Assembly: GCA_943354905.1 (NCBI GenBank)
Contig: CALRDL010000004.1
Location: 1-58,495 of the forward strand
Source of the DNA: Candidatus Nomurabacteria bacterium
GTDB lineage: Bacteria > Patescibacteriota > Minisyncoccia > Phycocordibacterales > UBA9973
DNA: 58,495 nucleotides
Reading direction: 5' to 3'
In this document: positions 1 to 58,495 of the stretch, piece by piece
How positions within the stretch are numbered: position 1 is the stretch's first letter
Layout: each line of letters opens with the position of its first letter
Program-made: the position numbers and the translations under genes
Notes under the pieces: generated by a model
The model's database searches: none
What the model saw: only the letters and a program-made list of their open reading frames with translations
What the model was told of the DNA's origin: nothing

Positions 1-77
1 GATAATTTCAAGAGATTCAAAATAATCAGCTAGCATTTTCAGATATTTCGTGTTATAAATTAAGTGTTTTTTAATAT

Positions 78-148
78 TGGGATATCGTCTAATGGTAGGA
101 CAGAGGCCTTTGAAGCCTTTAATTGTGGTTCGAATCCATATATCCCAG
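78..148 (+). tRNA. tRNA-Gln(TTG)
   Basis: Acceptor stem TGGGATA/TATCCCA, D-arm GTCTAATGGTAGGAC, anticodon arm GAGGC-CT-TTG-AA-GCCTT, T-loop GGTTCGAATCC; CCA not encoded. Confidence 0.95.
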
Positions 149-234
149 CTCGAGGAACGAAGGTGACGAAGATACTGGATTTAGTAAAATTCAGTAAAGA
201 ATTTAAAAACGAATGCGAGGGATAGTAATTTTGT

Positions 235-306
235 ATGACTCATTTCATCTATATTCTTGAATGCTCAGATAAAACTTTATATGTAGGTTGTACAGCTAGG
301 TACTGA
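235..306 (+). pseudogene. GIY-YIG nuclease N-terminal remnant
   Basis: Manual translation MTHFIYILECSDKTLYVGCTARY* matches the (F/Y)VYIL-C-D---Y-G-T start of small GIY-YIG nucleases, then stops after 23 aa. Confidence 0.7.
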
Positions 307-339
307 GACCAGTGGGTTGAATGTGCCGAGATAAAAAGA

Positions 340-828
340 TTATTGCGTATATTTGAAGTAACATTTAAAAGCCTCTTTAAAAGGCATACAATATTTATTG
401 GGATGTGAACACAGATCTTTTTTTATTTCTTCCACAGACATTAAGGAAAAACTAGATATTTCATTAGGATCTGGAAAAATTTTCTTCATCTTGCCTATGA
501 AAAGGTGATGTATAGCTCTCTCTTGTTTGTTTACGATATCGAATCGGCCTGCATTTTTTAATGCAGTTACTATTCCAAGTTCTTCTTTTAGCTCTCTTTT
601 TGCCGCAATTATGTAGCTTTCTTTTTGTTCGACATGTCCACCAGCAGAAGAAGTTATTTTATTTGGGTAAGTTTCTTTATTACTTGATCTTTTACATAAC
701 AAAATTTTTCCTTCTTTATTAAGAAGTAGAATATGGACACTTCTTGTAAAAAGTTTCAGCTTTTTCGCTTCTAGCTTTGTTCCAATTTTTATCAACCTAT
801 CTTTTTTATCAACTAAATCGTATTTCAT
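340..828 (-). CDS. NUDIX hydrolase (IPP isomerase-like subfamily)
   Basis: Nudix box GGHVEQKESYIIAAKRELKEELGI; RSVHILLLN and KRSSNKETYP segments. Confidence 0.85.
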   Translation of the reverse strand: MKYDLVDKKDRLIKIGTKLEAKKLKLFTRSVHILLLNKEGKILLCKRSSNKETYPNKITSSAGGHVEQKESYIIAAKRELKEELGIVTALKNAGRFDIVNKQERAIHHLFIGKMKKIFPDPNEISSFSLMSVEEIKKDLCSHPNKYCMPFKEAFKCYFKYTQ

Positions 829-1695
829 TTATTTAATAAGATCTTTTATTTTTTCAGTCACACGTTCAACGCTGTCATTTACAATAAATAAAACATTAAC
901 TCCTTTTTGTATAGATTGAGCGGTTGAATTAAACTCATCTAGCTGTCGTAAATCTAAAGTATTATTTATAGCTAATCTGAAATCACTGCTAGATTTTATA
1001 CATCTATCTGCTAAGCGTGCTGCAAGGTTCGGCAAAACTGGGGAAGGTGGTAGAACATATATTAAAATAAATTCACTACTTTCTTTATCTTTTAAATAAT
1101 CTCGCAAGCTAGTTAAATTTAAAGGATTCTCTTCGATAATAGCTACATTAGTTTTAGTTAAGATTTTTTCTAGATCAGTTTTCTGAATTCCATACTTACC
1201 CCTACCTGGTCTTTCCATATTTATTATAAACCCTCCTTTGGAAAGAATTTCATCAAATTGAATTTCATTTATAAAATTATAATGCTCACCATGACTTTCA
1301 TAAATTCTTCGCTCTCTAGTTGTAGTATTTACAACACTATCAAATCCCAAAGATTTTTTAATAGTTTCTTTACCTACTGCACCTGGGCCAGATATTCCTA
1401 AAATAATTTTTTTTGGTCGCTCTATTAATAATTTAGTTCTTATTTTTTCAAAAGTATCTTTTTCAATCAAACTAGGAATATTATTTAAGTTATTTGCTTG
1501 TACACCCAAACTTTTTGCTACTTGAGGCAGTGCTCTTTGCCATTCTATATAGTGTTGCATAAGAAAATCTATATTACTCTCCACGAGCTCTAAGACTTCT
1601 TTAGAAAAATGTTCTTTCAGGGAATTTAAATTGTTTCTAAATAATGCTTTCAAAGCCGAATTTTCTACATTACCTTCTTGTGTATTATGTATCAT
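829..1695 (-). CDS. guanylate kinase-like P-loop NMP kinase with ~90 aa N-terminal extension
   Basis: GISGPGAVGKET P-loop; NTTTRERRIYESHGEHYNFI resembles the guanylate kinase TTR--R--E--G--Y-F motif. Confidence 0.65.
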   Translation of the reverse strand: MIHNTQEGNVENSALKALFRNNLNSLKEHFSKEVLELVESNIDFLMQHYIEWQRALPQVAKSLGVQANNLNNIPSLIEKDTFEKIRTKLLIERPKKIILGISGPGAVGKETIKKSLGFDSVVNTTTRERRIYESHGEHYNFINEIQFDEILSKGGFIINMERPGRGKYGIQKTDLEKILTKTNVAIIEENPLNLTSLRDYLKDKESSEFILIYVLPPSPVLPNLAARLADRCIKSSSDFRLAINNTLDLRQLDEFNSTAQSIQKGVNVLFIVNDSVERVTEKIKDLIK

Positions 1696-1829
1696 AATGT
1701 GTCTGATTATATCATAAATATCTTATTTATTTTTATATCCAAAAGCTTCCATGTGGCTGATTTTGTATTTTTGGATTAAATGTGTAATATAAGAAGATGA
1801 CATTTACCCATTCCATAAATTCAATACCG

Positions 1830-2087
1830 ATGAGAATTTTGGCTTCTTTGTTGCTTTTATTATCTATCCTCTTTTTTCCTATTTGGGTTTCTATTCCAAT
1901 AGCTGTTGTAAGTATGATTTATTTCAATATTTTTTTAGAAGCTATATTTCTATTTTTACTATCAGATCTATTGTTTGGAGTAAAAGAAGTGAGGTTCTTT
2001 GATATTACATTCATATCTTTTATCTTTTCAGCTATATTTTTATTTTTGTTAGAAATATTTAAAAGGAAACTTAAATTCTATAATTAA
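1830..2087 (+). CDS. small membrane protein upstream of PBP2 (possibly a divergent MreD)
   Basis: Very hydrophobic ORF ending 4 nt before the PBP2 gene; start could be 1797 or 1830. Confidence 0.5.
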   Translation: MRILASLLLLLSILFFPIWVSIPIAVVSMIYFNIFLEAIFLFLLSDLLFGVKEVRFFDITFISFIFSAIFLFLLEIFKRKLKFYN

Positions 2088-2091
2088 AAAT

Positions 2092-3813
2092 ATGATTGTA
2101 AGATTTTTTAAAAAAAATAAAAAAAGAATAATTTCTGATGTCAATCCAGATGAGATATTTCTTGATTCTACAAATTTGGAAAATTTTGATACTCAACAAT
2201 TCGAAGGTCGAATAGAAAAACCCATCTCCGACAAGACTACTTTGATTTTAGGAAGTTTTTTTGTTTGTGTTATTATTATATTCGGTTTTCGTCTTTTATA
2301 TTTACAAATACAAAATGGTGAAGAATACAAGCTTCGAGCTGAGAATAATACTTTAGAGAAAGTTACTATATTTACTGAAAGAGGTATTATTTATGATAGA
2401 AATAAAGTGGAATTAGCCTGGAATAAGAAAACGAACATAGGAGTAGAGTCTACTCAAGAAATATCAGGACCAGTGATCCGTACATATATGTCTCCTGGAT
2501 TCTCTCATGTTTTAGGGTATGTCAGTTATCCCAAAAAAGATGCTGGAGAAAATTATTGGCAATATGAATTCAAAGGCATTGATGGACTTGAAAAAACATA
2601 CAACGACGCAATAAAAGGAGAGAATGGATCTAAAATCATAGAAGTAGATGCTAGAGGGACCATTCATTCAGAAAATATTATAAATGCACCAGCGAGAGGT
2701 GAGGGTTTAGTCACTAGTCTTGATTCAAGAATCCAACAACAATTATTTACTATAATAAAAGATACCTCGACAAAAAATTCGTTTGCTGGAGGAGCAGGAG
2801 TTGTTATGGATGCCACGAATGGAGAAGTCATAGCTTCTACAAGTTTCCCTGAATATGATTCTGAGATTCTGTCTCTAGGTAAAGATAAGGAAATCATAAA
2901 AAGTTACATAACTGATAAAAGAAAATTTTTTATGGACAGAACAATCTCGGGACTTTATACTCCGGGTTCCATAGTTAAACCATTTTTTGCTCTTGGTGCT
3001 TTGATAGAAGGAGTTATCGACCCATTAAAAGAAATTCTTTCTACTGGTTCTATATCTATCCAAAATCCATATGACAAAACTAAAAAGACAGTTTTTAACG
3101 ACTGGAAAGCCCATGGCTGGACAAATATGGCTGAATCTATTGCTGTATCAAGTGATGTGTATTTTTATACCATAGGTGGTGGATTTGAAAATCAAAAGGG
3201 AATAGGGATCTTGAATTTAGAAAAATATGCTCGAATGTTTGGCATTGGAAAAATGACTGGGGTTGATTTACCTGATGAAAAGTCTGGAACAATACCAAAT
3301 CCAGAATGGAAAGCTAAGAATTTTAATGGAGAAATATGGCGAGTTGGAGATACCTATAATACTTCTATCGGACAATATGGTTTCCAGGTGACCCCAATGG
3401 AGATGACTCGTGCAGTCGGAGCTATCGCAAACCTCGGCACACTAATGACTCCCCATTTTATTTTGAATGATAAAAATGCAGAAAATAAAGTAGAGAAAAT
3501 GGAAATAAAAAAAGAATATTACGATGTCGTGTATGAAGGTATGCGGGGGACTGTAACTTATGGCACTGCTACTCTTTTAAATGTACCTTATGTAGAAGTG
3601 GCAGCAAAAACTGGGACGGCGCAAATAGGAGTAGCTAAAGATAGAGTAAATTCTTGGGTTATAGGATTTTTCCCTTATGAAAATCCGAAATATGCTTTTA
3701 CTATAATGATGGAATCTGGACCTTCGAATGGTACAGTAAACGCAGCCAGTGTCATGCGACAACTCTTGGATTGGATGTATTGGAATACTCCGGAATATTT
3801 TTTAGCGAGTTAA
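2092..3813 (+). CDS. mrdA: penicillin-binding protein 2 (class B transpeptidase)
   Basis: TM anchor, RGIIYDRN, PGSIVKP (SxxK), SSDVYFY (SxD), KTGTAQ. Confidence 0.9.
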   Translation: MIVRFFKKNKKRIISDVNPDEIFLDSTNLENFDTQQFEGRIEKPISDKTTLILGSFFVCVIIIFGFRLLYLQIQNGEEYKLRAENNTLEKVTIFTERGIIYDRNKVELAWNKKTNIGVESTQEISGPVIRTYMSPGFSHVLGYVSYPKKDAGENYWQYEFKGIDGLEKTYNDAIKGENGSKIIEVDARGTIHSENIINAPARGEGLVTSLDSRIQQQLFTIIKDTSTKNSFAGGAGVVMDATNGEVIASTSFPEYDSEILSLGKDKEIIKSYITDKRKFFMDRTISGLYTPGSIVKPFFALGALIEGVIDPLKEILSTGSISIQNPYDKTKKTVFNDWKAHGWTNMAESIAVSSDVYFYTIGGGFENQKGIGILNLEKYARMFGIGKMTGVDLPDEKSGTIPNPEWKAKNFNGEIWRVGDTYNTSIGQYGFQVTPMEMTRAVGAIANLGTLMTPHFILNDKNAENKVEKMEIKKEYYDVVYEGMRGTVTYGTATLLNVPYVEVAAKTGTAQIGVAKDRVNSWVIGFFPYENPKYAFTIMMESGPSNGTVNAASVMRQLLDWMYWNTPEYFLAS

Positions 3814-4305
3814 ACAATATGAGGCACTACCAGAAATAGCTGCTTCAAGATGATTTGGCGCACACACTGTATATCGGCTTAAACTATATTCTATAGTATA
3901 TTTAGTATCTACTGCTGTGCCATTACTAGGGTCCATTGGAAGAGTAGAAGGTATATAAGTAGGTACAAGACAAGAGAGGTTAACATTTGTTGCTGTTGTT
4001 CCAATGTTTTTTACAGTGCTGTTTGGAATATTGTTTATACCAGAACAGTTTGTCGCATCAAGAGGTAACCCTTTATTATCTACAAGATGTTGTCCAATAG
4101 CATTCAAAATTGTACTTACATTAGATTCTCGTTGAGTATTACGAGCCTGAGCAAACTGACGTGCTGGGTTGATAGCAATTATCACAATTCCGGCTAAAAC
4201 TGCAATGATACCTATAACCACCAAGATTTCAATAAGAGTGAAACCTTTATTTTTACTTACATTTCTAAAATTTTTTATTTTTTTATAATAAAACATTGTA
4301 TTCAA
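3802..4305 (-). CDS. type IV pilin (major pilin-like)
   Basis: KG/FTLIEILVVIGII prepilin cleavage motif; Cys pair near the C-terminus. Confidence 0.9.
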   Translation of the reverse strand: MNTMFYYKKIKNFRNVSKNKGFTLIEILVVIGIIAVLAGIVIIAINPARQFAQARNTQRESNVSTILNAIGQHLVDNKGLPLDATNCSGINNIPNSTVKNIGTTATNVNLSCLVPTYIPSTLPMDPSNGTAVDTKYTIEYSLSRYTVCAPNHLEAAISGSASYCLTR

Positions 4306-4382
4306 CTTATTTCTAATATATTAAAAATAATACTGCATAAAATAAATTTTGTAAAGATTAAAAAGGTCACTGTAGAAAATGT

Positions 4383-4778
4383 TTAAATTTCTTCCCATTT
4401 TATAATAGATGCCGAAGACACAGCTACGATTATTTGTAAATTTGTATAAGAATTGTTATAGATCGCATGTAAAACAAAAGTCCTGTTTGGAGTAGTCGCA
4501 CTCGTGGTATCAATCACACAAGTATCGGTTCCAGAAACTATAACAGGAGAACCTCCTCCGATATAAGTAACATCATTTATTATTTTCAATAAGACTATAT
4601 CCGCGCAAGATTCAGCAATAGCGGAACTTCGTTCCTTCATTTCATAATCAAAAATATTAAATCGGCTATAGAAACCATCAAAACTGGTAGAAGTAACCAC
4701 TAATAATAAAATTACTGAGATTAAAATCACCGAGATCAGAGCAATAAAACCTAAATTTTTATTTTTAAGATTGATCAT
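4383..4778 (-). CDS. minor pilin, PilX/GspK-like
   Basis: G/FIALIS leader lacking E5, hydrophobic helix, AESC motif; position in pilus cluster. Confidence 0.65.
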   Translation of the reverse strand: MINLKNKNLGFIALISVILISVILLLVVTSTSFDGFYSRFNIFDYEMKERSSAIAESCADIVLLKIINDVTYIGGGSPVIVSGTDTCVIDTTSATTPNRTFVLHAIYNNSYTNLQIIVAVSSASIIKWEEI

Positions 4779-5260
4779 TTGCGTATGTATTTAGTAATAC
4801 TAAAAGGAAAGTCGACTCCATCTTTAGTAATAATAAAAGATGCAGTTATCCCAAATGGTCCTGAACCAAAAGGAGATATGTATTGGAAATTTAAACTAGA
4901 AGTTTTTACCATAACATTATCTGTATTTAAAGGAAGAAAAACATTTGGTCCTAAGCTTTCTTTCATTTCTATTTTTGTTCCAGTGAGTTTAATATTTATT
5001 TGATTGCCATCATATTTTGTAGCTGTGAGAGTGGGGGAAGATACAGAAGAAGGTGTGATACTGGCAGTAGGATTCACATTTGAAAGTGCCCATCCTAATT
5101 TTCTCATAATAAAAAGTCCTTCATCTTGGGTGGTATTTTTTACATTTAATTTATTTGATCCATCGAAAAGTTGGTAGGCGGTAATAAAAGAACCTCCTAT
5201 TAAGGTGGAGAATAGAGCGATGTATATTATAACTTCTACTAGAGTAAAGCCTTTTTTCAT
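4775..5260 (-). CDS. minor pilin (PilW/GspJ-like)
   Basis: MKKG/FTLVEVIIYI prepilin motif. Confidence 0.8.
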   Translation of the reverse strand: MKKGFTLVEVIIYIALFSTLIGGSFITAYQLFDGSNKLNVKNTTQDEGLFIMRKLGWALSNVNPTASITPSSVSSPTLTATKYDGNQINIKLTGTKIEMKESLGPNVFLPLNTDNVMVKTSSLNFQYISPFGSGPFGITASFIITKDGVDFPFSITKYIRK

Positions 5261-5261
5261 A

Positions 5262-6866
5262 TTAATTTGATGTAATTACTGATATGTAACCTTTATTGTC
5301 AGAGTTTTTTGATCCAACATATATATAATTTTTTTCACAATCAGTAGCTGTCCCTTGAAGTCCAACCCCACTTCCAGGAGGAAGAATGAGAGGAGTTGCA
5401 TACTGACTGATGTTATTTGGATTACTAATATTCCATGTTTGGAATTGACCATTCGAAGTGATAAAAAAAGTTAAAAAGTCTTTAATTATAATTCCATTAA
5501 TACTACTTGATGAATTTATACCTCCTATTTCTGGTAAAATAATATTTGGATTTGAATTATTTAAAATATGAAAGTCGTTTCCCGCATTGGGTACAGTTTT
5601 TCCGAGGTATAGTTTATTTCCAACCAAAATAATACTTTTTCCGTTTCCAGAGCCAGAAGACGCATTAAAATTACCAGCTGGGCTTGGATTTGATAAATCT
5701 GTAATATTAAAAATCTTTAGTTCTTGGGTATTTGGTGAAATAATGTAAGCATAATTATTTCTTACAAAAATACTATTAATTCCATTTCCTATTTCAATAT
5801 TTGATAAAATAACTGGATTAGTGGGGGTTCCAACACCACTACCACCAACATCTATGATGAAAAATTCTTTACCGTTAGTTGCATTTGCTAAACCTAAATA
5901 AACTATCCCGTCTTTGTAGAATAAACTATTTCCGTTTACTAATTTATTTCCACTTGTAAAACTAGAAATTTTAAAATTCCTAGCGATAAAAGGGTTGTTT
6001 GGATTACTAACATCAATCACTTGTAATTGAGCGCAATTATGATTTTCAACACAAGTACTAGGAGAACTATCGTAAGCATTAGCCACATAGACATATTGTT
6101 TACCATCTACAGCTAAAGCATTTATACCTTCACTTATAGTGCCTGGACTATTGTCGAGCTTACCCAAGACATCACTTAGAGTTAATATCGGATCTGTAAT
6201 ATCTAAAATAAAAAAAGTTTCATCATTATTTCCAGCAACATTATTAACAGCAATATACATTTTCTGATCAAAAGTTTGTATTGCTTTTATTGGAAAATCA
6301 CTCGAAGTATCATTTAATACATCTTTACCAAATTCATAAGAAGTGATCTCTGGATTGGTCCAATCTCCAGTCAAAACAGAACTACAAGTATCTCCGCCAC
6401 TGACTGCTTCTTTATTTGTTAAGAGAGTGCTAAATATTGTATCTAAAGTTCTTCCAGCTGTTTGCCAAGTAACTTTGCTAGTCACTCTTTTAGTCCATAG
6501 ATCTAGAGTAGGATCTGTGTCCGAAGTCACTACATTTAAATTTTTTATGAACACTAAAGAGTTATTTGTCTCGGTGGTGGTAGATGAATTAACTAAATTA
6601 AAATCAAACCGCGAATCAGCTCGAGCTTTTTCCAACATTTCTTGTGCCTTGGTGATGGCTTCGTTCTTTATCTGTGAATCTATGGCAATAGATTGATTAC
6701 CAAAATTAACTATAATAACAGCAGAAATACACAAAATAAATATAGTAAAAGCTATCAGTATTTCGAGTGTGGCTATACCTCCCATAAGAACTCGCGGTCG
6801 TATTTTAGGATCTACTTCTAACGGGACAAGTCTATTTAATCTTTTACCAATTAATTCTGCCTGCAT
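5262..6866 (-). CDS. minor pilin fused to LVIVD-repeat beta-propeller-like domain
   Basis: G/IATLEILIA pilin-like N-terminus; repeats LQVIDVSNP, FFIIDV, LKIFNITD, FQTWNISNP. Confidence 0.65.
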   Translation of the reverse strand: MQAELIGKRLNRLVPLEVDPKIRPRVLMGGIATLEILIAFTIFILCISAVIIVNFGNQSIAIDSQIKNEAITKAQEMLEKARADSRFDFNLVNSSTTTETNNSLVFIKNLNVVTSDTDPTLDLWTKRVTSKVTWQTAGRTLDTIFSTLLTNKEAVSGGDTCSSVLTGDWTNPEITSYEFGKDVLNDTSSDFPIKAIQTFDQKMYIAVNNVAGNNDETFFILDITDPILTLSDVLGKLDNSPGTISEGINALAVDGKQYVYVANAYDSSPSTCVENHNCAQLQVIDVSNPNNPFIARNFKISSFTSGNKLVNGNSLFYKDGIVYLGLANATNGKEFFIIDVGGSGVGTPTNPVILSNIEIGNGINSIFVRNNYAYIISPNTQELKIFNITDLSNPSPAGNFNASSGSGNGKSIILVGNKLYLGKTVPNAGNDFHILNNSNPNIILPEIGGINSSSSINGIIIKDFLTFFITSNGQFQTWNISNPNNISQYATPLILPPGSGVGLQGTATDCEKNYIYVGSKNSDNKGYISVITSN

Positions 6867-7335
6867 TGTTTATTTTTATATTAGCTGTTTTAATTCCATC
6901 TTGGATATTTATAATTATTTCATTAGTCGCAGGACTGAGTTCTGGTGTTAGATTACCAGTAAGTTGTTTAAAAATAACAGTGGGAAATGAAGTTGTAAAA
7001 ACTGATACTGTAGCAATATTTAATTCAGCAGGAATAATTTCGCTAGTAGATGCTGTTGGGTTGCAAGTATTACCTCTAAAAATAATGTAATTATTTAAAG
7101 TAGAATCATAGCAAACCCCATGATTCACTTGAAACATATTAGCCATAGCTCGACTGCGAGCTTTTTCTAAAATAGAAACAATTTTTGTTTGTTCAGATCT
7201 GAATATATCCCCCTTAAAAAAATTCAGATCTGTGAGAGTACCAAAACTTATGACCATTCCTATTATCCCCACCACGATTATTATTTCGATCAAGGTAAAT
7301 CCTTTATCTTTGTTGCAAATGTTGAGTGATTCCAT
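6844..7335 (-). CDS. minor pilin (FimT/GspH-like)
   Basis: KG/FTLIEIIIVVGII, ARSRA, C-terminal IKINNAGRI; ATG at 7335 preferred to 7365. Confidence 0.8.
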   Translation of the reverse strand: MESLNICNKDKGFTLIEIIIVVGIIGMVISFGTLTDLNFFKGDIFRSEQTKIVSILEKARSRAMANMFQVNHGVCYDSTLNNYIIFRGNTCNPTASTSEIIPAELNIATVSVFTTSFPTVIFKQLTGNLTPELSPATNEIIINIQDGIKTANIKINNAGRINW

Positions 7336-8452
7336 ATATTGGAGTGATGATAGATATAGCCACAAAGCCGACCAGAAGTCCCATTATTATCATAAGCAAG
7401 GGCTCGATAGAACTAGAGAGATTTTTAGTTAAATCATCAAATTCATTTTCGTAATATTCAGAAAGATAAATGAGTGTATTTGATAAGTTGCCACTTTTTT
7501 CTCCTATGGCTATCATCTGCTCCAACATATCCGGAAATACAATCGATTTTCTAGATATGCTATCGGATATAGTCTTACCTTTCATAACCCCATTAGAAAT
7601 ATCTTCGAAAGCTTTTTTATATTGTAAATTCTCAGTAGTATCTATGGTTATAGCTAGGGATTCATTTAAAGATATACCACTCTCAAGCAATAGACCTAAG
7701 GTTCTAGTAGTATTCGTAAGGTTATAATGTCTTACCACATTTCCAATGAAAGGCAATCTCAGAATCAATTTATGAAAAGTTAATCTAACTCTTGGGATTT
7801 TTTTATTTAACACATAGACAATGATTGTTAATATGAGAAACCCAAAGAAAATATGAATTCCGTAATCTCTAATTACCTCGCTTAAAAAAATCAGGATCTT
7901 AGTAGACAGTGGCAATTGCGCATTTAGACTTTTAAATATTGGAAGTATTTTAGGGAAAATATAGACGATCAAAAGTCCAGTGATTCCGAAAGTTGCTATA
8001 GTTATAATGATAGGGTAGAGCAAGGCACTCATTATTTTTTTTCGCAAAATTTCTTTTTTATTTAATTCATCAGCTAGGTAATTCAAATTTTGCATCAATG
8101 TTCCGCTCGACTCTCCAGCTTTTATAATATTTATAGCGAAATTACCAAATACTCCCTTGAAACGACTGAGACTAGTAGCCAAAGATTGACCATTTGCTAT
8201 ATCGGAAGTCACTTTATTTAAAACTTTAATTTCTGATTTAGATTTTGTTTGTTTTATGAGAACATGAATACTTTCCAGCATGGGCACACCAGCTTTGATT
8301 AAAAAAGAAAGTCTTTTTGCAAAAAATGTTTGCTTTTTAATAGAAAACTTAGAATAAGAAAAAAGGCTGATGTTTGAGATATTGCTTAAATTTATTTTCC
8401 CGATATTTTTGACTTTCTCTTTAAATTTAAAAAAAATAATATATTTATTCAA
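7304..8452 (-). CDS. pilC: type IV pilus platform protein PilC/GspF
   Basis: Two GspF domains: IKAGESSGTL, ALLYP, IAIGEKSGNL, IEP. Confidence 0.92.
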   Translation of the reverse strand: MNKYIIFFKFKEKVKNIGKINLSNISNISLFSYSKFSIKKQTFFAKRLSFLIKAGVPMLESIHVLIKQTKSKSEIKVLNKVTSDIANGQSLATSLSRFKGVFGNFAINIIKAGESSGTLMQNLNYLADELNKKEILRKKIMSALLYPIIITIATFGITGLLIVYIFPKILPIFKSLNAQLPLSTKILIFLSEVIRDYGIHIFFGFLILTIIVYVLNKKIPRVRLTFHKLILRLPFIGNVVRHYNLTNTTRTLGLLLESGISLNESLAITIDTTENLQYKKAFEDISNGVMKGKTISDSISRKSIVFPDMLEQMIAIGEKSGNLSNTLIYLSEYYENEFDDLTKNLSSSIEPLLMIIMGLLVGFVAISIITPIYGITQHLQQR

Positions 8453-8455
8453 TAT

Positions 8456-9709
8456 TTATTCATGGGTAACTCTCAAAACTTCTTCTATTGTAGTTAAACC
8501 TAAGATTACTTTTTTGAAACCATCCTGAAGCATAGTCACCATACCATTTTTCATTGCAATTTTTTTTATCTCACTCGATGATGCTTTAGATAAAATAGCG
8601 GTGCGTATCTCTTCATCCGCCACCAAGACTTCAGCGATAACCAACCTCCCTTTATATCCCGTGCCATTACAAGATTCACAACCTCTACCTTTAAAATAAT
8701 TTCGATTTTCTAAAAGTATTGTATCAGATATTGTTTCGAGTAATCTCTTGTGTTCTTCTTCAGTGATTACTTTTTCTTCTTTGCATTCATTACAAATCTT
8801 ACGCACCAAACGTTGCCCGATGGCGATCGACACAGTGGAGGCTACAAGAAATGGCTCGATCTTCATATCCAGAAGTCTAGGTAGTGTGGTGGAAACATCA
8901 TTGGTATGGAGAGTAGAAAGTAAAAGGTGTCCGGTCAAAGCTATATTCACGGCTATACTTGCTGTTTCTGTGTCTCGAATTTCTCCAACCATAATAATAT
9001 TCGGGTCTTGGCGAAGTATAGAACGAAGTCCATTGGCAAAGGTAAGTCCAGTCCGAGGGTTGACTTGTATTTGTTCCACATTTTCTACCGCATATTCAAT
9101 AGGATCTTCTATCGTAATTATAGATATATCTTTTGAATTTAAAATTTTAATGAGAGTATAGAGCGTGGTAGTTTTTCCTGAACCAGTTGGTCCTGTTACT
9201 AATATCATTCCAGAAGGTTTTCTTATAGCGTTCAAAATCTTCTTTTGATCAGTTCCAGTAAAACCAAGTGCATTTAATGTAAAATTTTCTGAGTTATCAG
9301 AAAGTAGACGCAAGACAGCATTCTCTCCATGATAAGTAGGCACGATAGATACACGCACGTCGACACTACTCGTATTATTTTCAGAATCAGAAATAATACT
9401 TCGAAAACGTCCGTCTTGGGCGGCATTGTGTTCATCGGTGCGAAGTTGAGATAAAACTTTTATGCGTGAAATTATTTCCCCGTGAATTTCTTTTGGTAGG
9501 GAATGGGCATCTTCGAGCACTCCATCGATTCGAAACCTGACCCTGACTATCTTGTCTTGAGGATCGATATGAATATCCGAAGCGTGTATAAGCGAAGCAT
9601 ATCGTAAAAGATGGTCAATCAAATTAATAATCGAAAGATTATTTCCAGCCGATAATTCTTTTTCGATAGTTTTGTTAAACTCCTCCATGAAAATTTTATT
9701 AAAATCCAA
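8456..9709 (-). CDS. pilB: pilus assembly ATPase PilB/GspE (short form without N1 domain)
   Basis: ASDIHIDP, GPTGSGKTTT, TIEDPIE, LRQDPNIIMVGEIRD, STLH, tetracysteine motif. Confidence 0.92.
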   Translation of the reverse strand: MDFNKIFMEEFNKTIEKELSAGNNLSIINLIDHLLRYASLIHASDIHIDPQDKIVRVRFRIDGVLEDAHSLPKEIHGEIISRIKVLSQLRTDEHNAAQDGRFRSIISDSENNTSSVDVRVSIVPTYHGENAVLRLLSDNSENFTLNALGFTGTDQKKILNAIRKPSGMILVTGPTGSGKTTTLYTLIKILNSKDISIITIEDPIEYAVENVEQIQVNPRTGLTFANGLRSILRQDPNIIMVGEIRDTETASIAVNIALTGHLLLSTLHTNDVSTTLPRLLDMKIEPFLVASTVSIAIGQRLVRKICNECKEEKVITEEEHKRLLETISDTILLENRNYFKGRGCESCNGTGYKGRLVIAEVLVADEEIRTAILSKASSSEIKKIAMKNGMVTMLQDGFKKVILGLTTIEEVLRVTHE

Positions 9710-9783
9710 ATAAAATGTCTACACATAATACCACGATATCGATAGTATTGCATATTAACCCATTTCTGCGGTATACTGTATGT

Positions 9784-10017
9784 ATGCGTAAAGTACGAAT
9801 ACTTTTATTTTTGGGTCTCTGGGTGGCAATCTTGCCGTACCTTGGATTTCCTTATTCTTGGAAAGATATTATAATGACCATCTCTGGTGTATGTCTGATT
9901 GTACTCAGTTATCTTCTTTATCGTGAATCATTAAACAATAAGAATAAAGAGGAGATCTTTGAGAATTTTTCTGAAAATAATATTTTTGAAGAAAGTAAGG
10001 AAGAAGAAATAGAATAA
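9784..10017 (+). CDS. small two-TM hypothetical protein
   Basis: MRKVRILLFLGLWVAILPYLGFP; TATACT 6 nt upstream supports start at 9784. Confidence 0.6.
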   Translation: MRKVRILLFLGLWVAILPYLGFPYSWKDIIMTISGVCLIVLSYLLYRESLNNKNKEEIFENFSENNIFEESKEEEIE

Positions 10018-10028
10018 TAAATTTCATC

Positions 10029-11261
10029 ATGCAAAAATTTTCAAAAACAGGCCTGCCTGCGCAGGCAGGAAATATTCTCACTGTGATGCTATTGGTTGTT
10101 TTGGCTTTCTTTTCTGGTATGTATTTGAATAGAGACAACAGAACAGAGCTAGAAAAAGTTTCCTTAACCAATAAAGAAGTCACTGTGGCTACTGTCGCTG
10201 ATTTTGCTCCATTTTGGGAAGTTTGGAATAGTATAAATGAAAAATATCCGGAAGCTATAAAGACTACTGATCAAGAAAAAATCTATGGGGCTATCTCTGG
10301 GCTGGTAGGATCACTCGAAGATCCATATAGTGTTTTCTTCAGCCCAGAAGAAGCAAAAGAATTCGAGGAACAAATTTCTGGCAATTTCTCAGGTATCGGT
10401 ATAGAAGTCGGAATCAAAGATAAGGTTATGACTGTCATAGCACCACTCAAAAATACTCCTGCTTACAGGGCCGGCCTAAAATCTGGTGACAAGATTTTGC
10501 AAATCGACAAGAAAAATACTTCAGATGTAAGTATTGACCAAGCTATAAAGTTAATTCGCGGAGAAAAGGGTACGTTGATTACTTTGACTATTCTAAGAGA
10601 AGGGGACAAAGAACCTAAAGATATACCCATAATTAGAGACACCATAAATATTCCAACTTTAGATACAGAAATTCGAAATGACGGCATATTTGTTATAAAA
10701 CTCTATAGCTTCTCTGCAAATTCTCTGACTTTATTTCGTAACGCCTTGATAGAATTTTCAAAAGCCAGAACAGATAAATTGATCTTAGACCTGAGAGGTA
10801 ATCCGGGTGGATATTTACATGCTTCTGTTGATATAGCCAGCTGGTTCTTACCTTCAGGGAAGATAGTAGTCACTGAAGATTATGGAAAAAATAAAAATCC
10901 TGAGATTTTCCGAAGCAAGGGCTATGATGTCTTTAAAAGGAAATTAAAATTAGTTATTTTAATAGATGGTGGCTCAGCTTCTGCTTCAGAGATAGTTGCC
11001 GGCGCATTACAAGATCATGGCGTAGCAAAATTAGTCGGAGACAAGAGCTTTGGTAAAGGTTCTGTCCAAGAATTAATCAAAGTTACTGACGACACTCGCT
11101 TGAAAATAACTGTAGCCAAATGGCTTACTCCAAATGGGAATTCTATTTCTGAAAAAGGTCTAACTCCTGATTATGAAGTAAAACTAACTAGAAAAGATAT
11201 CGAGGAAAAGAAAGATTTACAATTAGAAAAAGCTGTGGATTTATTATTAAATTGGAAATAA
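10029..11261 (+). CDS. ctpA: C-terminal processing protease, S41 family
   Basis: GIG PDZ entry, [25 protein letters not shown]. Confidence 0.92.
10052..10069. repeat. 18-bp palindrome CCTGCCTGCGCAGGCAGG, in frame in ctpA
   Basis: Perfect palindrome encoding LPAQAG. Confidence 0.9.
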
Positions 11262-11268
11262 AAATAAG

Positions 11269-11712
11269 ATGAAAGTAATATTTTTAAAAGACGTACCAAA
11301 AGTAGGGAAGAAATACGACATCAAAGATGTGTCAGATGGCTACGCCATAAATTTCTTAATACCAAGAAGATTGGCGGAAATAGCTACCACTAAAATCGTA
11401 ACTGAAATAGAATTAAAACAAAAAGAAATAATTATAGAAAGAGAAATACAAGAAGATTTACTTTTGAAAAATCTAGAGGAAATAAAAAATAAAACTCTTC
11501 ATATGAAAGGCAAAACTGACGATAAAGGACATTTATTTTCTGGGATTCGCGCACGCGATATTGCCCTTGCAATGCAAATAGAATATAGAGCAACTATAGA
11601 AGAAGGTGCAATAAAACTGCTAAAACCCATCAAAGAAATAGGGGAGTTTGATATTCCGATCGAGATCCAAGGCAAAAAATCTTCGTTTAGGCTGGTGGTA
11701 GAAAAAATATAA
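11269..11712 (+). CDS. rplI: 50S ribosomal protein L9
   Basis: [12 protein letters not shown]....V.DGYA.NFLIP; PIKEIG. Confidence 0.95.
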
Positions 11713-11740
11713 AAAACTCTCAGATGAGAGTTTTTTATAT
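11707..11740. terminator. bidirectional intrinsic terminator between rplI and rpmA
   Basis: ATATAAAAAACTCTCA-GA-TGAGAGTTTTTTATAT inverted repeat between convergent genes. Confidence 0.75.
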
Positions 11741-12007
11741 TACATTTACTATCTTCCTAACTACTGTTTTTCCATTGAAGGAGATCTTGCGTTTTGAGCC
11801 AAATTTGACTGTACCGGGCTTGAGGGCGAAAAGAGTATGATCTTTGCCTAAACCGACGTTTATGCCTGCCATAATGGCTGTACCGCGTTGACGGACTATT
11901 ATAGATCCTGATTCTGCTCCTTGACCATGAGTAAGCTTAATACCTAGGTATTTTGGGTTCGAATCTCTTAAGTTTTTGGCGGTTCCGCCAGCTTTCCTAT
12001 GTGCCAT
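11735..12007 (-). CDS. rpmA: 50S ribosomal protein L27
   Basis: [14 protein letters not shown]...YLG.K; IIVRQRGT; GKDHTLFAL. Confidence 0.96.
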
Positions 12008-12094
12008 ATGATTGATTCTCTTGAGAAAAACGATTGATAAAAAAACTCGCTTTACGATCTATTTACTTATATAATATATAGTATACAAAATTCT

Positions 12095-12484
12095 ATGGGA
12101 AAAATCAAGCTATTTATAGAAAGTGAAAAGGGGAAAGATGTTTTGATCATTATTATAGTGATTTTAGTAGGTCTAGCTTCTTTTGAACTTGGTCGACTTT
12201 CTAGAGGCAAACAAAGTTCTGGTGTAAAGATAGAATATCCAAAGAAAGATGTCTATATGGAGGCAAATATTATTTCTGGAATAAATTCTTCTGAAAAAAA
12301 TCAAACTTCAAAATCAAATGCGATTTCTTCTAGTAAAAACTTTTTTGCTTCAAATAGGGGAAGTAAATATTATCCCGTAGGATGTTCCGGAGGTCAAAAC
12401 ATAAACCAAGAAAACAGAATTTATTTTAATACCAGTACTGAGGCCGAAAATGCTGGATATATATTATCAAGTTCGTGTAGATAA
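12095..12484 (+). CDS. membrane-anchored protein with Ada metal-binding-like C-terminal domain
   Basis: TM helix then FASNRGSKYYPVGC....I..ENRIYF....AENAGY....C. Confidence 0.6.
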   Translation: MGKIKLFIESEKGKDVLIIIIVILVGLASFELGRLSRGKQSSGVKIEYPKKDVYMEANIISGINSSEKNQTSKSNAISSSKNFFASNRGSKYYPVGCSGGQNINQENRIYFNTSTEAENAGYILSSSCR

Positions 12485-12506
12485 ATTTTACGAAAATGTA
12501 AGCGTT

Positions 12507-13466
12507 TTATTTTTTTAGTGGATGAAACTTTTTATGAGTAGATTCTGCAAACTTGTCCGAGGCGTGTACGTATCGAGAAGTGGTATCAAGTGATTCGTGA
12601 CCTAGAAGGATCTGAATGGCAGCAGGATTCGCCCCTTGTTCAGCTAAATAAGTCGCAAATCCATGTCTTAAGGAATGAGCACTGGTCGGAATATTGATAC
12701 CCAAAAGTTCTCTGTATTGTTTTATTTTCATTTGTAAATAGTTTGCCGAAATATGTTTATTTTTATTTGAGGCATTACGTCCACGATCAGGAATAAAAAG
12801 ATATGGAAAGTCGTCAGCTCTTTTCTTTAAGTAATTCTCAATGTGACGTTTTGCTCTTTCAGTAAGATAAATAAAACGCTGTTTCCTTCCTTTACCTTCA
12901 ATAAAAATTTTCCCTGATTTATCTAGTTGGATTTTTTTTAAATTAATCAATTCTGAAATACGCATTCCCGATGCGAACAATGTCTCGAGAATCGCACGAT
13001 TTCTAAGTGCGATCATCTGATTTTTTTCAAATTGAGTAGGGGATTCAATTAACTTCTTGAGCTCTTCGAGTTCTGAAACTTGAGGATGTTTTTTTCCCAT
13101 TCGTAATAATTTAATTGATTCGGGTGGAACTGGAACAGGATAGTCCATATCGATAAGATATGTCAGATAACGCCTCAAGGATGTTAAGGTTCGATTTATC
13201 GAGCCACTTGATAAATCTTTCTCAGCTTTTTTACCAGATGCAGTTCTGCGATCATTGGAGTTAAGATAAGCTTTATATTGTTCTATGGTTTTCTTACTAA
13301 TATTCTCAAAAGAGAAATTATTCATCTCATAAGTAAGAAAAAAAGCAAAGGTCTCCAAGTCACGTTCATAGTTGTATAAAGTTTCTTTTGAATAATTATT
13401 GGCACGAACAAAAAGCAGGAAGTCATCATGGTAGGTGAGTGCATTTTTATGATTATTATTGGTCAT
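12507..13466 (-). CDS. tyrosine recombinase XerC/XerD family
   Basis: SGMRISE, GKGRKQR, HSLRHGFAT, LLGH, TTSRY catalytic residues. Confidence 0.92.
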   Translation of the reverse strand: MTNNNHKNALTYHDDFLLFVRANNYSKETLYNYERDLETFAFFLTYEMNNFSFENISKKTIEQYKAYLNSNDRRTASGKKAEKDLSSGSINRTLTSLRRYLTYLIDMDYPVPVPPESIKLLRMGKKHPQVSELEELKKLIESPTQFEKNQMIALRNRAILETLFASGMRISELINLKKIQLDKSGKIFIEGKGRKQRFIYLTERAKRHIENYLKKRADDFPYLFIPDRGRNASNKNKHISANYLQMKIKQYRELLGINIPTSAHSLRHGFATYLAEQGANPAAIQILLGHESLDTTSRYVHASDKFAESTHKKFHPLKK

Positions 13467-13557
13467 ATTAAACTGAGTATAATATCTCTAACACTCATAT
13501 TATATACAAAAGACATTGTATAGTCAATAAATTGTACAGTGTTGGCCAATAGAACGA

Positions 13558-13758
13558 CTACTTCACGCTATTAAAGAGCTCCTTGAGCCAATCTAAGGCG
13601 ACTTTGATGTAGCCGAGGATGTCTGCCCAAGTCAAATTAAAATATTCTAGAGTTCCAGAGATAGTGATACCAAAATATCGCATCAATAGCAAAGCAACAA
13701 CGACAAGTATGATTAATTTTATAAAACCAGCTTCTTTTTTATTTTTATTTATCATCAT
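13558..13758 (-). CDS. small membrane hypothetical protein
   Basis: Basic N-terminus, GFIKLIIL hydrophobic helix; TGnTATGAT 6 nt upstream. Confidence 0.6.
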   Translation of the reverse strand: MMINKNKKEAGFIKLIILVVVALLLMRYFGITISGTLEYFNLTWADILGYIKVALDWLKELFNSVK

Positions 13759-13788
13759 ATTAATATCATAACATATTCTAATCTCAAA

Positions 13789-15108
13789 CTAAAGCAAAGG
13801 TATATATTTAGGTAAATAATACATTGGATCGAGATAAGCATTGATAGCTGCAACAGGTTGTTTTAAAATTTTGCCAGGGCAAGAGATGCTCGGCACTGTG
13901 GAGACATTTGCAGCAGTCGAAGCATATAGTGATACATGAAGATGAGGTCCTGTCACCCTTCCTGTGCCTCCAGTATAACCAACCACTTCCCCTCTTTGTA
14001 CTTTTTTACCTTCAGAAACCTTTATAAGTGATAAATGCGCAAACGTACTAGAAAGACCATTGCCGTATTCAATAAAAACCCATTTACCAAAAGATACACC
14101 AGAACAAATAACATCAGTATCTCCGATACCTTTGACTATTCCATCGGCCATAGATTTGACCGGTAATGGAGTTCTGGCACGAAAATCAGTCCCACCATGA
14201 CCACTCACATAAGTTCTGTGAGGTCCAGTTTTTGCTCCAAATTCTTGGGTCACAAAAACTTTATCAAGTGGCCAGCTGAGTACTCCCGCGCTAGGAAGCT
14301 CAGACGGATCGAGAATGAATTGCAATTCTGATTCAAGTTGATACAATTCTTTTTCAAAAATTAATTTCTTAGCTAATTGTTCTTTTACTAATTTTTGATA
14401 ACTCGCTTCACTATTTTTTGTTTGTTGAAGTAATTTACTTTTTTCATTTGCATTCTGTATACTTATTTTTTGCTGATCAGAAAGTTTTGATTTCAAAGCA
14501 AGTAATTCATTTTGTGCAATAATAGTAGTATCTCGAGTGTCCTCTAGTTGTCCTTTTACCTGCTTGAGTCTAATTATATTTTCACGCATCTTCTCGCGTA
14601 GAGTTATTATATTGTCTATCTCATTCCAAATAACCGAGAAATCATTATTAGATAAAATGGTTTCTACTATGGTAATTTGTTCAAATTCATTCGTTTTTCT
14701 AAATTCGAGTTTGATGGATTCAATATAGGTATCTATCACATTTTCTTTGTTAGAAATATCCGAACTTAAATTTCCTATGGCAAGATTCGTCTTGTCTATC
14801 TTTTTTTGAGTGATGAATATATCTGTCTGTAATTTTTTCTTAGTTAGGTCTAATTCTTTAATAGTATTATTCAAAGAATTTTTTTCCTTACCAAGACTTT
14901 CAAGTTGAGTTTGATACACTCTGATCTCGATTTCCAATTTTTCTATATCTGTATCTTTTTGATTTATTTTCTCTCTTATTTCATTTACTGTTTGTGCATA
15001 AGAAAAAAACATTGGCATTAAAACCAAAATTATAAAAAATCTTTTGAGTAAAAAAATTAGAATTTCATTCCATTTCAACTGCTTTTTGTAATCTTGAAAT
15101 TGTTTCAT
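13789..15108 (-). CDS. coiled-coil M23 peptidase (EnvC-like architecture)
   Basis: Long coiled coil, then HGGTD and TGPHLH zinc motifs. Confidence 0.88.
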   Translation of the reverse strand: MKQFQDYKKQLKWNEILIFLLKRFFIILVLMPMFFSYAQTVNEIREKINQKDTDIEKLEIEIRVYQTQLESLGKEKNSLNNTIKELDLTKKKLQTDIFITQKKIDKTNLAIGNLSSDISNKENVIDTYIESIKLEFRKTNEFEQITIVETILSNNDFSVIWNEIDNIITLREKMRENIIRLKQVKGQLEDTRDTTIIAQNELLALKSKLSDQQKISIQNANEKSKLLQQTKNSEASYQKLVKEQLAKKLIFEKELYQLESELQFILDPSELPSAGVLSWPLDKVFVTQEFGAKTGPHRTYVSGHGGTDFRARTPLPVKSMADGIVKGIGDTDVICSGVSFGKWVFIEYGNGLSSTFAHLSLIKVSEGKKVQRGEVVGYTGGTGRVTGPHLHVSLYASTAANVSTVPSISCPGKILKQPVAAINAYLDPMYYLPKYIPLL

Positions 15109-16399
15109 TTTTTCCTAATATTCCGGCTATGGTGAAAGGATCTGGAGATTTATCTCTTCCAGATAGGGCATAGCGAATCGGATGCAAAAAAGAACCTCTG
15201 CCCTCTCCCCTACTAGGCAAATTGTCAGCAATAAACATTAAATTATTTTTAATATTTTCCAAAATAAAATTATTCTCATCGATTTTTTGTAGAGTTTCTA
15301 TGGCTAGATTTATATTTTCTTTTATTTTTTCTGGTATAGTATCTTTGTATATCAATTTTGTTTTTTCAATTTTTGGAGCTTTGAAAAAGAAGTCAAACTC
15401 CCCTGCGATAGCCATCGTGGTTACATCGCTCCATTTGGAAATCCGCTCGAAAATCATCGGCACGAGTCTCGGATCTTTCATATTCAAAGGTTCTTTGGGC
15501 AACCATTCTAAAATATTTTTTTCGATTTCTTCTGGTGGAAGTTTCTTTAAATATTCTCTATTCAGCCAATCAAGTTTCTTTTCATCTAAAATCGCTCCAC
15601 TTTTTCCAATTCTCTCTAATTCAAATTCGGCGATAAGATCGGTAAGTGTGAAAAGTTCTCGATCATTTTTTGGATGCCAAACTAGCAATATAATAAAGTT
15701 TACAATAGCTTCGGGAAGATACCCTTGTTTGATATAATCTTGCAAACTTATAGCACCATTTCTTTTACCCATTTTTTGTCGATTAGACATGAGGACAAAC
15801 GGATAATGAGCATAGATTGGTCTCTCTGCTCCGATCGCTTCTTGTATTAAAATTTGCCGTGGAGTATTTGCCAATCCATCTTCTCCTCTGATAATATGAG
15901 TGACGCCCATCTCATAATCATCCACTACAGCTGTGAGATGATAAAGCGGAGATTCGAGATCTCGGGCAATAACGAAATCTTTCAGGTCTGTCGTGTCGAC
16001 AGATATATCTCCTCGAGCCATATCATGAAAAGTTATAACTTTATTTGGATTTTTAAAACGAACCACATCTCTTGTAACACCCTCCTCATTTGTTTCTCTA
16101 GAAATATAAGCTGTTTTTTCCTCAACCATCTTAGCGATATATCTTTTATAAATATCTGTTCTTTCTGATTGGCGATAAAAAGTATCTGATTTTATCCCTA
16201 TCCATGCTAATCCTTCCTTGATAGCTTCTTCATATTCTTTCTTTGAACGCACAGGATCCGTATCTTCTGAACGCATAATAACCTCACCATCGTTTTGACG
16301 AGCATAAATATAGTTAAGTAAGGCATACATCGCCGTACCCAAATGAGGAAAACCTGTAGGACTCGGGGCAAATCTAGTTACAACCTTTTTTTCTGACAT
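15065..16399 (-). CDS. gltX: glutamate--tRNA ligase
   Basis: RFAPSPTG.PHLG, EDTD, IRGED, KMGKR. Confidence 0.95.
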   Translation of the reverse strand: MSEKKVVTRFAPSPTGFPHLGTAMYALLNYIYARQNDGEVIMRSEDTDPVRSKKEYEEAIKEGLAWIGIKSDTFYRQSERTDIYKRYIAKMVEEKTAYISRETNEEGVTRDVVRFKNPNKVITFHDMARGDISVDTTDLKDFVIARDLESPLYHLTAVVDDYEMGVTHIIRGEDGLANTPRQILIQEAIGAERPIYAHYPFVLMSNRQKMGKRNGAISLQDYIKQGYLPEAIVNFIILLVWHPKNDRELFTLTDLIAEFELERIGKSGAILDEKKLDWLNREYLKKLPPEEIEKNILEWLPKEPLNMKDPRLVPMIFERISKWSDVTTMAIAGEFDFFFKAPKIEKTKLIYKDTIPEKIKENINLAIETLQKIDENNFILENIKNNLMFIADNLPSRGEGRGSFLHPIRYALSGRDKSPDPFTIAGILGKNETISRLQKAVEME

Positions 16400-16447
16400 T
16401 TCTTGATTATAACATATAAATACAATGCTCTGAAACTTTTTTAAATA

Positions 16448-17154
16448 CTAATCCAATAAATGCTTATTTTTAATAAGATACTCTTTAATATTTTCTATTT
16501 CTTTTAATTTTTTAGTTTCAAATGCATATTTTAATTTAATGCAAGTGCTTAAAATAATAGCCGCATGTAAAACTCTTTTATTACAAGGTTCACCTCCAAA
16601 ATATCCTTCAATAATTTGTTCTTGGACTTCTTTTGATCCTTTGCTAAATATAATTGAGAAAAGACTACGCCCTAAATCTATATATCTATTATTAAACCTA
16701 GGATTGGGGTCAAAAACAGTGATCGGATTTGTGGCAAATATATTCTTTTTCCAAGTAATTCTTCATTACTATAAGTATCTGCTAAAATTGGCGCATTTAT
16801 GTATTCCATAAGTGCATAAGAATGTCCGTTCAAAACGCCTTCTTCAAATACATGAGGCACTTTTATTCCTGATGCTTCCCAAATTTTTAGAAACTGTCCT
16901 TCACCAAAAGCGTTATTGGCTATACTCAATCGAATTTTCAAAACTAGTTTTTCTGTGGATGTTTCAATTATACAAACCAATGAGGATACACCTTTATGAG
17001 AAAAAGTTATATCAACTTCTTGTTCCTTAAATCTAGGGTGATTCGAAATAAAATTTTCAACTTGAGGAATTAAATTTCTTTTTCTTTCGTTAAATTTACT
17101 ATCTATTTCATGTTTGGATAATTTGGGCTGATTATTAAAAGTAATTTTATTCAT
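16448..17154 (-). pseudogene. aminoglycoside phosphotransferase/kinase-like pseudogene with internal deletion
   Basis: N-lobe (LVLKI, GIKVPHV, ALMEYI) in ORF 16678..17154; C-lobe (NIFATNPITVFDPNP...DLGRS...GY) in another frame to TAG at 16448; HxD segment absent. Confidence 0.7.
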
Positions 17155-17157
17155 ATT

Positions 17158-18288
17158 TTATTTCTCATGCTTCAAAGCCTCGTCTACTAGAGCCCGAGCT
17201 ATTTTCATAGATGCATCGGGTTTAAAGAAATTTTTGGCGGACTTTGCCATCATTTCATATTCTTTAGTATCTCCTAAAATTCTATCTACTTCTCCACTCA
17301 AAATATTTGCAGTCATATTAGCTTCTTCAATAACACTACAAGCTCCGACTCGAGCGTAACTGAAAGCATTCTTTTTTTGATGATCTAAGTGTGTATTTGT
17401 AATTGGGATTAAAATAGAAGGTGTACCCCAAGCTGCAATTTCAAAAATCATTGATCCAGGCCTAGAGATGATAATATCTGAAACACCTGCCGCCATTTTC
17501 ATAGCTAGTGGATTTAAAAAAGCCATAGATATATATCTACTCTTATACGAACTATCTCCTAGTACTACTTCAGCTTGTTTTTTTACCATTTGATAATTTT
17601 GGACGCCAGTCTGGTGAATGATCTGATAACTTTGGACAAGTCTCGGTAAAGCATCGAGCACGGTATTATTGATGAGTTCAGCTCCCTGAGAACCACCCAA
17701 GATTAAAATAACAGGAAGTTCACTTTCTAATTTAAAATATTTCAGAGCTTCTATTTTTCCAGCTTTTTCTTCTATTTCTTTTCGAACTGGTTGACCAGTC
17801 CAAGCGACTTTTTCTTTTGGAAAAAACTCCGTCGCATTCAAAAAAGACACAGCAATCTTTTTCGCAAAACGCCCCGCCCAAAGATTCACTCGTCCTGGAG
17901 TAGAATCAGATTCGTGAATAATAACAGGAATTCCTAAAACTCTCGCCGCAAATATTGTGGGGAAAGATGCATGTCCTCCTTTTCCAAAAACCACATCCGG
18001 ATAAATCGAGAACATTTTAAAAACAGCGTTAATACTACCAAAAAAAATCTTAAAAATATCCAAAAAATTAAAAAACGAAAAATAAGTTCGCATTTTACCA
18101 GAGATTACTTCTTCATACAAAAGTCCATTTTCAAAAAGCATTTCCTTGTCATAAGGACTATCAGAAATATAATAAAGCTTTACTCCTAAAATATTTTCTT
18201 TATCTATTATTTGATTTACTTTTTGGACGACAGCAATGATCGGATAAAAATGTCCGCCTGTTCCACCGCCCGTGAATACTATTTTCAT
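17158..18288 (-). CDS. murG: lipid II GlcNAc transferase MurG
   Basis: GGGTGGH, GKGG, HES, GGSQGA, HQKKNA. Confidence 0.95.
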   Translation of the reverse strand: MKIVFTGGGTGGHFYPIIAVVQKVNQIIDKENILGVKLYYISDSPYDKEMLFENGLLYEEVISGKMRTYFSFFNFLDIFKIFFGSINAVFKMFSIYPDVVFGKGGHASFPTIFAARVLGIPVIIHESDSTPGRVNLWAGRFAKKIAVSFLNATEFFPKEKVAWTGQPVRKEIEEKAGKIEALKYFKLESELPVILILGGSQGAELINNTVLDALPRLVQSYQIIHQTGVQNYQMVKKQAEVVLGDSSYKSRYISMAFLNPLAMKMAAGVSDIIISRPGSMIFEIAAWGTPSILIPITNTHLDHQKKNAFSYARVGACSVIEEANMTANILSGEVDRILGDTKEYEMMAKSAKNFFKPDASMKIARALVDEALKHEK

Positions 18289-19394
18289 GATTTTTTAACT
18301 TTACTGGTAAATTTTGAAACCTGAAGCACTATGCCTATCATAGTCAGATATATCATAAGCGAAGTCCCTCCATGACTCATAAAAGGAAGTGGCACACCAG
18401 TCAAAGGGAAAACTCCGATGATTGATGCTATGTGCATCAAAGACTGAAACGTAATCAGTATAACAATTCCCGAGACCAAAAGTCTACTGAAAAGATCTGG
18501 TGAATTATTAGCAATCCGAAATCCACGTAAAGCAAAAAGTAAATATAAAAATATCACCGAAGATGTTCCCACAAAACCGAGTTCTTCTCCTAAAACTGCA
18601 AATATTGAGTCCCCTTGCGGTTCTGGTAAATAGGTAAATTTTTGAATACTTTGGCCATATCCTCGCCCAAATATTCCTCCGGACCCGAAAGCAATTAGTG
18701 ATTGTTGGATTTGCCACGAAGAACCTTGTGGATCGTTAGCAGGATTAATAAAAGTTTTTACTCGAGCTTGAAGATATGGAGTAATGAAAACTAAACTCCC
18801 AAGTACAAATACACTCAGAGTTCCAATGCCTAAAATATACCTCATAGGTACTCCAGAAATAAAAAGCATAGATATTCCAGTCACAGTGATTAAGATAAAG
18901 CTCTTTATGTCTGGTTGCTTAAAAAGCACAAGAGCTATAATCGTCAGCATTATTCCAAGAGGCAAAATACCGAATTTAAAATCTTGCACTCGAGTTTTGG
19001 CCCAAGAAAGCCAAGCTGCAAAATAAATAATGAAACTAAATTTTAATATTTCTACTGGTTGAAAAGAAATCGGCCCGATCTTTAGCCATCTTGTAGCTCC
19101 GCCATGACTCCAACCAAAATATGGGATAAACACGCAAGCGGTCAATAATATAGATCCTAGAAAAAGGAGAAATGCATATTTGCGCCAAAATTTATAATCC
19201 ACTTTCAAACAAACATACATACCAAGGATACCCATCCCAAGACCGAGCACTAGCTGATTAAAAATCACGGAATAAAAAGTATTTTCATTCTTTACTAAGA
19301 CTCCCAAAGACGCCGAGATAAAAATAAATACTCCTATAGTTACAAGAAGTCCGAGAATTATTAGAAAAAATCTATCTACTTTTTTTTCTTTCAT
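18285..19394 (-). CDS. ftsW: SEDS peptidoglycan glycosyltransferase FtsW
   Basis: GATRWL, FQPVE..K, QPD, LPEPQGDSIF, EELG, PLTGVPLPFMSHGG; between mraY and murG. Confidence 0.92.
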   Translation of the reverse strand: MKEKKVDRFFLIILGLLVTIGVFIFISASLGVLVKNENTFYSVIFNQLVLGLGMGILGMYVCLKVDYKFWRKYAFLLFLGSILLTACVFIPYFGWSHGGATRWLKIGPISFQPVEILKFSFIIYFAAWLSWAKTRVQDFKFGILPLGIMLTIIALVLFKQPDIKSFILITVTGISMLFISGVPMRYILGIGTLSVFVLGSLVFITPYLQARVKTFINPANDPQGSSWQIQQSLIAFGSGGIFGRGYGQSIQKFTYLPEPQGDSIFAVLGEELGFVGTSSVIFLYLLFALRGFRIANNSPDLFSRLLVSGIVILITFQSLMHIASIIGVFPLTGVPLPFMSHGGTSLMIYLTMIGIVLQVSKFTSKVKKS

Positions 19395-19398
19395 ACCG

Positions 19399-20430
19399 TT
19401 AACGACTAATAATCGCCAAAATTATTCCAATAATTGAAAATATTACTGAAAGGATCCAAAAACGCATAGTCACTTTATAAGCTGGCCAACCAATAGCTTC
19501 AAAATGATGATGAATCGGAGCTAATCTAAATATCCTCTTCCCTCCCCTAAATTTTTTAGAAATCGTTTGCAAAATAACTGAGCCTGATGTGATAACAAGT
19601 GGTATAGCAATGATAGGCAAAATAAGAACCGAATCAGTCAAAAAAGCTAAAGTCACTATGGTTATAGTCAAGCCCATTATCCCAGTCTCTCCCATATAAA
19701 ACCTTGCTGGAGGAACATTGAACCAAAGAAAGGCTAAAGTTGCTCCAGTCAAAACTCCCGAAAAAGCAGCTAGGTCAACTTGGTTATTAGCATAAGCTAT
19801 AGCTGAATATGCTCCGAAAATAGACGCGAGAACTCCACCCGAGAGTCCGTCTATACCGTCGATAACTCCTCCAGAAAAAGTTGCCAGAGCCACAATGATA
19901 AAAAATGGAATAATCAAAATTCCTAAAAATAATTCTCCACCGAAAGGAATATGGATACCTGTCATGCCGAGTTTAAAATAAAACCAGATACCGATTGAAA
20001 AAGAAAATATCATTATCAAGAAAATTTTCCACAAACGCCAAGACTTGTCATCCTGAGCTATCTTGCCTGTCCCATATATTTGCACCAGATCATCGAAAAG
20101 TCCAATAATAGAACCGACAATAAGAGTAAAAAGTGGGATGAGAGTCTGATTTCGACTCAAAAAGTTTAATTTCTCCATACCTATAGAAAAAATAAAAGTA
20201 GTAAGTAGAACAGAAATCCAAATCAATATCCCCCCAACACGAGGAGTTTTTAATTCTTCAGTTTCGTTGTGGATTTTAGAAAAATCAGTAGCTGTAACAT
20301 TTTCATTTCTGGAATACTTCTTCCACATTTTATATTTATAAAAAAAGTGAGTAGCAATCGGGGTCAAAAAAATACCCAAAAAAAAGGCCACAGCCGTCGG
20401 TAAAAATATTTTAACTAAATCCAAATACAT
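19399..20430 (-). CDS. mraY: phospho-N-acetylmuramoyl-pentapeptide transferase
   Basis: TP.VGG, GLFDD, DGIDGL, FMG-like YMGETG, APIHHHFE. Confidence 0.95.
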   Translation of the reverse strand: MYLDLVKIFLPTAVAFFLGIFLTPIATHFFYKYKMWKKYSRNENVTATDFSKIHNETEELKTPRVGGILIWISVLLTTFIFSIGMEKLNFLSRNQTLIPLFTLIVGSIIGLFDDLVQIYGTGKIAQDDKSWRLWKIFLIMIFSFSIGIWFYFKLGMTGIHIPFGGELFLGILIIPFFIIVALATFSGGVIDGIDGLSGGVLASIFGAYSAIAYANNQVDLAAFSGVLTGATLAFLWFNVPPARFYMGETGIMGLTITIVTLAFLTDSVLILPIIAIPLVITSGSVILQTISKKFRGGKRIFRLAPIHHHFEAIGWPAYKVTMRFWILSVIFSIIGIILAIISR

Positions 20431-20461
20431 GTTTGGATTATAGCATAAAAAATCAGAAGTT

Positions 20462-20737
20462 TTAATTTTTGTACTCTGCCGTCATAATTTCAATAGAAGT
20501 TGCCATTTTATCAACAGACACGATAAGACTCTGTAATAATTCCTTAGAATCAGCGATGTCGCTTTTTAGCTCTTGGACATCTTTCTTGGTAGCAAAAATT
20601 TTCAGGCTATTATCGGCCATCTCCTCTAAGTCTTTTTTTGTGGCAAAGATTTTTAGGTTATTTTCTGCCATCTCCTCCAAATCTTTCTTGGTGGACAAAA
20701 CAGCTATTAATTTGTCTATATCTTTATCTTCTAACAT
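20462..20737 (-). CDS. small coiled-coil protein with 17-aa tandem repeats
   Basis: (F)ATKKDLEEMA(E/D)N.LKI repeated about 2.5 times as 51-bp DNA repeats. Confidence 0.55.
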   Translation of the reverse strand: MLEDKDIDKLIAVLSTKKDLEEMAENNLKIFATKKDLEEMADNSLKIFATKKDVQELKSDIADSKELLQSLIVSVDKMATSIEIMTAEYKN

Positions 20738-20805
20738 AGTTTCATTATATATCAGTAGCTATAAATAAATCAAGTTGTTTATAGACGTCCAACGTCTACA
20801 GTTAA

Positions 20806-22557
20806 TTAGTACACCTCCTGTTGATAACACTTCTCACAATACACGATCTCTGGTCTTTCGGGAGCGTAGCTGGTCTCGAATTCTACTTTACACTCCGCTT
20901 GCCCATGGAAATGATTTTGTTTGTCGCACGGACAAATTCGATTGTATAAATTAGGTAAGTTTCTAAGAGTCAGCCTTTCGTAATGTCGGCAATTTGGACA
21001 TAAACGTGGAAGCGGAATACCCATTCTTTGTAAAAATTCTAATTCTGTTTTAATAATACGAAATGCACCAGTGCATTCTTGCTCGCAGGATCCAAAGTGC
21101 GCACACTCAATAACTTCATTTAAAATATTTTTATCTATGTCTTTTATATCATCCGCTATATTTTTATTGTGCAAACTAATTTTATAACCTTGCTTTGCTG
21201 TCTCATACCAAAGAAAGCCTCTTTCTTTTGCTTCTTTTTCTTTAAGAGGGAAAAATTCTTGAGCTTGGGTTATCTGATAAGGAAAATGCGAGAGAGAAGC
21301 TGGAAAGTATTCGCCATATTTATACACAATTCCATTTTCAATGTACGGCATATCGCTCATGTGCTTTATTATTTTTGGTAGAAGTTCTTCGTACTGTTCT
21401 TTAGTGTATTGTTTATTGAATATACAATACTTCTTTTTGCGAAGAGAAACGCAACCAAACAAATCCGAAGAATTATGGCAAAAAACAGAGTAAGTTATAT
21501 TTTTAACATCATTAAATACCTGAGCAGAAAATTTTACATTTGAAACTCCGACCCCGACGACCATGCATTCATATACAAGCTCTGCATTGTCTCCCCAGTT
21601 TGTATAATCATAGCAATCTTTGACTGGACCGCTCAAAATATTTTGCACAAACTTGCTATCTTCAGTATTTCTGACTCGGTAACAATTTTTAGCATTCTTG
21701 GATTCATAGATGTAATCTCCAGAAACTTCTACATTCTGCCTGCTCCGCATAAACTTTTGTGGATATTTCAACCAATGTTCATATGCTTCTTTTTTTAAGT
21801 TTTCAAAATTCTTAAAAGAACTAAGATTTAATTCAGATAATTTTTTCTGATAGTCCTCTTTACTATACTCGACGTTAAAAATACAATATGATTTATTTCG
21901 AAGCCCCGACGAAGCAATGCAATCATTGCAACCAACGCAATCTCTGCACAGAATCATCTCATGACAGCTGTCGCAATCCACAGAGAAAAATGTTCTGTAA
22001 CAATTTATAGTATTTACATTTCCATATGAAAGCTCGCAAGTATTTGTCATGTGGCTATCCAGACAATTTCGAGATGCTTGATCCCAAATAATGTAAGCGG
22101 AGTCTTCGGTATAGGCTACACCTCTCGAAAAATAACAATTTTTGATATTATTTGCATTGGTGCAATATTTACAATTCACTACAAAATTCATAGACGTAGC
22201 TGGTATTGGAACTTCATTTAAGAACTCTTTATACTGCTCAAAAAATGGCCGAGAAAAATCATAGTCTTTGCCGTAAGCTGTAGAATCCCACTCATCACTC
22301 CACCAATAATCCCGATCATAAATTTTCACAGGACTTTCTTCTGGAAATAAAGAGAATATCATCTCGCCTGTTAAAGCATCTTTCTTTTTAAACATATGCC
22401 AATCATTCCGCCAAGCTGTCCTTCTCTGAAGCCGACATTCAGGACAAAAAGTCGGTGGAGGAACTTTTATTTTCTCATAAAACCCAAAATCGTCAGGGGT
22501 TATATTGAATAAAACTTTACAATTCTGGCAAATTTTGTTTTGAATTTTATGTTCCAT
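20806..22557 (-). CDS. Cys-rich repeat protein, paralog 1
   Basis: N-terminal CxxC...PPPTFCPECR, central C-x2-3-C repeats, C-terminal YCEKCYQQEVY shared with three other ORFs. Confidence 0.85.
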   Translation of the reverse strand: MEHKIQNKICQNCKVLFNITPDDFGFYEKIKVPPPTFCPECRLQRRTAWRNDWHMFKKKDALTGEMIFSLFPEESPVKIYDRDYWWSDEWDSTAYGKDYDFSRPFFEQYKEFLNEVPIPATSMNFVVNCKYCTNANNIKNCYFSRGVAYTEDSAYIIWDQASRNCLDSHMTNTCELSYGNVNTINCYRTFFSVDCDSCHEMILCRDCVGCNDCIASSGLRNKSYCIFNVEYSKEDYQKKLSELNLSSFKNFENLKKEAYEHWLKYPQKFMRSRQNVEVSGDYIYESKNAKNCYRVRNTEDSKFVQNILSGPVKDCYDYTNWGDNAELVYECMVVGVGVSNVKFSAQVFNDVKNITYSVFCHNSSDLFGCVSLRKKKYCIFNKQYTKEQYEELLPKIIKHMSDMPYIENGIVYKYGEYFPASLSHFPYQITQAQEFFPLKEKEAKERGFLWYETAKQGYKISLHNKNIADDIKDIDKNILNEVIECAHFGSCEQECTGAFRIIKTELEFLQRMGIPLPRLCPNCRHYERLTLRNLPNLYNRICPCDKQNHFHGQAECKVEFETSYAPERPEIVYCEKCYQQEVY

Positions 22558-22681
22558 AAGTTAATAATCATATGCATTCTCCTTTCTTTCTTTACACCTC
22601 ACACAAACTTTTTTCAGACTTTTTACAACCTCATTTTCTTTTCTATTTATATAAATATCGACGTCTACAGTTACCTTTTAC

Positions 22682-23581
22682 CTACACATCATACAACACA
22701 TTCACAATCTTTTCCATATCTTGAAATCGTCCTTCGAAAGTAGAGCCGAGTAATGTTACAGCTATTTCTTCTCCTCTTTCATTCTTGAAAATAATCACCA
22801 GATTGCCTCCCGCGATTTCTGTGTACCCTGTTTTAGAAAATAAAAGATTTGGAATCTTGCCGATTAAAATATTTGTATTTTCAAAATTATGTTCGAATCC
22901 AGAAACGGAAGTTAGATTTATTTCTGGTAACGTCGTCACGCTAAATACTTCCGGACGAGCTTTCAGTGCATACATAGCCATAATATTTATGTCGAATGCT
23001 GTGCCAAAAGCACCTGCCTGCGCAGGCAGGCCTGCTTCTTCAAGACTTAGATCTAATCCAGTCGAATTTATGAATAAAGTATTCTCTGCACCGATCTTTT
23101 TTGCTTTCATATTTAATTTATTTACAAAATCTTCATCACCTTCCGCCAAAGCATATGCTCCATCATTTGCCGAAGCGATCAGTGTAAACCGCGCTATATC
23201 GTCTATGTTCCATTTTTCGTTTGCAAAAATTCCAAAATCCCCAGCTTGATCGATAGCTTCTGGTGACACAGAGATAATCTCGTCAACCTTATGTGTATTC
23301 AAACTTTGAGTGACAGTCAAAATCTTGGCCAGAGAGGCTATGGGAAATATCATCTCATCATTTTTCCCATATATTTTTTTATACTTATTTATATTGTAGA
23401 CAGAAACTGCCTTAGCTAAAATTGGTAAATTTTCAAGGGAAATTTTTATACTTTCTTCTCGTTCTTTTTCTAACCTAGAATATTCATTCAGTTTCATATT
23501 ACCAACAAAAAATAACCCCGCAGAAATGGCGATGATAAATAAAATAAAGAATAATAAATTATTGTACGTTCGTGTTTTCAT
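22682..23581 (-). CDS. D-alanyl-D-alanine carboxypeptidase, S11 family
   Basis: IASLAK (SxxK), SAND (SxN), KTG; TM anchor. Confidence 0.88.
   Translation of the reverse strand: MKTRTYNNLLFFILFIIAISAGLFFVGNMKLNEYSRLEKEREESIKISLENLPILAKAVSVYNINKYKKIYGKNDEMIFPIASLAKILTVTQSLNTHKVDEIISVSPEAIDQAGDFGIFANEKWNIDDIARFTLIASANDGAYALAEGDEDFVNKLNMKAKKIGAENTLFINSTGLDLSLEEAGLPAQAGAFGTAFDINIMAMYALKARPEVFSVTTLPEINLTSVSGFEHNFENTNILIGKIPNLLFSKTGYTEIAGGNLVIIFKNERGEEIAVTLLGSTFEGRFQDMEKIVNVLYDV
23013..23030. repeat. 18-bp palindrome CCTGCCTGCGCAGGCAGG, in frame in the carboxypeptidase
   Basis: Perfect copy encoding LPAQAG. Confidence 0.9.
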
Positions 23582-24125
23582 CGGCCATTTCGCTCGTCAT
23601 TTCTTTTGCTCCGACTTCCACCATTTTTTTTACTTCTTCATAATCTATTAATTCCTCTATACTCTTCACCCCCATAAAAGACAATAGTTCTAAAGTTGGT
23701 TTATAGATATATTTTCTACTATCTTTTGGATCGCTAGTTTTTTCCACTAACCCTCGGACCGAAAGCGCGCGTAAAGTAAAACTAGAATTTACTCCACGAA
23801 TATAATCTATCTCAGCCCGACTCACTCCAGACTTATATAAAACAATAGATAAAGTCTCCAAACTCGCTTTGGATAAATCTTTATTCAATTCTTCTTTTTG
23901 TAAATTTTCTATCAAAATCGAAAATTCTGGTGCTGTACCCATAGAAATTTGATCTTCTTTCTGTATCAAGACAACTCCTCGGCCAGATAAATTATTTTTT
24001 AAATTAGAAACAGCCTCAGTAATTTCTTCTTTTGAAACTTTCAAGATTTCTTCCAACTTTTTTAGAGTTACTGGTTCACCCTTAAAGAAAAGTATTACTT
24101 CGATTTTATTTTCTAAATTGTTCAT
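23559..24125 (-). CDS. scpB: SMC-Scp complex subunit ScpB
   Basis: IEVILF.KGEP, LSKASLETLSIVLY, SRAEIDYIRGVNS. Confidence 0.93.
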   Translation of the reverse strand: MNNLENKIEVILFFKGEPVTLKKLEEILKVSKEEITEAVSNLKNNLSGRGVVLIQKEDQISMGTAPEFSILIENLQKEELNKDLSKASLETLSIVLYKSGVSRAEIDYIRGVNSSFTLRALSVRGLVEKTSDPKDSRKYIYKPTLELLSFMGVKSIEELIDYEEVKKMVEVGAKEMTSEMADENTNVQ

Positions 24126-24895
24126 AAATTATTTTCCAAAGTTTTTTCTTCCTCTGTTTTGTGTAAAATTATATCGTCGGTACTTACCTCTTGCACCGCA
24201 TGAATTATTCCCTGCCTGACAAGCTCTAGCATAGCAAGAAATCCAACAATGACAAGTACTTTTTCGGCGCGGGTTGAGACCTTACCATGAAGATCTTTGA
24301 AGTTCATTGACATAGCGTTCCTAACTCGCTCAGTCAGTTTATCGATCATTTCTTCAATACTGATAACTTTTCTTACTTCTACTTCCGGCATGATAACTTT
24401 TTTTGGCATAGCTCCGAACACGTCTCGAGCAAAAGTCATCATTGAATCTTTGGTTATTCGATCGTCGGGTAAGAAAACCAACACATCACTTTTTCGTTCA
24501 AGAGGAGCAAATATTATATTTTTACCAAAATTATTTTTTACATTTATTCCAAGTTTTGCATATATGTCATATAGACGCAATCGGTCTTCTAGATTCTTTA
24601 TATCTCCTTCTTCTTCGAGGGTCATATCGAGATTTGGTAAAAGGGATTTAGATTTAATTAAAATCAAAGTCGAAGCTACGTATATAAAACTAGAAATCTC
24701 ACTTGGGTGTAAATTCCCTGCCTGCGCAGGCAAGCCTGCCTGATTTATATAATTCAAATAGTCTTCAGTAACTTCAGCCAAAGATACGTCATTGATAAAG
24801 AGTTTCCTTTTTTCAATGAGATCGAGTAGTAAACCGAAAGGCCCCTCAAAAGAAGCGGTTCTTATATTAAAAGCCTGATTATTTTGGGTTTCCAC
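24122..24895 (-). CDS. scpA: segregation and condensation protein ScpA
   Basis: FEGPFGLLLDLI, LILIKSKSLLP, FLAMLELVRQG. Confidence 0.93.
   Translation of the reverse strand: METQNNQAFNIRTASFEGPFGLLLDLIEKRKLFINDVSLAEVTEDYLNYINQAGLPAQAGNLHPSEISSFIYVASTLILIKSKSLLPNLDMTLEEEGDIKNLEDRLRLYDIYAKLGINVKNNFGKNIIFAPLERKSDVLVFLPDDRITKDSMMTFARDVFGAMPKKVIMPEVEVRKVISIEEMIDKLTERVRNAMSMNFKDLHGKVSTRAEKVLVIVGFLAMLELVRQGIIHAVQEVSTDDIILHKTEEEKTLENNL
24717..24734. repeat. 18-bp palindrome copy (1 mismatch), in frame in scpA
   Basis: CCTGCCTGCGCAGGCAAG; encodes LPAQAG on the minus strand. Confidence 0.85.
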
Positions 24896-25108
24896 TATTC
24901 TATGCTAACATTTCTACATGAAAAGTAAAAATTCTAAAAATCAGAAGGGTGTACGTCTCTCAAATAATATTATTCCAGAAAAATACGATATCGAACTAAA
25001 ACCGGATCTAAAGAATTTTACTTTTTCTGGCATTGAGACCATAACTCTCTCGATCAAAAAATCCACCAAAGTTTTGACTCTGCACTCCAAAGAAATACAG
25101 ATCGACAC

Positions 25109-25148
25109 CGTCTAGGCAATACCTAGTATACTAGGTCTTGCCTCGACG
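25109..25148. repeat. 40-bp near-perfect palindrome inside the aminopeptidase gene
   Basis: CGTCTAGGCAATACCTAGTA|TACTAGGTCTTGCCTCGACG, 2 mismatches. Confidence 0.85.
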
Positions 25149-26708
25149 CAATTTGCAAAAATTTCTTACGACGAAAAATCTGAGACAGCTACTTTTACTT
25201 TTCCTAAAAATATTCCTGCAACAAAACCAAAAGAAAAAATAAAACTAACTCTTGCTTTCAAGGGAATTTTGAACGACAAAATGCGAGGATTTTATAAAAG
25301 TTCATATCAAATAGATGGCAAAGAACATCATATGGCTACAACTCAATTCGAAGCCACCGACGCTCGTCGAGCTTTTCCATGTTTTGACGAACCCGCCCAT
25401 AAGGCCGTCTTCTACGTCTCGCTTATAGTTCCAAAAGGTAAAACAGCGATTTCAAATACTTTGCCAGTTTCTGTCGCTGAACACGAGAGTGGTTTTGAAA
25501 TAATTAAATTCGCCCCGACACCGAAAATGTCGACTTATCTCCTCGCCTTCATTGTCGGAGATTTTGAATATTTAGAAAAAAAATCAAGTCGTGGTGTACT
25601 AGTACGAGTCTACACAACTCCCGGCAAAAAACATCAAGCCAAATTTGCTCTCGATGTCACGGTAAAAGTTTTAGAATTTTATGAAAAATATTTTGACATC
25701 CCCTATCCTCTCGACACTCTCGACATGATAGCAATACCTGACTTCTCTTCTCTAGCTATGGAAAATTGGGGAGCTATTACTTTTCGAGAAGTAGGATTAT
25801 TAGTAGATGAAAAAAATACTTCACTTAGTTCTAAAGAACTAATCGTAGAAGTCATAGCTCATGAACTCGCCCACCAATGGTTTGGAAACCTGGTCACTAT
25901 GGAATGGTGGACACACCTCTGGCTCAATGAGGGCTTCGCTTCTTATATTCCATATTTAGTTGTAGAAAAATTATTTCCAAAATGGAATATATGGGAAAGG
26001 TTTACTACAGACACCCTTGGTGTCGCTCTCCAGCTCGATTCTCTAAAAAATACTCATCCCATAGAAGTCGAAGTCCATCACCCAGATGAAATCGGAGAAA
26101 TTTTTGATGCAGTTTCATATTCCAAAGGTGCTTCCATCATACGAATGCTCGCAGAATATTTAGGAGAAAAAGATTTCCGCGATGGGTTGCGTTATTATCT
26201 GAAAAAACATAGTTATAAAAATACTAGCACTATTCACCTCTGGGAAGCTTTTGAAAAAATATCAAAAAAGAAAGTGTCGAAAATGATGCACAATTGGACG
26301 AGTAAGCCAGGATACCCTGTCGTGCACGCAGAAATGATAAATGGGGAAATAAATTTCTCTCAAAGTAGATTTTTCGTCAGCCCCATCTCAGCTCAAAAAT
26401 CTAAAGACAATACCAAATGGGAAATTCCGATAATTTATAAAAACAACAAAGTAAATTTTGGTGAGACGGGATTCTATAGGACAGCCTATTCAAAAGAGTT
26501 ACTAGAAAAACTTCGTGAGCCTATACAAAAAAAAGAATTGGGTGCGAGTGATAGACTCGGAGTAATTCGCGATCTCTTTGCTCTATCAGAATCTGGGATA
26601 ATACCGACAACGGACTCATTAGAATTTCTTTCAAACTATAAAAAAGAAGATAATTACACTGTTTGGGTAGAGATAATAAATGGACTTTCACATTTAGACC
26701 AGCTCCTC

Positions 26709-26733
26709 TACCCCGAAGACTTTCTTCGGGGTA
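26709..26733. repeat. hairpin TACCCCGAAGA-CTT-TCTTCGGGGTA in the aminopeptidase gene
   Basis: Perfect 11-bp stem; related copy at 42949..42970. Confidence 0.75.
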
Positions 26734-27515
26734 ATTTAGATAAATTAGTTATTGATTTATTCTCTCCTACTTTCCACAGATTAGGTTGGAATAACATTAA
26801 AAATGAAAATCATACCGATGCACTGCTCCGCTCTCTCGTTATAAAAATGCTCGGAAAATCTGGTCATAAAGAAATGATACTAGAAGCAAAAAAACAATTT
26901 CAAAAAATGAATACAGGAACGCATATTGATCCAGATATTCGTGGAGCTATGTATTCTATCATCACTACTCATGGCGGAATGAAAGATTATAAAATTTTAA
27001 TTAAAAAATATATTGAGGAACATTTACATGAAGAAAAAAATCGGATTGGAAATTCTCTCGGAAATTTCCAAAATCCACAAATTCTAAAACTTGTTTGCGA
27101 ATTCGCTATGTCTAAAAATGTCCGAGCCCAAGATGCAGTCGGAATTCTCTCCTCTGTCGGAGCCAATCCTCTCGGCCGAGATATCTGGTGGAGTTTCATC
27201 ACCCAAAATTGGAAGACTCTCGTCTCGCGTTACGGCGAAGGCGGACTGACCTTAAGCAGGGTCGTGAAAGCCATATCTGGTAGCGCCGAAGAACACCACT
27301 TCAAAGAATTCAAGAAGTTCTTCTCTACCCACAAAGCTCCAGGTGCCAAACGCGCCATAGACCAAGTCTTGGAACGTCTCGAAGGCAACAATGCTTGGAG
27401 GAAAAGAGACCATAGAAATATAGCTAATTTCCTCAAAAACCTCGAAAAGTAATCTACTTATCCAGACCCCTTTTGTTTACTTTACTTGACTAAAATATAT
27501 TTTACATTAAATATT

Positions 27516-28166
27516 TTACTCTTTAAGAGTGTTCCCTGTGAACAAGAATCTCTTTACTCCGATAGGTTTCCCGTCAAGATCCTGCATTTCAAAAATTAAA
27601 TATATTTTATCATCAATTATTTCTGATTTCATTTTATTAACCCAGCCATTGAAATTAAAATCATGATCAAACCAATCTTGAAAGTTTGTATAAATATTTT
27701 TATTTTCTTTTTGGTCCATATAACTTAAAACACCTAATCTTGTTTCCTTGTTGAAAATATCCACTAAATAAATTCCTTGGCAACTCGTACCACAATACGA
27801 GGTGAAAAAAATATGTCCATTGCCGAGCCAATGCGGGTACCCAATCCTATTGCCAGTGAATAGATAATTCTCTCTTCGAGTCTCCATATCTTTTACTGAA
27901 ATAATTATATTATTATCAAAATATTCATTATAGTAGTTATCGTAGAAACTTGAGTTAAAATCAATACCATAAGAAATAATCTTATTTAAACCATCAAGAG
28001 ATAATTTTTCAAAACCAATAGTTTTTAAGGTTTGTGGTGTAAAATTTTCTACTTGACTATCTTTTTTAATCTCTTGTGAATAGTAAAAAACACCTAAAAA
28101 GATTAAACTTACGGATAAAAAAAGTGTTACAGTTAAGTTATCGCATAATTTATGCCTTAAGTTCAT
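27516..28166 (-). CDS. membrane-anchored hypothetical protein
   Basis: N-terminal TM helix, W..NGHIFFTSYCGTSCQG motif; start uncertain (28166 or 28265). Confidence 0.55.
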   Translation of the reverse strand: MNLRHKLCDNLTVTLFLSVSLIFLGVFYYSQEIKKDSQVENFTPQTLKTIGFEKLSLDGLNKIISYGIDFNSSFYDNYYNEYFDNNIIISVKDMETRRENYLFTGNRIGYPHWLGNGHIFFTSYCGTSCQGIYLVDIFNKETRLGVLSYMDQKENKNIYTNFQDWFDHDFNFNGWVNKMKSEIIDDKIYLIFEMQDLDGKPIGVKRFLFTGNTLKE

Positions 28167-28998
28167 AAAAATACATTTCGTCAATTTTAACTTTGAAATT
28201 TTTCTTTGTTGCCCACCAAGGAAAATCTTTTTGTTTTTTGTATGAATGAAAATGTGTAGCTCCAAAAGTTGGATCAGAAATTTCCCAGCGAAGCACCACC
28301 CCAGCTACCTCATAACATTGAGTCCAGATCAATACGCTTACATTTTTATAAAACGGATCTCTAACTTTGTCTTTAGTATCTTTATTCCAAAAAGAATCAT
28401 ATTGAGACTTTTTAAGAATAACTGCATGAATATTATTACCCCAACTTTTTTTATTTTTTTTCACACGATTGAGCACACTAAAGCCAACACCAATTTTTGC
28501 TTCTTCTTTTTGATTCTCTGCTTCACCAAGTATCATTCTTGCTAATATCATCTGCTCTGTATCATCATTTAAATCCCCAGTCCATTCTGGGTCATCCACA
28601 GAAGGAATTTTTTTTGCTTGTTCTATGACTAAAATTACATTAAAAATAGCAGTGACTTTTCTTAGATTTTTGCGCATTTCTTGAACTTTAATTTTAAATT
28701 TAAAATCTTTTGATTTCTCAGACCCTAGATCAATTTTTATTTGATCATTAATCTGACCAATATCATTAAAAATCAAATCTTTTTCCACCACTTTTATAGA
28801 AATTTTTTCTTCAAATATATTTTTGAGTGTTTCAAATTGCGCGATTTCTTCGTTTATTTCTTTAAGACCATTCGGCTTTATTGATTTATTTAAATTATAA
28901 ACCTTATTTTTTATAGAAATTTCCAGTCGAATATTATGGCCGATAGAATCCCCTAAGTATTCAATGTTCTTAAGTTTTATAGAAATTTTTTTAGACAT
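28150..28998 (-). CDS. cell wall hydrolase, SleB/Hydrolase_2 domain
   Basis: LARMILGEA, VG.SVLNRV, VI....QY, DPT.GATHF. Confidence 0.85.
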   Translation of the reverse strand: MSKKISIKLKNIEYLGDSIGHNIRLEISIKNKVYNLNKSIKPNGLKEINEEIAQFETLKNIFEEKISIKVVEKDLIFNDIGQINDQIKIDLGSEKSKDFKFKIKVQEMRKNLRKVTAIFNVILVIEQAKKIPSVDDPEWTGDLNDDTEQMILARMILGEAENQKEEAKIGVGFSVLNRVKKNKKSWGNNIHAVILKKSQYDSFWNKDTKDKVRDPFYKNVSVLIWTQCYEVAGVVLRWEISDPTFGATHFHSYKKQKDFPWWATKKNFKVKIDEMYFYELKA

Positions 28999-29051
28999 AA
29001 ATTTATTATAACACGAGAGAGAACGAATAAGTTATCCCCAGCTCTTTTAGC

Positions 29052-29089
29052 TACTTTACTTGACTAAAGTACTTTACTTTGCTAAAGTA
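29052..29089 (+). promoter_or_regulatory. sigma70 promoter overlapped by two tandem TACTTTA-N6-TAAAGTA operators
   Basis: TTGACT (29060-65), 17 nt, TGcTAAAGT (-10 at 29083-88); palindromic boxes 29052..29071 and 29070..29089; ATG 6 nt later. Confidence 0.75.
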
Positions 29090-29094
29090 TATAT

Positions 29095-29520
29095 ATGAGT
29101 AAAGGAATGAATAGAAATACAAATATCCGCACAATGAAATTGATCCGAGGAATTGGATCGGTTATCAACTGGAAAGATACTAAAAACAAGCAATTAATTG
29201 CTGGAATTTTAGCATTAAAAAATGCTGACGAAGCCAAGCGTTTTCTACGTGACCTTATGACCGAAAAAGAAATAAAAGAATTTGCGAACAGGCTCGAAGC
29301 CGCAACACTCCTTTCACAAAATGTGCAATACAACACCATCAGCGAAGACACAGGGCTTTCTTCTACTACAATTGCTCGTATTGCTAAATGGTTAGGTGGC
29401 TCGCTTGGTGGATATAGATTAATTTTGAATAGAATCATTCCCTCGAATAAACTCGGGACTTCCTCACGTCAGCATACTGCCTCTTCCAAAATTGGGAAAG
29501 GGTTGTATTTGAGTTCGTAA
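29095..29520 (+). CDS. YerC/YecD (TrpR-like) transcriptional repressor
   Basis: FLRDLMT.KEI.EF.NR, Y..I...TGLSSTTIARIAKWL..S.GGY. Confidence 0.88.
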   Translation: MSKGMNRNTNIRTMKLIRGIGSVINWKDTKNKQLIAGILALKNADEAKRFLRDLMTEKEIKEFANRLEAATLLSQNVQYNTISEDTGLSSTTIARIAKWLGGSLGGYRLILNRIIPSNKLGTSSRQHTASSKIGKGLYLSS

Positions 29521-29539
29521 TAGAAAATTATTTGAAACC

Positions 29540-29569
29540 AACCCCTTCTCAATTTTGAGAAGGGGTTTT
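29540..29569 (+). terminator. intrinsic terminator (candidate attenuator 3:4 hairpin)
   Basis: AACCCCTTCTCAA-TT-TTGAGAAGGGGTT followed by a short T tract. Confidence 0.7.
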
Positions 29570-29635
29570 GCGTTCTACCCAGATACGCTATGGTTACCCA
29601 CTATTTGGGATGAATTGTTCTTCAAAGGAGAAAAA

Positions 29636-30358
29636 ATGTTTGAAAAAATTGAAAAAATCCGGAGAGATGTAACAAAAGCTCTCCGGACGCTTCCAATCGC
29701 GGGCCCAGCAGCTCGCTATGACCTAGAGTACAGCTCTGCGACCGAACTCGCAGAGCTAACCGGAGTGCGGTGCCAATTTGAAGGCACGCATTACTGGTTT
29801 TGGTCGCCAGTACTCGATGAGATCTTTTTGCAGGAATTCGTCATTCCTGACAAAAAGATTATTGATGTCGGTGCCGGAAACGGCGCCTTAATCAAGGAAC
29901 TCATTTCACTCGGATGCCAGCCCGAGTGCCTTTCTGGAGTCGACATCTCCAGGAGGGCAGTGAGCCGAATTAAGGAAACCGGGGCAAGAGCTTTTCACGG
30001 CTCCCTTTCCGGCATCCCAACCGGCGAAAAATGGGATGTTATTTTTCTTTCGTACTTTGTTGATCGTGATAATGACCAACGAGGTACATTTGAAACAGCC
30101 GTCAGAATCCTCGCTGACGGTGGGGTGATAGTCCTCGAAGGGCTATTCCCCTGCGTTCTCCAAGATTCCATGGGTACAAGCTACGGTACCCAAAATGTCA
30201 CCTTCGGTGAAGATGCCGAGGAGGATATTAGACTGGTAACTGCCGAGTTCGCTCGGCTCGGTATGAAACTTCAAAAACGTAACGATGGGGAACGTTATGT
30301 TTACTCGATGGATGGGCCCGAGACCCTACCGTCGAAAACGCTTGTTTTTTCTCGGTAA
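29636..30358 (+). CDS. class I SAM-dependent methyltransferase
   Basis: IIDVGAGNG, GVDIS, WDVIFL, L..GG.IV; AGGAG before ATG 29636; GC-richer than flanks. Confidence 0.85.
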   Translation: MFEKIEKIRRDVTKALRTLPIAGPAARYDLEYSSATELAELTGVRCQFEGTHYWFWSPVLDEIFLQEFVIPDKKIIDVGAGNGALIKELISLGCQPECLSGVDISRRAVSRIKETGARAFHGSLSGIPTGEKWDVIFLSYFVDRDNDQRGTFETAVRILADGGVIVLEGLFPCVLQDSMGTSYGTQNVTFGEDAEEDIRLVTAEFARLGMKLQKRNDGERYVYSMDGPETLPSKTLVFSR

Positions 30359-30366
30359 TCGTCGTG

Positions 30367-30412
30367 GTTGCTCCCTGTAGAATGAAATATGTTTCTGCAG
30401 GGCGCGACTTTA
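30367..30412 (+). terminator. terminator-like hairpin after the methyltransferase
   Basis: GTTGCTCCCTGTAGAA...TTCTGCAGGGCGCGAC-TTT. Confidence 0.5.
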
Positions 30413-30438
30413 GTATTAAAAAAATTAAAAATAAAAAT

Positions 30439-31158
30439 ATGTATAAAAAATATAGAAAATTAAATCCAAAGATAGACAATAAAAATTGGCAGATATTATT
30501 TACTACCCAATTTCAGAATATGCAAAAATTAAATGCCATAGCAACATTTTGGATAAATGGTTTTTCGAAACTGGGAATTGATAATTCAAGACGACCTAGT
30601 ATAAAAGAAATAAATAAAATATCAGCAAAATATACCGGCTACCGCTATGTGCAAACCAAAATGAATGTAATTATGTCGAAAATTGGTTGGTATGAAATGG
30701 TAGCTCGTTATGAAATGCCTGTGACAAACTTTGTACGCAAACCAAGCGAACTTGACTACTGTGATGAACCCGATAGCTTCCATGAGATAATGGGCCACAT
30801 CGCAATGTATATAGATAAAGAATACTCAGACATGATCCAAACTTTGGCAAAACTATATATAGACGCATATTATGCAAAGCGTGAAGATCTTTTGAAAGAA
30901 ATTGATTTTATAAACGACTATGTGATAGAACTCGGACTTATTAGAGAACCATCTGGAATAAAAGCATTTGGGGCGACATTGTATTCTTCTGGTGAAGTGA
31001 AAGAAGCATTCAAAAAGAAAAATCAAAGAGTTTTGGGAAATAAAATTCCTAATGAGAAAAAGGGGTACGACAGGTCAAAACCACAAGGTAGATATTATAT
31101 TATTGAGTCGATAGATCAAATAAATAAATTACTTGTACAAATACGAAATAGATTCTAA
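30439..31158 (+). CDS. biopterin-dependent aromatic amino acid hydroxylase (divergent PhhA-like)
   Basis: DEPDSFHEIMGH and VIELGL iron ligands, KAFGATLYSSGE; start 30439 preferred. Confidence 0.85.
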   Translation: MYKKYRKLNPKIDNKNWQILFTTQFQNMQKLNAIATFWINGFSKLGIDNSRRPSIKEINKISAKYTGYRYVQTKMNVIMSKIGWYEMVARYEMPVTNFVRKPSELDYCDEPDSFHEIMGHIAMYIDKEYSDMIQTLAKLYIDAYYAKREDLLKEIDFINDYVIELGLIREPSGIKAFGATLYSSGEVKEAFKKKNQRVLGNKIPNEKKGYDRSKPQGRYYIIESIDQINKLLVQIRNRF

Positions 31159-31166
31159 GTATAATT

Positions 31167-31204
31167 CACTTTAGTTTAATAAAGTACTTTACTCTACTAA
31201 AGTA
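31167..31204. promoter_or_regulatory. second tandem YACTTTA-N6-TAAAGTA operator pair
   Basis: CACTTTAGTTTAATAAAGTA and TACTTTACTCTACTAAAGTA, overlapping as at 29052..29089. Confidence 0.6.
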
Positions 31205-31221
31205 GGTTGTTTAAAATTACA

Positions 31222-31845
31222 CTATTCAATAATTAGAACCTCCCCATCTCGTAAAGTTTTATAAGGAATATTATTCTGCTCGCAAAATTCAATTTCTTTA
31301 TCAACACCTGCTGATTCAGGATGATCGGATTTATAATGAGGCATAAATGCAAAATCAACAAATCCCAAACCTTCCCAGACAGTTTCTTTCAATTCTTCAT
31401 ATGGCATTTCTGTAGAATCATCCACAACAGGATAAGCATGCAAGTCTGGAGCAAGCACACATCCAGCTGCGCTATAGCCAGCATATAGAAAATTTTGATT
31501 ATTGTTTTTTAATTCAGTGAGAATTTCATCTAGCCCACTTAATTTCATAGCTTGGCGTAAGACAAAAACATTCCCCCCACTGATAAATATTGCACCAAGC
31601 TCTTCTAACTTATTTTTTAATTCATCTTTTTTATCAAAATAATCTTGTAAGTCTAATAAATAAACTTCTAAACCAAGATCACGCAATAGTTGCATATCTC
31701 TCTCAGCTTTTTCTTTTCTAGTTTTTGAATCAGAACCAGAATGATCTCTGGCGTTAGGAATATATCCTATTTTTTTATTAGGAATTAACTGTTTAAATTT
31801 TTCAACTTCATTCCCTATTCCGTAGGATGATAAATAGAATTTCAT
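31222..31845 (-). CDS. peptidase E-like, S51 family
   Basis: YIPNA, ISGGNVF.L, GYSAAG, GLG.V, PHY. Confidence 0.85.
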   Translation of the reverse strand: MKFYLSSYGIGNEVEKFKQLIPNKKIGYIPNARDHSGSDSKTRKEKAERDMQLLRDLGLEVYLLDLQDYFDKKDELKNKLEELGAIFISGGNVFVLRQAMKLSGLDEILTELKNNNQNFLYAGYSAAGCVLAPDLHAYPVVDDSTEMPYEELKETVWEGLGFVDFAFMPHYKSDHPESAGVDKEIEFCEQNNIPYKTLRDGEVLIIE

Positions 31846-31848
31846 AAA

Positions 31849-32205
31849 TTATATTTTACTCGCACCTACTTTCGCCGCGAGGATAAAATCATTTTCAGAT
31901 AGGCCGCCGATGGCGTGGGTGGAGAGAACGAGCTCAACTTTGTTGTAATGAATCTGAATATCGGGATGATGACCTTCTTGTTCAGCAATATCAGCCACAA
32001 GATTTACAAAATTTATCGCTCCGATAAAATCAGAGAATTTAAATTCTTTGGAAATCTTTTTCGCATCCGCATCTAGTATCCAGCCACCTGCCTGCGCAGG
32101 CAGGCTGACTTCATCTAAATAATCTTGCGCATCTTCTCTCGACAAGGGTTTTATTCCCTTGCCTTCGCAAGCAATACATACTTTTTTTAATAAATCATAA
32201 GACAT
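31849..32205 (-). CDS. phhB: pterin-4-alpha-carbinolamine dehydratase
   Basis: F.F.DF, AEQEGHHPD, STHAIGGLSENDFILAAK; TATAAT 6 nt before ATG 32205. Confidence 0.93.
   Translation of the reverse strand: MSYDLLKKVCIACEGKGIKPLSREDAQDYLDEVSLPAQAGGWILDADAKKISKEFKFSDFIGAINFVNLVADIAEQEGHHPDIQIHYNKVELVLSTHAIGGLSENDFILAAKVGASKI
32087..32104. repeat. 18-bp palindrome CCTGCCTGCGCAGGCAGG, in frame in phhB
   Basis: Perfect copy encoding LPAQAG. Confidence 0.9.
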
Positions 32206-32219
32206 ATTTTTATTATACA

Positions 32220-32936
32220 CTACTTTAACCATTTATCGACTATTTTTTCTAATTGATCTAAGCTATCAAGGACAAAAAGCTTCTTGTGAAATTTATGGGC
32301 ACTGCGATTTATTTTACCAACCATATCAGCATCGTAGGGTAATTTTTCTACTTTTTCAGATAAAGCATTATTTAATTCCCCTTCTGAAGAAATGAGTCCT
32401 GTTCCTAAAACTTTTATCTTGCCTTTCACTTTTAAGAAAGAAAACTCAATCCCATACCACCAGTTATTTGCAATTTTCAATTTATCTTTTTTTGTTTTAG
32501 CTTTTACATACGCCAAGCCAAACTTTTGTACGATTCGAGCATATTTTTTATTCGCTAAAAATGGCAAATGTCCGAAAACATCATGAAAAACATCTGGGAG
32601 TGGCGTATATTCTAAATTTTTCTTTGAACGAATATATTCAGTAACTCGGATTTTTCTTTCAGCTAAACTAGAAATCCACGGACCATCTTCTTCGTATTGG
32701 ACACCAGTGCTTGCAACCTGAAAACCAGTTAGACTTTTTAATTTTATATTGATGGCACGAAAGTTCGGTATAGATCTAGCACTCAACCCTAAAAGTTTCC
32801 AGCCTTGCTTGTGCATAGGATGTGCATAGTTTTTTAAACTTTTTATTCTTCTACCAGCCAAGATACTCCAAACTTCGTGTTCTCTGTTTCGAAACTTTCT
32901 AAAAATACTTTTATTTTTTCTATTTTTTAAGTTCAT
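32220..32936 (-). CDS. phhA: phenylalanine 4-hydroxylase-like enzyme
   Basis: YIR....EYTPLPDVFHDVFGHLPFL, WYGIEF, G.GLISS.GEL; adjacent to phhB. Confidence 0.88.
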   Translation of the reverse strand: MNLKNRKNKSIFRKFRNREHEVWSILAGRRIKSLKNYAHPMHKQGWKLLGLSARSIPNFRAINIKLKSLTGFQVASTGVQYEEDGPWISSLAERKIRVTEYIRSKKNLEYTPLPDVFHDVFGHLPFLANKKYARIVQKFGLAYVKAKTKKDKLKIANNWWYGIEFSFLKVKGKIKVLGTGLISSEGELNNALSEKVEKLPYDADMVGKINRSAHKFHKKLFVLDSLDQLEKIVDKWLK

Positions 32937-32960
32937 TCTAATTTAAATTAAAGTCTAATA

Positions 32961-32996
32961 AAAAGAAAAACCGCCCAACAGGGCGGTTTTTCTTTT
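32961..32996 (-). terminator. attenuator terminator upstream of phhA
   Basis: AAAAGAAAAACCGCCC-TGTT-GGGCGGTTTTTCTTTT. Confidence 0.85.
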
Positions 32997-33011
32997 GTAT
33001 CTTTTGAATTT

Positions 33012-33086
33012 TTAATTCAAATACAAAAGTCCCCGTCCCGTTGGGCGGATATAGTAATAATTAAAATTATGTATTAAAATCTTCAC
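33012..33086 (-). CDS. Tyr-rich attenuator leader peptide (MKILIHNFNYYYIRPTGRGLLYLN)
   Basis: GTG start 6 nt after a TTGACT/TGtTAATGT promoter; TAT TAC TAT run directly before attenuator segment 1. Confidence 0.75.
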   Translation of the reverse strand: MKILIHNFNYYYIRPTGRGLLYLN

Positions 33087-33130
33087 TTCTTCACATTAAC
33101 ATATCAACTTATTCAAGTCAATTGAATTTA

Positions 33131-34051
33131 TTAAATTAAATTTTTCCTAAGTCGTGCAATCTGATATATAGCAAACACTAACACAAATGAAGCTATCCAT
33201 TGAGAAATACTGAGTGAAATATTATTTACTTTCATATCTATTAAAATAGCAATAAATGGAAATGTTAATTCTAGAATGGTTGAAATATGCACTGGAGTTT
33301 TTTCTAATCCTCGATAATAAATGAGCAGTGCCACCATACCCGTAGATATAGCTATTAAAAATAATAAACCAAATTGGGTAGTAGTAGGTGCAGACAAACT
33401 AGAAATCAAACCAGAATTATTGCCAAACAAAAATAATATTGGAAAAGATATGATTAAAGTTGCTAGAAATCTGTAAAAAGTGCTGACTTTGAAATCCACT
33501 TTTCCGAGAAGCATTTTTGAAAAAGTTGTCGATGACCCCCAAGCGAAAGCTGCACCGAGAGCATAAAGTGCAGCGATGACAGTTCCTTCTCCGGTTGATA
33601 AATTTACGACGCCATTTGGAAATGTTACAAAATAAGCGGAAATAAAAGCAAGTAAAGCCCATTTGATATACCTGTTATCCATTTTTTCTTTCAAGAAAAT
33701 TCGCGCCGTAGTGATAGCAAAAATCGGCTGTAATTTTTGCAAAAGAAAAACAACAGAAAGAGAAATAAAATGTACTTTGCCAAGAGCAGTAGTGAACCAC
33801 AGAGTACCAAGAAGTCCACTCAAAACAGAGATCAAAATAATCAACCACCATTCTCTTTTAGAAAGTCTCGTTGCAAGAACATATTTATAAACAAACGGTG
33901 TCAGAATAATCAGCCCAATCAAATGCTCAAAAAATATGATAGTAATAGGTGGTAAAGAATACAAGTGTTGACGAATCAACCCATCAAAAGCCCAGAGTGT
34001 GGCTGCAATAATAATGAAGATCGGGCCAGTGTATGAATTTTCGATTTTCAT
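33131..34051 (-). CDS. EamA/DMT family transporter
   Basis: About 10 TM helices in two repeats, LQKLQPIF, LKEK, ELTFP. Confidence 0.88.
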   Translation of the reverse strand: MKIENSYTGPIFIIIAATLWAFDGLIRQHLYSLPPITIIFFEHLIGLIILTPFVYKYVLATRLSKREWWLIILISVLSGLLGTLWFTTALGKVHFISLSVVFLLQKLQPIFAITTARIFLKEKMDNRYIKWALLAFISAYFVTFPNGVVNLSTGEGTVIAALYALGAAFAWGSSTTFSKMLLGKVDFKVSTFYRFLATLIISFPILFLFGNNSGLISSLSAPTTTQFGLLFLIAISTGMVALLIYYRGLEKTPVHISTILELTFPFIAILIDMKVNNISLSISQWIASFVLVFAIYQIARLRKNLI

Positions 34052-34066
34052 GTTTTAGTATTTTTT

Positions 34067-34555
34067 TTATTTAAGCATGCTAAGTTCCAGCGCGGACAGG
34101 GTGGCTTCGCCACCGACATGAACCCTTTTTTTTGCCTGTTTGAGATTATTCACCGTCAAAACACCAAAACCAACCGGAATGTCATCTTCGAGCATAACCT
34201 CAAGCGCTCCTTCTTGCGCCATTTTGCATACATAATCAAAGTGCGGAGTCTCTCCGCGAATAATGCACCCAAGGGCGACCAGAAAATTATACCTGCCCGA
34301 ACGACCTCCGGGTTGAGCGGGTTTTTTAGTCAGTGCCATTTTATGCAAAGCAAAAGGCAGTTCAACCGAACCGGCCACGCGCACCACCCTTATATTTTTC
34401 TTAGACATTTTACATTTTTCCAAAGTTGCAAGCGCATTGTCTAAAAGCTTATCTGTAATTTCGCTATTCCACCTGGCAACAACAATGCAGGCTTTGAGTT
34501 TACTACCGTTTAAATATTTAGCTGTATTATTTTTTTGTTTACTTTTGATTTGCAT
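34067..34555 (-). CDS. ribH: 6,7-dimethyl-8-ribityllumazine synthase
   Basis: VVARWNSEIT, GSVELP, LGCIIRGETPHFDYV, PVGFGVLT; carries a PAQPGGRSGR insertion. Confidence 0.93.
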   Translation of the reverse strand: MQIKSKQKNNTAKYLNGSKLKACIVVARWNSEITDKLLDNALATLEKCKMSKKNIRVVRVAGSVELPFALHKMALTKKPAQPGGRSGRYNFLVALGCIIRGETPHFDYVCKMAQEGALEVMLEDDIPVGFGVLTVNNLKQAKKRVHVGGEATLSALELSMLK

Positions 34556-35111
34556 ATTTGGCAAGTATATCAAATTCTAAATTAACTAAATCACCGACTT
34601 TTTTATATTTTAAATTTGTGTGGAAGATGGTATACGGAATTATTTTTACAATAAAATTATTTTTAAAAGTTTGTGCCACAGTTAAGCTGATACCTTCAAC
34701 CGCAATCGACCCTTTGTAAACTAATAATTTACAAAATTTTTTATCTGGAATTTTAATTTTAAACACTTTTGAATTTCCCTCCTTTTCTATATCAAGAATC
34801 TTGCCTCGTCCATCAATATGCCCGAGTACCATATGTCCGTCCAGTCTATCACTCATCCTCATCGACTGCTCTGTATTAACTATATCATCTTTTTGCAAAA
34901 AACTTAAATTAGAAAGTTTAAGAGTTTCCGGCATATATTCGAAAAAAATATTTTTCCCCGACTTTTTCACTGTGGAACAGACACCATTAACCGAAATACT
35001 TTCGCCAACTCTCACATCTCGAAAAGGGTTTGTAACTTCCAAAAAAAGTCCACCCTGAGTGGATTTTATGCTTTTCACTTTTGAAGTTTTAGAAATTATG
35101 CCCGTGAACAT
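34539..35111 (-). CDS. ribE: riboflavin synthase (alpha chain)
   Basis: MFTGII, SISVNGVC.TV, GHMV.GHIDG, KGSIAVEGISLTV, VNLEFD. Confidence 0.93.
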   Translation of the reverse strand: MFTGIISKTSKVKSIKSTQGGLFLEVTNPFRDVRVGESISVNGVCSTVKKSGKNIFFEYMPETLKLSNLSFLQKDDIVNTEQSMRMSDRLDGHMVLGHIDGRGKILDIEKEGNSKVFKIKIPDKKFCKLLVYKGSIAVEGISLTVAQTFKNNFIVKIIPYTIFHTNLKYKKVGDLVNLEFDILAKYANQK

Positions 35112-35443
35112 TGTTTTATGTCTTCTTTAATTTGAATAATCAATTCTTTTTCAGTGTCAAATTTTTTATATTCTCGTAAAAACTTTTTTATTTCTAGAGT
35201 CACTTCTTTGCCGTATGCATCTCCATTATACCCTATTAAATGCGCTTCTACTTTTTTTGCTGGACCTATTACTATCCCCGCTCTATATTTTTTTTCATTC
35301 AAAGTCGCCTCCCCAACATACACTCCTTCACTCGGTAATTCTTTTTTTTCCTCTTTTCTTCTCTCTAAATTCACCGTCGGAAATCCCAATTTCTTCCCAT
35401 ATCCATCACCGTGTATAACCCGACCTGTGATTTTAATATCCAT
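35096..35443 (-). CDS. monofunctional riboflavin kinase (RibF C-terminal domain only)
   Basis: G.V.HGDG.GKKLGFPTVN, GVY, VEAHL, FLRE.KKF; no FMN adenylyltransferase domain. Confidence 0.88.
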   Translation of the reverse strand: MDIKITGRVIHGDGYGKKLGFPTVNLERRKEEKKELPSEGVYVGEATLNEKKYRAGIVIGPAKKVEAHLIGYNGDAYGKEVTLEIKKFLREYKKFDTEKELIIQIKEDIKQCSRA

Positions 35444-35461
35444 CAGAATAATTATTCAAAA

Positions 35462-36847
35462 TTATTTTTGAATTTTAAGACCAAGTTCTTTCAATTGTTT
35501 TTCAGATATTGGGGCCGGAGAACCCATCATCAAATCTTTACCTTCTCCGGTTTTTGGAAATGCAATTACTTCTCGAATATTTGGTTCATTTTGGAGAATC
35601 ATTGCAATACGATCGATACCAGGAGCAAATCCTCCATGTGGAGGTGCACCATAAGTAAAGGCTTCGAGCATGTGTCCAAATTTCTTTTGTTGATCTTCTT
35701 CGGAAATATTTAAAAGTTTAAAAACTTGTTTTTGTAAATCTCTTTCGTGAATTCGAATACTTCCAGAAGAAAGTTCATAACCATTCAAAACCAAATCATA
35801 TGCATTTGCGCGAATAGAAAACAAATCCTCACCCCTCATAAACTTTTCTTTATCTTCTTCTTTGATCGAACAAAATGGATGATGCACTGCTTGTACTTCG
35901 CCTTCATCAGTTTTTTCAAACATTGGAAAGTCTAATACCCAAGCAAAAGCAAGTTCATTTGGATTATTTTTATTTATTCGCATATCTGGCTTATCGGAAC
36001 CATATTTTTCTAAAGATTCTTTGTATGATAATCTAGGAAAAGGGATCTGGGTAAAATGTTTTTCTGGGTAAACATTTTTAACTAATTCGATAAACATCGC
36101 CTCAGTGTATTCGAGCACTTCTTCTTGAGTAACAAAAGACATTTCAAAATCAAGTTGTGTAAATTCTGGTTGTCTATCTCCTCTAGTATCTTCATCTCTC
36201 ATACATCTAGCAATTTGAAAATATTTTTCAAAACCAGCCACCATAGAAAGTTGCTTGAATTGTTGTGGTGATTGTGGCAACACATAAAATTGACCATTAA
36301 AAGTCCGAGAAGGAACCACGTATTCCCTAGAACCTTCAGGCGTACCTTTCATTAATATTGGTGTTTCAATTTCAACAAAGTCGTTCTCATGCATATACTT
36401 TCTAAAAAAAGTAATTATTTTATCTCTCATTCGAATATTTTTCTGCATTCTTTCAGTGCGTAAATCAAGATATCTATATTTCATTCTAATATCTTCGCCA
36501 ACTTCCATAGTATTTTCGTTTATTTGAAACGGTGTGGTCTCTGCTTTGTTTAAAACTTCTATATTCAAAACTTCGATTTCTACCCCTCCACCTTGCTTGG
36601 CATTTTTATCATTTCGCTCTTTTACTAAACCTTGAACTTTCAAAACCCATTCTGGACGGATTTCTTTTGCTGAAGCGATAGCCTCAGGATGGGTTGGTAA
36701 AGTCACACATTGCACTTTCCCAGTCATATCTCGCATATCAAAAAATACCATTTTACCCTGATCACGTCTGACATCCACCCAACCAGCAATAACAATTTCC
36801 TTACCAATATGCTCTTTTAAATCTTTTATATAAATTCTATCTTTCAT
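35462..36847 (-). CDS. aspS: aspartate--tRNA ligase (short form)
   Basis: OB-fold, RYLDLR, LPQSPQQFKQ, RDED.R.DRQPEFTQLD.E, HHPF, GAPPHGG.A.G.DR. Confidence 0.95.
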   Translation of the reverse strand: MKDRIYIKDLKEHIGKEIVIAGWVDVRRDQGKMVFFDMRDMTGKVQCVTLPTHPEAIASAKEIRPEWVLKVQGLVKERNDKNAKQGGGVEIEVLNIEVLNKAETTPFQINENTMEVGEDIRMKYRYLDLRTERMQKNIRMRDKIITFFRKYMHENDFVEIETPILMKGTPEGSREYVVPSRTFNGQFYVLPQSPQQFKQLSMVAGFEKYFQIARCMRDEDTRGDRQPEFTQLDFEMSFVTQEEVLEYTEAMFIELVKNVYPEKHFTQIPFPRLSYKESLEKYGSDKPDMRINKNNPNELAFAWVLDFPMFEKTDEGEVQAVHHPFCSIKEEDKEKFMRGEDLFSIRANAYDLVLNGYELSSGSIRIHERDLQKQVFKLLNISEEDQQKKFGHMLEAFTYGAPPHGGFAPGIDRIAMILQNEPNIREVIAFPKTGEGKDLMMGSPAPISEKQLKELGLKIQK

Positions 36848-36897
36848 GTGATTTTACGAAATCATACCGCGCAACGACAATTAAAGCGCGGTAATTG

Positions 36898-37090
36898 AAA
36901 AAGCAAAAATCGCCTCTTCAAACTTACCTTATTTGATAAATTTGCAGGGGCGATTCTTGCGCTTGTGGTGAGGCGCTATCGAACCACGGTGCCACCCTAC
37001 TTCGTCACGCTATAGCTCGGTTACGAGCAAAAGCGGATATCTCTTTTAAGCATCTCCAGCCTCCCCGTTGTCAATGGCTCAACAGCTTCT
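36898..37090 (-). ncRNA. T-box riboswitch (Asp specifier GAC, ultra-short Stem I)
   Basis: AGGGTGGCACCGTGGTTC pairs with GAATCGCCCCT (antiterminator); overlapping long terminator with U tract; GAC in the short 5' stem; upstream of aspS. Confidence 0.85.
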
Positions 37091-37125
37091 TTGTATAATA
37101 ACATGCCTAATTATAAAATCAAACT

Positions 37126-37668
37126 TTAAAATTTATCTGGAAATTCAAATTCATGCACAGAGCTATTATGAATTACTTCGTGCACTTCTTCGTGCAATAT
37201 ATTATGAAGTAAACGAATAATTCCTCCGGAAGTCACCACTAAAATTTTCTTTTCTTTCGAGTTATTTTGTATATACTCGATAAAAGCAAAAACTCTTTGT
37301 GTCACATCTTCGACTGATTCACCACCATACGGACGATAGTCGTATTTTTGATTTTTATCTTTTTCTTTCATTTCCCCCGTAGTATCCATTTCACTAAATT
37401 TTTTTCCTGCAAGTGCTCCAAAATCTCGTTCTCTTAATCTCACATCAAATTTTATTTCTAAATTAAGTTTTTGATTTAAAATTTCTGATGTTTGTTTACA
37501 CCTCAATAAATCAGAGGAATATATTTCATCGAAGTCATTTTCTATTTCTGATAATGTCTTTTGGGCTTGTTCGATACCTTCTCGGTTCAAAGGACTATCA
37601 ATTTGCCCCGTTACAGCACCAGTTGCATTGTTCACTGTTTTTCCATGACGTAAAAAATACATTTTCAT
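37126..37668 (-). CDS. histidine phosphatase (phosphoglycerate mutase family)
   Basis: LRHG.T, SSDLLRC.QT, RLRERDFG, GGES. Confidence 0.9.
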   Translation of the reverse strand: MKMYFLRHGKTVNNATGAVTGQIDSPLNREGIEQAQKTLSEIENDFDEIYSSDLLRCKQTSEILNQKLNLEIKFDVRLRERDFGALAGKKFSEMDTTGEMKEKDKNQKYDYRPYGGESVEDVTQRVFAFIEYIQNNSKEKKILVVTSGGIIRLLHNILHEEVHEVIHNSSVHEFEFPDKF

Positions 37669-37709
37669 AATTAATTTTATTATACTTCATAATTTTTAAG
37701 ATTCATAGT

Positions 37710-37748
37710 AAAAAAGGCGGATCGTTATTTAGACAGACCCGCCTCTTT
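37710..37748 (-). terminator. intrinsic terminator after the ATP-grasp gene
   Basis: AAAGAGGCGGGTC-N12-GATCCGCCTTTTTT. Confidence 0.7.
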
Positions 37749-37769
37749 GTGCGTTGGCTAGACGTGATC

Positions 37770-38801
37770 TTAGCCGATATCCTCCTTCAAACCCACATGG
37801 TAGTTCACGACGCCATTACCACCGTGAACTGGCAGGTTTTTACTTGCCGTTACGGTAAGTTCGGCAAGCTTGCCATTCACAAGATGGACAGCCAGCCGAA
37901 TGAATCTGTCAGCATCTGCGAGTGGGAAGGTTTTTTGCTTTACATACTTCTGGACTACAGTTTCCTTCCCGATGGCATCGAAGTATACCCCTTTTGCCCC
38001 TGAAGAAAATACCTCTTTGGTTACGAACGGACCGTTGTAGGTCGGAGGGATGAACTTTTTCAATTCATCCAACTCCTCACTACTCATTGACCCATAGTTC
38101 TTAAAGAGATACTGATCAAGAAAAGGCAAAGCCATAACTGCCTTGCTTCCCAAGCCGTGACGAGGTGGGTTTATAAAACTATCAGGCCTCTCTTTCCAGC
38201 GAGAAAGAAGCATCCGAGATGCCTTTTCCCCGCAGAGTGGAAAGTCGAGAAAGATTCCATTCTCAGGAAACTTTTGTGCTTCGAGTTGTTCCTCTGAAAA
38301 CACCTTGACTCTTCGGCCAGTGAATTCCGTAAGCTTTTGAGCAAAATACTTCTGCTCGCGAGCGTAAAAACTTTCTTTACGTCCAAGAAAGATGTGAACG
38401 TCATCTGTAACGTACTGGGCGAGTAAAGTGAGCAACTTTTGACGTTCTCCTGCCCCACTTTCGTTGCGACAAGCGAGCGCAAAACCGAGACCATGCTTGT
38501 TGGAAGGATCAATTTCTGCGATCTTCCAATTACCATCCTTGTCAGCCATCACATCCACCCTTACCAACCTCGGAGGGATATGCAGGTGGGTAGTCCCAGC
38601 CTCCAGATAGGTTTCGTTAAGAGTTGCTGAGAGAGACTTGAGCAAAAATCCATCCTGAACTTCAGTGGTAGCGATGAGGAATTTGTTCACCAATTCCCCC
38701 ATTCTAGCCAATTTTACCAGATCCTCTCGAGTAATCCTAAACAAATGCTCATCCAAGATGAACTCATGGGGTTTAGAAACCAAATAATCCAAGTTTTTCA
38801 T
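37770..38801 (-). CDS. circularly permuted ATP-grasp ligase-like protein (GSP synthase/CP_ATPgrasp-like)
   Basis: VRVDV...WKIAEID near the N-terminus; SKA, FVTKEVFSSGAKGV, VVQKYV near the C-terminus; GC-richer, strong SD. Confidence 0.6.
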   Translation of the reverse strand: MKNLDYLVSKPHEFILDEHLFRITREDLVKLARMGELVNKFLIATTEVQDGFLLKSLSATLNETYLEAGTTHLHIPPRLVRVDVMADKDGNWKIAEIDPSNKHGLGFALACRNESGAGERQKLLTLLAQYVTDDVHIFLGRKESFYAREQKYFAQKLTEFTGRRVKVFSEEQLEAQKFPENGIFLDFPLCGEKASRMLLSRWKERPDSFINPPRHGLGSKAVMALPFLDQYLFKNYGSMSSEELDELKKFIPPTYNGPFVTKEVFSSGAKGVYFDAIGKETVVQKYVKQKTFPLADADRFIRLAVHLVNGKLAELTVTASKNLPVHGGNGVVNYHVGLKEDIG

Positions 38802-38917
38802 TATTAACCCCCTCCCAGAGGCTTTTCAAAGAACAATCTTTCCGTTTCCTCTAGGAAACAAAGAACGGCGCTCTTGCGCCGGTTAATGGATTCCTTGTTT
38901 TTAGGTAGAAAAAGAAA

Positions 38918-39001
38918 TCAACAGAACAGCGCAAAAGCCTTGTGCTCTACGCTCCACCAAGAATTTAATATTAATTTGTTTATTTTTAACTTATTCTTCA
39001 T
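38918..39001 (-). CDS. Trp-Trp attenuator leader peptide (MKNKLKINKLILNSWWSVEHKAFALFC)
   Basis: 27-aa ORF with tandem TGG TGG between the Trp operator and the ATP-grasp gene, downstream of trpR. Confidence 0.7.
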   Translation of the reverse strand: MKNKLKINKLILNSWWSVEHKAFALFC

Positions 39002-39022
39002 ATTTTTATAAATTCATACAAA

Positions 39023-39058
39023 ATACTCTTGTATCTATGTACTAGTACATGATAACAT
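39023..39058 (-). promoter_or_regulatory. extended -10 promoter plus TrpR-like operator
   Basis: Minus strand TGTTATCAT-GTACTAGTACATAGATACAAGAGTAT; a 20-bp identical copy lies at 55135..55154. Confidence 0.65.
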
Positions 39059-39116
39059 AAACCAAAATAAAATGCAAGTATTTTATTAGAGTAATGTGAA
39101 AAACTACTTTTAAGCC

Positions 39117-39413
39117 TTATTTTCCGAACTTTTTTAGCATTTGGTGAAATCCACCATCCTTATTTCGAAGCATTCGAGATCCGCGCGTGACAGTACTGAT
39201 GCCCAGACCCAAATCCCCTGCTACAGATCTATGAGTCTCTTTGTTATTTAATTTCTTTATTATTTGCCAACGCAATGCCAAATTTTCAATCTCATTTGGA
39301 GTAAACATATCTTTTAGAAAAAGTGCGATAAAATCTTTATCTGAATTTAATTTGGAAAAAACTTCTAATAATTCTTTTTTATATTCCGAAATTTTTTTAT
39401 TTATGTGTTTCAT
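39117..39413 (-). CDS. trpR: Trp repressor family protein
   Basis: FL.D.FTPNE......RWQIIK.L, R.VA.DLG.GISTVTRGSR.L; near trpS. Confidence 0.85.
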   Translation of the reverse strand: MKHINKKISEYKKELLEVFSKLNSDKDFIALFLKDMFTPNEIENLALRWQIIKKLNNKETHRSVAGDLGLGISTVTRGSRMLRNKDGGFHQMLKKFGK

Positions 39414-39443
39414 ATTAAAGTATAATGTATTTGGAATAAATCA

Positions 39444-39959
39444 CTACCACTTACTTGGCATTTGTATATCATAACAAAAATCAAAATCTTGAGAAAGATC
39501 CTGGTGATTTTTTAAAATATAAGGAATATTACGAACCCTAGAATTAGGATATATACCTACAATTTTTTTATTTTGATCAGCAACTACAATTATAGAGGAC
39601 TTTCCGGATTCAACTTCTTCCCCCATTAAACCGTAAGCATCGGCACCTACCTCTCCACTAACATTATCAGCAGATAACCAACCACCCATACAAGCAATCA
39701 ATACACCACTCATACCACAATCTTCAAGTGCACAGTAACTCATATACTTTTCCATAGCGTATACATAAAACTTATATTCCAAAGTGTACAGATGTTCATA
39801 CTCTACAACATTTTCTGAAACAATGGGAGCTTGATCTCCTAATTTTAATGGACCAAAAGATTTGACTGAACGTGGTGAAGAAAAAAATAAAACACAAACA
39901 AAAAATAATATGATAATGCATGTACTAACTATTATTTTTATAATATATTTTTTAGTCAT
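39444..39959 (-). CDS. membrane-anchored hypothetical protein
   Basis: N-terminal TM; C....C..SG....C.GGW motif; family not recognised. Confidence 0.55.
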   Translation of the reverse strand: MTKKYIIKIIVSTCIIILFFVCVLFFSSPRSVKSFGPLKLGDQAPIVSENVVEYEHLYTLEYKFYVYAMEKYMSYCALEDCGMSGVLIACMGGWLSADNVSGEVGADAYGLMGEEVESGKSSIIVVADQNKKIVGIYPNSRVRNIPYILKNHQDLSQDFDFCYDIQMPSKW

Positions 39960-40005
39960 TTTTAATCAACAAATTCAACACAAACAATGTGTGGATAAAC
40001 ATATT

Positions 40006-40956
40006 TTAATACACATCTACTCCTATTTTCTCTCTAACTTCTTTCATTTTAGCTGAGGCGACGGCTTTGGCGCGCTCGCCACCTGCGTTCAGGATGGCGA
40101 GCGCGCCGTCTATATCTTTCTCATATTCTTTCCTCTTTTCCCGCAGTGGCGCGATAAATTTTTCCAAATCTTCGATCAATAATTCTTTTAATTCTTTATA
40201 CTTACCTGCTTTTTCTTCATAAATTTTTTTTAATTCTTCTTCGGGGCGCAAAAGTTTGTGAATTGCAAAAACATTTTCTGGAATTCCTCCGCTTGAATCC
40301 GTGACAATACTCATCACCGATGATTTTATTTCTTCGTATTCTGCAAAAAGTGGAATAGTGTTTCCATAACTCTTGCTCATCTTGCGTCCGTCTGTACCCG
40401 GGACTACTGCGACTTCTTCCATAATCATTTCTTTTGGTAATTTAAAAGTCTGGCCAAATGTATTGTTGAATTTTTCGGCTGTATCTCGAGCGATTTCTAT
40501 GTGTTGTTTCTGGTCTTGTCCTACTGGCACTATATCAACATCATAGAGTAATATATCAGCAGCCATTAAAAGAGGATAATTAAAAAGTCCGACATTCATA
40601 TCTTTGCCATTATCTCTTGCATCTTTGTAAGCAACAGAACGCTCTAGATAAGCCATAGGGGTTATAGTATCGAAAATCCATGCGAGTTCTGTATGCTCTG
40701 ATACATCAGACTGCTTGAATACAATAGATTTTTTAGGGTCAAGACCTAATGCTAAATAATCAATCAAAACAGCAATGATGTTTTCTTTCATGATTTTAGA
40801 ATTTTTTAAGGAGGTCATGGCATGATAGTCGACAATCATAAAATAAACGTCGTTATCATTTTGTTGGCTTATAAGCTGTTTCATCATTCCGAAATAATTC
40901 CCGATATGGGGTTTACCGGACGGCTGAATACCAGATAATAAGACTTTTTTAGACAT
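40006..40956 (-). CDS. trpS: tryptophan--tRNA ligase
   Basis: SGIQPSG.PHIGNY, YPLLMAADILLY, VPVGQDQKQH.E, KMSKS. Confidence 0.96.
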   Translation of the reverse strand: MSKKVLLSGIQPSGKPHIGNYFGMMKQLISQQNDNDVYFMIVDYHAMTSLKNSKIMKENIIAVLIDYLALGLDPKKSIVFKQSDVSEHTELAWIFDTITPMAYLERSVAYKDARDNGKDMNVGLFNYPLLMAADILLYDVDIVPVGQDQKQHIEIARDTAEKFNNTFGQTFKLPKEMIMEEVAVVPGTDGRKMSKSYGNTIPLFAEYEEIKSSVMSIVTDSSGGIPENVFAIHKLLRPEEELKKIYEEKAGKYKELKELLIEDLEKFIAPLREKRKEYEKDIDGALAILNAGGERAKAVASAKMKEVREKIGVDVY

Positions 40957-41056
40957 ATTTATATATTATCATAATAAATTTTTATATCCACACATTACCC
41001 ACATCATTACACACTTTTTAACTTTTCTAAAATTTTGACTGTGCTAGAATAACTGA

Positions 41057-42460
41057 ATGGTAAAGAATATAAAAAGTTTCAAATCTGCAAATATTCGCAT
41101 TCCTCCACAAAGCATACCCTCCGAACAAGCGGTCTTGGGTTCTATTATGCTCCGCAAAGATGCTATGCACGAAGTCGAAGACATGGTAACTCCGGATTCT
41201 TTTTATGTAGAAAAACATAAAATAATTTTTCAAGCGATGCTCGACCTTGGAAATAAAAATGAACCGATAGATATGCTTTCTCTTTCTACGAAACTTGGAG
41301 AAAGAAAACTTTTAGAACAAATCGGAGGCAATCAATACTTGGCAGAGATAGTAAATACTGTCCCTTCGAGTACAAACGTAAAACACTATGCAGATATTGT
41401 TCAAAAAAAATATGTCTTGCGTGGACTAATCGAAGCGGCTGATTATATTTCCGAACTTGCTTTCGAGGAAGGCGATGACCATATGGATGACATTCTCGAC
41501 ATGGCCGAGAAGAAAGTTTTTAGCGTAGTCTCTTCTCCAAAGAATCAAAAATTTGTAAATTTAAAAGATGCTCTACCTGAAGCCTATGAAAGACTAGAGA
41601 AACTTCATGAAAATAAAGGTATGATCCGCGGACTACCGACTGGTTTTCGAGATTTGGACACTATGCTTTCTGGTTTACAAAATTCTGATTTAATAATTCT
41701 GGCAGCTCGTCCATCTATGGGTAAAACCACTCTGGCTTTAGATATAGCTCGTATGGCTGGAGTAAAACATGAGAAATCTATTTTAATATTTTCCCTAGAA
41801 ATGTCTTCTCAACAACTCGTAGACCGTATGCTCTCTGCTGAGAGTCGAGTTAATGCTTGGAATCTCCGCACTGGGAACCTTTCTTCGGATCGAGAATTTT
41901 CTCAACTTCGCGATTCTCTCGGTAAACTCGCCAAAGCAAAAATCTACATAGATGATACTCCTGGAAATTCTATAGTTCGTATGAAAGCTTTGGCTCGTAG
42001 AATAAAAGCTGAGAAATCTTTAGATTTGATCGTCGTCGACTATTTACAATTAATGACGACTTCTAAAAATTATGATTCGATGGTGAATCAAGTTACTGAA
42101 ATCTCTAGATCTTTAAAAGGTCTCGCCAAAGAACTCGATGTACCCGTCCTTGCCCTTTCCCAGCTCTCTCGTAATGTTGAATCTCGTGGTGGCAAACCTC
42201 GCCTGTCTGACCTCCGTGACTCTGGATCTATCGAACAAGATGCCGACGTGGTTATGTTCATCCATAGTGAAGATAAAGGAAAAGAAGAATCTGATAAAAC
42301 AAATATAGTTGAAATATTGATCGAAAAACACCGAAATGGACCGACTGGAAAAGTCGAACTTTATTTTGATCTCAAAACTACGACCTTTCTTAATCTTGAA
42401 AAAAGTAATTTGAGTGAATTTTCCGCAGCGAAGGTAAGTAGTGACTTAGATGAGTTCTAA
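41057..42460 (+). CDS. dnaB: replicative DNA helicase
   Basis: AARPSMGKT, FSLEM, VDYLQL, LSQLSR, DLRDSGSIEQDAD, KHRNGPTG. Confidence 0.97.
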   Translation: MVKNIKSFKSANIRIPPQSIPSEQAVLGSIMLRKDAMHEVEDMVTPDSFYVEKHKIIFQAMLDLGNKNEPIDMLSLSTKLGERKLLEQIGGNQYLAEIVNTVPSSTNVKHYADIVQKKYVLRGLIEAADYISELAFEEGDDHMDDILDMAEKKVFSVVSSPKNQKFVNLKDALPEAYERLEKLHENKGMIRGLPTGFRDLDTMLSGLQNSDLIILAARPSMGKTTLALDIARMAGVKHEKSILIFSLEMSSQQLVDRMLSAESRVNAWNLRTGNLSSDREFSQLRDSLGKLAKAKIYIDDTPGNSIVRMKALARRIKAEKSLDLIVVDYLQLMTTSKNYDSMVNQVTEISRSLKGLAKELDVPVLALSQLSRNVESRGGKPRLSDLRDSGSIEQDADVVMFIHSEDKGKEESDKTNIVEILIEKHRNGPTGKVELYFDLKTTTFLNLEKSNLSEFSAAKVSSDLDEF

Positions 42461-42463
42461 AAT

Positions 42464-42529
42464 GAATTACGAATTAAAAATTAGGAATTACGAATTGGGA
42501 TTAAAATTGATAATTCGTAATTTGAAATT
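42464..42529. repeat. heptamer tandem repeats with inverted counterpart
   Basis: GAATTAC GAATTAA AAATTAG GAATTAC GAATTGG ... AATTCGT AATTTGA AATT. Confidence 0.55.
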
Positions 42530-42543
42530 AATAATTGAATACA

Positions 42544-43170
42544 ATGGATATAATAGATAAATTATCTGAAGTTTTTAAAGAATTCCCTGGGATAGGAGAA
42601 AGACAAGCTAAGCGTTTTGTTTATTTTTTAATGTCTAAAAACGGAAGTTATGCAGAAAATTTGTCTCTGCTTATTTCTGATTTAAAAAAAGAAGTAGCAC
42701 AATGTGGAGAATGTTTTAGATTTTTCATTGTGAAAAATGGTAAAAATAATCTATGTGATATTTGTGCCAATACAAATACAGACACCTCTACTCTCATGGT
42801 CGTTGAGAAAGATTCTGATTTAGAGTCAGTTAAAAAAAGTCGAGTTTATAATGGGAAATATTTTGTTTTGGGTGGGCTCGTACCAATCGTCGAGAAAACT
42901 ACAAAAAGTCGAGTCCGGATTGAAGAATTAAAAAAGAAAATAGGATCTCCCCAGAAGAAAGTCTTCGGGGAATTATGTGAAATTATTCTCGCCTTCTCAC
43001 TCAACCCTCAAGGCAACCACACAGACGAGTACGTTCGTGAACAATTAAATGATTTAGCTCAAAAAAATAATATAAAAATATCTTCTCTTGGTCGTGGCCT
43101 CTCCACCGGCACCGAACTCGAATATTCTGACAACGAAACTTTAAAAAATGCGCTGAAGAATAGACAATAA
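42544..43170 (+). CDS. recR: recombination protein RecR
   Basis: PGIG.RQA.R, CxxC...CxxC, VVEK..D, YFVLGG, GTELEYSD..TL..AL..R. Confidence 0.93.
   Translation: MDIIDKLSEVFKEFPGIGERQAKRFVYFLMSKNGSYAENLSLLISDLKKEVAQCGECFRFFIVKNGKNNLCDICANTNTDTSTLMVVEKDSDLESVKKSRVYNGKYFVLGGLVPIVEKTTKSRVRIEELKKKIGSPQKKVFGELCEIILAFSLNPQGNHTDEYVREQLNDLAQKNNIKISSLGRGLSTGTELEYSDNETLKNALKNRQ
42949..42970. repeat. hairpin CCCCAGAAGAAAGTCTTCGGGG inside recR
   Basis: Reverse-complement of the 26711..26731 element with one extra A. Confidence 0.7.
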
Positions 43171-43213
43171 AAAAAACCTTTGGGTTTGTGGTTTTGTATG
43201 TTACAATACTTGC

Positions 43214-43609
43214 ATGGATCAGGATGCAATTGTTAAATACTGGATAGATGCTTCTGAGGGTGATTTTGAATTATCACAAAATCTTTTTGAAAATAAAAGA
43301 TTTTCTTACTGCCTTTTCTTTGTTCATCTTTCTATTGAAAAATTATTGAAGGGCATAATTGTCAACAAAACATCAAACTCTGCCCCTTATGAACACAATC
43401 TTGTTCGTTTAGCTGAAGCAACAGGTATTAAATATTCAGAGGAACAGCTCGATATGCTGGCAGATATCACAACTTTCAATATCAAAGCTCGATATGATGA
43501 TTACAAAAATCAGTTTTATAAAATAGCCACTGAAGAATATACAAAAAAGTATTTATTACAAGCTGAAGAATTTATATTATGGTTAAAAAGATACTTGGAG
43601 AAGATATAA
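43214..43609 (+). CDS. HEPN domain protein (putative toxin)
   Basis: YW...SE.D...A/S, F..H...EK.LK, HNL..L, ARY. Confidence 0.88.
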   Translation: MDQDAIVKYWIDASEGDFELSQNLFENKRFSYCLFFVHLSIEKLLKGIIVNKTSNSAPYEHNLVRLAEATGIKYSEEQLDMLADITTFNIKARYDDYKNQFYKIATEEYTKKYLLQAEEFILWLKRYLEKI

Positions 43610-43902
43610 TAAGATTGACTAAATCATTTAGATCGTCACTTGAAAATGATAACATTGAAATTGATTCAATGATTGTTTTTGGTTCTCAGGCAAAAGGAAA
43701 TTCTCGACCAGGAAGTGATATAGACATTTGTGTGGTATCACCTTCTTTTGGAAGTAATGATACCGAAGAAATGCAGATGTTATTTAAAAAAGCTAGACGC
43801 ATTGATTCACGAATTGAGCCTTACCCAATGAACCCAAAAAACTTATCAGAAACTAATAATCCGATAGTTGGCGAAATTCTGCGATGGGGCGTGCTTGTAT
43901 AA
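43579..43902 (+). CDS. minimal nucleotidyltransferase (putative antitoxin)
   Basis: VFGSQAKG....GSDIDICVVS; overlaps the HEPN gene. Confidence 0.88.
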   Translation: MVKKILGEDIIRLTKSFRSSLENDNIEIDSMIVFGSQAKGNSRPGSDIDICVVSPSFGSNDTEEMQMLFKKARRIDSRIEPYPMNPKNLSETNNPIVGEILRWGVLV

Positions 43903-43914
43903 ATCTCTGCACCG

Positions 43915-43941
43915 TCTCCATCAGCACCGAACTCGAATATT
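43915..43941 (+). repeat. 27-bp direct repeat of a recR 3' segment (43100..43126)
   Basis: TCTCCATCAGCACCGAACTCGAATATT vs TCTCCACCGGCACCGAACTCGAATATT, 2 mismatches. Confidence 0.8.
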
Positions 43942-43980
43942 ATTTTTTTTCTTCTACTTATAGGATCTTCTTCCATCTTT

Positions 43981-44334
43981 TTATTTTATAGAAATTATCT
44001 TCACTTGAAAGAAAGGCTGACGGTGGCCGTTGCGTTTTAGGTAACGAGATTTTTGTTTGTATTTTACTACGAGGATTTTTCGAGCACGGCCAATCTCTAC
44101 TATTTCCGCATCTACTTTTGCGCCTGTGATGTATGGTGTACCTATAGTCGTATCTTTGCCATCATCTACCAAGAGAACTTTATCAAAAGAAATTTTGTCG
44201 CCTTTTTTGTATTCAACTCCTTTAGTGTTTATTTTTTCAATAGAAACAAAGCTCCCCGCGGAAACCTTGTATTGTTTTCCACCTGTATTTATAACTGCAA
44301 ATTCAGATTTGTCTGCCTTTTTCTCTTTTTTCAT
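43981..44334 (-). CDS. rplU: 50S ribosomal protein L21
   Basis: FAVINTGGKQYKV, IGTPYI.GAKV, GHRQPF; ATG 44334 preferred. Confidence 0.95.
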   Translation of the reverse strand: MKKEKKADKSEFAVINTGGKQYKVSAGSFVSIEKINTKGVEYKKGDKISFDKVLLVDDGKDTTIGTPYITGAKVDAEIVEIGRARKILVVKYKQKSRYLKRNGHRQPFFQVKIISIK

Positions 44335-44394
44335 ATTAAGTCTTATATTATATGATATTTCACAAAAAAGCAAATATTTGCTACAATTAACCCC

Positions 44395-45405
44395 ATGCAA
44401 ACAAAAATTATAGAAAAGTACTTTTTCTTTGGTCTATTACTAGCCACTTTTATCTTTACTTTTTTTATCTTTCGTCCATTTTGGATAGTTCTAGTCCTTG
44501 GTGTTTCTTTTGCAATAATTCTGCATCCGTTACATCTCTGGCTTAATAAAAAATACATACCAAATTGGATTTCGGCTTTTTTGACTGTTTGTATTTTTAC
44601 TATCGTTTTATGCGGTCCTATTCTAGGAACAGGAATACTTATCTTTAAACAAAGTCAAAATGTCTATAATTCTGTAGTAAGCGATGGAAATACAGAACCA
44701 ATTTTGGCGACAATAGGAAATTCCATCAATCAATTTCTTCCAGAAGGAATTGATTTTGATATAAACAAAAAAACAACTGATTTTATCTCGTATATCTCTA
44801 GTAACATTGCCAACATATTCAGTACCACAGTCTCGGCATTTTTCTCTTTCATCTTAATGCTTTTAATTATTTTTTATTTCTTGAAAGATGGAGAAAAATG
44901 GAAAAATTCTCTGGTTATTTTTAGCCCACTTGAAGATAAAGATGACCACAAGATAATCAGCGGACTCGACAATGCCGTAAATGCCGTAATAAAAGGTTCT
45001 TTATTTATTGCTTTTGTCCAAGGAACGCTCATGGGTTTTGGTCTCTGGCTTTTTAATGTTCCAAATCCCGCACTCTGGGGGCTGGTCGCCGCTGTCTGTT
45101 CCCTGCTTCCCACTATCGGTACAGCGATGGTCTCTATACCAGCTATCATTTTCCTATTTTTTAAAGGAGACACTACTTCAGCTATAGGTCTCTTGTTCTG
45201 GGCATTTTTGTTGGTAGGCATGATCGACAATTTCTTGAGCCCCATGATCGTAGGAAAAAAAACAAATATCTCTCCGCTTCTAGTTTTGTTTTCAGTCTTG
45301 GGAGGAATTTCTTTCCTTGGGCCTGTCGGTATCCTAATCGGTCCACTTTCAGTAAGTTTACTCTATACCCTCTTTCTCATTTACCGCAATGAATTCCGAC
45401 AATAA
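44395..45405 (+). CDS. AI-2E family transporter
   Basis: FYFLKDG, QG.L.G.G, LLPTIG, DNFL.P, GG...LG..G..IGP. Confidence 0.9.
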   Translation: MQTKIIEKYFFFGLLLATFIFTFFIFRPFWIVLVLGVSFAIILHPLHLWLNKKYIPNWISAFLTVCIFTIVLCGPILGTGILIFKQSQNVYNSVVSDGNTEPILATIGNSINQFLPEGIDFDINKKTTDFISYISSNIANIFSTTVSAFFSFILMLLIIFYFLKDGEKWKNSLVIFSPLEDKDDHKIISGLDNAVNAVIKGSLFIAFVQGTLMGFGLWLFNVPNPALWGLVAAVCSLLPTIGTAMVSIPAIIFLFFKGDTTSAIGLLFWAFLLVGMIDNFLSPMIVGKKTNISPLLVLFSVLGGISFLGPVGILIGPLSVSLLYTLFLIYRNEFRQ

Positions 45406-46816
45406 AAATCATAAAAAAATATATTTTTTTAACACTCTCACTCGGAAAAAGGAAGAGTTTATTCCTATTGATCCAAATGAAATAAAAATGTATTCTTGTG
45501 GCCCGACGGTAAACAATTATGCTCATATAGGCAATCTGCGTGCCTATGTTTTTGCTGACATCCTTCAAAAAACTTTAGAATATTCTAGTTATGAAGTAAA
45601 ACGAGTTATGAATATAACTGATATCGGAATTCTCTCGAGTGATGCAGACACAGGGGAAGACAAGATGACTGCTGCCCTAGTGCGGGAAGGAAAAGAATTG
45701 ACCCTAAAAAATATGCGTGAACTCGCCGAGTTTTATACAGAAAAATTTAAAGAAGACTTGGTTAAACTAAATATAACTATACCCAGCAACATATATTTCG
45801 CGAGTGATTATATCAAAGAAGATGTAGAACTCGTACGAAAGTTAGAAGAAAAGGGATTTACATATACCACATCTGATGGTATTTATTTTGATACTTCTAA
45901 GGTGTCAGACTATGGAGCACTTACCGGAGGGAAAACTATTCGAGATGAGAGTCATATTCGAATTGCAGAAAATAAAGAAAAGAAAAATGGCGAAGACTTT
46001 GCCTTATGGAAATTTAATAAAGAATTAGGATACGAATCTCCTTGGGGTCGTGGTTTTCCCGGCTGGCATATAGAATGTTCAGCTATAGGTTTAAAATTTC
46101 TTGGAGAACAATTTGATATTCACACAGGAGGAATAGATCTCATTCCTACTCACCATACAAATGAGATAGCTCAGTCAGAAAGTGCTACAAGTAAAAAACC
46201 TTTTGTAAAATTTTGGCTACATAGCGACCACATCGATGTCGGTGGATTAAAAATGGCGAAATCTACAGGAAATTTTTTGAAACTTGAAAGCATTGTGAAT
46301 AAAAATATAAATCCTCTTGCTTATCGTTTTTGGCTCTTGATGGGTCATTATCGTACCAAATTAAATTTTAATTGGGACGCCCTAGAAGCATCAGAAACAG
46401 GTCTAAAAAGGATACAAAATATATATTTGGGGCTTGGGAAGGATGTGGGCCTGCCTGCGCAGTCAGGAAATATAAGTCAAAAATATAAAGAAAAATTCCA
46501 AGAATTCTTAAATAATGATCTCGACACTCCAAAAGCTCTCACAGTATTATGGGATTTAATGAAAGACGAAAATATTTCACCTCCCGACAAAAAAGCTACA
46601 GTGCTGGATTTTGACAAAGTGCTTGGACTCGGTTTTATTGATTTAAAAGAAGAAAAAATTGATGTTCAGGAAGAAGTCTTGAAATTAGTAGAAAAACGCA
46701 AAGATGCTCGTGATAATAAAGATTTTACAAAATCTGACGAACTAAGAAAACAAATAAATTCTTTTGGTTACGACGTTAAAGATACTTCAGAGGGACAAAA
46801 GATTTCTAAGATTTAA
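45389..46816 (+). CDS. cysS: cysteine--tRNA ligase
   Basis: CGPTV...HIGN, DFALWK, SPWGRG.PGWHIECS, HTGG.DL...HH.NE, KMAKS. Confidence 0.96.
   Translation: MNSDNKNHKKIYFFNTLTRKKEEFIPIDPNEIKMYSCGPTVNNYAHIGNLRAYVFADILQKTLEYSSYEVKRVMNITDIGILSSDADTGEDKMTAALVREGKELTLKNMRELAEFYTEKFKEDLVKLNITIPSNIYFASDYIKEDVELVRKLEEKGFTYTTSDGIYFDTSKVSDYGALTGGKTIRDESHIRIAENKEKKNGEDFALWKFNKELGYESPWGRGFPGWHIECSAIGLKFLGEQFDIHTGGIDLIPTHHTNEIAQSESATSKKPFVKFWLHSDHIDVGGLKMAKSTGNFLKLESIVNKNINPLAYRFWLLMGHYRTKLNFNWDALEASETGLKRIQNIYLGLGKDVGLPAQSGNISQKYKEKFQEFLNNDLDTPKALTVLWDLMKDENISPPDKKATVLDFDKVLGLGFIDLKEEKIDVQEEVLKLVEKRKDARDNKDFTKSDELRKQINSFGYDVKDTSEGQKISKI
46450..46467. repeat. 18-bp palindrome copy (1 mismatch), in frame in cysS
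   Basis: CCTGCCTGCGCAGTCAGG encoding LPAQSG. Confidence 0.85.
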
Positions 46817-47186
46817 AAAACTTTTTGCGATACAAAATCAAGACAAATACTAGATTCGCTAATACTAAATACACTCCGAAAGAATAAATCGTAAAAGACC
46901 AATCTTTTATGATAAGTAGACCTAGAGTATTACTAAATACACTAGCTATATAAATCCCATAATGTTCTGTTTCAGGAAATTTCCATCCTTTTACATATGT
47001 AGGAATAACAGAGAGCCCTGCTCCAGCTTTAATCTGAAAAAACACACCAAGAAATGGGCCTAGCAACCAAAGAACCCAAGAAACTAAATTCGGTCTTGTC
47101 TGTCCGTAAAAAATATCTTTAAAATAAAAAAAATATCCGATGAAACTAACCAAAACTGCAAGATAAATTATATTTTCTGGTAACAT
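46806..47186 (-). CDS. membrane hypothetical protein (possibly internally deleted)
   Basis: G.TRPN.VSW.LW and PT..K.WK.PETE motifs, hydrophobic. Confidence 0.5.
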   Translation of the reverse strand: MLPENIIYLAVLVSFIGYFFYFKDIFYGQTRPNLVSWVLWLLGPFLGVFFQIKAGAGLSVIPTYVKGWKFPETEHYGIYIASVFSNTLGLLIIKDWSFTIYSFGVYLVLANLVFVLILYRKKFFKS

Positions 47187-47188
47187 TT

Positions 47189-48313
47189 TTAAATCCCCTC
47201 TTTTTTAAGTTCTTCGACGAGCTCTCTTTCTTTGCGAGAAAGTTTATTTGGAAGTTTGATGTTGAGTTTTATAAGAAGGTCTCCGCGTTTACTTTTAGAG
47301 GTCGGCACGCCTTTGCCACGAACTCGCAAGATTTCATTGATACCGACGCCTTCCGGAATAGTGACTTCTATCTCTCCATCAAGAGTTTCTATTTTATGTT
47401 TCGTACCGAGTAATGCATCCGAAAGTTTCAAATTTAAAGTCATCAATAAGTCATTACCGTCACGCTTAAATATTGGATGCGGTGCCACATTTATTTTTAT
47501 ATATAAATCTCCGGTGGTGCCTTTGAAAATAGCTTCACCGTGTCCTGTCATCCGGACCATCTCTCCATCACGGACACCAGTCGGTATGACAATAGATATT
47601 TCTTCTTCACGTCGTAGAACACCTTTGCCTTTACACCTTTCACAAACCTCATGAGGAACTTCTCCACCACCAAGACAAGTCTCACATATTTTCGTACTAG
47701 AAATGTTCCCCAAGAATGATCTCTTTATTTCTCGAATCTGACCTTGACCATTACAAGTTTTACATTTCTCTATTTTGCTTCCCACTTTCGCTCCGGTAGC
47801 ATTACAAGTCAAACAAGTAGAAGTTTTTGTAATTAAAATCTTTCTTTCAATTCCAAAAATAGAGTCCGAAAAAGAAATCTGAATTTCTGTAGAAATATCT
47901 CGTCCACGCCTAGCTTGTCTTGAATTTCTTGTACCTCCACCACCCATACCACCACCAAAAAAATCACTGAAAATATCATTTAAATTTCCCATGTCAAAAC
48001 TTGAGCCAAAGTCTGCGCCACCTTGCTGAAAACCAGAAAAGTCAAAACCTTCAAAACCTCCCCTCGGGTCGCCATAGCCACCGGCGGAGGCACCACCCAT
48101 ATTTGCATAATTAGAACCAAATTGGTCGTATTTTGAGCGTTTTTGGTCATCAGAGAGGGTCTGATAGGCTTCATTTACCTCTTTAAATTTAGCCTCATTA
48201 CCTTCTTTTTTATCAGGGTGATATTTGTGGGCCAATTTATAAAAAGCCTTCTTGATTTCATCCTTCGAAGCACCCTTATTTACTCCCAGTGTTTCATAAT
48301 AATCTTTTGACAT
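47189..48313 (-). CDS. dnaJ: chaperone DnaJ
   Basis: J domain HPD, G/F region, four CxxCxGxG-type repeats, C-terminal domain. Confidence 0.96.
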
Positions 48314-48381
48314 TATTTCATTATAGTTAAATTTTAGTTTGAGTCAATAAATACGTAAAAAATCTTATTTTAGATTAAATA

Positions 48382-49407
48382 TTATCTAGTCTTTCTACTT
48401 TTATAAAGAGCTTCTTTTTTTTCTTGTCTTAAGTTTTCTTCTTTTTCTTTAGCAGTTTTTGTGGGTGTAAGCGCTTTAAATTCTGAATGCAGACTTGGTT
48501 CTATAACTTCATGAGCATCATATTCTAATGTTCCAGGTTCATTGTAACGATGTTTATAACTTTTCTTTATACCTATTTCAATTCTCCTTGATATGGTATT
48601 AATTTGAGGAGTAACAAAATTTGCTTTATTTGATACACCTTCTTTTATTGATTGCAATATTCCCTTAACCGCTAATAAGTTTGAGGAAATTGGATTTTGA
48701 TCAAACTGTTTCCCGTGTGACAATTCAGCTATATAATTAGCTATGTTTGTTTCACTGTCTCTAATATCTATAAAAATAGTATTTGTGTATGGATTGTAAA
48801 AATTTTTACCTAAACTAAATGACCCCAACATACTTGTTTCTCCTGGAGATTTAAAATTAACCTTAGGACTACCACATTTTTTATTTAGTTGCCAAAGGGC
48901 ATCGTACAATTCTGGATCAAAATCGTTTTGAACTGGATTGACTGTGGGCATCTTTAATTTATCAGAATCATTAAATTTCTCCTTTCCGGCTAAAACATTT
49001 ATTGCATGAGTTGTTAGTGGGTCTTCGTGAGCATAAGTTACATCACCATTACTTTCAATTTTTATTTCTACTTTGTACCTTGTAAGTTCATAATCTGCAA
49101 CACCAACCGCACTTGTAAGTAAAGTGGCAAATGAAAGAATACGAACCATTTTTTTAATTTTTCTTTCAAGCCTAGTCCTAAATTTATCTTTTTGTAAAGA
49201 AGAAAGTGGTTTTTTATCTATGAATCCTGCTGTTTCTAAAGCAGCTCCTGTGACTTGTGTGGATGTTTCTTCTATGGAAATTAAGGCTTGTTCAGCTTTA
49301 TGAATAAGGTCAACTTCCTGACTTTCTAAGGGAATAATAGCTTCTTCTGTAGATTTATTGGGAGAAGTTTCATTTTTACTGGGATTTATATTTTCCTGTT
49401 TATTCAT
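48382..49407 (-). CDS. hypothetical protein with one TM segment
   Basis: 341-aa ORF; FYNP.TNTI..., IAELSH and GTLEYDAH loosely resemble a zincin-like site. Confidence 0.5.
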   Translation of the reverse strand: MNKQENINPSKNETSPNKSTEEAIIPLESQEVDLIHKAEQALISIEETSTQVTGAALETAGFIDKKPLSSLQKDKFRTRLERKIKKMVRILSFATLLTSAVGVADYELTRYKVEIKIESNGDVTYAHEDPLTTHAINVLAGKEKFNDSDKLKMPTVNPVQNDFDPELYDALWQLNKKCGSPKVNFKSPGETSMLGSFSLGKNFYNPYTNTIFIDIRDSETNIANYIAELSHGKQFDQNPISSNLLAVKGILQSIKEGVSNKANFVTPQINTISRRIEIGIKKSYKHRYNEPGTLEYDAHEVIEPSLHSEFKALTPTKTAKEKEENLRQEKKEALYKSRKTR

Positions 49408-49554
49408 TTTCTTTTTCGGTTAAGGTTTCATCGTTTAAAAGTGACGTTTTAATAACTTCCACTTTTATTTCATCTATTTCTTTTAAATAGCTTTTTAAAT
49501 AATTTTTAATGATAGATTTTACTGTTCCTTGGGTCATGAATTTAATTTACAATT

Positions 49555-51048
49555 TTATATCATAGGCTCGGCTTCTTGGGAAGCTTTTATTTTTAGTTTT
49601 TCTTCTGTATTTTCCTCTCCTGCCACTGAACCATCTTTATTTTTGCCTTTTCCTTCAATGATAGCTTTCTCTTCTGCACTTCGAATTATTGTCGCTTCTT
49701 CTTCTTCAATAAGTTTTTGGGCATCGCCTTTTGGTAATGCGTATTTTCTGCGAGAAGCATCTATGATCTCTTGTCTATATGAAGGATGGGTTGGTGGTAA
49801 TACTCGCAATGTCTCCGCAGAAAATGGGTCGTATGATTCTCCATCGATTGTCATCTTTACATAAAATTCTGTCACGGCGAGGTTGATCATATCTTTCACA
49901 TCAAAAAGTGGCGCAAATTCTGGTTTCATCTTAACCGCATCGTCGCCACCAATACGAAAAGTTATAATGCTTCCACAATTACCGAGTACGGCTTGGTGAA
50001 CTTTTGGAATAATTTGCCCGACATACTGATGCGCCATGGTTAAATTTAACCCATATTTACGAGCCTCAGACAAAATATTTTCAAAAGTTTGAGTTACTAC
50101 GTTTTGGAACTCATCTACATAAATATAGAAATCCTTACGGGCACTCTCTGGCATTGCCGCTCTCTCCATACCAGCTTGTTTGATCTTAGTTAAAAACATA
50201 GAACCCAAAAAAGAAGAATTTTCTTCTCCGAGGCGACCCTTGGAAAGATTGATGAAAATTATTTTCTGACTATTCATGAGCGAGCTAATATCAATTTTAT
50301 TTTGTTTCTGACCAAAAATATTACGAAGAAGTGGGTCAGAGAGAAATTGTCCAAGTTTATTTACAAGTGGAATGATGGCATCCGTATCAAATTTCTCCGA
50401 CCAATCAGCGAATTCAATAGCGAAGAATCTTTTGACCATATCGTCGGTGATATATTCCACCACTTTCTGTCTATAATTTCTATCAGTCAACATCGAGATC
50501 ATTCCGCGCATAGTCGCATGCGGATAGTCGAGCAAAGCCAGACAAGTAAAACGAAAAACGTGTTCAAGACGAGGAGTCCAATTCGCCCCGAATTGTTTTT
50601 GGAAAACTTCGATGAGTCCTTGAGTAAGTTGAAATTTAAACATCGGATCCACATTGGCGAGTGGATTAAAGGATGCAGGGAAATCAACATCAGACGGATC
50701 AATAATACAGACGTCTTCGATGCGTTCTTTTGGAATATAGTCGAGCATAGCTTCGATGACATCGCCGTGCGGATCGATCAGGCAAAGTCCGTGACCATAA
50801 GTCACGTCTTGTCTCAAAAATAGTTCAAGTAATTTTGTTTTTCCGACTCCAGACTTTCCGATGATATACAAATGCCTACGCCTATCGACACGTTTAAAAC
50901 CAAAAATAAATTTCTTTTCCTCGAGAGAAGCCACATAATTCGTCCGCCCAATAAAAGACACATCTTCAGGTCTTACTTTCCCAAACACCGGTAGCTCTGG
51001 TGGTGGTGGGCCATATTTGATTATTTGAACTCGATTTGGTTTTGGCAT
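49555..51048 (-). CDS. VirD4/TraD-like coupling ATPase (HerA/FtsK superfamily)
   Basis: RHLYIIGKSGVGKT, IDPHGD, YVDEFQN, EARKYGL...AHQ; ATG 51048 preferred because the longer ORF runs through a terminator. Confidence 0.85.
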   Translation of the reverse strand: MPKPNRVQIIKYGPPPPELPVFGKVRPEDVSFIGRTNYVASLEEKKFIFGFKRVDRRRHLYIIGKSGVGKTKLLELFLRQDVTYGHGLCLIDPHGDVIEAMLDYIPKERIEDVCIIDPSDVDFPASFNPLANVDPMFKFQLTQGLIEVFQKQFGANWTPRLEHVFRFTCLALLDYPHATMRGMISMLTDRNYRQKVVEYITDDMVKRFFAIEFADWSEKFDTDAIIPLVNKLGQFLSDPLLRNIFGQKQNKIDISSLMNSQKIIFINLSKGRLGEENSSFLGSMFLTKIKQAGMERAAMPESARKDFYIYVDEFQNVVTQTFENILSEARKYGLNLTMAHQYVGQIIPKVHQAVLGNCGSIITFRIGGDDAVKMKPEFAPLFDVKDMINLAVTEFYVKMTIDGESYDPFSAETLRVLPPTHPSYRQEIIDASRRKYALPKGDAQKLIEEEEATIIRSAEEKAIIEGKGKNKDGSVAGEENTEEKLKIKASQEAEPMI

Positions 51049-51085
51049 AATAATTACTATAATTTTACTATAAATTAGACAATTA

Positions 51086-51131
51086 GAAAAGGCGCTACGT
51101 GGAGCCTGTTCTAAGCTCCTCCGAGCGCCTT
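51086..51131 (-). terminator. terminator after the alpha-CTD gene
   Basis: AAGGCGCT....GGAGC-loop-GCTCC....AGCGCCTTTT. Confidence 0.6.
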
Positions 51132-51133
51132 GA

Positions 51134-51454
51134 TCATTCCGGTTCACCAGCCAGATGTATTCCCCTCTGTTTCAGAACTTCTTTGATTTCTTTCAGAGAC
51201 TTTCGTCCTAGATTTTTCATCCGTAGAAATTCCGGGACCCCTTTTTTCGCAATCGCTTCAAGCGTTAGAAGTTTCTCGTTCTTTAGGCAGTTATAGGTGC
51301 GGGCTGAGAACAAATCGACGACTTCGTCGAAATCTTCTGATCCCGGTTGTTCCCCACCTATCGGAACCACTTTCACTCCGGAACGCCCCTCAAGGTACCC
51401 GAGCACTTCGGACAGACTCTCTGTCGGAACACTCACGAAAAATCTTAGTATCAT
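51134..51454 (-). CDS. stand-alone RNA polymerase alpha-CTD-like protein
   Basis: SARTYNCLK, LRMKNLGRKSLKEIKEVL match alpha-CTD; own TTGACA-17-TAGTAC promoter and AGGAG SD. Confidence 0.8.
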   Translation of the reverse strand: MILRFFVSVPTESLSEVLGYLEGRSGVKVVPIGGEQPGSEDFDEVVDLFSARTYNCLKNEKLLTLEAIAKKGVPEFLRMKNLGRKSLKEIKEVLKQRGIHLAGEPE

Positions 51455-51536
51455 TTGTGTACACTCCTGTAATAGGTACTAACATTTTTTACTTTCTTTG
51501 TCAAGATTTCGTAAGGTACATTCAACATTGAAACGC

Positions 51537-51562
51537 AAGGGCTCAACGCCCGTTGAGCCCTT
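51537..51562. repeat. perfect intergenic hairpin AAGGGCTCAACG-CC-CGTTGAGCCCTT
   Basis: 12-bp stem downstream of the Cys-rich array; REP-like element or terminator. Confidence 0.6.
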
Positions 51563-51579
51563 AATACACTAGCCTAAGG

Positions 51580-53328
51580 CTAGTAAACCTCCTGCTGATA
51601 ACATTTTTCGCAATACAGTATCGGCGCATAATTTTCGTCGTAAACTGTTTCCACTTCAATTTCGCATTTCGTACAATTGCGTTTAATAATTTTTAGTGGG
51701 GGACGTTTTTGTAGTCTACGGGTATGTCTAACATCAAAACAAACTCTAGGGATAGGCAGATCCATTCTCCTGTAAAAGGCTAGCTCGTTTTCTGTAATTC
51801 GATATGCACCGACAGAATATTCTTTATTTTTATCTCCACATTCTATTATTTGAGACAAAATAGAATCGTCTACCTCGGCTATCGTTTCAGGCAAATCTAA
51901 ACTTTTCATTGTTGTATTATAATTTTTCTTTTCTTTGTCTCTCCATTTATAGCCTAGAGCTAGAGCCTCTTTTTTATCTATCGGAAAAAAATCTATCGCG
52001 GCTGTTTCGTTATAAGCAAAATCAAGTAATGCTACGGGAAAATTTTCACCGAAACGATATTCAAGACCCGTAACATCTGTATATGGCATTTCTTTCATTT
52101 GTTTTATTATTTTTTCTTTCAAAGTCTCATATTCTTCCTTGCTATATTTTTTATTAAGAATTGAATACTCTCCTTTTTTTAATCCTATACACCCGAAACA
52201 ATTGCTTGAGCTTGGGCAAGAATTGCAATAAAAAAGATCGTGAGCTCCCATCCAACATTGATTACAAAAATAAATTCGAGAACAATTGATGCCGCAGTTT
52301 TGGGATTCATAAAGAAGCTCGGATTGATTCCCCCACTCAAAAACATCCATAGAATCTTGCGAATCAAAAAATCCAAAAACATACTTACAATCTTTCACAT
52401 TCCAACAATCAAAAGATTGGTGAACATTTTTAGAATTAGAGAACCAATTACCAGAAACACCGTCTGATTTTACAGAAGTTATGGCTCGCACTGGGAATTT
52501 CTTCCTGAATTCTGAAAATTCTTTTTCCATTTTTTCTATACCACTTGTAGTATTTAATTTTAATTCCTGTAATTTTTCAAAATATTTTTCTCGTGTGTAT
52601 TTCTCATTAAAAATGCAATATTCTTGATTGACTAAGTTCACACATCCAACACAACTAGAACAATTTCGACAGGCATAAAGAAAAGACGAATCTCGGCAAG
52701 TAGAACTTTCTTGGGAAAATCTAGTGCTATAACAACCCGAGCAATTTACACATTCATAGCAAAGCTCACACTTGCTTATAAAAATACAATCCGAGCAGTC
52801 GGTGGCTCCTTCCACAATATAGGAATACAAAGTATTCGCACTTTTAGTGGAACGAAAAACCATATAAGAATTTTTCATATCGTGGACGCGATGGGTATAG
52901 TCACTATTGATAGAGAACCCCTGCTTAACCAAAGCCATCCGCGGTACTTTTTTATATAAATCCAATAATTGCTCAAAAAATGGTCGAGAAAAATCATAAT
53001 CCACTCCATATTGATGAGGATCCCAAGCATCAGAATACCAAATGTCTGTTTTATATACAGGGAAATCTGTGCCAACAGGATACATGCTAAAAATATCTTC
53101 GCCTGAAAAATCGCACTTTCTTTTATATAAAATTCTTTCATTTGTACTAGCTAGACGTCTCACAAATCTACACCTCGGACAAAAAGTAGGTGGTGGAACT
53201 TTAATTTTTTCATAGAAATTAAAATCCTCTGGCTCTATCGTAAAATCTTTTTTACAGTTTTGACAGTTCTCAGACATTGAGTTATTCGAATATGTTTTTG
53301 TTTCTTGTTGCATAATTTTTAATAGCAT
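51580..53328 (-). CDS. Cys-rich repeat protein, paralog 2
   Basis: Same architecture, ends YCEKCYQQEVY. Confidence 0.85.
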   Translation of the reverse strand: MLLKIMQQETKTYSNNSMSENCQNCKKDFTIEPEDFNFYEKIKVPPPTFCPRCRFVRRLASTNERILYKRKCDFSGEDIFSMYPVGTDFPVYKTDIWYSDAWDPHQYGVDYDFSRPFFEQLLDLYKKVPRMALVKQGFSINSDYTHRVHDMKNSYMVFRSTKSANTLYSYIVEGATDCSDCIFISKCELCYECVNCSGCYSTRFSQESSTCRDSSFLYACRNCSSCVGCVNLVNQEYCIFNEKYTREKYFEKLQELKLNTTSGIEKMEKEFSEFRKKFPVRAITSVKSDGVSGNWFSNSKNVHQSFDCWNVKDCKYVFGFFDSQDSMDVFEWGNQSELLYESQNCGINCSRIYFCNQCWMGAHDLFYCNSCPSSSNCFGCIGLKKGEYSILNKKYSKEEYETLKEKIIKQMKEMPYTDVTGLEYRFGENFPVALLDFAYNETAAIDFFPIDKKEALALGYKWRDKEKKNYNTTMKSLDLPETIAEVDDSILSQIIECGDKNKEYSVGAYRITENELAFYRRMDLPIPRVCFDVRHTRRLQKRPPLKIIKRNCTKCEIEVETVYDENYAPILYCEKCYQQEVY

Positions 53329-53352
53329 AAGTATACTATTATTTATATAATT

Positions 53353-55122
53353 CTAATAAACCTCCTGCTGGTAACATTTTTCACAGTAAATTATCTCAGG
53401 GTAATCAGGAGAATATCCGGTTTTAAATTTTTCTTCACAAGGTTTATCACCATGAAAATGTCTTACTGTATTTTTATATATTTCTGTGGTATCATTTTGC
53501 CCGACACACATGCAAAACCTGTCATATAAATGTAGTGTGAGCCTGTCCCTAATCCTACGTTCATGTCTACACTCATTGCACATTGTTGGAATGGGAATTT
53601 TTTCATTACGTAAAAAAATTAATTCATTTTCTAGTACTCGATAGGGCTTTTTACATTTTCCACATTCAATAACTTCCTCTAAAATTTGATCCATTGCATT
53701 AGTGATTAAATTTGGAATTTCTGACGCTTTTATTGTTATTTTATATTCTCCCCGAAAAGCTTCAATCCAGCCATAACTTTTCGCTCCAGCTTCTTCTTTT
53801 GTAATTGGAAAATGCTCTATGGCAACAGTATTGTTGTACCCAAATGGTGAAAACTCTATCGGAAAAAACTCCCCATATTTATAAATAATACCCTGCGAAT
53901 CAACATACGGCATTTCGTCCATATGTTTTTTTATTTTAGGAACAAGAACTTCGTAATCTTCTTTTGTATATTGTTTATTAAAAATGCAATATTGTTTTTT
54001 CTTTAACCCAGAACAACCAAAACAGTCGGAGGAACTAAATAAATTGATACAATACTCATTGTTTATGCAGGCAGGCCAGCAATTTTTAGAAAATTTATTA
54101 TTATAAGAATTATCCCCGCACTCTATTGTTTCATAGCAAAGTTCAGTGTTGGCTCCCCAAACAGAAACATCGTAGTTGTCTGTACTACTTGGATTTTCAT
54201 CTATGTATTGACAAAAACGCATATCTTCACATTCTCTGACTAAATAACTATCATTTACATTTTTTGAGTCTGTGACGTAAGAACCAGTTGAGTTTAAATT
54301 TTTTACTCCTTGCTGGTGTCTAGTTATTTGAGTTTGCCAAAATTTTCTGGTTTTTTCCCGTGCTTCTTTTATGCCTTGTATAGTATCTAACTTTAATTTT
54401 TTTATTTCTTTCTCATATTCTTCTTTTGTATACTGTTTGTTAAAAATACAGTATGAAGATTGTCTTAAATTTACACAACCAAAACAATCATTACAACCTC
54501 CACAGTCTCTGCAAAAATACATATTTCTAGAATCCCAAGACATTATTGTAAAATAACACTGATAGCAATTTCTAACCCAAAAACATTCGTAACATCTTTC
54601 TGATTGTTTCATATGTGAATTATCCACGCAATCTTTTGAATGATTTACTGAATTCCCATACATGCAATCTTCAGAAAAACTCGAGTTAACAATAAGGTAA
54701 CAATTCTTTAATCCTTGAGCATTGAAAGAGTAGGGACTGTTTATCATTCTACTTATATTAAAACTGAACACAGGAATTTTTTTATCAAGTACAATTAGTT
54801 GTTCTAAAAATGACCTAGAAAAATCATAATCTTGCTGATATTCCATCGCGTCCCAACTATCTCCATTCCATTCTTCTCGAGTTATAATTTTCCTTCCACT
54901 TTCTTGTGGATAAGTCGAAAGAATTTCTTTACCAGTAAAATGATTCAGAACTCTAAAGAGTTTGCGTTCATTTCTGAAAGCAAACCTCCTCTGCGCCCTA
55001 CAGAAAGGACAAAAAGTCGGAGGAGGAACTTTTATCTTTTCATAAAAATTAAAATCTTCCGTTTCGATAACAAAATCTTTCTTACAATTCTGGCATATTC
55101 TGTTTTCATTTTTGTTTTCCAT
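53353..55122 (-). CDS. Cys-rich repeat protein, paralog 3
   Basis: Same architecture; ATG 55122 preferred. Confidence 0.85.
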   Translation of the reverse strand: MENKNENRICQNCKKDFVIETEDFNFYEKIKVPPPTFCPFCRAQRRFAFRNERKLFRVLNHFTGKEILSTYPQESGRKIITREEWNGDSWDAMEYQQDYDFSRSFLEQLIVLDKKIPVFSFNISRMINSPYSFNAQGLKNCYLIVNSSFSEDCMYGNSVNHSKDCVDNSHMKQSERCYECFWVRNCYQCYFTIMSWDSRNMYFCRDCGGCNDCFGCVNLRQSSYCIFNKQYTKEEYEKEIKKLKLDTIQGIKEAREKTRKFWQTQITRHQQGVKNLNSTGSYVTDSKNVNDSYLVRECEDMRFCQYIDENPSSTDNYDVSVWGANTELCYETIECGDNSYNNKFSKNCWPACINNEYCINLFSSSDCFGCSGLKKKQYCIFNKQYTKEDYEVLVPKIKKHMDEMPYVDSQGIIYKYGEFFPIEFSPFGYNNTVAIEHFPITKEEAGAKSYGWIEAFRGEYKITIKASEIPNLITNAMDQILEEVIECGKCKKPYRVLENELIFLRNEKIPIPTMCNECRHERRIRDRLTLHLYDRFCMCVGQNDTTEIYKNTVRHFHGDKPCEEKFKTGYSPDYPEIIYCEKCYQQEVY

Positions 55123-55128
55123 ATTTCT

Positions 55129-55154
55129 ATACTCATGTACTAGTACATGATAAC
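55129..55154 (-). promoter_or_regulatory. TrpR-type operator with -10 element upstream of paralog 3
   Basis: Minus strand GTTATCAT-GTACT-AGTACATG-AGTAT fits GNACT-N8-AGTNC with 1 mismatch. Confidence 0.6.
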
Positions 55155-55158
55155 GCAT

Positions 55159-56826
55159 CTAATACACCTCCTGCTGATAACATTTTTCACAGTACACTAT
55201 CTCAGGTCGGTCGGGGGAATAATTTGTAGTTATAGCTTTGTAGCATTTTGCACAATTCCTCTGCCAAAATTTAAATGGCCCACGTTTTTCTATTCTGTCT
55301 TGATGTCGGCAATAAAAACACTTCCGGGGTATCGGTATGTTCATTTTTTTATAAAAAGATAGCTCTTGGTCAGTGATTTTATAATTCCTATTACAAAAGA
55401 CACAAGCCAAAACTTCTTTTATTATAGAATCTTCTACATCCTTTATATGATCTGGAATATTTTCTGAATTTATTGTCCCATTCCCTTCTGTCTTTTGTAT
55501 ATCATCTTCCCATCTAAAACCCTGTGCTAATGCTTCGTCTTTGGTTATGGGAAAATTGTCTTGAGCAATTGTCTCATTGTATGCAAAAAGTGCGATCACC
55601 TCCGGCATCATGAGTCCGTACAAATCTTTTTCCGTAAGTTCTTTGATTATTATTTCTCGAAGTCTTTCGTATTCTTCTTTTGGATATTGTTTATTTAAAA
55701 TCGAATATTCACCGTGATGCAATGCATCGCAACCTATACAATTTTTACAATTTCTAATACAAAATCCATACAAAATATCACTACAATTTTCCGCACCATA
55801 AGTCCCGACAATATTACTCGAAAGACCAGTAGCCACGACCTCGAGCATTTTTTCTGATTTAAGCCCATGACCGATCACCCCCATAGAATCTTTTATCATC
55901 TTAGAAGAATAAATATACTTACAATCTTCACCCTTGATCACTTCAAAAGAATTGCTTACATTTTTACATTCAAATAAATAATCCCCTGTCGAATCTATAG
56001 TCTTTAAATTATTATTTTCACGAACAGGAAACTGTAACGCAAAACTTTCAAATTCCTTTTTAAATTCTTGTATTTTTTGATAAGATCCAAGTATTTCTCC
56101 CACTTTTTTCTTGTATTCTTCTTTATTCATGTGCTGATTCAAAAAGTGATAGGATTTATTGTTTAAATTCACACAACCAAAACAATTTATCGAACCTTTG
56201 CAATTTAAAACAAAAGCTGAATCTATCGAACTAGAGATATTTTGACCGAAGAGGATGCCTGAAGATTGCTCAACATTTATGGATTCATAGCATCTCTCAA
56301 AGTCTTGTCCAAAATACATATCAGCAGAATCTCTAGAATTTCTAACTCCTCTAGAATACATAGTATCTTCAGAAGACATGGTGTTAAAAACCAAATAGCA
56401 ATTCCTACAACCGCCGGCCATATTTACGTATTCACTATTTATATTTGGACCAATACTGCTAGATAAATAAGTGGTAATCTTTGGAACTTTAATAAAAAGT
56501 TCTTTGACTTGTTCCAAAAAAGATCTACTCTCATTGTAATCCATAGCATAATCTTTCGGATCCCATTTTTCAGAATAAAAACAATCGTGGCAATAGATAG
56601 TGTATGGGGGTTTTGGATTATACATAGAGATTACTCCTTTGCCACACAGTCCGCATTTTCGCCCAGAATAAAGAGTAGTTTCATTTCGAAACATAGCCCG
56701 CATTTTAAAACGACAATCCGGACAGACTTTTGGAGCTGGCACTTTCATCTTTTCATAAAAACCTAGCTCATTCTGATCGAGAATAAATTCTTGGTTGCAT
56801 TTTTGACAAGCTTGCTTTGTTTCCAT
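55159..56826 (-). CDS. Cys-rich repeat protein, paralog 4
   Basis: Same architecture, ends YCEKCYQQEVY. Confidence 0.85.
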   Translation of the reverse strand: METKQACQKCNQEFILDQNELGFYEKMKVPAPKVCPDCRFKMRAMFRNETTLYSGRKCGLCGKGVISMYNPKPPYTIYCHDCFYSEKWDPKDYAMDYNESRSFLEQVKELFIKVPKITTYLSSSIGPNINSEYVNMAGGCRNCYLVFNTMSSEDTMYSRGVRNSRDSADMYFGQDFERCYESINVEQSSGILFGQNISSSIDSAFVLNCKGSINCFGCVNLNNKSYHFLNQHMNKEEYKKKVGEILGSYQKIQEFKKEFESFALQFPVRENNNLKTIDSTGDYLFECKNVSNSFEVIKGEDCKYIYSSKMIKDSMGVIGHGLKSEKMLEVVATGLSSNIVGTYGAENCSDILYGFCIRNCKNCIGCDALHHGEYSILNKQYPKEEYERLREIIIKELTEKDLYGLMMPEVIALFAYNETIAQDNFPITKDEALAQGFRWEDDIQKTEGNGTINSENIPDHIKDVEDSIIKEVLACVFCNRNYKITDQELSFYKKMNIPIPRKCFYCRHQDRIEKRGPFKFWQRNCAKCYKAITTNYSPDRPEIVYCEKCYQQEVY

Positions 56827-56827
56827 T

Positions 56828-58495
56828 TTATTCTTCTTTTTTTTGTTCTTGATTCATTTTGTAAAATGCAGCGCTAGAATCATTGATTAATTTACCGTAA
56901 TTTCCCTCTTCGACAACTCGACCTCGTTCCATGACTACTATATTATCAGTATATCGCAATGTACCCAAACGATGCGCAATAATTAAGAAAGTTTTATCTT
57001 CCGAATATTCACCTAATAATTTTTCCATGATTTTTCCTTCAGTCTCAGAATCAAGTGATGACGTCGCTTCATCCAATATTATGATAGAGGCATTTTTATA
57101 AATAGCCCTAGCGATACCGAGACGTTGGCGTTCACCACCAGAGAGCATATAGCCCTTCTCGCCTATCATCGCACTCATTCCTTCTGGTAGGCGATTTATC
57201 ACTTCTTCAAGCTGGGAAATTTTTATTGCTTTATTTAAAAGTTCTTCATTTTCTCCACGCATCATTGTGATATTTTCTCGCAAGGAAAGATTGAAAAGTT
57301 CTGTTTCTTGGAGGACTACTGTGATATTACTCAAAGTCTCATTATGGGCAATAGAATAATAATCTTTCATATTATTTTCTTTGCCTATTTTAAATTCTCC
57401 CTCCTTTAAGGCATACAACCCTAGAATAATTTTTGCCAAGGTGGATTTACCAGAGCCAGAAAGTCCCGCCACTCCAGTTTTTGTATTTCGTTTTAATATT
57501 AAACTGAAATCTTGTAATCCTATCTGATCTGACTGATAATTCATGACTGCATCCTTGATTTCAATTTTTTTCCAATCTTCAGGAAAATGTTCGTTGCCAG
57601 TTTTTATGAATTCTGTCTCTGTAAATATTGGCATCATGTTCCCGATATCAGAACGAATATCTAAAATCTCTGAATGTAAATCGGCAATATCACCTAAGGA
57701 TGATTGTAATTTCCAAAAGTAATTATAAAAAACCATAAATGTCCCGACTGTAATTATATTTGAAACTATAGAAGTACCAAGGAAAAATAAGAAAACACCA
57801 AAAACAATACCATTTAAAACTTGAAATGAGCGCCATTTTAAATTCACAGCATGAGATTTTTTTATAGTTATATCACGAGAAAGTGTCTCCTTATCAGAAA
57901 CACGTCCTAACATTGTTTTTTCCACACCGAGAGCCTTTATAGAAAACATATTACTAGTATTTTCCATATAGATACCGCTAGCTGATTGATTTAAATTATT
58001 AAATTCGTTAGTTAAAGCAAAGATTTTTCTACTAAAGAAAAATTCTATGTACAAAAAAATTACAATATAAGTAAAAATAAGAATAACAAATTTAAGATCT
58101 GTAAATAAAAAAATTAAAGCTACACCTGTAATATTCGCAAAAATTCTTAAAATATCTTTAGTAAGTAGTTTTGATAAATTCCTTATACCATCAGCACCAG
58201 TAAAAATGCGTTGGAGTTTGTTTCCAGTGTTTTCTTTATTGTGCCATTCGAGTGAGAATTCTGTAAGCCTTTCAAACCCTAATATTCTAGCTCTTGTACG
58301 GTTATTTAGACCAATAACATTCAAAACATATTTACTTTTAAGCCTGATCATAGAAGCAATGATGAATGTCACACTGACAAATATAACGTAAAAATAAAAA
58401 GTAGATAAAGATTGACCAGGTTGATATGTAGTAAAGAAATCAATGATTTTACCAACAATATATGCGGGTAGCAAATCGTAGAAAAATATAAAAAG
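56828..58495 (-). CDS. ABC exporter, fused TMD-NBD (5' end beyond the window)
   Basis: GLSGSGKST, LSGGERQR, ILDEAT, IAHR; frame open to the window edge. Confidence 0.9.
   Translation of the reverse strand, partial: LFIFFYDLLPAYIVGKIIDFFTTYQPGQSLSTFYFYVIFVSVTFIIASMIRLKSKYVLNVIGLNNRTRARILGFERLTEFSLEWHNKENTGNKLQRIFTGADGIRNLSKLLTKDILRIFANITGVALIFLFTDLKFVILIFTYIVIFLYIEFFFSRKIFALTNEFNNLNQSASGIYMENTSNMFSIKALGVEKTMLGRVSDKETLSRDITIKKSHAVNLKWRSFQVLNGIVFGVFLFFLGTSIVSNIITVGTFMVFYNYFWKLQSSLGDIADLHSEILDIRSDIGNMMPIFTETEFIKTGNEHFPEDWKKIEIKDAVMNYQSDQIGLQDFSLILKRNTKTGVAGLSGSGKSTLAKIILGLYALKEGEFKIGKENNMKDYYSIAHNETLSNITVVLQETELFNLSLRENITMMRGENEELLNKAIKISQLEEVINRLPEGMSAMIGEKGYMLSGGERQRLGIARAIYKNASIIILDEATSSLDSETEGKIMEKLLGEYSEDKTFLIIAHRLGTLRYTDNIVVMERGRVVEEGNYGKLINDSSAAFYKMNQEQKKEE

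Follow-up and report, generated by a model that had tools for sequence, protein, structure and literature searches.

Scattered through unrelated genes of a Nomurabacteria-like bacterium is an 18-bp perfect palindrome, CCTGCCTGCGCAGGCAGG (hereafter P18), built as (CCTG)2-CG-(CAGG)2, which is probably a non-autonomous, REP-like miniature mobile element, copied without target-site duplication and preferentially just after GG or a longer stretch that matches its own 3' end (CAGG, GCAGG). Insertion of the palindrome as a unit, empty sites in orthologs, the lack of duplication, biases in flanks and in codon phase, location in loops and patchy lineage bursts are all shown by the data. P18 is best read as a variation on known kinds of element, namely intragenic REPs and Rickettsia palindromic elements.

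Five copies in the window and their host genes

The window (the whole stretch of DNA that was analysed, 58,495 nucleotides) contains exactly five matches to P18 at up to two mismatches, with none in any of 100 dinucleotide-preserving shuffles, and all five lie where a preliminary description had placed them, within genes identified by Pfam. Three are exact: 10052..10069 (+) in an S41 C-terminal processing peptidase with a PDZ domain (CtpA-like; ORF 10029..11261), where residues 9–14 read LPAQAG and precede an N-terminal hydrophobic segment; 23013..23030 (–) in an S11 D-Ala-D-Ala carboxypeptidase (dacA; ORF 22682..23581; residues 185–190); and 32087..32104 (–) in a pterin-4a-carbinolamine dehydratase (phhB; ORF 31849..32232; residues 44–49). 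Two carry one mismatch: 24717..24734 (–) in ScpA (ORF 24122..24895; residues 55–60), where CTG has become TTG on the gene strand, a synonymous change for Leu, and 46450..46467 (+) in CysS (ORF 45389..46816; residues 355–360), where GCA has become TCA. As had been described, all five share one codon phase and are preceded by GG (four copies) or AG (one); they begin at codon position 3 of the gene strand.

Removal of the 18 nt had been said to leave a plausible frame, and ortholog alignments agree, with a clean six-residue gap at each of the five sites. The six residues are absent from every same-genus ortholog of ctpA (0/29), dacA (0/18), scpA (0/29), phhB (0/25) and cysS (0/29); the dacA loop holds other extra residues in five of its 18 orthologs, none of them LPAQAG. 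In a wider set of 94 CysS orthologs, 93 lack the insert. The one exception, L059, carries a related insert in that position although its sisters are L082 and L065 rather than the present genome, and it shows no local rise in identity around the insert; judging from a quick tree, this site appears to have been struck independently, in parallel. P18 sites are not conserved between species. Together with the nested copies and the patchy, burst-like spread described below, the empty sites show, in line with the short selfish element supposed in the preliminary description, that P18 arrived by insertion and was not inherited from an ancestor.

The idea that the insertions add peptide loops is likewise supported by AlphaFold models, in which the P18 residues of PhhB and CysS are predicted to form loops with a local drop in confidence. 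In PhhB they are modelled as coil between helix 32–42 and the next strand (mean pLDDT 70 for the 10-residue block, 94 and 95 for its neighbours), and in CysS they fall in a loop between helices (348–363; pLDDT below 50 at 354–358).

Against the A+T-rich background of the assembly, a G+C-rich palindrome might also be taken for an adapter, a linker or some other artefact of library construction or assembly, but we give this almost no credence. The insertions are always a multiple of three, lie inside conserved loops and include diverged variants; P18 occurs in more than 100 assembly stretches from many projects, almost all Patescibacteria; the reversed pattern gives no matches in 41 and in 401 genomes; and the scpA site is bridged without a gap by a contig from another, independent sample's run (X2, record 14).

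Copies, target sites and reading frame across the genome

The genome (750,840 bp; 35.7% GC) holds 29 copies of P18 at up to three mismatches: 15 exact, six with one, seven with two and one with three. Fifteen exact copies at this base composition, and no match to the reversed pattern in either 41 or 401 genomes, are not due to chance. Copies with at most one mismatch number 21 in these 0.75 Mb. Stop-to-stop ORFs of 150 aa or longer contain 17 of them, and the other four are in short or no ORFs, with genes called by a longest-ORF heuristic rather than a gene finder. Such ORFs cover 82.5% of the genome, so placement is biased neither for nor against genes. The earlier statement that intergenic copies are lacking holds within the window; elsewhere in the genome there is an intergenic copy at C7:830, and the copy at C17:9875 is probably another.

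Three nested copies (C11:8520, C22:2304 and C13:15196) define the inserted unit. Each consists of a P18 interrupted by an 18-nt variant, and the outer parts of that P18, once joined, give exactly 18 nt without any duplication; P18 is thus an 18-bp insertion unit that makes no target-site duplication. A MITE of a DDE transposon was rejected, as there is no such duplication and the element is merely two abutted 9-nt arms. Neither an empty-site allele nor an excision product was found in the contigs examined, in which rare variants would be invisible.

The target preference proposed earlier is supported. GG adjoins P18 on 16% of flanks compared with a background of 3.6%, and among 121 copies, 37 (31%, 7% expected) share at least 2 nt of microhomology with the P18 3' end and six share at least 4 nt (0.28% expected, a roughly 18-fold enrichment). 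Among the window copies, the upstream match spans 8 nt in scpA (CAGGCAGG), 5 nt in dacA, where P18 directly follows a native GCAGG identical to its own last five bases, and 4 nt in ctpA. The preference is found both in genic copies (GG flank in 27 of 75) and in likely non-coding ones (8 of 36). Nevertheless, since only about one-third of copies have the GG flank, the target rule is loose: tested as a fixed target, GG or a longer ...CAGG match is absent from about two-thirds of copies, which have microhomology of 0–1 nt. In a test for tags within 8 nt of a P18 end (121 copies), GTAG occurred nine times, CTAC and GACG twice each and CGTC never, and the sole signal was a purine at the base adjoining P18 (78%).

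The peptide had been said always to read LPAQAG. Four window copies do so (one with TTG for Leu), the fifth reading LPAQSG, and genome-wide the claim holds for the phase of only 12 of 17 genic copies (p = 0.0019), four of the others being read as PACAGR and one as CLRRQ; in other genomes 44 of 58 are in the LPAQAG phase (p = 4e-11). A pure rule of insertion after GG predicts this phase in only 39–49% of cases, so selection is needed as well. P18 is six codons long and free of stops in every phase on both strands, and insertion therefore never breaks the frame. Given the other phases and the intergenic copies, the prevailing LPAQAG phase is best read as a survivorship effect, a filter rather than a rule. 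We propose that P18 is copied into new sites ending in GG or matching more of its 3' end (CAGG, GCAGG), that most insertions fall in genes because more than 80% of the genome is coding, and that selection would retain those in tolerant surface loops, read as flexible LPAQAG rather than as PACAGR or CLRRQ.

The same phase bias is what one would see if the peptide were the unit, that is, if LPAQAG were a functional motif gained convergently. We regard this as very improbable, because copies are identical at synonymous positions, their variants are mostly non-synonymous (e.g. LPAQSG, LPTQAG, LSAQAG, LPAQTG), other phases and intergenic copies exist, and the host proteins are unrelated and belong to different cell compartments.

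RAYT-like transposases and the movement of P18

The preliminary description saw no mobilising enzyme, which is true of the window. A search of the genome for Y1 transposases, which it had suggested, recovered nine ORFs elsewhere that match PF01797 (six above the cut-off), RAYT-like HUH/Y1 transposases of about 225–240 aa in which the HUH (NHFH) and Y..NP motifs align, none of them tied to P18. Their best NCBIfam match is NF047646, 'REP-associated tyrosine transposase', at 35–48 bits, below its cut-off of 80. No TnpB-type gene was found.

At least eight other families of short palindromes occur in the same genome, several of which flank and invade their own RAYT-like gene and also lie in frame inside unrelated genes. 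The RAYT-like genes on C7, C12 (C12:1261), C25, C6 and C19 are flanked in this way. In this genome and in relatives, the sister palindromes stand at both ends of their gene, in inverted orientation; in other genomes a 21-mer, GCGTTAGGCAAGACCTAACGC, lies on both sides of nine of 13 RAYT-like ORFs. One such sister family is represented in the window by TACCCCGAAGACTTTCTTCGGGGTA (26709..26733, +), which is in frame in ORF 25269..27452, reads YPEDFLRG and folds as single-stranded DNA with –11.1 kcal/mol (z = –5.8); further copies of this family lie beside and within the RAYT-like gene at C6:16719-17444. P18 looks like the smallest of the hairpin repeats that these bacteria harbour alongside such transposase genes. 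Compared with the RAYT-linked hairpins, P18 is a loop-less perfect palindrome, richer in G+C and far more widely distributed. Folded as single-stranded DNA, it has a stem of 7 bp and a GCGC loop (–6.5 kcal/mol).

P18 itself was found neither beside nor inside any of the nine RAYT-like genes, nor within 200 nt of any of the 40 such loci surveyed in related and in high-copy genomes. Searches of genome contigs and metagenome contigs for P18 followed at 40–70 nt by a conserved coding motif YHxY[NS]RG, which is present in 46 of 70 RAYT-like ORFs, gave no matches in either set, while a control of the same design recovered the 21-mer family at a gap of 63–64 nt; P18 near an HUH coding motif likewise gave none. 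The number of RAYT genes does not track the number of P18 copies (11 and none in G003, none and one in G013), and G140, with an estimated completeness of 100%, has 11 copies of P18 and no PF01797 match. We suggest only tentatively that P18 may move as a single-stranded hairpin handled in trans by an HUH/Y1 transposase (RAYT or IS200-like). This would fit if a single hairpin served as both ends, with cleavage at a flank sequence like that of the P18 3' end.

The flanks, the lack of target duplication, the failure to find a cognate transposase and the case of G140 could also be explained by copying that needs no dedicated enzyme, either during microhomology-mediated repair or by template switching in replication. 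A growing strand that ends in GG or CAGG would leave its template, copy a P18 elsewhere and return by pairing of the new ...CAGG end; in a variant, a free, self-annealed P18 duplex would be captured at a break. The microhomology is indeed upstream and one-sided, reaching the lengths given above for scpA, dacA and ctpA and enriched at 4 nt or more, and the scpA region, CAGGCAGG-CTTGCCTGC-GCAGGCAGG, resembles an inverted triplication. Yet template switching gives no reason why the same 18 nt, with exact ends, should recur at hundreds of loci in many lineages, the many copies with 0–1 nt of microhomology argue against it, and a local origin is excluded where the flank lacks CAGG (cysS, phhB). We consider this route unlikely, and continue to favour a REP-like mobile element.

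Spread across Patescibacteria and relation to known elements

P18 is patchily spread, with lineage bursts of 7–20 copies. Ten of 24 same-genus genomes carry one to three copies and 14 none; in a sample of 400 further genomes of the phylum, P18 is present in 13 and absent from 387. Most carriers hold one to three copies, the richest genomes being G115 (20), G140 (11), G309 (10), G363 (7) and G399 (4). Exact copies occur in records titled WWE3, Woese-, Gottesman-, Beckwith-, Shapiro- and Dojkabacteria, as well as Kaiser-, Yonath-, Uhr-, Zambryski- and Wildermuthbacteria. Such identity across the phylum is hard to reconcile with neutral decay, so that ongoing transfer or some constraint is needed.

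One form of constraint would be a selected DNA signal, either a competence uptake sequence or a binding site for a conserved protein, spread by transformation and recombination. The letter-identical 18-mer in very distant lineages would fit this, as would the dependence of Patescibacteria on DNA uptake and the preferred reading frames that uptake sequences of other bacteria adopt within genes. However, most genomes sampled lack P18 and most carriers have few copies, the copies arise as whole 18-nt insertions, even nested, rather than by point mutation, and sites differ between species; we think the explanation improbable. Uptake sequences occur roughly once per kb, and P18 is far sparser; as an uptake sequence it was rejected, since such a sequence should be dense and fairly evenly spaced in all genomes of the group, and P18 is not.

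If P18 is indeed mobile, it could be smaller than any mobile DNA unit described so far, a single hairpin of 18 bp without a gene or a target duplication, spread horizontally through the whole Patescibacteria radiation and moved by a non-adjacent enzyme or without a dedicated transposase. It would then be just the most conspicuous part of an 'intragenic REP' ecosystem that has yet to be described, a possibility that we hold with less than even confidence. Numerous RAYT-like transposases, paired with codon-compatible hairpins of their own, would in such an ecosystem continually write short loops into the proteins of ultra-small genomes, transposase genes included.

REPs are described as short G+C-rich palindromes in genomes encoding RAYT-type HUH/Y1 transposases (Ton-Hoang et al., 2012, PMC3333891; Di Nocera et al., 2013, PMC3733652), 20–40 nt long, tagged at one end by the tetranucleotide GTAG or CGTC, and reported within genes in several species (Di Nocera et al., 2013, PMC3733652). 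P18 is likewise a repeated short G+C-rich palindrome in a genome with such transposases, and its sister families, though not P18, share with classical REPs the habit of flanking their RAYT-like gene as inverted copies. Unlike REPs, P18 is only 18 nt long and loop-less, has no GTAG or CGTC tag, flanks no RAYT gene anywhere searched and is mostly intragenic rather than extragenic, and the nine RAYT-like proteins score below the NCBIfam family cut-off.

Rickettsia palindromic elements (RPEs), reportedly first described by Ogata and colleagues in 2000, resemble P18 as palindromes in frame in unrelated functional genes of a small-genome bacterium, to which they add a structurally tolerated peptide. 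According to a review (PMC10969869), they are about 100–150 bp long and encode conserved peptides of tens of residues. P18, in contrast, adds six residues, belongs to another phylum, has no sequence relation to RPEs and is accompanied by many RAYT-like genes.

In the IS200/IS605 elements, which transpose as single strands ('peel and paste'; IS608, ISDra2), the left end differs from the right, and the target of 4–5 nt is strict. P18 shares with them hairpin DNA and the lack of target duplication, and in about a third of copies it lies next to a short preferred sequence; the target of a one-hairpin element would be expected to resemble its own 3' cleavage site, as those flanks do. P18 differs in its single hairpin, its loose GG/CAGG preference and the lack of a detected TnpB-type gene. 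Lastly, fungal mitochondria harbour mobile G+C clusters and double-hairpin elements, of about 30–50 bp or more, which occur in A+T-rich compact genomes, sometimes in coding sequence. To our knowledge they have no known enzyme and no demonstrated association with HUH transposases. They are organellar and longer than P18, but offer the same picture of short G+C-rich palindromes spreading in an A+T-rich compact genome.

P18 copies in the window and insert-free orthologs

All five copies of the 18-bp perfect palindrome P18 (CCTGCCTGCGCAGGCAGG) claimed in the preliminary description were found in place in the window, three of them exact and two with one mismatch, and no match occurred in 100 dinucleotide-preserving shuffles of this A+T-rich stretch (G+C 32–36%). 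The host genes are long ORFs, all with good Pfam matches, namely to an S41 peptidase with PDZ domain (CtpA), an S11 D-Ala-D-Ala carboxypeptidase (DacA), ScpA, a pterin-4a-carbinolamine dehydratase (PhhB) and a class I cysteinyl-tRNA synthetase (CysS). As described, the five copies share one codon phase and similar preceding bases: P18 starts at codon position 3 on the gene strand in every case, reads LPAQAG in four genes and LPAQSG in one, and directly follows GG (four copies) or AG (one copy).

Same-genus orthologs were fetched and aligned for each host gene, and insert-free orthologs were found for all five. The six residues are absent from all 29 CtpA, 29 ScpA and 25 PhhB orthologs; LPAQAG is missing from all 18 carboxypeptidase orthologs, of which five have other extra residues in the same loop; and none of 29 CysS orthologs carries the P18 residues (one ortholog tally took in the unpublished genome G076, of which the conclusions are independent). 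In a wider CysS set, one of 94 orthologs, L059, has a related insert at the same place (GQPAQSG). Shared descent or recombination could be proposed for the T variant (LPAQSG) that it has in common with our CysS, but in a quick maximum-likelihood tree of CysS L059 is sister to two other relatives, L082 and L065 (support 99), and not to the source genome, and identity with L059 is not raised in a 50-residue window around the site. Both observations point to a separate event, and we read the L059 insert as a second, apparently independent hit on the same site. In several orthologs this loop holds further G+C-rich palindromes unrelated to P18 (in L015 a 16-nt perfect palindrome), and the CysS loop is a recurrent landing site for palindromes. 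The loop inserts of the relatives L015, L017 and L025 include TCCGCCGGCCGGCGGA and a 12-residue hairpin-in-hairpin.

Mapping onto AlphaFold models built on ortholog alignments placed the PhhB and CysS inserts in coil or loop of low pLDDT. Residues 44–49 of PhhB form a coil between the helix at 32–42 and the next strand, the block having a mean pLDDT of 70 versus 94 and 95 for its neighbours, and residues 355–360 of CysS lie in the 348–363 loop, with a helix on either side and pLDDT below 50 at 354–358. The CtpA insert falls in the first 14 residues, ahead of a hydrophobic segment.

The inserted unit, codon phase and flanks of P18

The assembly of the source genome (G000) comprises 750,840 bp in 31 contigs, of which the window is C4, is 96% complete by marker genes and has a G+C content of 35.7%. 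It holds 29 copies of P18 with up to three mismatches: 15 exact, six with one mismatch, seven with two and one with three. If a copy is called genic when it lies in a stop-to-stop ORF of at least 150 aa, 17 of the 21 copies with at most one mismatch are genic, and about 82.5% of the genome lies within such ORFs; P18 is thus without bias for or against genes. The claim that no copy is intergenic therefore holds for the window, where all five lie in genes, but not for the genome, where the copy at C7:830 is clearly and that at C17:9875 probably intergenic. Likewise, the reading said always to be LPAQAG is constant in phase within the window, but the 17 genic copies divide into 12 in the LPAQAG, four in the PACAGR and one in the CLRRQ phase (p = 0.0019 for a one-phase excess), so that constancy is a property of the window and not of P18. 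Two exact copies 927 bp apart (C29:1870 and C29:2797) lie in a single 357-aa ORF, both in the PACAGR phase; by eye the ORF resembles a tRNA-dihydrouridine synthase. Diverged P18 variants and occurrence in assemblies from many projects argue against an assembly artefact. The scpA copy is bridged gap-free by a contig from another sample, the contigs being of low depth and this the only copy so bridged. No allele with an empty site appeared among these contigs, which cannot reveal rare variants and are uninformative on presence/absence polymorphism.

P18 has the architecture (CCTG)2-CG-(CAGG)2, and because it is a perfect palindrome its reading is identical on both strands; stop codons are absent from all three phases. 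Folded as single-stranded DNA, it has a 7-bp stem and a GCGC loop (–6.5 kcal/mol). At three loci one copy lies within another: at C11:8520 and C22:2304 bases 11 and 12 of P18 are parted by an 18-nt variant, and at C13:15196 the inner variant lies exactly at the midpoint of another P18 variant. Joining the outer parts restores exactly 18 nt at all three, so the inserted unit is the 18-mer itself, and target bases are not duplicated. A conserved-RNA origin is unsupported, since Rfam searches returned no RNA family at the non-coding and nested copies and, for the window, nothing but a tRNA. The 36-nt composites at C11:8500–8560 and C22:2285–2345 are arranged alike, oppositely oriented with respect to their genes, and have 5 nt of flank in common (GATTT); the 36-nt composite may be mobile as a unit in its own right.

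Flanks were pooled for 121 copies, 21 from G000 plus 100 exact matches in other genomes, at loci below 50% G+C. GG adjoins P18 in 16% of flanks versus 3.6% of background, and GA in 13% versus 6.3%. Flanks matching the 3' end of P18 are also in excess, by at least 2 nt at 37 of 121 copies (7% expected) and by at least 4 nt at six of 121 (0.28% expected), the match being on one side in 35 copies and on both in two; in the window it extends over 8 nt in scpA, 5 nt in dacA and 4 nt in ctpA. P18 lacks a GTAG or CGTC tag. GG flanks are frequent in likely non-coding copies (8 of 36, versus 27 of 75 genic copies), and are thus a property of insertion and not solely of selection at the protein level. 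The target preference proposed earlier is borne out, GG and 3'-end matches being enriched. A rule of insertion after GG alone predicts the LPAQAG phase in 39–49% of cases, whereas 71–76% is observed, so selection on the peptide after insertion must add to the phase bias. Empty ortholog sites, nested copies and flank bias together support in substance the initial inference of a selfish insertion.

Distribution of P18

With at most one mismatch, P18 was found in 10 of 24 same-genus genomes (one to three copies each), at sites differing from those of G000, one site being common to two of those genomes, and in two of the 16 genomes that represent the order's other families. Sampling of the phylum more widely (400 further genomes) gave 13 carriers, six of them with 3–20 copies; a reversed-pattern control gave zero in all genome sets searched. 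Across Bacteria and Archaea, with each species represented by one genome, at least 119 stretches with P18 were recovered. Among the 80 matches listed most are from Patescibacteria, of many named lineages, with a few from Bacteroidota and others; some of the non-Patescibacteria matches listed are in G+C-rich genomes, where a chance match is likelier. The phases of 83 copies from these loci, among the matches listed, divide 52, 18 and 13; counting only those in ORFs of ≥ 150 aa at loci below 50% G+C gives 44, 11 and 3. Letter-identical copies, patchiness and lineage-specific bursts form the pattern expected of a horizontally moving element.

The Bacteroidota with exact P18 include loci L214, L253 (a Saprospiraceae MAG) and L265 (Litoribacter ruber), as well as L222, L243, L281 and L287 (a Sphingobacteriales MAG), all apparently extragenic; here either a recurring flank, ACACGGNA, precedes P18 or P18 forms the core of a longer palindrome. 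These copies may point to transfer, or may belong to a repeat unrelated to P18. Among viral contigs, 25 stretches with P18 were found, most above 58% G+C and often in longer intergenic hairpins, with no RAYT-like ORF in any of the 25; being mostly G+C-rich and lacking such ORFs, they are uninformative on a phage vector.

RAYT-like genes, sister hairpins and the proposed mobilization of P18

The window contains no transposase, as the preliminary description had noted in finding no mobilizing enzyme, but elsewhere in the genome nine ORFs of 223–241 aa match Pfam Y1_Tnp (PF01797), six of them above the cut-off: C3:62322–62993, C12:10424–11122, C1:37558–38232, C25:4900–5586, C2:15975–16649, C19:2069–2752, C7:10959–11654, C12:1261–1959 and C6:16719–17444. 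Both an HUH motif (NHFH) and a Y..NP motif are present in them, and their best NCBIfam match, below the family cut-off, is 'REP-associated tyrosine transposase' (RAYT). A PDB sequence search with one of the proteins gave no match at E ≤ 0.01, and no TnpB-type gene (PF07282) was found in G000. Y1_Tnp matches also occur in 22 of the 24 same-genus genomes (1–11 each), many of the genes being bracketed by their own hairpins, as are most of the nine in G000.

A hairpin census of G000 revealed at least eight further palindrome families of 19–25 nt, with 5–16 copies each, several of which lie at both ends of one RAYT-like gene and, in frame, inside the same gene. The families CCACAAGTCSGACTTGTGG, CCACATGTCNGACATGTGG, CCCCGAAGAAAGTCTTCGGGG and AGATAGGGGCTWAGCCCCTATCT belong to the genes on C7, at C12:1261, on C6 and on C19, whose own flanking hairpin recurs within the coding sequence at C7:11231, C12:1545, C6:16997 and C19:2259, respectively; the C25 gene is bracketed by two copies of a hairpin. 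In three related paralogues the internal hairpin occupies the same loop just past the HUH motif (HKSDLW, HMSDMW, PEESLRG), and these hairpins may reflect self-invasion or a functional internal site. The sister families also lie in frame in unrelated genes, with VRQDLT, HMSDMW and PEESLRG/PKKVFG as preferred readings. The 21-mer GCGTTAGGCAAGACCTAACGC has 16 copies in G000 (≤ 3 mismatches), none adjoined by a RAYT gene, yet brackets nine of 13 RAYT-like ORFs in other Nomurabacteria-like genomes; hairpin families that seem orphan can thus have their transposase elsewhere.

The proposed genome search for Y1 transposases therefore yielded candidates, but none linked to P18. P18 is neither beside nor inside any of the nine genes, and in relatives and P18-rich genomes 40 RAYT-like loci were likewise free of P18 within 200 nt. 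Pattern scans of species-level genome and metagenome collections recovered no P18-bracketed or P18-invaded RAYT gene, and the same pattern design does recover the GCGTTAGGCAAGACCTAACGC family. RAYT counts do not track P18 counts per genome, and one genome with 11 P18 copies (G140) has no Y1_Tnp match. At five of the P18 loci from the same-order genomes and the species-level scan a RAYT-like ORF lies within 8 kb of P18, but by rough estimate genomic density predicts about as many, and we do not count this as a sign of linkage.

In the mechanism we propose, P18 would be moved by an HUH enzyme, with one hairpin serving as both transposon ends. A flank resembling the 3' end of P18 would then be expected, an expectation drawn from IS608 and ISDra2. 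We infer this step from genomic context, the lack of target duplication and the flank resembling the 3' end. Unlike the RAYT-linked hairpins, P18 has no loop; its G+C content is higher and its distribution far wider than theirs.

Among known systems, RAYTs are the Y1 transposases linked to REPs (PMC3333891); intragenic REPs are on record for several species, and the Rickettsia palindromic elements RPE-4 and RPE-6 are classed as CGTC-type REPs (PMC3733652). The classic case is that of the RPEs, of about 150 bp, found in frame in many Rickettsia genes (PMC10969869). P18 fits best among intragenic palindromes of the REP-like or RPE-like kind, and is unusual among these in its size (18 bp, or six codons), perfect symmetry, Patescibacteria-wide spread and lack of a linked transposase. 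In the part of the literature covered, no account of elements of this kind in Patescibacteria was found.

If mobile, P18 and its sister hairpins are a direct and ongoing source of short in-frame insertions in these ultra-small bacteria, affecting essential proteins that include CysS, ScpA and cell-wall enzymes, and mobile DNA would be one of the mechanisms by which their proteomes gained their many lineage-specific loop insertions. As a transposable unit P18 would, in addition, mark the lower limit of size, and it would be a minimal substrate on which to study hairpin-directed single-strand DNA insertion. Inserts of this type disturb alignments and marker-gene phylogenies and break short-read contigs, and in metagenomes they can be used to mark strains. 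G000 is remarkable for how many RAYT-like genes and codon-compatible hairpins it carries, and nine such paralogues with hairpins in a 0.75-Mb genome form a natural panel for HUH hairpin recognition.

Several further hairpins were observed. The CCCCGAAGAAAGTCTTCGGGG family has two copies in the window, at 26709–26733 and 42950–42970, one of them degenerate (three mismatches), both in frame in the ORFs 25269..27452 and 42535..43170. Four 42-nt perfect palindromes (C2:2734, C2:3339, C14:19244 and C19:7989) join two hairpin families head to head and may be composite or dimeric elements. In another genome, locus L360 (G015:C3) carries at 1223–1242 the hairpin CCTGCCTG-CCGA-CAGGCAGG, the stem of P18 with a 4-nt loop; a RAYT-like gene flanked by different hairpins of its own follows about 100 nt downstream.

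Follow-up and report, generated by a model that had tools for sequence, protein, structure and literature searches.

The histidine repressor gene hisR of a Patescibacteria genome as the probable leader of its own attenuator

In 58,495 nt of contig sequence from a Candidatus Nomurabacteria genome (below, "the window" is this whole stretch of DNA), the 3' end of the repressor gene hisR probably works as a ribosome-mediated histidine attenuator, the leader peptide of which would be the C-terminal extension of about 27 codons of hisR itself. The initial annotation had proposed that repression and attenuation are united in one gene. This proposal is backed by the covariation between the antiterminator strands (segments 2 and 3), by the runs of His codons in related loci and by the operators in front of the gene. 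The coordinates of all features are listed in Table 1.

Table 1. Features of the hisR unit and of the trp-type locus in the window
Feature	Position	Strand	Basis or remark
Two tandem HisR-type operators, TACTTTAC-N4-CTAAAGTA, 18-bp register	29052-29071 and 29070-29089	+	fit the published HisR consensus
hisR (YerC/YecD, TrpR-family repressor)	29095-29520	+	141 codons, then TAA; Pfam PF01371, NCBIfam TIGR02531
Sole His codon (CAT) of the hisR tail	29473-29475	+	aligns with the HH/HHH run of relatives (40-locus alignment); ends 14 nt before the antiterminator helix
Segment 1, upstream strand of the weak hairpin 1:2, which may act as anti-antiterminator or for pausing	29479-29487	+	fold -9.3 kcal/mol, z -1.9
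Segment 2, putative antiterminator strand in codons K-I-G-K-G-L	29487-29505	+	can pair with segment 1 or segment 3
Stop codon TAA of hisR, then in-frame TAG	29518-29520	+	12 nt past segment 2, 19 nt ahead of the terminator stem
Segment 3, terminator 5' arm and loop	29539-29557	+	complementary to segment 2
Predicted intrinsic terminator: 13-bp perfect stem 29540-29552 / 29555-29567, then TTTTGCGTT	29540-29571	+	-20.1 kcal/mol
Conserved structured spacer	29570-29631	+	P1 29570-29574 / 29584-29588; P2 29590-29594 / 29600-29604
Class I SAM-dependent methyltransferase, first gated gene	29636-30358	+	Pfam Methyltransf_23/31/25/11
Pterin-dependent aromatic amino acid hydroxylase-like, second gated gene	30439-31158	+	PF00351, E 3e-19
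343-aa gene, no known family	37770-38801	-	after the trp-type terminator
Predicted trp-type terminator, stem 38867-38880	within 38850-39413	-	in the MFE structure its 5' arm is bound to the last codons of the leader
Free 27-codon leader ORF with tandem Trp codons	38918-39001	-	after the palindrome
Palindrome ATGTACTAGTACAT after the TrpR paralog	39037-39050	-	ahead of the free leader ORF
TrpR-family paralog	39117-39413	-	PF01371, E 7.6e-18

The hisR gene, its operators and the folds at its 3' end

The product of hisR (141 residues) matches the Trp_repressor family PF01371 with E 2.5e-16 over residues 32-113 and the NCBIfam model TIGR02531 (YerC/YecD) with 65.3 bits at a cut-off of 42.2. Together with the two HisR-type operators over the promoter, these matches uphold the initial annotation of 29095-29520 as a gene for a YerC-like repressor. 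According to a study of Firmicutes regulons (Ashniev et al. 2022, PMC9413887), YerC of Bacillus subtilis is HisR, a histidine repressor of the TrpR family, histidine was reported as co-repressor for HisR of Ruminococcus gnavus, and HisR proteins of Firmicutes are shorter than 100 aa. In the product described here, the helical domain comprises residues about 11-114 and is followed by a C-terminal extension of about 27 residues (about 115-141), which is absent in the Firmicutes proteins of that study. This tail is predicted to be disordered: in an AlphaFold2 model the last helix ends at residue 114, and residues 122-141 have a pLDDT of about 40 and no secondary structure. The tail peptide reads ..S-R-Q-H-T-A-S-S-K-I-G-K-G-L.., the codons CGT CAG CAT being located at 29467-29475, and the gene ends with TCG TAA.

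The predicted HisR operators over the hisR promoter would add a second control on the unit. They form a direct repeat (29052-29069 / 29070-29087) and correspond to the consensus cacTTTAnnnnnnTAAAgtg, a 20-bp palindrome of the form cacTTTA-N6-TAAAgtg, as given in PMC9413887. The core CTTTA-N6-TAAAG has four matches in the window, while 0.24 are expected, and in most related loci a tandem operator pair sits just 5' of hisR. A promoter scan detected the promoter-like site TTGACT-17-TAAAGT (-35 at 29060-29065, -10 at 29083-29088), which is overlapped by the operators. The -10-like hexamer ends only 6 nt ahead of the start codon, with no ribosome-binding site seen in this gap, and hisR may therefore be transcribed with a very short 5' leader or none at all.

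A further tandem pair of HisR-type operators was found at 31169-31202, 10 nt past the stop codon of the hydroxylase-like gene. It faces the end of a convergent S51 peptidase gene, and a promoter-like site at 31188-31217 is directed into the antisense strand of the latter. In the related locus L043 an operator pair likewise follows the third gene, so that a three-gene unit is bracketed by operator pairs.

At the 3' end of hisR, the three strands named in the initial annotation are present: CCTCTTCCAA at 29480-29489, AAAATTGGGAAAGGGTTG at 29488-29505 and CAACCCCTTCTCAATTTT at 29539-29556. The complementarity that it had noted between segments 2 and 3 holds at these coordinates. An inverted-repeat search returned the arms 29487-29505 and 29539-29557, which are complementary at 17 of 19 nt (89%), and the comparative counts given below place this pairing beyond chance. 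The arms of the terminator are 100% complementary over 13 nt and the stem begins 19 nt past the hisR stop; its U tract is short (TTTT, then GCGTT). The terminator folded alone has a z-score of -5.2, and the 2:3 structure reaches -25.5 kcal/mol (z -4.9). The 1:2 hairpin, which was equalled or surpassed by 10 of 200 shuffles, is by itself weak in the window. When the whole region 29460-29575 was folded, as the initial annotation had suggested, the MFE structure was a single long hairpin composed of 1:4 and 2:3, with -41.8 kcal/mol and a z-score of -6.1 (0 of 200 shuffles as good).

A search of the 750-kb genome for the terminator pattern CCCCTTC-N3-14-GAAGGGG returned a single site, which counts on either strand as the pattern is a palindrome; the reversed control also gave one match per strand. 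An Rfam scan of 28900-29800 revealed no family at the gathering threshold; rli38 scored 27.3 bits against a threshold of 49, and PyrR 23 against 54. In contigs from four lake-water runs, no differing letters were found over 29000-29700, and a search for RNA runs that contain 29000-30400 returned none.

Pairings and histidine codons in related loci

The initial annotation had proposed aligning homologous 3' ends in search of His runs and compensatory changes. Both were found: homologous tails carry runs of His codons, and compensatory changes preserve the 2:3 pairing, so that the outcome named there as a refutation did not occur. In a MAFFT alignment of hisR 3' ends from 40 loci, whose related sequences are not independent of each other, 93.8% of the cells of the antiterminator helix 2:3 (columns 45-60 with 110-125) are paired, and 10 of its 15 pairs have changed on both sides (57 cells), which was reached in none of 500 shuffles. 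When the partner strand was slid by 1-3 columns, at most 58.6% of the cells were paired, with at most four double-changed pairs. Pairs 46:124 and 45:125, which lie within the terminator loop in many sequences, covary with segment 2, and thus the 2:3 signal is not a shadow of the terminator stem. The terminator 3:4 is paired in 96.2% of the cells in the 40 loci, with compensatory changes in 9 of 13 pairs. Cognate 2:3 duplexes have a mean energy of -18.9 kcal/mol, in comparison to -15.0 kcal/mol for non-cognate ones, and none of 10,000 permutations gave a value as low.

The 1:2 pairing of the initial annotation had to be corrected in its register. In the 40 loci the hairpin has a mean energy of -9.8 versus -5.0 in shuffles (mean z -2.44, with 26 of the 40 below -2), and in a family-wide register that starts inside the last His codon, 80.9% of the cells are paired versus at most 54% when slid; covariation in this register was not significant. 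The register read from the window alone was rejected, its covariation in the 40 loci being at shuffle level. The hairpin, probably conserved, is thus supported by energy without significant covariation, and in a register different from the one first suggested. Long-range pairing was part of the MFE structure in 6 of 11 folded loci (L001, L003, L004, L006, L007 and L010).

Among the 120 best homologs, all of them from Patescibacteria where named, the tail follows the pattern ..N-H-H-H-N-S-S-K-L-[G/R]-K-G-L-S-L-S-S. The longest His run has three residues in 33 proteins, two in 56 and one in 28, while three proteins with short tails have none; for comparison, His accounts for 1.6% of the residues in the window's genes. 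To this survey 10 loci of the same genus or order and 54 loci from named genome records were added at the DNA level, 59 of which were distinct and extended at least 120 nt past the stop. We called a terminator strong if it had a hairpin of -12 kcal/mol or lower with Ts behind it and lay no more than 45 nt from the stop codon. Such a terminator is present in 46 of the 59 loci. The tail contains His in every one of these, and at least two consecutive His in 38 (the automatic counts were 44 and 36, and L011 and L070 were added by reading the sequences). The tails without His (L009, L039, L072) have no strong terminator near the stop. The remaining loci comprise five with weaker hairpins, L048 with HHH and no nearby hairpin, and L058 and three remote homologs, which are uninformative.

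The distance from the last His codon to the first base of the 2:3 helix is 11 nt in 27 of the 40 loci, 14 nt in eight including the window, 5 nt in four and 17 nt in one. The stop codon follows segment 2 after 12 nt in 24 loci, the window among them, after 3 nt in 11 and after 9 nt in five. Within the tail codons there is evidently selection at the nucleotide level. In segment 2, GGG is used for the second Gly in 36 of 38 cases and for the first Gly in 17 of 18, compared with 14% of the Gly codons in the window's genes; Leu is encoded by TTG in 33 cases and by TTA in four (background 18% and 31%), and Arg by AGG or CGG in 19 of 19, never by AGA, the commonest Arg codon.

The window's copy has only one His codon, and the initial annotation had regarded CGT CAG as degenerated His codons of a decaying sensor. 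The first part of this claim has to be given up, because R-Q also precedes the intact runs in the closest relatives, which read RQHH or RQHHH. In line with the second part, no His follows CAT in the window; a single His is, however, conserved across a whole subclade, and decay of the run in the window's copy is therefore possible but not established. A link between the length of the His run and the presence of his genes was also considered and rejected, since four relatives without HisG and HisI (G020, G030, G032, G039) keep HH or HHH.

When 151 genomes of the order were searched with a covariance model of the tail-terminator module, nine of them had a match, at one site each. In five genomes (G000, G039, G099, G142, G178) this site is the 3' end of hisR, and two matches (G070, G076) are weak. 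In G079 the module stands alone (L083, 981-1160; 78.5 bits): a promoter-like sequence is followed by a 22-codon ORF with HH, MNNGLQKSIHHRNSTKLGEGLS, then by the terminator and directly by hisE (PRA-PH, E 4.7e-19). With the hisR query used here, no hisR was found in G079. A free 11-codon version with one His is present in G125 (L084, 1408-1533, minus strand). These free leaders suggest that either a leader became fused to hisR or the HisR domain was lost.

The genes behind the terminator

The promoter scan found no promoter-like site on the plus strand between 29373 and 30843. The methyltransferase gene and the hydroxylase-like gene would thus depend on readthrough of the terminator. In L043 the corresponding position behind hisR is taken by a gene whose product shares 50% identity with the methyltransferase (E 2e-79); there, a HalD-like oxygenase gene comes next. 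The hydroxylase-like product scored 127 bits against the NCBIfam model of phenylalanine 4-monooxygenase, which is below the cut-off of 247. We also observed that two pterin-dependent hydroxylase-like genes, a pterin-4a-carbinolamine dehydratase gene and the S51 peptidase gene are clustered here (30439-31158 and, on the minus strand, 31222-32936). At least ten of the scanned related loci also have a pterin-4a-carbinolamine dehydratase gene in the neighbourhood of hisR.

The spacer between terminator and methyltransferase gene is a conserved structured element of its own. Its P1 hairpin begins in the T tract, a pseudoknot is predicted between loop and 3' side (29596-29599 with 29607-29610), and the conserved TTGTTCTTCAAAGGAG (29616-29631) holds the ribosome-binding site of the methyltransferase gene. 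In an alignment of 10 loci, 88.2% of the cells are paired and 6 of 14 pairs are compensatory; one of 500 shuffles scored as high, and slid controls stayed at or below 49%. The spacer model matches 29564-29640 in the window and, in about 12 loci, a site behind the terminator of hisR; extra copies precede later genes in L050 and L052, and the inspected copy in L052 has no terminator ahead of it. No match to the spacer was found in Rfam. We rejected the possibility that the conserved TTGTTCTTTGAAAGGAG ahead of the next gene is the usual ribosome-binding context of this genome, which contains two near matches versus four for the reversed control; in the window there is one match with three mismatches, no more than expected by chance (44 of 100 shuffles have at least one).

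For relatives, 114 ORFs in 61 loci were surveyed (at most the first two ORFs of at least 80 aa starting within 1.6 kb past the stop). HisI, HisG or HisRS is encoded downstream in 8 of 46 attenuator loci: HisI in L002, L003 and L028, HisG in L040, L057 and L070 and as the second gene in L034, and HisRS in L008. PRPP synthetase is found downstream in two further loci (L026 and L037). The other downstream genes encode SLOG/LOG proteins, HAD hydrolases, GNATs, a radical-SAM-like protein, alanine racemase or a methyltransferase, and many are familyless ORFs, 18 of which gave nothing in NCBIfam or Pfam.

The his genes themselves are scarce in this group. HisI was detected in four and HisG in two of 61 sampled relatives (the set G001-G060), and HisI in 3 of 36 sampled genomes of the same genus, downstream of hisR in all three. 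The genes hisR and hisI are adjacent in G026 and G013, and the order in G031 is hisR-hisS-hisG-hisI. Since HisR is a histidine repressor, his genes in its vicinity are expected anyway, and this linkage therefore supports the histidine theme but is not independent proof of codon sensing. In the genome of the window, which is 96% complete, HisG and HisI were not found, and HisRS is encoded on another contig. The hisR-attenuator arrangement with HH or HHH is also kept in relatives without detected HisG or HisI.

Proposed switch, alternatives and related systems

We propose the following mechanism, in which the stalling, timing and pausing steps are inferred from the anatomy of the locus. Transcription of hisR would start at the promoter under the two HisR operators and would be repressed by HisR in response to free histidine. 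The ribosome translating the tail would then reach the His codons immediately ahead of segment 1. If charged His-tRNA is scarce, it would stall there. The footprint of a bacterial ribosome usually extends about 12 nt downstream of the first base in the A site; given the spacing of the His codons, the waiting ribosome would hide segment 1 and reach just to the border of segment 2, as in classic attenuators. Segment 2 would then be free to pair with the 5' arm and the loop of the terminator, resulting in readthrough into the downstream genes. If charged His-tRNA is plentiful, the ribosome would pass segment 2 and proceed to the stop codon, segment 2 would be occupied or refolded with segment 1, and the 3:4 terminator would form, leaving the hisR mRNA as the sole product. 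With the stop codon 12 nt past segment 2, a ribosome at the stop would cover just the last few bases of this segment; termination in the 24 of 40 loci with this distance would thus rely on timing or on refolding into 1:2. Stalling would also delay the release of HisR, so that both sensors would act in one direction. Such a switch would imply coupling between transcription and translation over 141 codons.

For the window's copy, sensing by a codon run is doubtful, as there is one His codon. All RNA parts are intact, but with this single codon and with gated genes that are not his genes, the copy may be a weakened histidine sensor or mainly a sensor of the translation of its tail. A sensor of translation status without specificity for histidine seems unlikely as the general explanation, although it is the alternative that best withstands the data. 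It would mean that any delay in the tail allows 2:3 to form, and that His was kept for a reason at the level of the protein, such as binding of a ligand or metal or protein turnover. The single His in the window and across a whole subclade would fit this explanation, as would the wide variation of the gated genes (HAD hydrolases, SLOG/LOG proteins, GNATs, the methyltransferase and familyless proteins) and the conservation of the tail also as a peptide (..SKLGKGLSLSS). However, it does not account for the fixed distance of the His codons from the helix, nor for the free 22-codon leader of G079, which keeps HH without a HisR domain; the HisR tail is moreover predicted to be disordered, and the conservation of K-L-G-K-G-L as a peptide is explained by the RNA pairing together with the fixed silent sites.

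We consider it highly improbable that the terminator is an ordinary one, and that the extended 1:4 and 2:3 hairpin serves the stability of the hisR mRNA 3' end or its processing by an RNase III-type enzyme, with no decision on readthrough. The long hairpin that is the MFE structure of 29460-29575 (-41.8 kcal/mol) and the long-range pairing in 6 of 11 folded loci agree with such a role, but it leaves unexplained the His run and its spacing, the joint loss of tail and terminator, the occurrence of a free leader ORF ahead of hisE and the absence of a promoter-like site ahead of the downstream genes. The possibility that coding tail and neighbouring terminator are complementary by mere chance, for which nothing but the low complexity of the G-rich and C/T-rich strings speaks, is practically eliminated by 0 of 500 shuffles, 0 of 10,000 permutations and compensatory changes that extend into the terminator loop.

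The histidine attenuator thus preferred resembles hisL of Enterobacteria in that the translated leader contains His codons, the antiterminator and terminator hairpins exclude each other and, in relatives of the genome studied here, his genes lie downstream. In contrast to hisL, which is a free short ORF with a run of seven His codons, the putative leader is the end of a 141-codon regulator gene and has one to three His codons; the short free-standing leader ORF that is typical for this class is absent in the window. The Rfam family His_leader (RF00514) had no match over 28900-29800 even at E values up to 10.

There is also a likeness to the trp system of Escherichia coli, in which a TrpR-family repressor responding to the free amino acid and a leader responding to the charged tRNA act on one unit. 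There, trpR lies apart at another locus and the 14-codon ORF trpL stands free, while repressor and leader share one reading frame in hisR. A trp-like version in the window has a free leader with two Trp codons (WW). This leader and its terminator beside a TrpR paralog (Table 1) suggest that the organism also employs ordinary leader-peptide attenuation that is built in this way. In the pyr operon of B. subtilis, intercistronic attenuators follow pyrR and are set by the binding of PyrR to RNA. The position of terminator and antiterminator directly behind a regulator gene is the same, but the setting agent is a protein there, whereas a ribosome is proposed here.

Closest in the regulator itself are the HisR systems of Firmicutes, for which regulons and predicted His attenuators were described by Ashniev et al. 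(PMC9413887) in the one systematic study of HisR known to us; the repressor family and the operator consensus are shared. According to that paper, the regulated operon starts with hisR in some phyla, the predicted leaders of Firmicutes have three to five His codons, and His attenuators were found only in groups without hisR. Thus attenuator and hisR belong to separate groups there, while they are joined in one gene here. Patescibacteria are mentioned nowhere in the text of PMC9413887. A full-text literature search within a part of PubMed Central returned no paper on a fused hisR-attenuator.

What would be new here is that the leader of an otherwise classic attenuator is supplied by the repressor gene of the pathway itself. 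Leader-peptide attenuation and repression by TrpR-family proteins are textbook devices that were so far treated as separate parts, and the hisR locus suggests that the role of an attenuator leader can be taken by a normal protein-coding gene. The result would be a compact switch with two sensors, for free histidine and for charged tRNA, in genomes of about 0.75 Mb.

More tentatively, and with considerable reservation, the operators, hisR, the His tail, the antiterminator/terminator and the pseudoknotted leader may be seen as a portable cassette of Patescibacteria, which gives an adjoining gene double control by histidine and was re-used for non-his enzymes where hisG and hisI are not found. 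If this is true, enzymes outside the his pathway would be tied to the supply of histidine obtained externally, and the cassette would gate the pairing of a methyltransferase with an oxygenase, which recurs in L043. As the sensor codons lie in the repressor's own frame, histidine hunger would in addition slow the completion of the repressor; we know of no attenuator in which hunger slows the completion of the repressor itself in this way. The proposed switch would imply close coupling of transcription and translation for the phylum, and it offers a handle on the function of many unknown gated genes in uncultured ultrasmall bacteria.

What the first reader, a model, noticed from the sequence alone, without database searches (positions are those of the whole stretch)
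32961..33123. Tyrosine-sensing leader-peptide attenuator controlling phhA-phhB-peptidase E
Seen on the minus strand: promoter TTGACT-17-TAATGT, then a leaderless 24-aa ORF with F-N-Y-Y-Y. Segment 1 CCGCCC follows the Tyr codons and pairs with GGGACGG (1:2). Segment 2 GGGACGG..CTTTTGTATTTGAA pairs with TTCAA..ATACAAAAG..CCGCCC (2:3). A perfect 16-bp terminator follows (3:4). By the trpL/pheL model, stalling on Tyr codons masks segment 1 and allows antitermination, so Phe-to-Tyr conversion turns on when Tyr-tRNA is scarce. I do not know of a described Tyr attenuator for phhA; in Pseudomonas it is controlled by the PhhR activator.
Basis: partly seen in the sequence, partly recalled or inferred. 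Interest (0 to 1): 0.85.

Follow-up and report, generated by a model that had tools for sequence, protein, structure and literature searches.

The report
Tyrosine-codon leader attenuator before phhA
A tiny upstream reading frame with tyrosine codons, followed by switchable RNA hairpins and a terminator, most likely lets this small-genome bacterium switch on its phenylalanine-to-tyrosine enzyme only when tyrosine runs short, a kind of control not described before for tyrosine or for this bacterial group.

Summary
At 32961-33121 (minus strand) lie a promoter-like TTGACT-17-TAATGT, a GTG six bases later opening a 24-codon ORF with Y-Y-Y, four GC-rich segments and a 16-bp terminator, upstream of phhA-phhB-pepE.

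Comparative data support the interpretation. The organism is a 750-kb Patescibacteria genome. All 9 phhA-carrying genomes of 212 in its genus, plus one from another genus of the family, carry the same leader. Codon -2, one codon before segment 1, is Tyr in 10 of 10 and codon -3 in 7 of 10, while the other codons vary. The start codon lies 6-8 nt after the -10 box in 12 of 12. The two hairpin loops covary so that segments 2 and 3 pair (30 of 30 positions). One congener has the same scaffold, with compensated stems and four Tyr codons, before tyrS. The genome lacks detectable prephenate dehydrogenase and chorismate synthase.

Caveats: there are no expression data, only 1-3 Tyr codons, four leader-like copies beside unrelated genes, and one 76%-identical phhA without a leader.

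Verdict: a Tyr-sensing ribosome-mediated attenuator, a new variant of a known kind.

The parts
33116..33121 (-). -35-like hexamer TTGACT
   Evidence: Read. A TTG-type hexamer sits 16-18 nt upstream of a TA...T hexamer in all 12 leaders.
33093..33098 (-). -10-like hexamer TAATGT (3 of 6 match to TATAAT)
   Evidence: Not listed by the consensus scan. Supported by its conserved position 6-8 nt before the start codon in 12 of 12 leaders.
33012..33086 (-). Leader ORF (GTG start, 24 codons, stop TAA): MKILIHNFNYYYIRPTGRGLLYLN. Predicted leaderless, since the start lies 6 nt after the -10 box.
   Evidence: The homologous frame is open in 12 of 12 leaders, whereas 22 of the 24 alternative frames contain stops.
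33051..33059 (-). Regulatory Tyr codons UAU UAC UAU (codons -4, -3, -2 relative to the CGC codon inside S1)
   Evidence: codon -2 is UAU in 10 of 10 phhA-linked leaders and codon -3 is Tyr in 7 of 10. UAU/UAC synonymous variation is seen at -3. Genome-wide Tyr frequency is 3.5%.
33043..33048 (-). Segment 1 (CCGCCC). It lies inside the leader ORF and would be covered by a ribosome stalled at the Tyr codons.
   Evidence: The geometry is inferred from the standard ribosome footprint.
33033..33042 (-). Loop L1 (AAC, 33040-33042) plus segment 2 (GGGACGG, 33033-33039). It pairs either with S1 (anti-antiterminator) or with S3 + L2 (antiterminator).
   Evidence: covariation of L1 with L2.
32992..33029 (-). 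Hairpin A, the inner part of the antiterminator. The leader stop codon TAA (33012-33014) lies in its 5' arm/loop.
   Evidence: A hairpin forms here in 12 of 12 leaders, with different stem sequences.
32971..32986 (-). GC core of the terminator: S3 CCGCCC, loop UGUU, S4 GGGCGG
   Evidence: the only such hairpin in the genome.
32961..32996 (-). Full 16-bp perfect terminator stem with A-tract and U-tract extension. The U run continues to 32960.
   Evidence: -22.9 kcal/mol with flanks.
32220..32936 (-). phhA, the regulated gene (Biopterin_H; best NCBIfam match phenylalanine 4-monooxygenase, below the equivalog cut-off)
31849..32232 (-). phhB (pterin-4a-carbinolamine dehydratase). It overlaps the phhA stop by 13 nt.
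   Evidence: It follows phhA directly in 4 other loci.
31222..31845 (-). Peptidase S51 (pepE-like), 3 nt after phhB. Part of the operon in this window only.
   Evidence: no PepE match in 12 other loci.

Best explanation
This is a ribosome-mediated (leader-peptide) transcription attenuator that senses tyrosine through Tyr codons.

Inferred sequence of events:
1. Transcription starts at or next to the GTG of a 24-codon leader ORF, so the mRNA is leaderless.
2. When Tyr-tRNA(Tyr) is scarce, the ribosome stalls with Tyr codon -2 or -3 in its A site. Its leading edge then covers segment 1 (CCGCCC) but leaves segment 2 free.
3. Segment 2 plus loop L1 pairs with segment 3 plus loop L2, stacked on hairpin A. 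This is the antiterminator. Segment 4 has no partner, and RNA polymerase reads through into phhA-phhB(-pepE), which makes Tyr from Phe.
4. When Tyr is sufficient, the ribosome runs on to the stop codon (0-18 nt after segment 2) and covers segment 2, so S3:S4 forms and transcription terminates.
5. Without translation, S1 is free. It either holds S2 (1:2) or pairs with S4 (extended helix), and transcription also terminates.

Shown by computation: the sequence features, their conservation, the covariation of the 2:3 pairing, the alternative folds, and the link to two Tyr-related genes. Inferred: the transcription start, translation of the ORF, stalling, and the response to Tyr.
For: 1. Anatomy in the window.

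2. The element travels with phhA, not with the upstream gene. phhA (E <= 1e-30) is present in 9 of 212 genomes of the genus, and all 9 carry the leader. A tenth leader lies before a frameshifted phhA in another genus of the family. The upstream neighbours differ: EamA co-directional, a divergent PRPP-synthase-like gene, or the Biopterin_H paralogue.

3. Codon -2 is UAU in 10 of 10 and codon -3 is Tyr in 7 of 10 (Cys in 2, His in 1). Codons -12 to -5 show 4-8 different codons each. Tyr makes up 3.5% of residues in the genome's long ORFs.

4. A -35/-10 pair followed by a start codon 6-8 nt later occurs in 12 of 12 leaders. There are 13-14 codons before the S1 codon. The other two frames carry stops in 22 of 24 cases.

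5. Loops L1 and L2 are complementary at 30 of 30 positions in the 10 phhA-linked leaders, with 5 different loop combinations including G:U pairs. Shuffles reached this in 4-7 of 20,000. Without the unpublished genome the figures are 27 of 27 and 32 of 20,000.

6. On the model-fitted alignment A6, 3 pairs show changes on both sides, in 8 cells against 2.5 in shuffles (0 of 500). Slid controls give 0-2 cells. RNAalifold predicts the same helix.

7. With S1 masked, the S4-free antiterminator is the MFE in 9 of 12 leaders and within 3 kcal/mol in the other 3.

8. Model R1 found a homologous leader in genome G013 (64.6 bits). It has four Tyr codons, again ending one codon before S1, and all four segments are changed in a compensated way (CCACCC/GGAUGG/CCAUCC/GGGUGG). 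It lies directly upstream of tyrS (TIGR00234, 294.9 bits against a cut-off of 113.8). There the antiterminator is -20.8 against -12.1 kcal/mol for the terminator.

9. Physiological logic: PDH_N and chorismate synthase were not found in this 96%-complete genome, though both were found in 14 of 14 control genomes. There is one tRNA-Tyr gene.

10. Terminator-based RNA control occurs in the genus: a SAM riboswitch precedes metK in L033.
Against: - No expression, transcript-end or translation data exist. No RNA run was listed.
- There are only 1-3 Tyr codons. Two of the 10 phhA-linked leaders have a single Tyr preceded by Cys.
- The start codon is GTG in 6 of 12 leaders, with no Shine-Dalgarno sequence. 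Whether this organism translates leaderless GUG is unknown.
- The window's -10 box matches the consensus in 3 of 6 positions and was not listed by the scan.
- Hairpin 1:2 alone is weak, -3.4 to -6.5 kcal/mol.
- The MFE of the free leader is the extended helix (S1:S4 + L1:L2 + S2:S3), not 1:2 + 3:4.
- In the window itself, with S1 masked, the terminator state is 3 kcal/mol more stable than the antiterminator (-23.9 against -20.9). Read-through therefore needs a kinetic argument.
- A 76%-identical phhA on a metagenome contig (L004) has no leader.
- Four leader-like copies lie beside genes with no evident Tyr link: L033 (SLOG protein, with His at -2), L046 and L057 (a small ORF), and L059.
- The tyrS leader was found in only 1 of the 30 tyrS loci examined. 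The tyrS of this genome has none.
- The genomes are related, so the counts are not independent.
Confidence: 0.78

Rival explanations
1. A translation-coupled attenuator that is not Tyr-specific. The leader ORF is translated and ribosome position controls the terminator, but the signal is general translation capacity or several amino acids, and the Tyr codons are incidental.
For: There are only 1-3 Tyr codons. Cys or His replaces Tyr at -3 in 3 of 10 leaders. Four leader-like copies lie beside genes with no evident Tyr link.
Against: Codon -2 is Tyr in 10 of 10 while neighbouring codons vary freely. The tyrS-linked copy has four Tyr codons in an otherwise unrelated peptide. Both linked genes, phhA and tyrS, concern Tyr.
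Confidence: 0.07
2. An RNA switch read by a protein or small ligand (a riboswitch or RNA-binding-protein attenuator), with the ORF incidental. A nearby TrpR-family protein could also act at the DNA level.
For: The alternative helices are well supported on their own. A TrpR-family gene lies near phhA in the window, L003 and L012.
Against: No unpaired core nucleotides are conserved. Hairpin A varies in sequence and length. The only invariant non-stem feature is the in-frame Tyr codon at a fixed distance from S1, together with a start codon fixed relative to the promoter. No Rfam family reaches its threshold. G:U pairs in the loop covariation argue for RNA pairing rather than a repeated DNA operator.
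Confidence: 0.06
3. A nascent-peptide arrest sensor (TnaC-like). The conserved Y-[ILF]-[RC]-P-x-G-R peptide stalls the ribosome in response to free Tyr or Phe.
For: The peptide stretch Y-x-[RC]-P-x-G-R is conserved.
Against: [RC]-P-x-G-R is encoded by the S1-L1-S2 hairpin. Its middle codon changes non-synonymously (T/A/M/V) in step with loop L2, so selection acts on the RNA. The tyrS copy reads S-H-P-V-D-G.
Confidence: 0.04
4. No regulation: simply the terminator of the upstream EamA gene, or a small stand-alone RNA gene, with a chance ORF.
For: In the window, the terminator follows the EamA stop by about 135 nt on the same strand. Promoter plus terminator would delimit an RNA of about 125 nt.
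Against: In L003 and L012 the upstream gene is divergent, and in L047, L007 and L048 it is a different gene, yet the element keeps its place before phhA. The ORF, the Tyr codon and the loop covariation are all conserved.
Confidence: 0.03

Closest known systems
Classical leader-peptide attenuators of enterobacterial amino-acid operons (trpL, pheL/pheA, pheST, hisL, thrL, leuL)
   Same: A short ORF carries codons for the cognate amino acid. Segment 1 lies inside the ORF. The 1:2, 2:3 and 3:4 helices are mutually exclusive. An intrinsic terminator precedes the first structural gene, and the stop codon is placed so that an unstalled ribosome covers segment 2. As with pheA + pheST, both a synthesis gene (phhA) and, in one congener, the synthetase gene (tyrS) carry the leader.
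   Different: The amino acid is Tyr. The target is a Phe hydroxylase rather than a de novo pathway. The host is a Patescibacteria genome. The leader is predicted leaderless, with GTG or ATG 6-8 nt after the -10 box. S1 resembles S3 and S2 resembles S4, so a 1:4 extended helix is also possible and is the MFE. Only 1-4 regulatory codons are present. Rfam's Thr, Phe and Leu leader models score 36.9-40.6 bits, below their cut-offs of 50-55, and the Phe, Leu and Thr leader models also match the opposite strand (28-36.5 bits), i.e. mostly the terminator.
Corynebacterium glutamicum aroR leader before aroF (Neshat et al. 2014, seen only through passages of the review PMC11802643)
   Same: A leader peptide containing an aromatic run that includes Tyr (Phe-Tyr-Phe) controls an aromatic amino-acid gene by ribosome stalling.
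   Different: [quoted passage not shown] Here Tyr is the only conserved regulatory codon.
Leaderless polycysteine short ORFs of mycobacteria (Canestrari et al., bioRxiv 10.1101/834739; abstract read)
   Same: Leaderless sensory short ORFs whose stalled ribosomes remodel downstream mRNA structure in response to one amino acid. Several loci share the same signal (a 'ribulon').
   Different: [quoted passage not shown] Here a strong intrinsic terminator points to transcription termination. The amino acid is Cys there and Tyr here.
Tyr-specific T-box leaders of Firmicutes (tyrS and Tyr genes; stated in the Conclusion of PMC1262725)
   Same: Tyr-tRNA charging controls a terminator/antiterminator switch before Tyr-related genes, including tyrS.
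   Different: A T-box binds uncharged tRNA directly and has no ORF. No T-box match appeared in the E-value scan of the region, and the element is only about 125 nt long.
PhhR/TyrR-type protein activation of phhA in Pseudomonas (recalled, not checked here)
   Same: Controls phhA(B) expression in response to aromatic amino acids.
   Different: It is a DNA-binding activator serving Phe catabolism, not a cis-acting RNA.

Membership tests
Ribosome-mediated (leader-peptide) transcription attenuator | Short ORF upstream of the regulated gene, enriched in codons of the cognate amino acid | tested here: met
   The ORF is 24 codons with YYY. Tyr is at -2 in 10 of 10 and at -3 in 7 of 10 phhA-linked leaders. 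The tyrS-linked copy has YYYY. The enrichment is modest, at 1-4 codons.
Ribosome-mediated (leader-peptide) transcription attenuator | Intrinsic terminator between the leader ORF and the structural gene | tested here: met
   A 16-bp stem plus U tract. A GC stem plus T run is present in 12 of 12 leaders.
Ribosome-mediated (leader-peptide) transcription attenuator | Antiterminator helix that uses the 5' arm of the terminator and is mutually exclusive with it | tested here: met
   S2+L1 pairs with S3+L2. Three pairs have compensatory changes, in 8 cells against 2.5 in shuffles (0 of 500). 30 of 30 loop positions are paired. RNAalifold gives the same helix.
Ribosome-mediated (leader-peptide) transcription attenuator | Segment 1 overlaps the ORF just downstream of the regulatory codons, so a stalled ribosome masks it; the stop codon lets an unstalled ribosome mask segment 2 | tested here: met
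   S1 starts 4 nt after the first base of Tyr codon -2 in all 12 leaders. The stop codon lies 0-18 nt after S2. The footprint size is assumed from general knowledge.
Ribosome-mediated (leader-peptide) transcription attenuator | Read-through responds to charging of the cognate tRNA and needs translation of the leader | not testable with these tools
   No RNA run was listed. An experiment is needed.
Rfam leader families (Thr_leader RF00506, Phe_leader RF01859, Leu_leader RF00512) | Score at or above the family's gathering threshold | tested here: not met
   Scores of 40.6, 38.5 and 36.9 bits against cut-offs of 55, 55 and 50. The same three families also match the + strand at 28-36.5 bits. Nothing in the region reaches gathering level.
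T-box leader | Match to the T-box covariance model (specifier loop, T-box sequence) | tested here: not met
   No T-box row appears among the 65 matches at E <= 10 in 32800-33300.
Leaderless sensory short ORF (mycobacterial Cys type) | Transcript begins at the AUG/GUG of the short ORF | tested here: inconclusive
   The start codon lies 6-8 nt after a -10-like hexamer in 12 of 12 leaders, and no SD-like sequence is present. The tyrS copy has 14 nt. No 5'-end data exist.
Phenylalanine 4-monooxygenase (regulated gene) | Equivalog-level match | tested here: inconclusive
   Biopterin_H at 125.9 bits. The best NCBIfam hit is phenylalanine 4-monooxygenase NF008877 at 187.3 bits, below its cut-off of 247. 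Substrate not tested.

The most novel reading that the evidence does not exclude
Patescibacteria of this genus run a small tyrosine 'ribulon'. One leaderless Tyr-codon leader scaffold, read by the translating ribosome, gates a terminator before the Phe-to-Tyr hydroxylase, the only visible route to Tyr in a genome without the shikimate/prephenate branch. In one species the same scaffold also gates tyrosyl-tRNA synthetase. This would be the first Tyr-specific leader-peptide attenuator and the first amino-acid attenuator shown for the Candidate Phyla Radiation. A further possibility is that the stalled ribosome acts directly, by occluding the 5' strand (S1) of a long-range S1:S4 terminator helix.
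Probability: 0.7. Interest if true: 0.72.

Novelty: new variant of a known kind. Interest (0 to 1): 0.68.

Why it matters
- Leader-peptide attenuation is a textbook mechanism, but the listings of seven full-text searches showed no paper on a Tyr-specific case, on phhA, or on Patescibacteria; only two of the listed papers were opened.
- If real, it shows that ultra-small, regulator-poor CPR genomes use coupled transcription-translation to sense one amino acid.
- It supports the reading of this divergent hydroxylase as a Tyr-supplying enzyme.
- It gives a compact, covariation-supported RNA switch (about 125 nt) that can be tested in vitro, which matters because most of these organisms cannot be cultured.
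- The tyrS-linked copy is a natural swap of the scaffold onto a second Tyr gene.

Tried and rejected
- **Rfam.** Nothing at gathering level apart from a tRNA at 78-148. The sub-threshold leader-family hits, several on both strands, were judged to be driven by the terminator.
- **Public RNA data.** No RNA holder was listed.
- **Metagenome scan with the PhhA alignment.** It returned 1 locus (L004), which has no leader.
- **Genome-contig scan.** It returned 1 locus (L003).
- **phhA in close relatives and the order.** Not found in 40 relatives. In a sample of 401 genomes of the order, only G000 and one distant paralogue-type match were found.
- **14-nt motif search in 401 family genomes.** It gave 33 hits, against 34 for the reversed control pattern. 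Only 9 were leader-like when inspected. It also missed three leaders with variant S1 or S2 (L015, L047, L048).
- **tyrS leaders.** R1 and a YY-ORF scan found one in 1 of 30 tyrS loci. The other YY frames lacked a GC hairpin and were judged, without further check, not to be leaders.
- **phhA remnants.** None were found beside the four orphan leader-like copies.
- **Hairpin A** was left out of model R1, because MAFFT misaligns it. Its support is per-sequence folding only.
- **The idea that the GC hairpins are a dispersed repeat** was rejected (1 copy in the genome).
- **Papers.** Supplementary files were not consulted. Neshat et al. 2014 was not read; it is cited only through passages of the review PMC11802643. 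PhhR control in Pseudomonas is recalled, not checked.
Full report
**1. The observation**

On the minus strand, the EamA-family transporter gene (33131-34051) is followed by a 194-nt gap before phhA (32220-32936), phhB (31849-32232) and an S51 peptidase (31222-31845). The gap holds, in order:
- TTGACT (33116-33121), 17 nt, TAATGT (33093-33098), then 6 nt.
- GTG (33084-33086), opening a 24-codon ORF MKILIHNFNYYYIRPTGRGLLYLN* (to 33012).
- Inside and after the ORF: S1 CCGCCC (33043-33048), loop AAC, S2 GGGACGG (33033-33039), hairpin A (32992-33029), S3 CCGCCC (32981-32986), loop UGUU, S4 GGGCGG (32971-32976) and a U run.

With its A and U extensions, the terminator is a perfect 16-bp stem at 32961-32996.

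The region folds far better than shuffles (-46 against -23.7 +/- 3.3 kcal/mol, z = -6.8). The genome is 35.7% GC, and the CCGCCC-N-GGGCGG hairpin is unique in it. All items in the finding are therefore present at the stated coordinates.

There are two qualifications. The consensus scan did not list the promoter, because its -10 box matches in 3 of 6 positions. And the unconstrained MFE pairs S1-L1-S2 as one strand with S3-L2-S4, rather than forming two separate hairpins.

**2. The organism and the gene**

The window is contig C4 of a 750,840-bp, 96%-complete genome. The closest named relative of the locus is a record titled 'Minisyncoccia bacterium', i.e. Patescibacteria/CPR.

phhA is rare in this group:
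- 0 of 40 drawn relatives.
- 2 of 401 genomes of the order: G000 and one distant paralogue type.
- 9 of 401 genomes of the family at E <= 1e-30.
- 9 of all 212 genomes of the genus, G000 included.

PDH_N and chorismate synthase were not found in G000, though both were found in 14 of 14 control genomes. The hydroxylase is therefore the only visible route to Tyr. There is one tRNA-Tyr(GUA) gene.

**3. Homologous leaders**

Upstream of every phhA of the genus lies the same arrangement. This covers G000, L003, L010, L047, L012, L007, L048, L013 and L014, at 41-79% protein identity. The same holds for a frameshifted phhA in another genus (L015).

The upstream neighbour varies:
- EamA, co-directional: window, L013, L014.
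- A divergent PRPP-synthase-like gene: L003, L012.
- The Biopterin_H paralogue: L047.
- Other genes: L007, L048.

So the element belongs to phhA and is not simply the EamA terminator.

phhB follows phhA directly in 4 other loci. The peptidase follows in none of the 12 other loci.

L013 comes from an unpublished genome (G765). I give counts with and without it where it matters.

**4. Evidence that the ORF is read and that Tyr matters**

- In 12 of 12 leaders (10 phhA-linked plus L033 and L046), a TTG-type -35 box and a TA...T -10 box are followed 6-8 nt later by ATG or GTG.
- 13-14 codons precede the codon inside S1.
- The two other frames contain stops in 22 of 24 cases.

Aligned from S1 backwards:
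- Codon -2 is UAU in 10 of 10 phhA-linked leaders.
- Codon -3 is Tyr in 7 of 10 (UAU 5, UAC 2). The rest are Cys (2) or His (1), each one transition away from a Tyr codon.
- Codons -12 to -5 have 4-8 different codons each.
- Tyr makes up 3.5% of residues in long ORFs of the genome.

With codon -2 in the A site, a standard footprint (about 15 nt downstream of the first P-site base; general knowledge) ends two bases into loop L1. S1 is then covered and S2 is free. The stop codon lies 0-18 nt after S2, so a ribosome that reaches it covers S2.

**5. Evidence for the alternative RNA structures**

S1, S2, S3 and S4 hardly vary, so they say little. The informative positions are the two hairpin loops.

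L1/L2 read AAC/(U)GUU, AGC/(U)GCU, GAU/AUC, AGU/GCU and GGU/GCC:
- 30 of 30 positions are complementary in the 10 phhA-linked leaders.
- Shuffling L2 among the sequences reached this in 4 of 20,000 trials and 7 of 20,000 trials.
- Without L013 the figures are 27 of 27 and 32 of 20,000.

The G:U cases argue for RNA pairing rather than a duplicated DNA site.

On alignment A6 (12 leaders aligned to model R1, and therefore fitted to that structure):
- The three loop pairs each show changes on both sides, in 8 cells against a shuffled mean of 2.5 (0 of 500 shuffles).
- The covariation score is 0.165 against 0.118 (1 of 500 shuffles).
- Slid controls give 0-2 cells.
- RNAalifold predicts the same helix on this alignment.

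These pairs exist only when S2 pairs with S3, which is the antiterminator.

Hairpin A forms in 12 of 12 leaders with different stem sequences, for example GUAU/AUAC, GCGU/ACGC, GCAU/AUGC and GCUA/UAGC. This was judged from single-sequence folds, not from a formal count.

With S1 masked, the S4-free fold is the MFE in 9 of 12 leaders. In the other three it is within 3 kcal/mol: window -20.9 against -23.9, and likewise L003 and L015. For the window itself, then, read-through rests on the usual kinetic argument that 2:3 forms before S4 is made.

**6. A second Tyr gene**

Model R1 scanned over 151 genomes of the genus hit 10 genomes. Six are phhA carriers. The other four are new contexts.

In G013 (L058; 64.6 bits) the leader ORF is MIKKDRKSNREISSNSSEYYYYSHPVDGFLFAN*:
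- It has four Tyr codons (UAU UAU UAC UAU), again ending one codon before S1.
- The rest of the peptide is unrelated to the others.
- All four segments are changed in a compensated way: S1 CCACCC, S2 GGAUGG, S3 CCAUCC, S4 GGGUGG, with loops GGU/ACU.
- With S1 masked, the antiterminator is -20.8 against -12.1 kcal/mol for the terminator.
- The gene that follows is tyrS (TIGR00234, 294.9 bits; cut-off 113.8).

This is the strongest single argument that the Tyr codons are the signal. It is, however, one case. Among the 30 tyrS loci examined, only this one has a leader, and G000's own tyrS has none.

**7. Results that cut the other way**

- L004, a metagenome contig with a 76%-identical phhA, has the gene 18 nt after a co-directional gene and no leader.
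- Four leader-like copies sit beside other genes.
  - L033 lies before a SLOG-cluster-4 gene, with Y-H instead of Y-Y and a weakened terminator.
  - L046 and L057 lie before a small ORF and are 74% identical to each other over about 330 nt.
  - L059 has no adjacent gene.
  - In L033 and L046 the loop complementarity is partly lost, at 2 of 3 and 1 of 3 positions. They may be relics or may have another role. No phhA remnant lies beside them.
- Hairpin 1:2 is weak, at -3.4 to -6.5 kcal/mol.
- Because S1 resembles S3 and S2 resembles S4, S4 can also pair with S1. The free leader's MFE is this extended helix in all 12 leaders. Termination without a ribosome may therefore use S1:S4 as well as S3:S4.
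- In either scheme, a ribosome on S1 favours read-through, so the regulatory logic is unchanged. The exact terminating structure is left open.

**8. Comparison with what is known**

The element works like the trpL/pheL/hisL class and meets each structural criterion of that class that could be tested (see the membership table). It is not a member of any Rfam leader family: 36.9-40.6 bits against cut-offs of 50-55, with matches of the same families on the opposite strand too. It is not a T-box.

Closest precedents:
- *C. glutamicum aroR* has a Phe-Tyr-Phe leader. According to a review passage, it responds to Phe and not to Tyr.
- *Leaderless polycysteine short ORFs of mycobacteria* act on translation (abstract).
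- *A 2005 survey of Actinobacteria* found no conserved RNA regulatory structures upstream of Tyr operons in those genomes and notes that Tyr genes in Firmicutes use T-boxes (Conclusion passage).

The listings of seven full-text searches showed no paper on a Tyr leader peptide, on attenuation of phhA, or on attenuation in Patescibacteria; only two of the listed papers were opened. The library does not hold most subscription journals, so this is not proof of absence.

**9. Verdict**

The most likely reading is a Tyr-codon, ribosome-mediated transcription attenuator on a predicted leaderless transcript (confidence about 0.78). It is a new variant of a known kind: a new amino acid, a new target gene and a new phylum. 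The response to Tyr itself, the transcript start and the translation of the ORF are all inferred, not shown.

Noticed in passing
window 29095-31158 (+): A TrpR-family gene (29095-29520), a methyltransferase (29555-30358) and a second, 25%-identical Biopterin_H paralogue (30364-31158) lie convergent to the phhA operon. TrpR-like genes also lie near phhA in L003 and L012. In L047 the methyltransferase and the paralogue sit directly upstream of the leader. This may be a second layer of aromatic amino-acid control, or a second hydroxylase of unknown substrate.
   Followed up: partly
L058 1618-3042 (+), genome G013: The tyrS behind the four-Tyr leader carries an insertion of about 68 aa (residues about 103-170) that is absent from the 29 other tyrS loci matched. 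The insertion gives sub-threshold ACT-domain hits (17.9 bits against a cut-off of 27).
   Followed up: partly
L046 about 1314-1430 (-) and the homologous stretch of L057: Downstream of two orphan leader-like elements lies a small ORF with another Tyr cluster (..TTYYYGYQ.. and ..NFYYHGYC..). The two loci are 74% identical over about 330 nt. In L046 the next gene is a free-standing tRNA-Thr_ED-like protein. Function unknown.
   Followed up: partly
L033 2786-2903 (-): A SAM riboswitch (RF00162, 52 bits, above its threshold) lies upstream of metK in a congener. Terminator-type RNA switches are therefore used in this genus.
   Followed up: no
L015 about 1500-1535 (+), genome G535: The phhA behind this leader matches in two frames around a poly-A run. 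This could be a frameshift or an assembly error.
   Followed up: no
window 34067-35443 (-): By their translations, the ORFs upstream of EamA look like riboflavin genes (ribH-, ribE- and riboflavin-kinase-like), followed by aspartyl-tRNA synthetase. This was judged by eye only. L003 keeps the kinase-like ORF and EamA but lacks the two rib genes.
   Followed up: no
window 78-148 (+): A tRNA gene, the only Rfam match at gathering level in the window.
   Followed up: no

Follow-up and report, generated by a model that had tools for sequence, protein, structure and literature searches.

A TrpR-family repressor, operator and Trp-codon leader attenuator are predicted to control a permuted ATP-grasp ligase and a histidine phosphatase in an ultra-small Candidatus Nomurabacteria bacterium

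We analysed 58,495 nucleotides of DNA (the window; contig CALRDL010000004.1 of GCA_943354905.1) from a Candidatus Nomurabacteria bacterium, an ultra-small lake-water bacterium of the candidate phyla with a genome of 750,840 bases (0.75 Mb). A gene for a permuted ATP-grasp ligase (here called X) and a histidine phosphatase gene follow a TrpR-family gene, a palindromic operator and a leader ORF with tandem Trp codons, and we consider it probable that the two genes are a cargo induced by Trp starvation through two control layers of the E. coli trp type. In E. coli, the trp operon is regulated by TrpR repression at trpO and by ribosome-mediated attenuation in trpL. A preliminary description of this region had proposed such enterobacterial-type dual control, with an operator over the promoter and a Trp-codon leader, and the proposal is now backed by sequence, folding and relatives; trpS, the neighbouring ORF, trpR, the extended -10 with its palindrome and the 27-aa SWWS ORF were each found where that description had placed them. 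The genes lie on the minus strand, and the features are as follows.

40956-40006, minus strand: trpS, tryptophan--tRNA ligase, 316 aa (PF00579, 205 bits; TIGR00233, 288.9 bits, cut-off 176.75)
39959-39444, minus strand: ORF of 171 aa separating trpS from trpR, with a hydrophobic N-terminal segment
39413-39117, minus strand: TrpR-family repressor gene, 98 aa (PF01371, 64.8 bits, cut-off 27; model positions 5-86 of 88 covered)
39077-39072 and 39057-39049, minus strand: promoter read off the sequence, -35 TTGCAT and extended -10 TGtTATCAT, 17-nt spacer
39037-39050: operator palindrome ATGTACTAGTACAT, with core GTACTAGTAC at 39048-39039
39001-38918, minus strand: leader ORF MKNKLKINKLILNSWWSVEHKAFALFC, 27 aa, with tandem Trp codons TGGTGG at 38959-38954
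38953-38944 and 38938-38927, minus strand: segment 1 AGCGTAGAGC and segment 2 GCTTTTGCGCTG, predicted anti-antiterminator hairpin 1:2
38871-38938, minus strand: predicted antiterminator 2:3, in which segment 3 is CGGCGCAAGAG, plus an inner helix
38919-38912 and 38896-38889, minus strand: inner helix of the antiterminator, GATTTCTT with AAGGAATC
38881-38856, minus strand: predicted intrinsic terminator 3:4, CGGCGCaagaGCGCCG plus TTCTTTGTTT (hairpin 38881-38866 and U-tract)
38801-37770, minus strand: X, permuted ATP-grasp ligase of 343 aa, with ribosome-binding site GGGAGGGGG at 38816-38808
37743-37710, minus strand: terminator-like hairpin 3' of X, GGCGGGTC, 12-nt loop, GATCCGCC and TTTTTT, found by eye
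37668-37126, minus strand: histidine phosphatase (His_Phos_1), 180 aa (PF00300, 152.9 bits)

For the 171-aa ORF, no family in Pfam or NCBIfam passed its cut-off, and the ORF lies outside the conserved cassette, since it is missing between trpS and trpR in L001, L002 and L004. No tRNA genes were found in 36500-41200. The TrpR-family protein aligned with E. coli Trp repressor chains (E 2e-6) and retains the patterns ..TP.E.E.L..R.. and GI.T.TRGS, including the T of 'TP', the R of 'l..R' and 'TRGS', which we take to be Trp- and DNA-contacting residues. It scored below the equivalog cut-off (TIGR01321, 54.4 bits vs 67.25) and by sequence is placed as a family member, not an equivalog. A second, more divergent TrpR-family gene is located elsewhere in the window.

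The generic promoter scan missed the promoter behind trpR because its -35 matches only three of six bases; the layout TTGnnT-17-TA(T/G)CAT is also found in L001, L002, L004, L006, L011 and L032-L039. The operator palindrome abuts or overlaps the -10 and spans the likely start site, and a TrpR-family protein with Trp bound would occupy ATGTACTAGTACAT and block initiation. Four copies of the 10-mer GTACTAGTAC are present in the genome, against 0.84 expected in 750,840 bases. The 14-mer ATGTACTAGTACAT was found in 16/121 same-genus genomes, always beside trpR or ahead of a Cys-rich gene; the reversed control pattern was found in none of them. For X itself the promoter scan gave no usable independent promoter: the sole promoter-like consensus match, at 38829-38800, was rejected, as its -10 ends on the start codon.

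The preliminary description had paired AGCGTAGAGC with GCTTTTGCGCT and called the terminator weaker than in a Tyr case. The pairing is real (-11.4 kcal/mol; paired in 91% of cells across 13 sequences), but it is segment 1:2 of an attenuator and not a terminator. The true terminator at 38881-38866 had been overlooked further downstream; with six pairs in the terminator scan, all of them G-C, and -11.8 kcal/mol, it is not weak. The leader stop codon (TGA, 38920-38918) falls within the 5' strand of the antiterminator. No clear Shine-Dalgarno sequence precedes the leader ORF in the window, and its ribosome-binding site is weak. MFE folding of the whole leader gives the antiterminator (-40.4 kcal/mol, z -3.1), and so does the RNAalifold consensus. 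Masking of the first 23 nt, which mimics a ribosome stalled at WW, allowed the antiterminator to fold, and masking of the RNA up to the leader stop, which mimics a terminating ribosome, allowed the terminator to fold.

The helices were then compared over 13 related attenuators. Helices 1:2 and 3:4 together had 85.1% of cells paired vs 33-52% when slid, and the 2:3 helix had 86.2% vs 33-58%. The 2:3 helix contains a compensatory pair (UA:9 / CG:3) and its covariation score was matched by 0/500 shuffles; the covariation is modest, with both partners changed in just three pairs per structure, among related sequences. A covariance model built from the 13 attenuators was searched against 24 sources, a subset of the loci. 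It gave a single sense-strand match in the 58-kb window (38845-38964, 117 bits) and further copies at L065, L069, L011, L066, L059, L062, L010, L061, L064 and L013. An Rfam search of 36500-41500 at E <= 1 detected no riboswitch, T-box or leader family, the sole match being a chance snoRNA within the phosphatase gene. The leader has the clustered Trp codons and mutually exclusive helices of a trpL-type attenuator, with 1:2, 2:3 and 3:4 all predicted from the sequence.

With charged tRNA-Trp scarce, a ribosome would stall at UGG-UGG over segment 1, the 2:3 antiterminator would form and transcription would read through. When Trp is plentiful, the ribosome would reach the UGA inside the 5' strand of the antiterminator and mask segment 2, leaving the 3:4 terminator to form. 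If no ribosome is present, 1:2 would form and 3:4 would again terminate.

We compared 18 X loci (the window, L001-L014 and L016-L018), of which 16 carry TrpR, an operator or a Trp leader. A TrpR gene is present at 12/18 and the ACTAGT operator at 11/18; in L012 TrpR is found downstream only. A tandem-WW mini-ORF lies upstream of X at 11/18 loci, a homologous leader with a single W is found in L011, and the attenuator tail is present in L010, which is cut at its 5' end. L009 and L018 have no Trp element within ~1 kb upstream of X, and L003 has a second X copy without a leader. The TGGTGG hexamer occurs 500 times in the genome (both strands), 62 of these inside ATG-started ORFs of 8-60 aa, so a lone WW mini-ORF is not rare, and the weight lies in its reappearance at this position in 11 of the 18 loci. 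Four leader families, unrelated in sequence, all retain WW, and the L003/L014 family has 1:2, 2:3 and 3:4 pairings of its own. Among same-genus cassettes the tandem WW is in the same register in 13/16, with a single W in one more. Conservation of WW and linkage of the ligase had been named as the points on which the first interpretation could fail; WW is kept, and X is tied to Trp control in 16 of its 18 loci.

Leaders homologous to that of the window are found ahead of the ligase (seven loci), trpE, a TrpB-like gene and other cargo. Elsewhere in the genus, this cassette slot is occupied by trpE with shikimate genes, by trpD, by a TrpB-like enzyme or by N-methyl-Trp oxidase. The presence of a homologous leader and operator before trpE (TIGR00564, 539.6 > 517.7), the TrpB-like enzyme (NF009057, 741 > 366) and N-methyl-L-tryptophan oxidase (NF008425, 320 > 257) argues for a starvation-induced logic. 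Some of the cargo in the slot has no clear connection to Trp (a PPDK_N protein, 'CPDY' proteins, small ORFs). Ten or more kinds of cargo occur in this hot spot, which is empty in L032. In the host genome (96% completeness) no trpB, TrpA, IGPS, TrpD-type, chorismate-binding or chorismate synthase genes were found; the one PALP enzyme, located elsewhere, appears cysteine-synthase-like on reading its sequence. Supply of a precursor for Trp synthesis (PEP, PRPP or Ser) was considered as the role of the cargo and rejected because the host is without trp genes and chorismate synthase.

The label 'permuted ATP-grasp-like' given to X in the preliminary description is borne out by the fold: the predicted structure (pLDDT 87.3; Foldseek E 1.5e-11) has the permuted ATP-grasp superfamily fold over the whole chain. 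This predicted fold places X in the glutathione synthetase / GspS / YgiC superfamily, and no smaller version of the glutathione-synthetase fold is known. No Pfam or NCBIfam family (E <= 0.1 or 0.01), GSH_synth_ATP and GSP_synth included, and no PDB chain matched X by sequence or by profile. The X family comprises 28 proteins in 5.8 billion, and the X proteins across the loci are 36-57% identical. Cousins of 403-435 aa adjoin a small HAD-like protein in L023-L027; a search for longer, fused forms of X found none, which is weak evidence. D83, E96, D98, N101, K262 and S266-S267-G268 are invariant and R81 nearly so. These residues recall the R139/D141/E163/N165 set that the fungal enzyme Cp1B needs (PMC12568646), the mapping being by pattern only. 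By analogy with its superfamily, X would activate a carboxylate as an acyl phosphate and then join it to an amine.

Eukaryotic-type glutathione/homoglutathione synthetases (3kal, 2hgs, 1m0w) share 12-14% identity with X, which is ~100-130 residues shorter and has no match to Pfam GSH_synth_ATP. X differs from the GspS/trypanothione synthetase domain, the E. coli peptide-spermidine ligases YgiC/YjfC and Cp1B in giving no sequence match, even by profile, and in having another partner, the histidine phosphatase, and another mode of control.

The unit had previously been limited to the ligase, and this was corrected: a conserved histidine phosphatase also belongs to it. X is followed by the phosphatase gene in the window and at L001-L013, with two such occurrences in L003, and R7, H8 and G9 of the RHG catalytic motif are invariant in 12 sequences. 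The phosphatase reaches no specific equivalog, the best NCBIfam model being CobC-type at 122.4 vs a cut-off of 162.9. The hairpin scan missed the hairpin that follows X because its loop is longer than 8 nt. This hairpin and the sharp difference in GC3 (phosphatase 0.221 vs X 0.485) count against assuming co-transcription and a shared history. His_Phos_1 paralogs are present in 130/201 family genomes, with 39-48% identical ones in unrelated contexts, so co-occurrence of His_Phos_1 with X is uninformative. Absence of Trp from the phosphatase was considered as a Trp-related signal and is not significant (21/102 ORFs of similar size also lack W). As a unit, the two proteins would most likely act in turn, ligase first and phosphatase second, on a phosphorylated small molecule.

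The preliminary description had offered either a Trp-regulated ligase or a cassette that replaced the trp operon. Both parts hold in some measure, since X is predicted to be Trp-regulated and also sits in a trp-gene slot, but a pure relic is disfavoured. Under that explanation the trp genes behind trpR were lost, X arrived by horizontal transfer behind the leftover operator and leader, and Trp control is accidental. The hot-spot nature of the slot, with its many kinds of cargo and an empty example, would fit such a history, as would the GC-rich composition of X (0.458, GC3 0.485, in a background of 0.343), its scarcity (any match in 9/201 same-family genomes, strong matches in G000 and G003 only) and the absence of Trp elements at L009 and L018. 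Against this, a Trp element has been kept in the other 16 X loci despite the divergence of the protein, and each of the four unrelated leaders has WW together with a terminator of its own. WW leaders include those of loci from a different candidate phylum, the ORF list of L003 is without a TrpR gene, and TrpR is upstream, downstream or divergent of X depending on the locus, which points to repeated re-association. We regard an accidental association as unlikely. In a host without trp and chorismate genes, the gene pair is better read as a selected Trp-starvation cargo.

A different objection concerns the signal itself. The repressor could be a YerC/YecD-type paralog with another ligand, the hairpin simply the trpR terminator and the WW mini-ORF untranslated; the TIGR01321 score below cut-off (YerC/YecD matches still more weakly, 30.8 bits), the weak ribosome-binding site of the window leader and the abundance of WW mini-ORFs by chance are compatible with this. 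The terminator, however, lies 230 nt past the trpR stop and downstream of a distinct, conserved promoter; that cassette also drives trpE, trpD and the TrpB-like gene, the register of WW is conserved among the same-genus cassettes, and the leader stop is placed within the antiterminator strand. The more divergent TrpR-family gene in the window also speaks against this reading, which we judge very unlikely. Finally, a small conserved peptide directly upstream of an ATP-grasp enzyme resembles a RiPP-like pair, in which the 27-aa peptide would be a precursor modified by X. A graspetide-like pair would have an enzyme-specific precursor and a classical ATP-grasp fold, a combination that was not found here; this interpretation is barely credible. 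We concluded that Trp-starvation control of the X and phosphatase cargo is the favoured explanation.

The arrangement shares with E. coli trp a TrpR-family repressor, a CTAG palindromic operator over the promoter, two adjacent Trp codons in the leader, the alternative helices 1:2, 2:3 and 3:4, a G+C hairpin with a U-tract, and a leader stop at which a terminating ribosome would mask segment 2. Unlike in E. coli, trpR is immediately upstream and beside trpS, the host is an ultra-small candidate-phyla bacterium, and the operator in the window consists of one 10-14-bp palindrome; in five relatives, two ACTAG motifs are set 8 bp apart. The cargo varies by genome and is not trp biosynthesis here, and no leader family of Rfam was matched. 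The trpRBA region of Chlamydia trachomatis, a host-dependent bacterium with a reduced genome, is likewise reported to have trpR followed directly by an intergenic region in which Trp-salvage genes are subject to additional Trp-dependent attenuation (PMC7755916). As described there, the Chlamydia cargo is trpBA and attenuation involves the iron repressor YtgR, whereas here a predicted hairpin switch precedes a ligase and a phosphatase (PMC7755916). In the open-access literature we found no account of TrpR or leader-peptide attenuation in Patescibacteria / Candidate Phyla Radiation.

An ATP-consuming ligase has no obvious route to tryptophan, which puts the physiological sense of the control in question. 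As a tentative suggestion, which may well prove wrong, X and the phosphatase could constitute a new ATP-dependent two-step pathway supplying, capturing or sparing Trp in ultra-small bacteria that lack trp and shikimate genes. If true, the pair would functionally replace what relatives place in this TrpR/WW-controlled slot, whether the trp operon, a TrpB-like enzyme for indole salvage or N-methyl-Trp oxidase.

Accounts of candidate-phyla bacteria usually present them as auxotrophs in which little regulation is known. The textbook two-layer switch, a repressor plus a translation-coupled attenuator, appears intact in a 0.75-Mb genome, and the predicted regulation would assign a condition, Trp starvation, to an orphan enzyme family whose fold is relevant both to enzyme evolution and to biocatalysis. 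The switch would serve as a socket for alternative cargo (the whole beginning of the pathway, as trpE with shikimate genes; single steps, as trpD or a TrpB-like gene; a salvage oxidase; or the X-phosphatase pair), and it may thereby provide a testable handle on how such bacteria cope with the loss of an essential amino acid.

Around the ligase gene X, the genes and signals lie in the order trpS to aspS.

Features of the X locus
40956-40006, minus: trpS (TIGR00233, 288.9 bits, cut-off 176.75)
39959-39444, minus: 171-aa ORF, no Pfam or NCBIfam family
39413-39117, minus: TrpR-family gene, 98 aa (PF01371, 64.8 bits, cut-off 27)
39077-39072 and 39057-39049, minus: promoter, -35 TTGCAT, 17 nt, TGtTATCAT
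39050-37: operator palindrome ATGTACTAGTACAT, abutting or overlapping the -10
39001-38918, minus: leader ORF of 27 codons, MKNKLKINKLILNSWWSVEHKAFALFC
38881-38856, minus: G+C hairpin and U-tract (terminator), from a terminator scan
Before X, minus: strong ribosome-binding site GGGAGGGGG
38801-37770, minus: X, 343 aa
Between X and phosphatase, minus: terminator-like hairpin
37668-37126, minus: histidine phosphatase, 180 aa (PF00300, 152.9 bits)
Beyond the phosphatase: aspS, the last gene in this order

The TrpR-family protein scores below the equivalog cut-off of TIGR01321 (54.4 bits, cut-off 67.25). Aligned with chains of the E. coli Trp repressor (E 2e-6), it retains the conserved patterns TP..E..L..R and GI.T.TRGS. 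The 171-aa ORF between trpS and trpR is absent from relatives. The assembly (750,840 bases, 31 contigs, 35.7% G+C, 96% completeness) is near-identical to contigs from runs labelled lake water metagenome. Family models for trpB, Trp_syntA, IGPS, TrpD-type transferase, chorismate-binding enzymes and chorismate synthase, all of which match in 14 control genomes, gave no match in it. The plus-strand stretch 29095-31158 contains another gene of the Trp_repressor family, more divergent than the first (59.9 bits). It has a palindrome-rich promoter upstream, and behind it come a hairpin and then genes for a methyltransferase (29555-30358) and for a biopterin-type aromatic amino-acid hydroxylase (30364-31158); this group may be the "Tyr case" alluded to in the preliminary description.

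GTACTAGTAC is present in 4 copies in the genome against 0.84 expected. The operator 14-mer was found in 16 of 121 same-genus genomes, mostly as a single copy, and its reversed control in 0 of 121; the locus of G251, an unpublished genome among the matches, was left out of use. Since 62 of the 500 genomic TGGTGG fall within ATG-started ORFs of 8-60 aa, a lone mini-ORF with tandem Trp codons (WW) is no rarity, and recurrence at the same place in relatives is what matters.

A second operator copy is located at 55135-55148 (within 55128-55155), between the minus-strand genes 56826-55159 and 55158-53353, and a 19-mer of this stretch, TTATCATGTACTAGTACAT, is identical to the trp-promoter copy. The gene behind it belongs to a tandem pair of paralogs and codes for a Cys-rich protein of 601 aa that has no family assignment. 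This site, which lacks a leader, is a probable second target of TrpR; the same arrangement recurs in G276 (L054) and G234 (L055). A DnaA-box-like motif, TTATCCACA (TTTTCCACA in some), lies a few bases 5' of the TrpR-controlled -35 in most relatives compared (loci L001-L006, L011, L013, L014, L032-L039, L059-L069); the window carries TTATCCACA 3' of trpS and TTTTTCACA 3' of trpR (39990-39998 and 39095-39103), and the motif has 26 genomic copies against 9 expected. In the operator class TACTAGTATG (L001, L004, L006, L011, L038) the leader ATG is directly 3' of the operator, ∼7 nt past the -10, which may make the leader mRNA leaderless. The leader start of the window is ∼45 nt downstream, and a clear Shine-Dalgarno is absent there.

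We surveyed 18 X loci (the window, L001-L014 and L016-L018), leaving out L015 (5' half of X missing), L019 and L020 (24-26% relatives), and L021 and L022 (repeats of L005 and the window); the X of L007 is identical to that of L002 and is not independent. A tandem-WW mini-ORF precedes X in 11 of the 18 (window, L001-L007, L013, L014, L016). In L011, trpR and operator are followed by a homologous leader that contains a single Trp codon; L010, cut at its 5' end, has the attenuator tail only. A TrpR gene is present in 12/18 loci, mostly upstream (downstream in L012 and L013, divergent in L017), and the ACTAGT operator in 11/18. None of these elements was found within ∼1 kb upstream in L009 and L018, and the second X copy of L003 has no leader. 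Before X, we distinguish four leader families that share no sequence relationship: SWWG..AFAxxC; ..RGWWSTRL.. (L005); ..SQIWWNSF.. (L013); and ..SIWWRTL.. with ..SNWWLTL.. (L003 and L014). The tandem WW noticed in the preliminary description is conserved across all four, each with its own terminator. For L003 and L014, mutual complementarity again links the sequence following WW, the segment after that and the core of the terminator. Upstream of the WW leader and X in L003 (602-3519, a Sungiibacteriota-labelled contig) lie genes for a peptidase of the S58 (DmpA) type (335.9 bits) and for a protein of 600 aa that matches no Pfam family.

Between 36800 and 41100 there are 11 terminator-like sites (2.6 ± 1.8 in shuffles), of which the best is the stem at 38881-38866, built from six G-C pairs. 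The hairpin (AGCGTAGAGC / GCTTTTGCGCT) that immediately follows the Trp codons was previously taken for a weak terminator but is segment 1:2, the anti-antiterminator (-11.4 kcal/mol). Segment 2 and the conserved GATTTCTT can pair alternatively with CGGCGCAAGAG and AAGGAATC to form a long antiterminator (2:3), which draws on the loop and 5' arm of the actual terminator (3:4). The minimum-energy fold of the whole leader is the antiterminator (-40.4 kcal/mol, z -3.1, 1 of 200 shuffles equally good), as is the RNAalifold consensus of 13 related attenuators. Pairs were counted on A2, a structure-independent alignment of 7 attenuators before X and 6 before other cargo. For helices 1:2 and 3:4, 85.1% of cells are paired versus 33-52% with the partner slid 1-3 columns, and for helix 2:3, 86.2% versus 33-58%; one pair of helix 2:3 changes between U-A (9 sequences) and C-G (3 sequences), and the covariation score observed for the helix was reached by 0 of 500 shuffles. 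Because the sequences are related, these figures indicate conservation and some compensation, short of proof.

In folding simulations with the first 23 nt masked, to mimic a ribosome stalled on UGG-UGG, the RNA folded best as the antiterminator (-29.3 kcal/mol) and formed no terminator; when the mask reached 12 nt past the leader UGA, which sits within the 5' strand of the antiterminator, the terminator hairpin remained. The simulated folds fit the requirements of the model. The predicted switch follows the logic of the E. coli trpL attenuator. No Rfam family matches the leader region. A covariance model built on A2 and run on 24 sources (the window together with loci that had not gone into its training) gave a single sense-strand match in the 58-kb window (38845-38964, 117 bits) and more copies in loci not used for building.

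TrpR orthologs (E < 1e-20) are present in 9 of 41 same-genus genomes, and 16 cassettes with trpR then operator were surveyed for the genes behind them.

Cargo of the trpR-operator-leader slot
Window: X and phosphatase
G210: trpE (TIGR00564, 539.6 > 517.7)
G227: trpD
G115: TrpB-like enzyme (NF009057, 741 > 366)
G279: 315-aa protein of no family and N-methyl-L-tryptophan oxidase (NF008425, 320 > 257)
G256: PPDK_N protein
G121, G255: "CPDY" proteins
L035, L036, L037, L059, L062, L064, L066: small ORFs, with or without prs
G213: essentially nothing before aspS

The preliminary description had asked which genes follow the leader in relatives, and the answer is trpE, a TrpB-like enzyme, N-methyl-L-tryptophan oxidase and other cargo. 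Leaders carry tandem WW in 13 cassettes and a single W in one (trpE); two (trpD and one CPDY cassette) have no leader. Given the evident homology between the leader of the window and that of trpE, MKFWRGAEASAFALFC, the switch is predicted to turn genes on when tryptophan is short. The genes behind trpE were read, from sequences alone, as shikimate-pathway and prephenate genes. In G210 (L052), PALP (TrpB) gave no match and IGPS matched only weakly, on a different contig; in G227, neither TrpB nor IGPS matched. These tiny genomes seem to hold Trp-pathway fragments. In G279 (L070, 395-2535), a homologous trpR-operator-WW leader precedes the 315-aa protein and the oxidase, which looks like salvage of tryptophan from N-methyl-Trp under Trp control. 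The same-genus cassettes L034 (667-1338) and L065 (397-1203) code for proteins of 223-268 aa that share a CPDY motif and have no family assignment; in L034, a His_Phos_1-like protein without the RHG motif follows.

Neither Pfam nor NCBIfam has a family that matches X, and searches of PDB chains, both with the sequence and with a profile, gave no match. A word-indexed search of 5.8 billion proteins gave 28 relatives, its own entry counted, of which the few named ones are from candidate-phyla bacteria. An exhaustive search gave 71 representatives at E ≤ 0.001 (14 at ≤ 1e-10, 6 at ≤ 1e-30), mostly 400-450-aa cousins; of 12 scanned with Pfam, 11 had no family and one a weak ATP-grasp_3 match below cut-off. 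The AlphaFold model (26-row alignment, pLDDT 87.3, pTM 0.88) matched YgiC, glutathione synthetases, GspS and trypanothione synthetase in Foldseek (E ∼1e-11), which bears out the earlier "permuted ATP-grasp-like" assignment and places X, as modeled, among the circularly permuted ATP-grasp ligases, of which it is a minimal form. D83, E96, D98, N101, K262 and S266-S267-G268 are invariant and R81 nearly so, as would be expected if the enzyme is functional. In Cp1B, R139, D141, E163 and N165 are required for activity (PMC12568646), and the conserved residues of X map onto these by pattern only. X is probably active, as a carboxylate-amine ligase of glutathione-synthetase type. In the protein tree the X clade splits from the cousins at 100/100 support, with Trp elements in both its main branches. 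X is a rare gene, with matches of any strength in 9 of 201 same-family genomes and strong ones only in G000 and G003.

A His_Phos_1 gene lies 3' of X in 14 loci (window and L001-L013; 15 pairs, two in L003), running off the contig in L001 and ending after 49 aa in L009. L017 has no phosphatase beside X, and L014, L016 and L018 end too soon to judge. The phosphatases are 56-75% identical to that of the window, with RHG invariant. A small protein adjoins the 403-435-aa X cousins in five same-family genomes, and the two scanned with Pfam were HAD-like, at or near cut-off. That two unrelated phosphatase types adjoin two branches of one ligase family suggests a ligase-plus-phosphatase pathway acting on a phosphorylated compound; the chance that X and its phosphatase form one pathway is about even. 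The hairpin between them and their differing composition (GC3 0.485 for X, 0.221 for the phosphatase; GC of the rest of the window 0.343) count against a simple operon. The tight linkage of a GC-rich X (37770-38801) to an AT-rich phosphatase (37126-37668), a split also found in L002, L004 and L008, suggests that X may have been replaced in place by a copy from a higher-GC donor. In L003 (host GC 0.46) the composition of X equals its surroundings.

The regulatory part is very likely a new instance of a known mechanism, in a new lineage and with modular cargo. X and the phosphatase might supply, capture or spare tryptophan in cells without trp genes, a reading we consider doubtful because, to our knowledge, no chemistry of this enzyme class yields tryptophan. 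X might also stand behind a leftover operator and leader, its Trp control being without adaptive meaning; this is quite improbable, since the relatives hold Trp-salvage enzymes in the same slot and X keeps Trp control across unrelated leaders. The same two observations argue that X is useful under tryptophan starvation.
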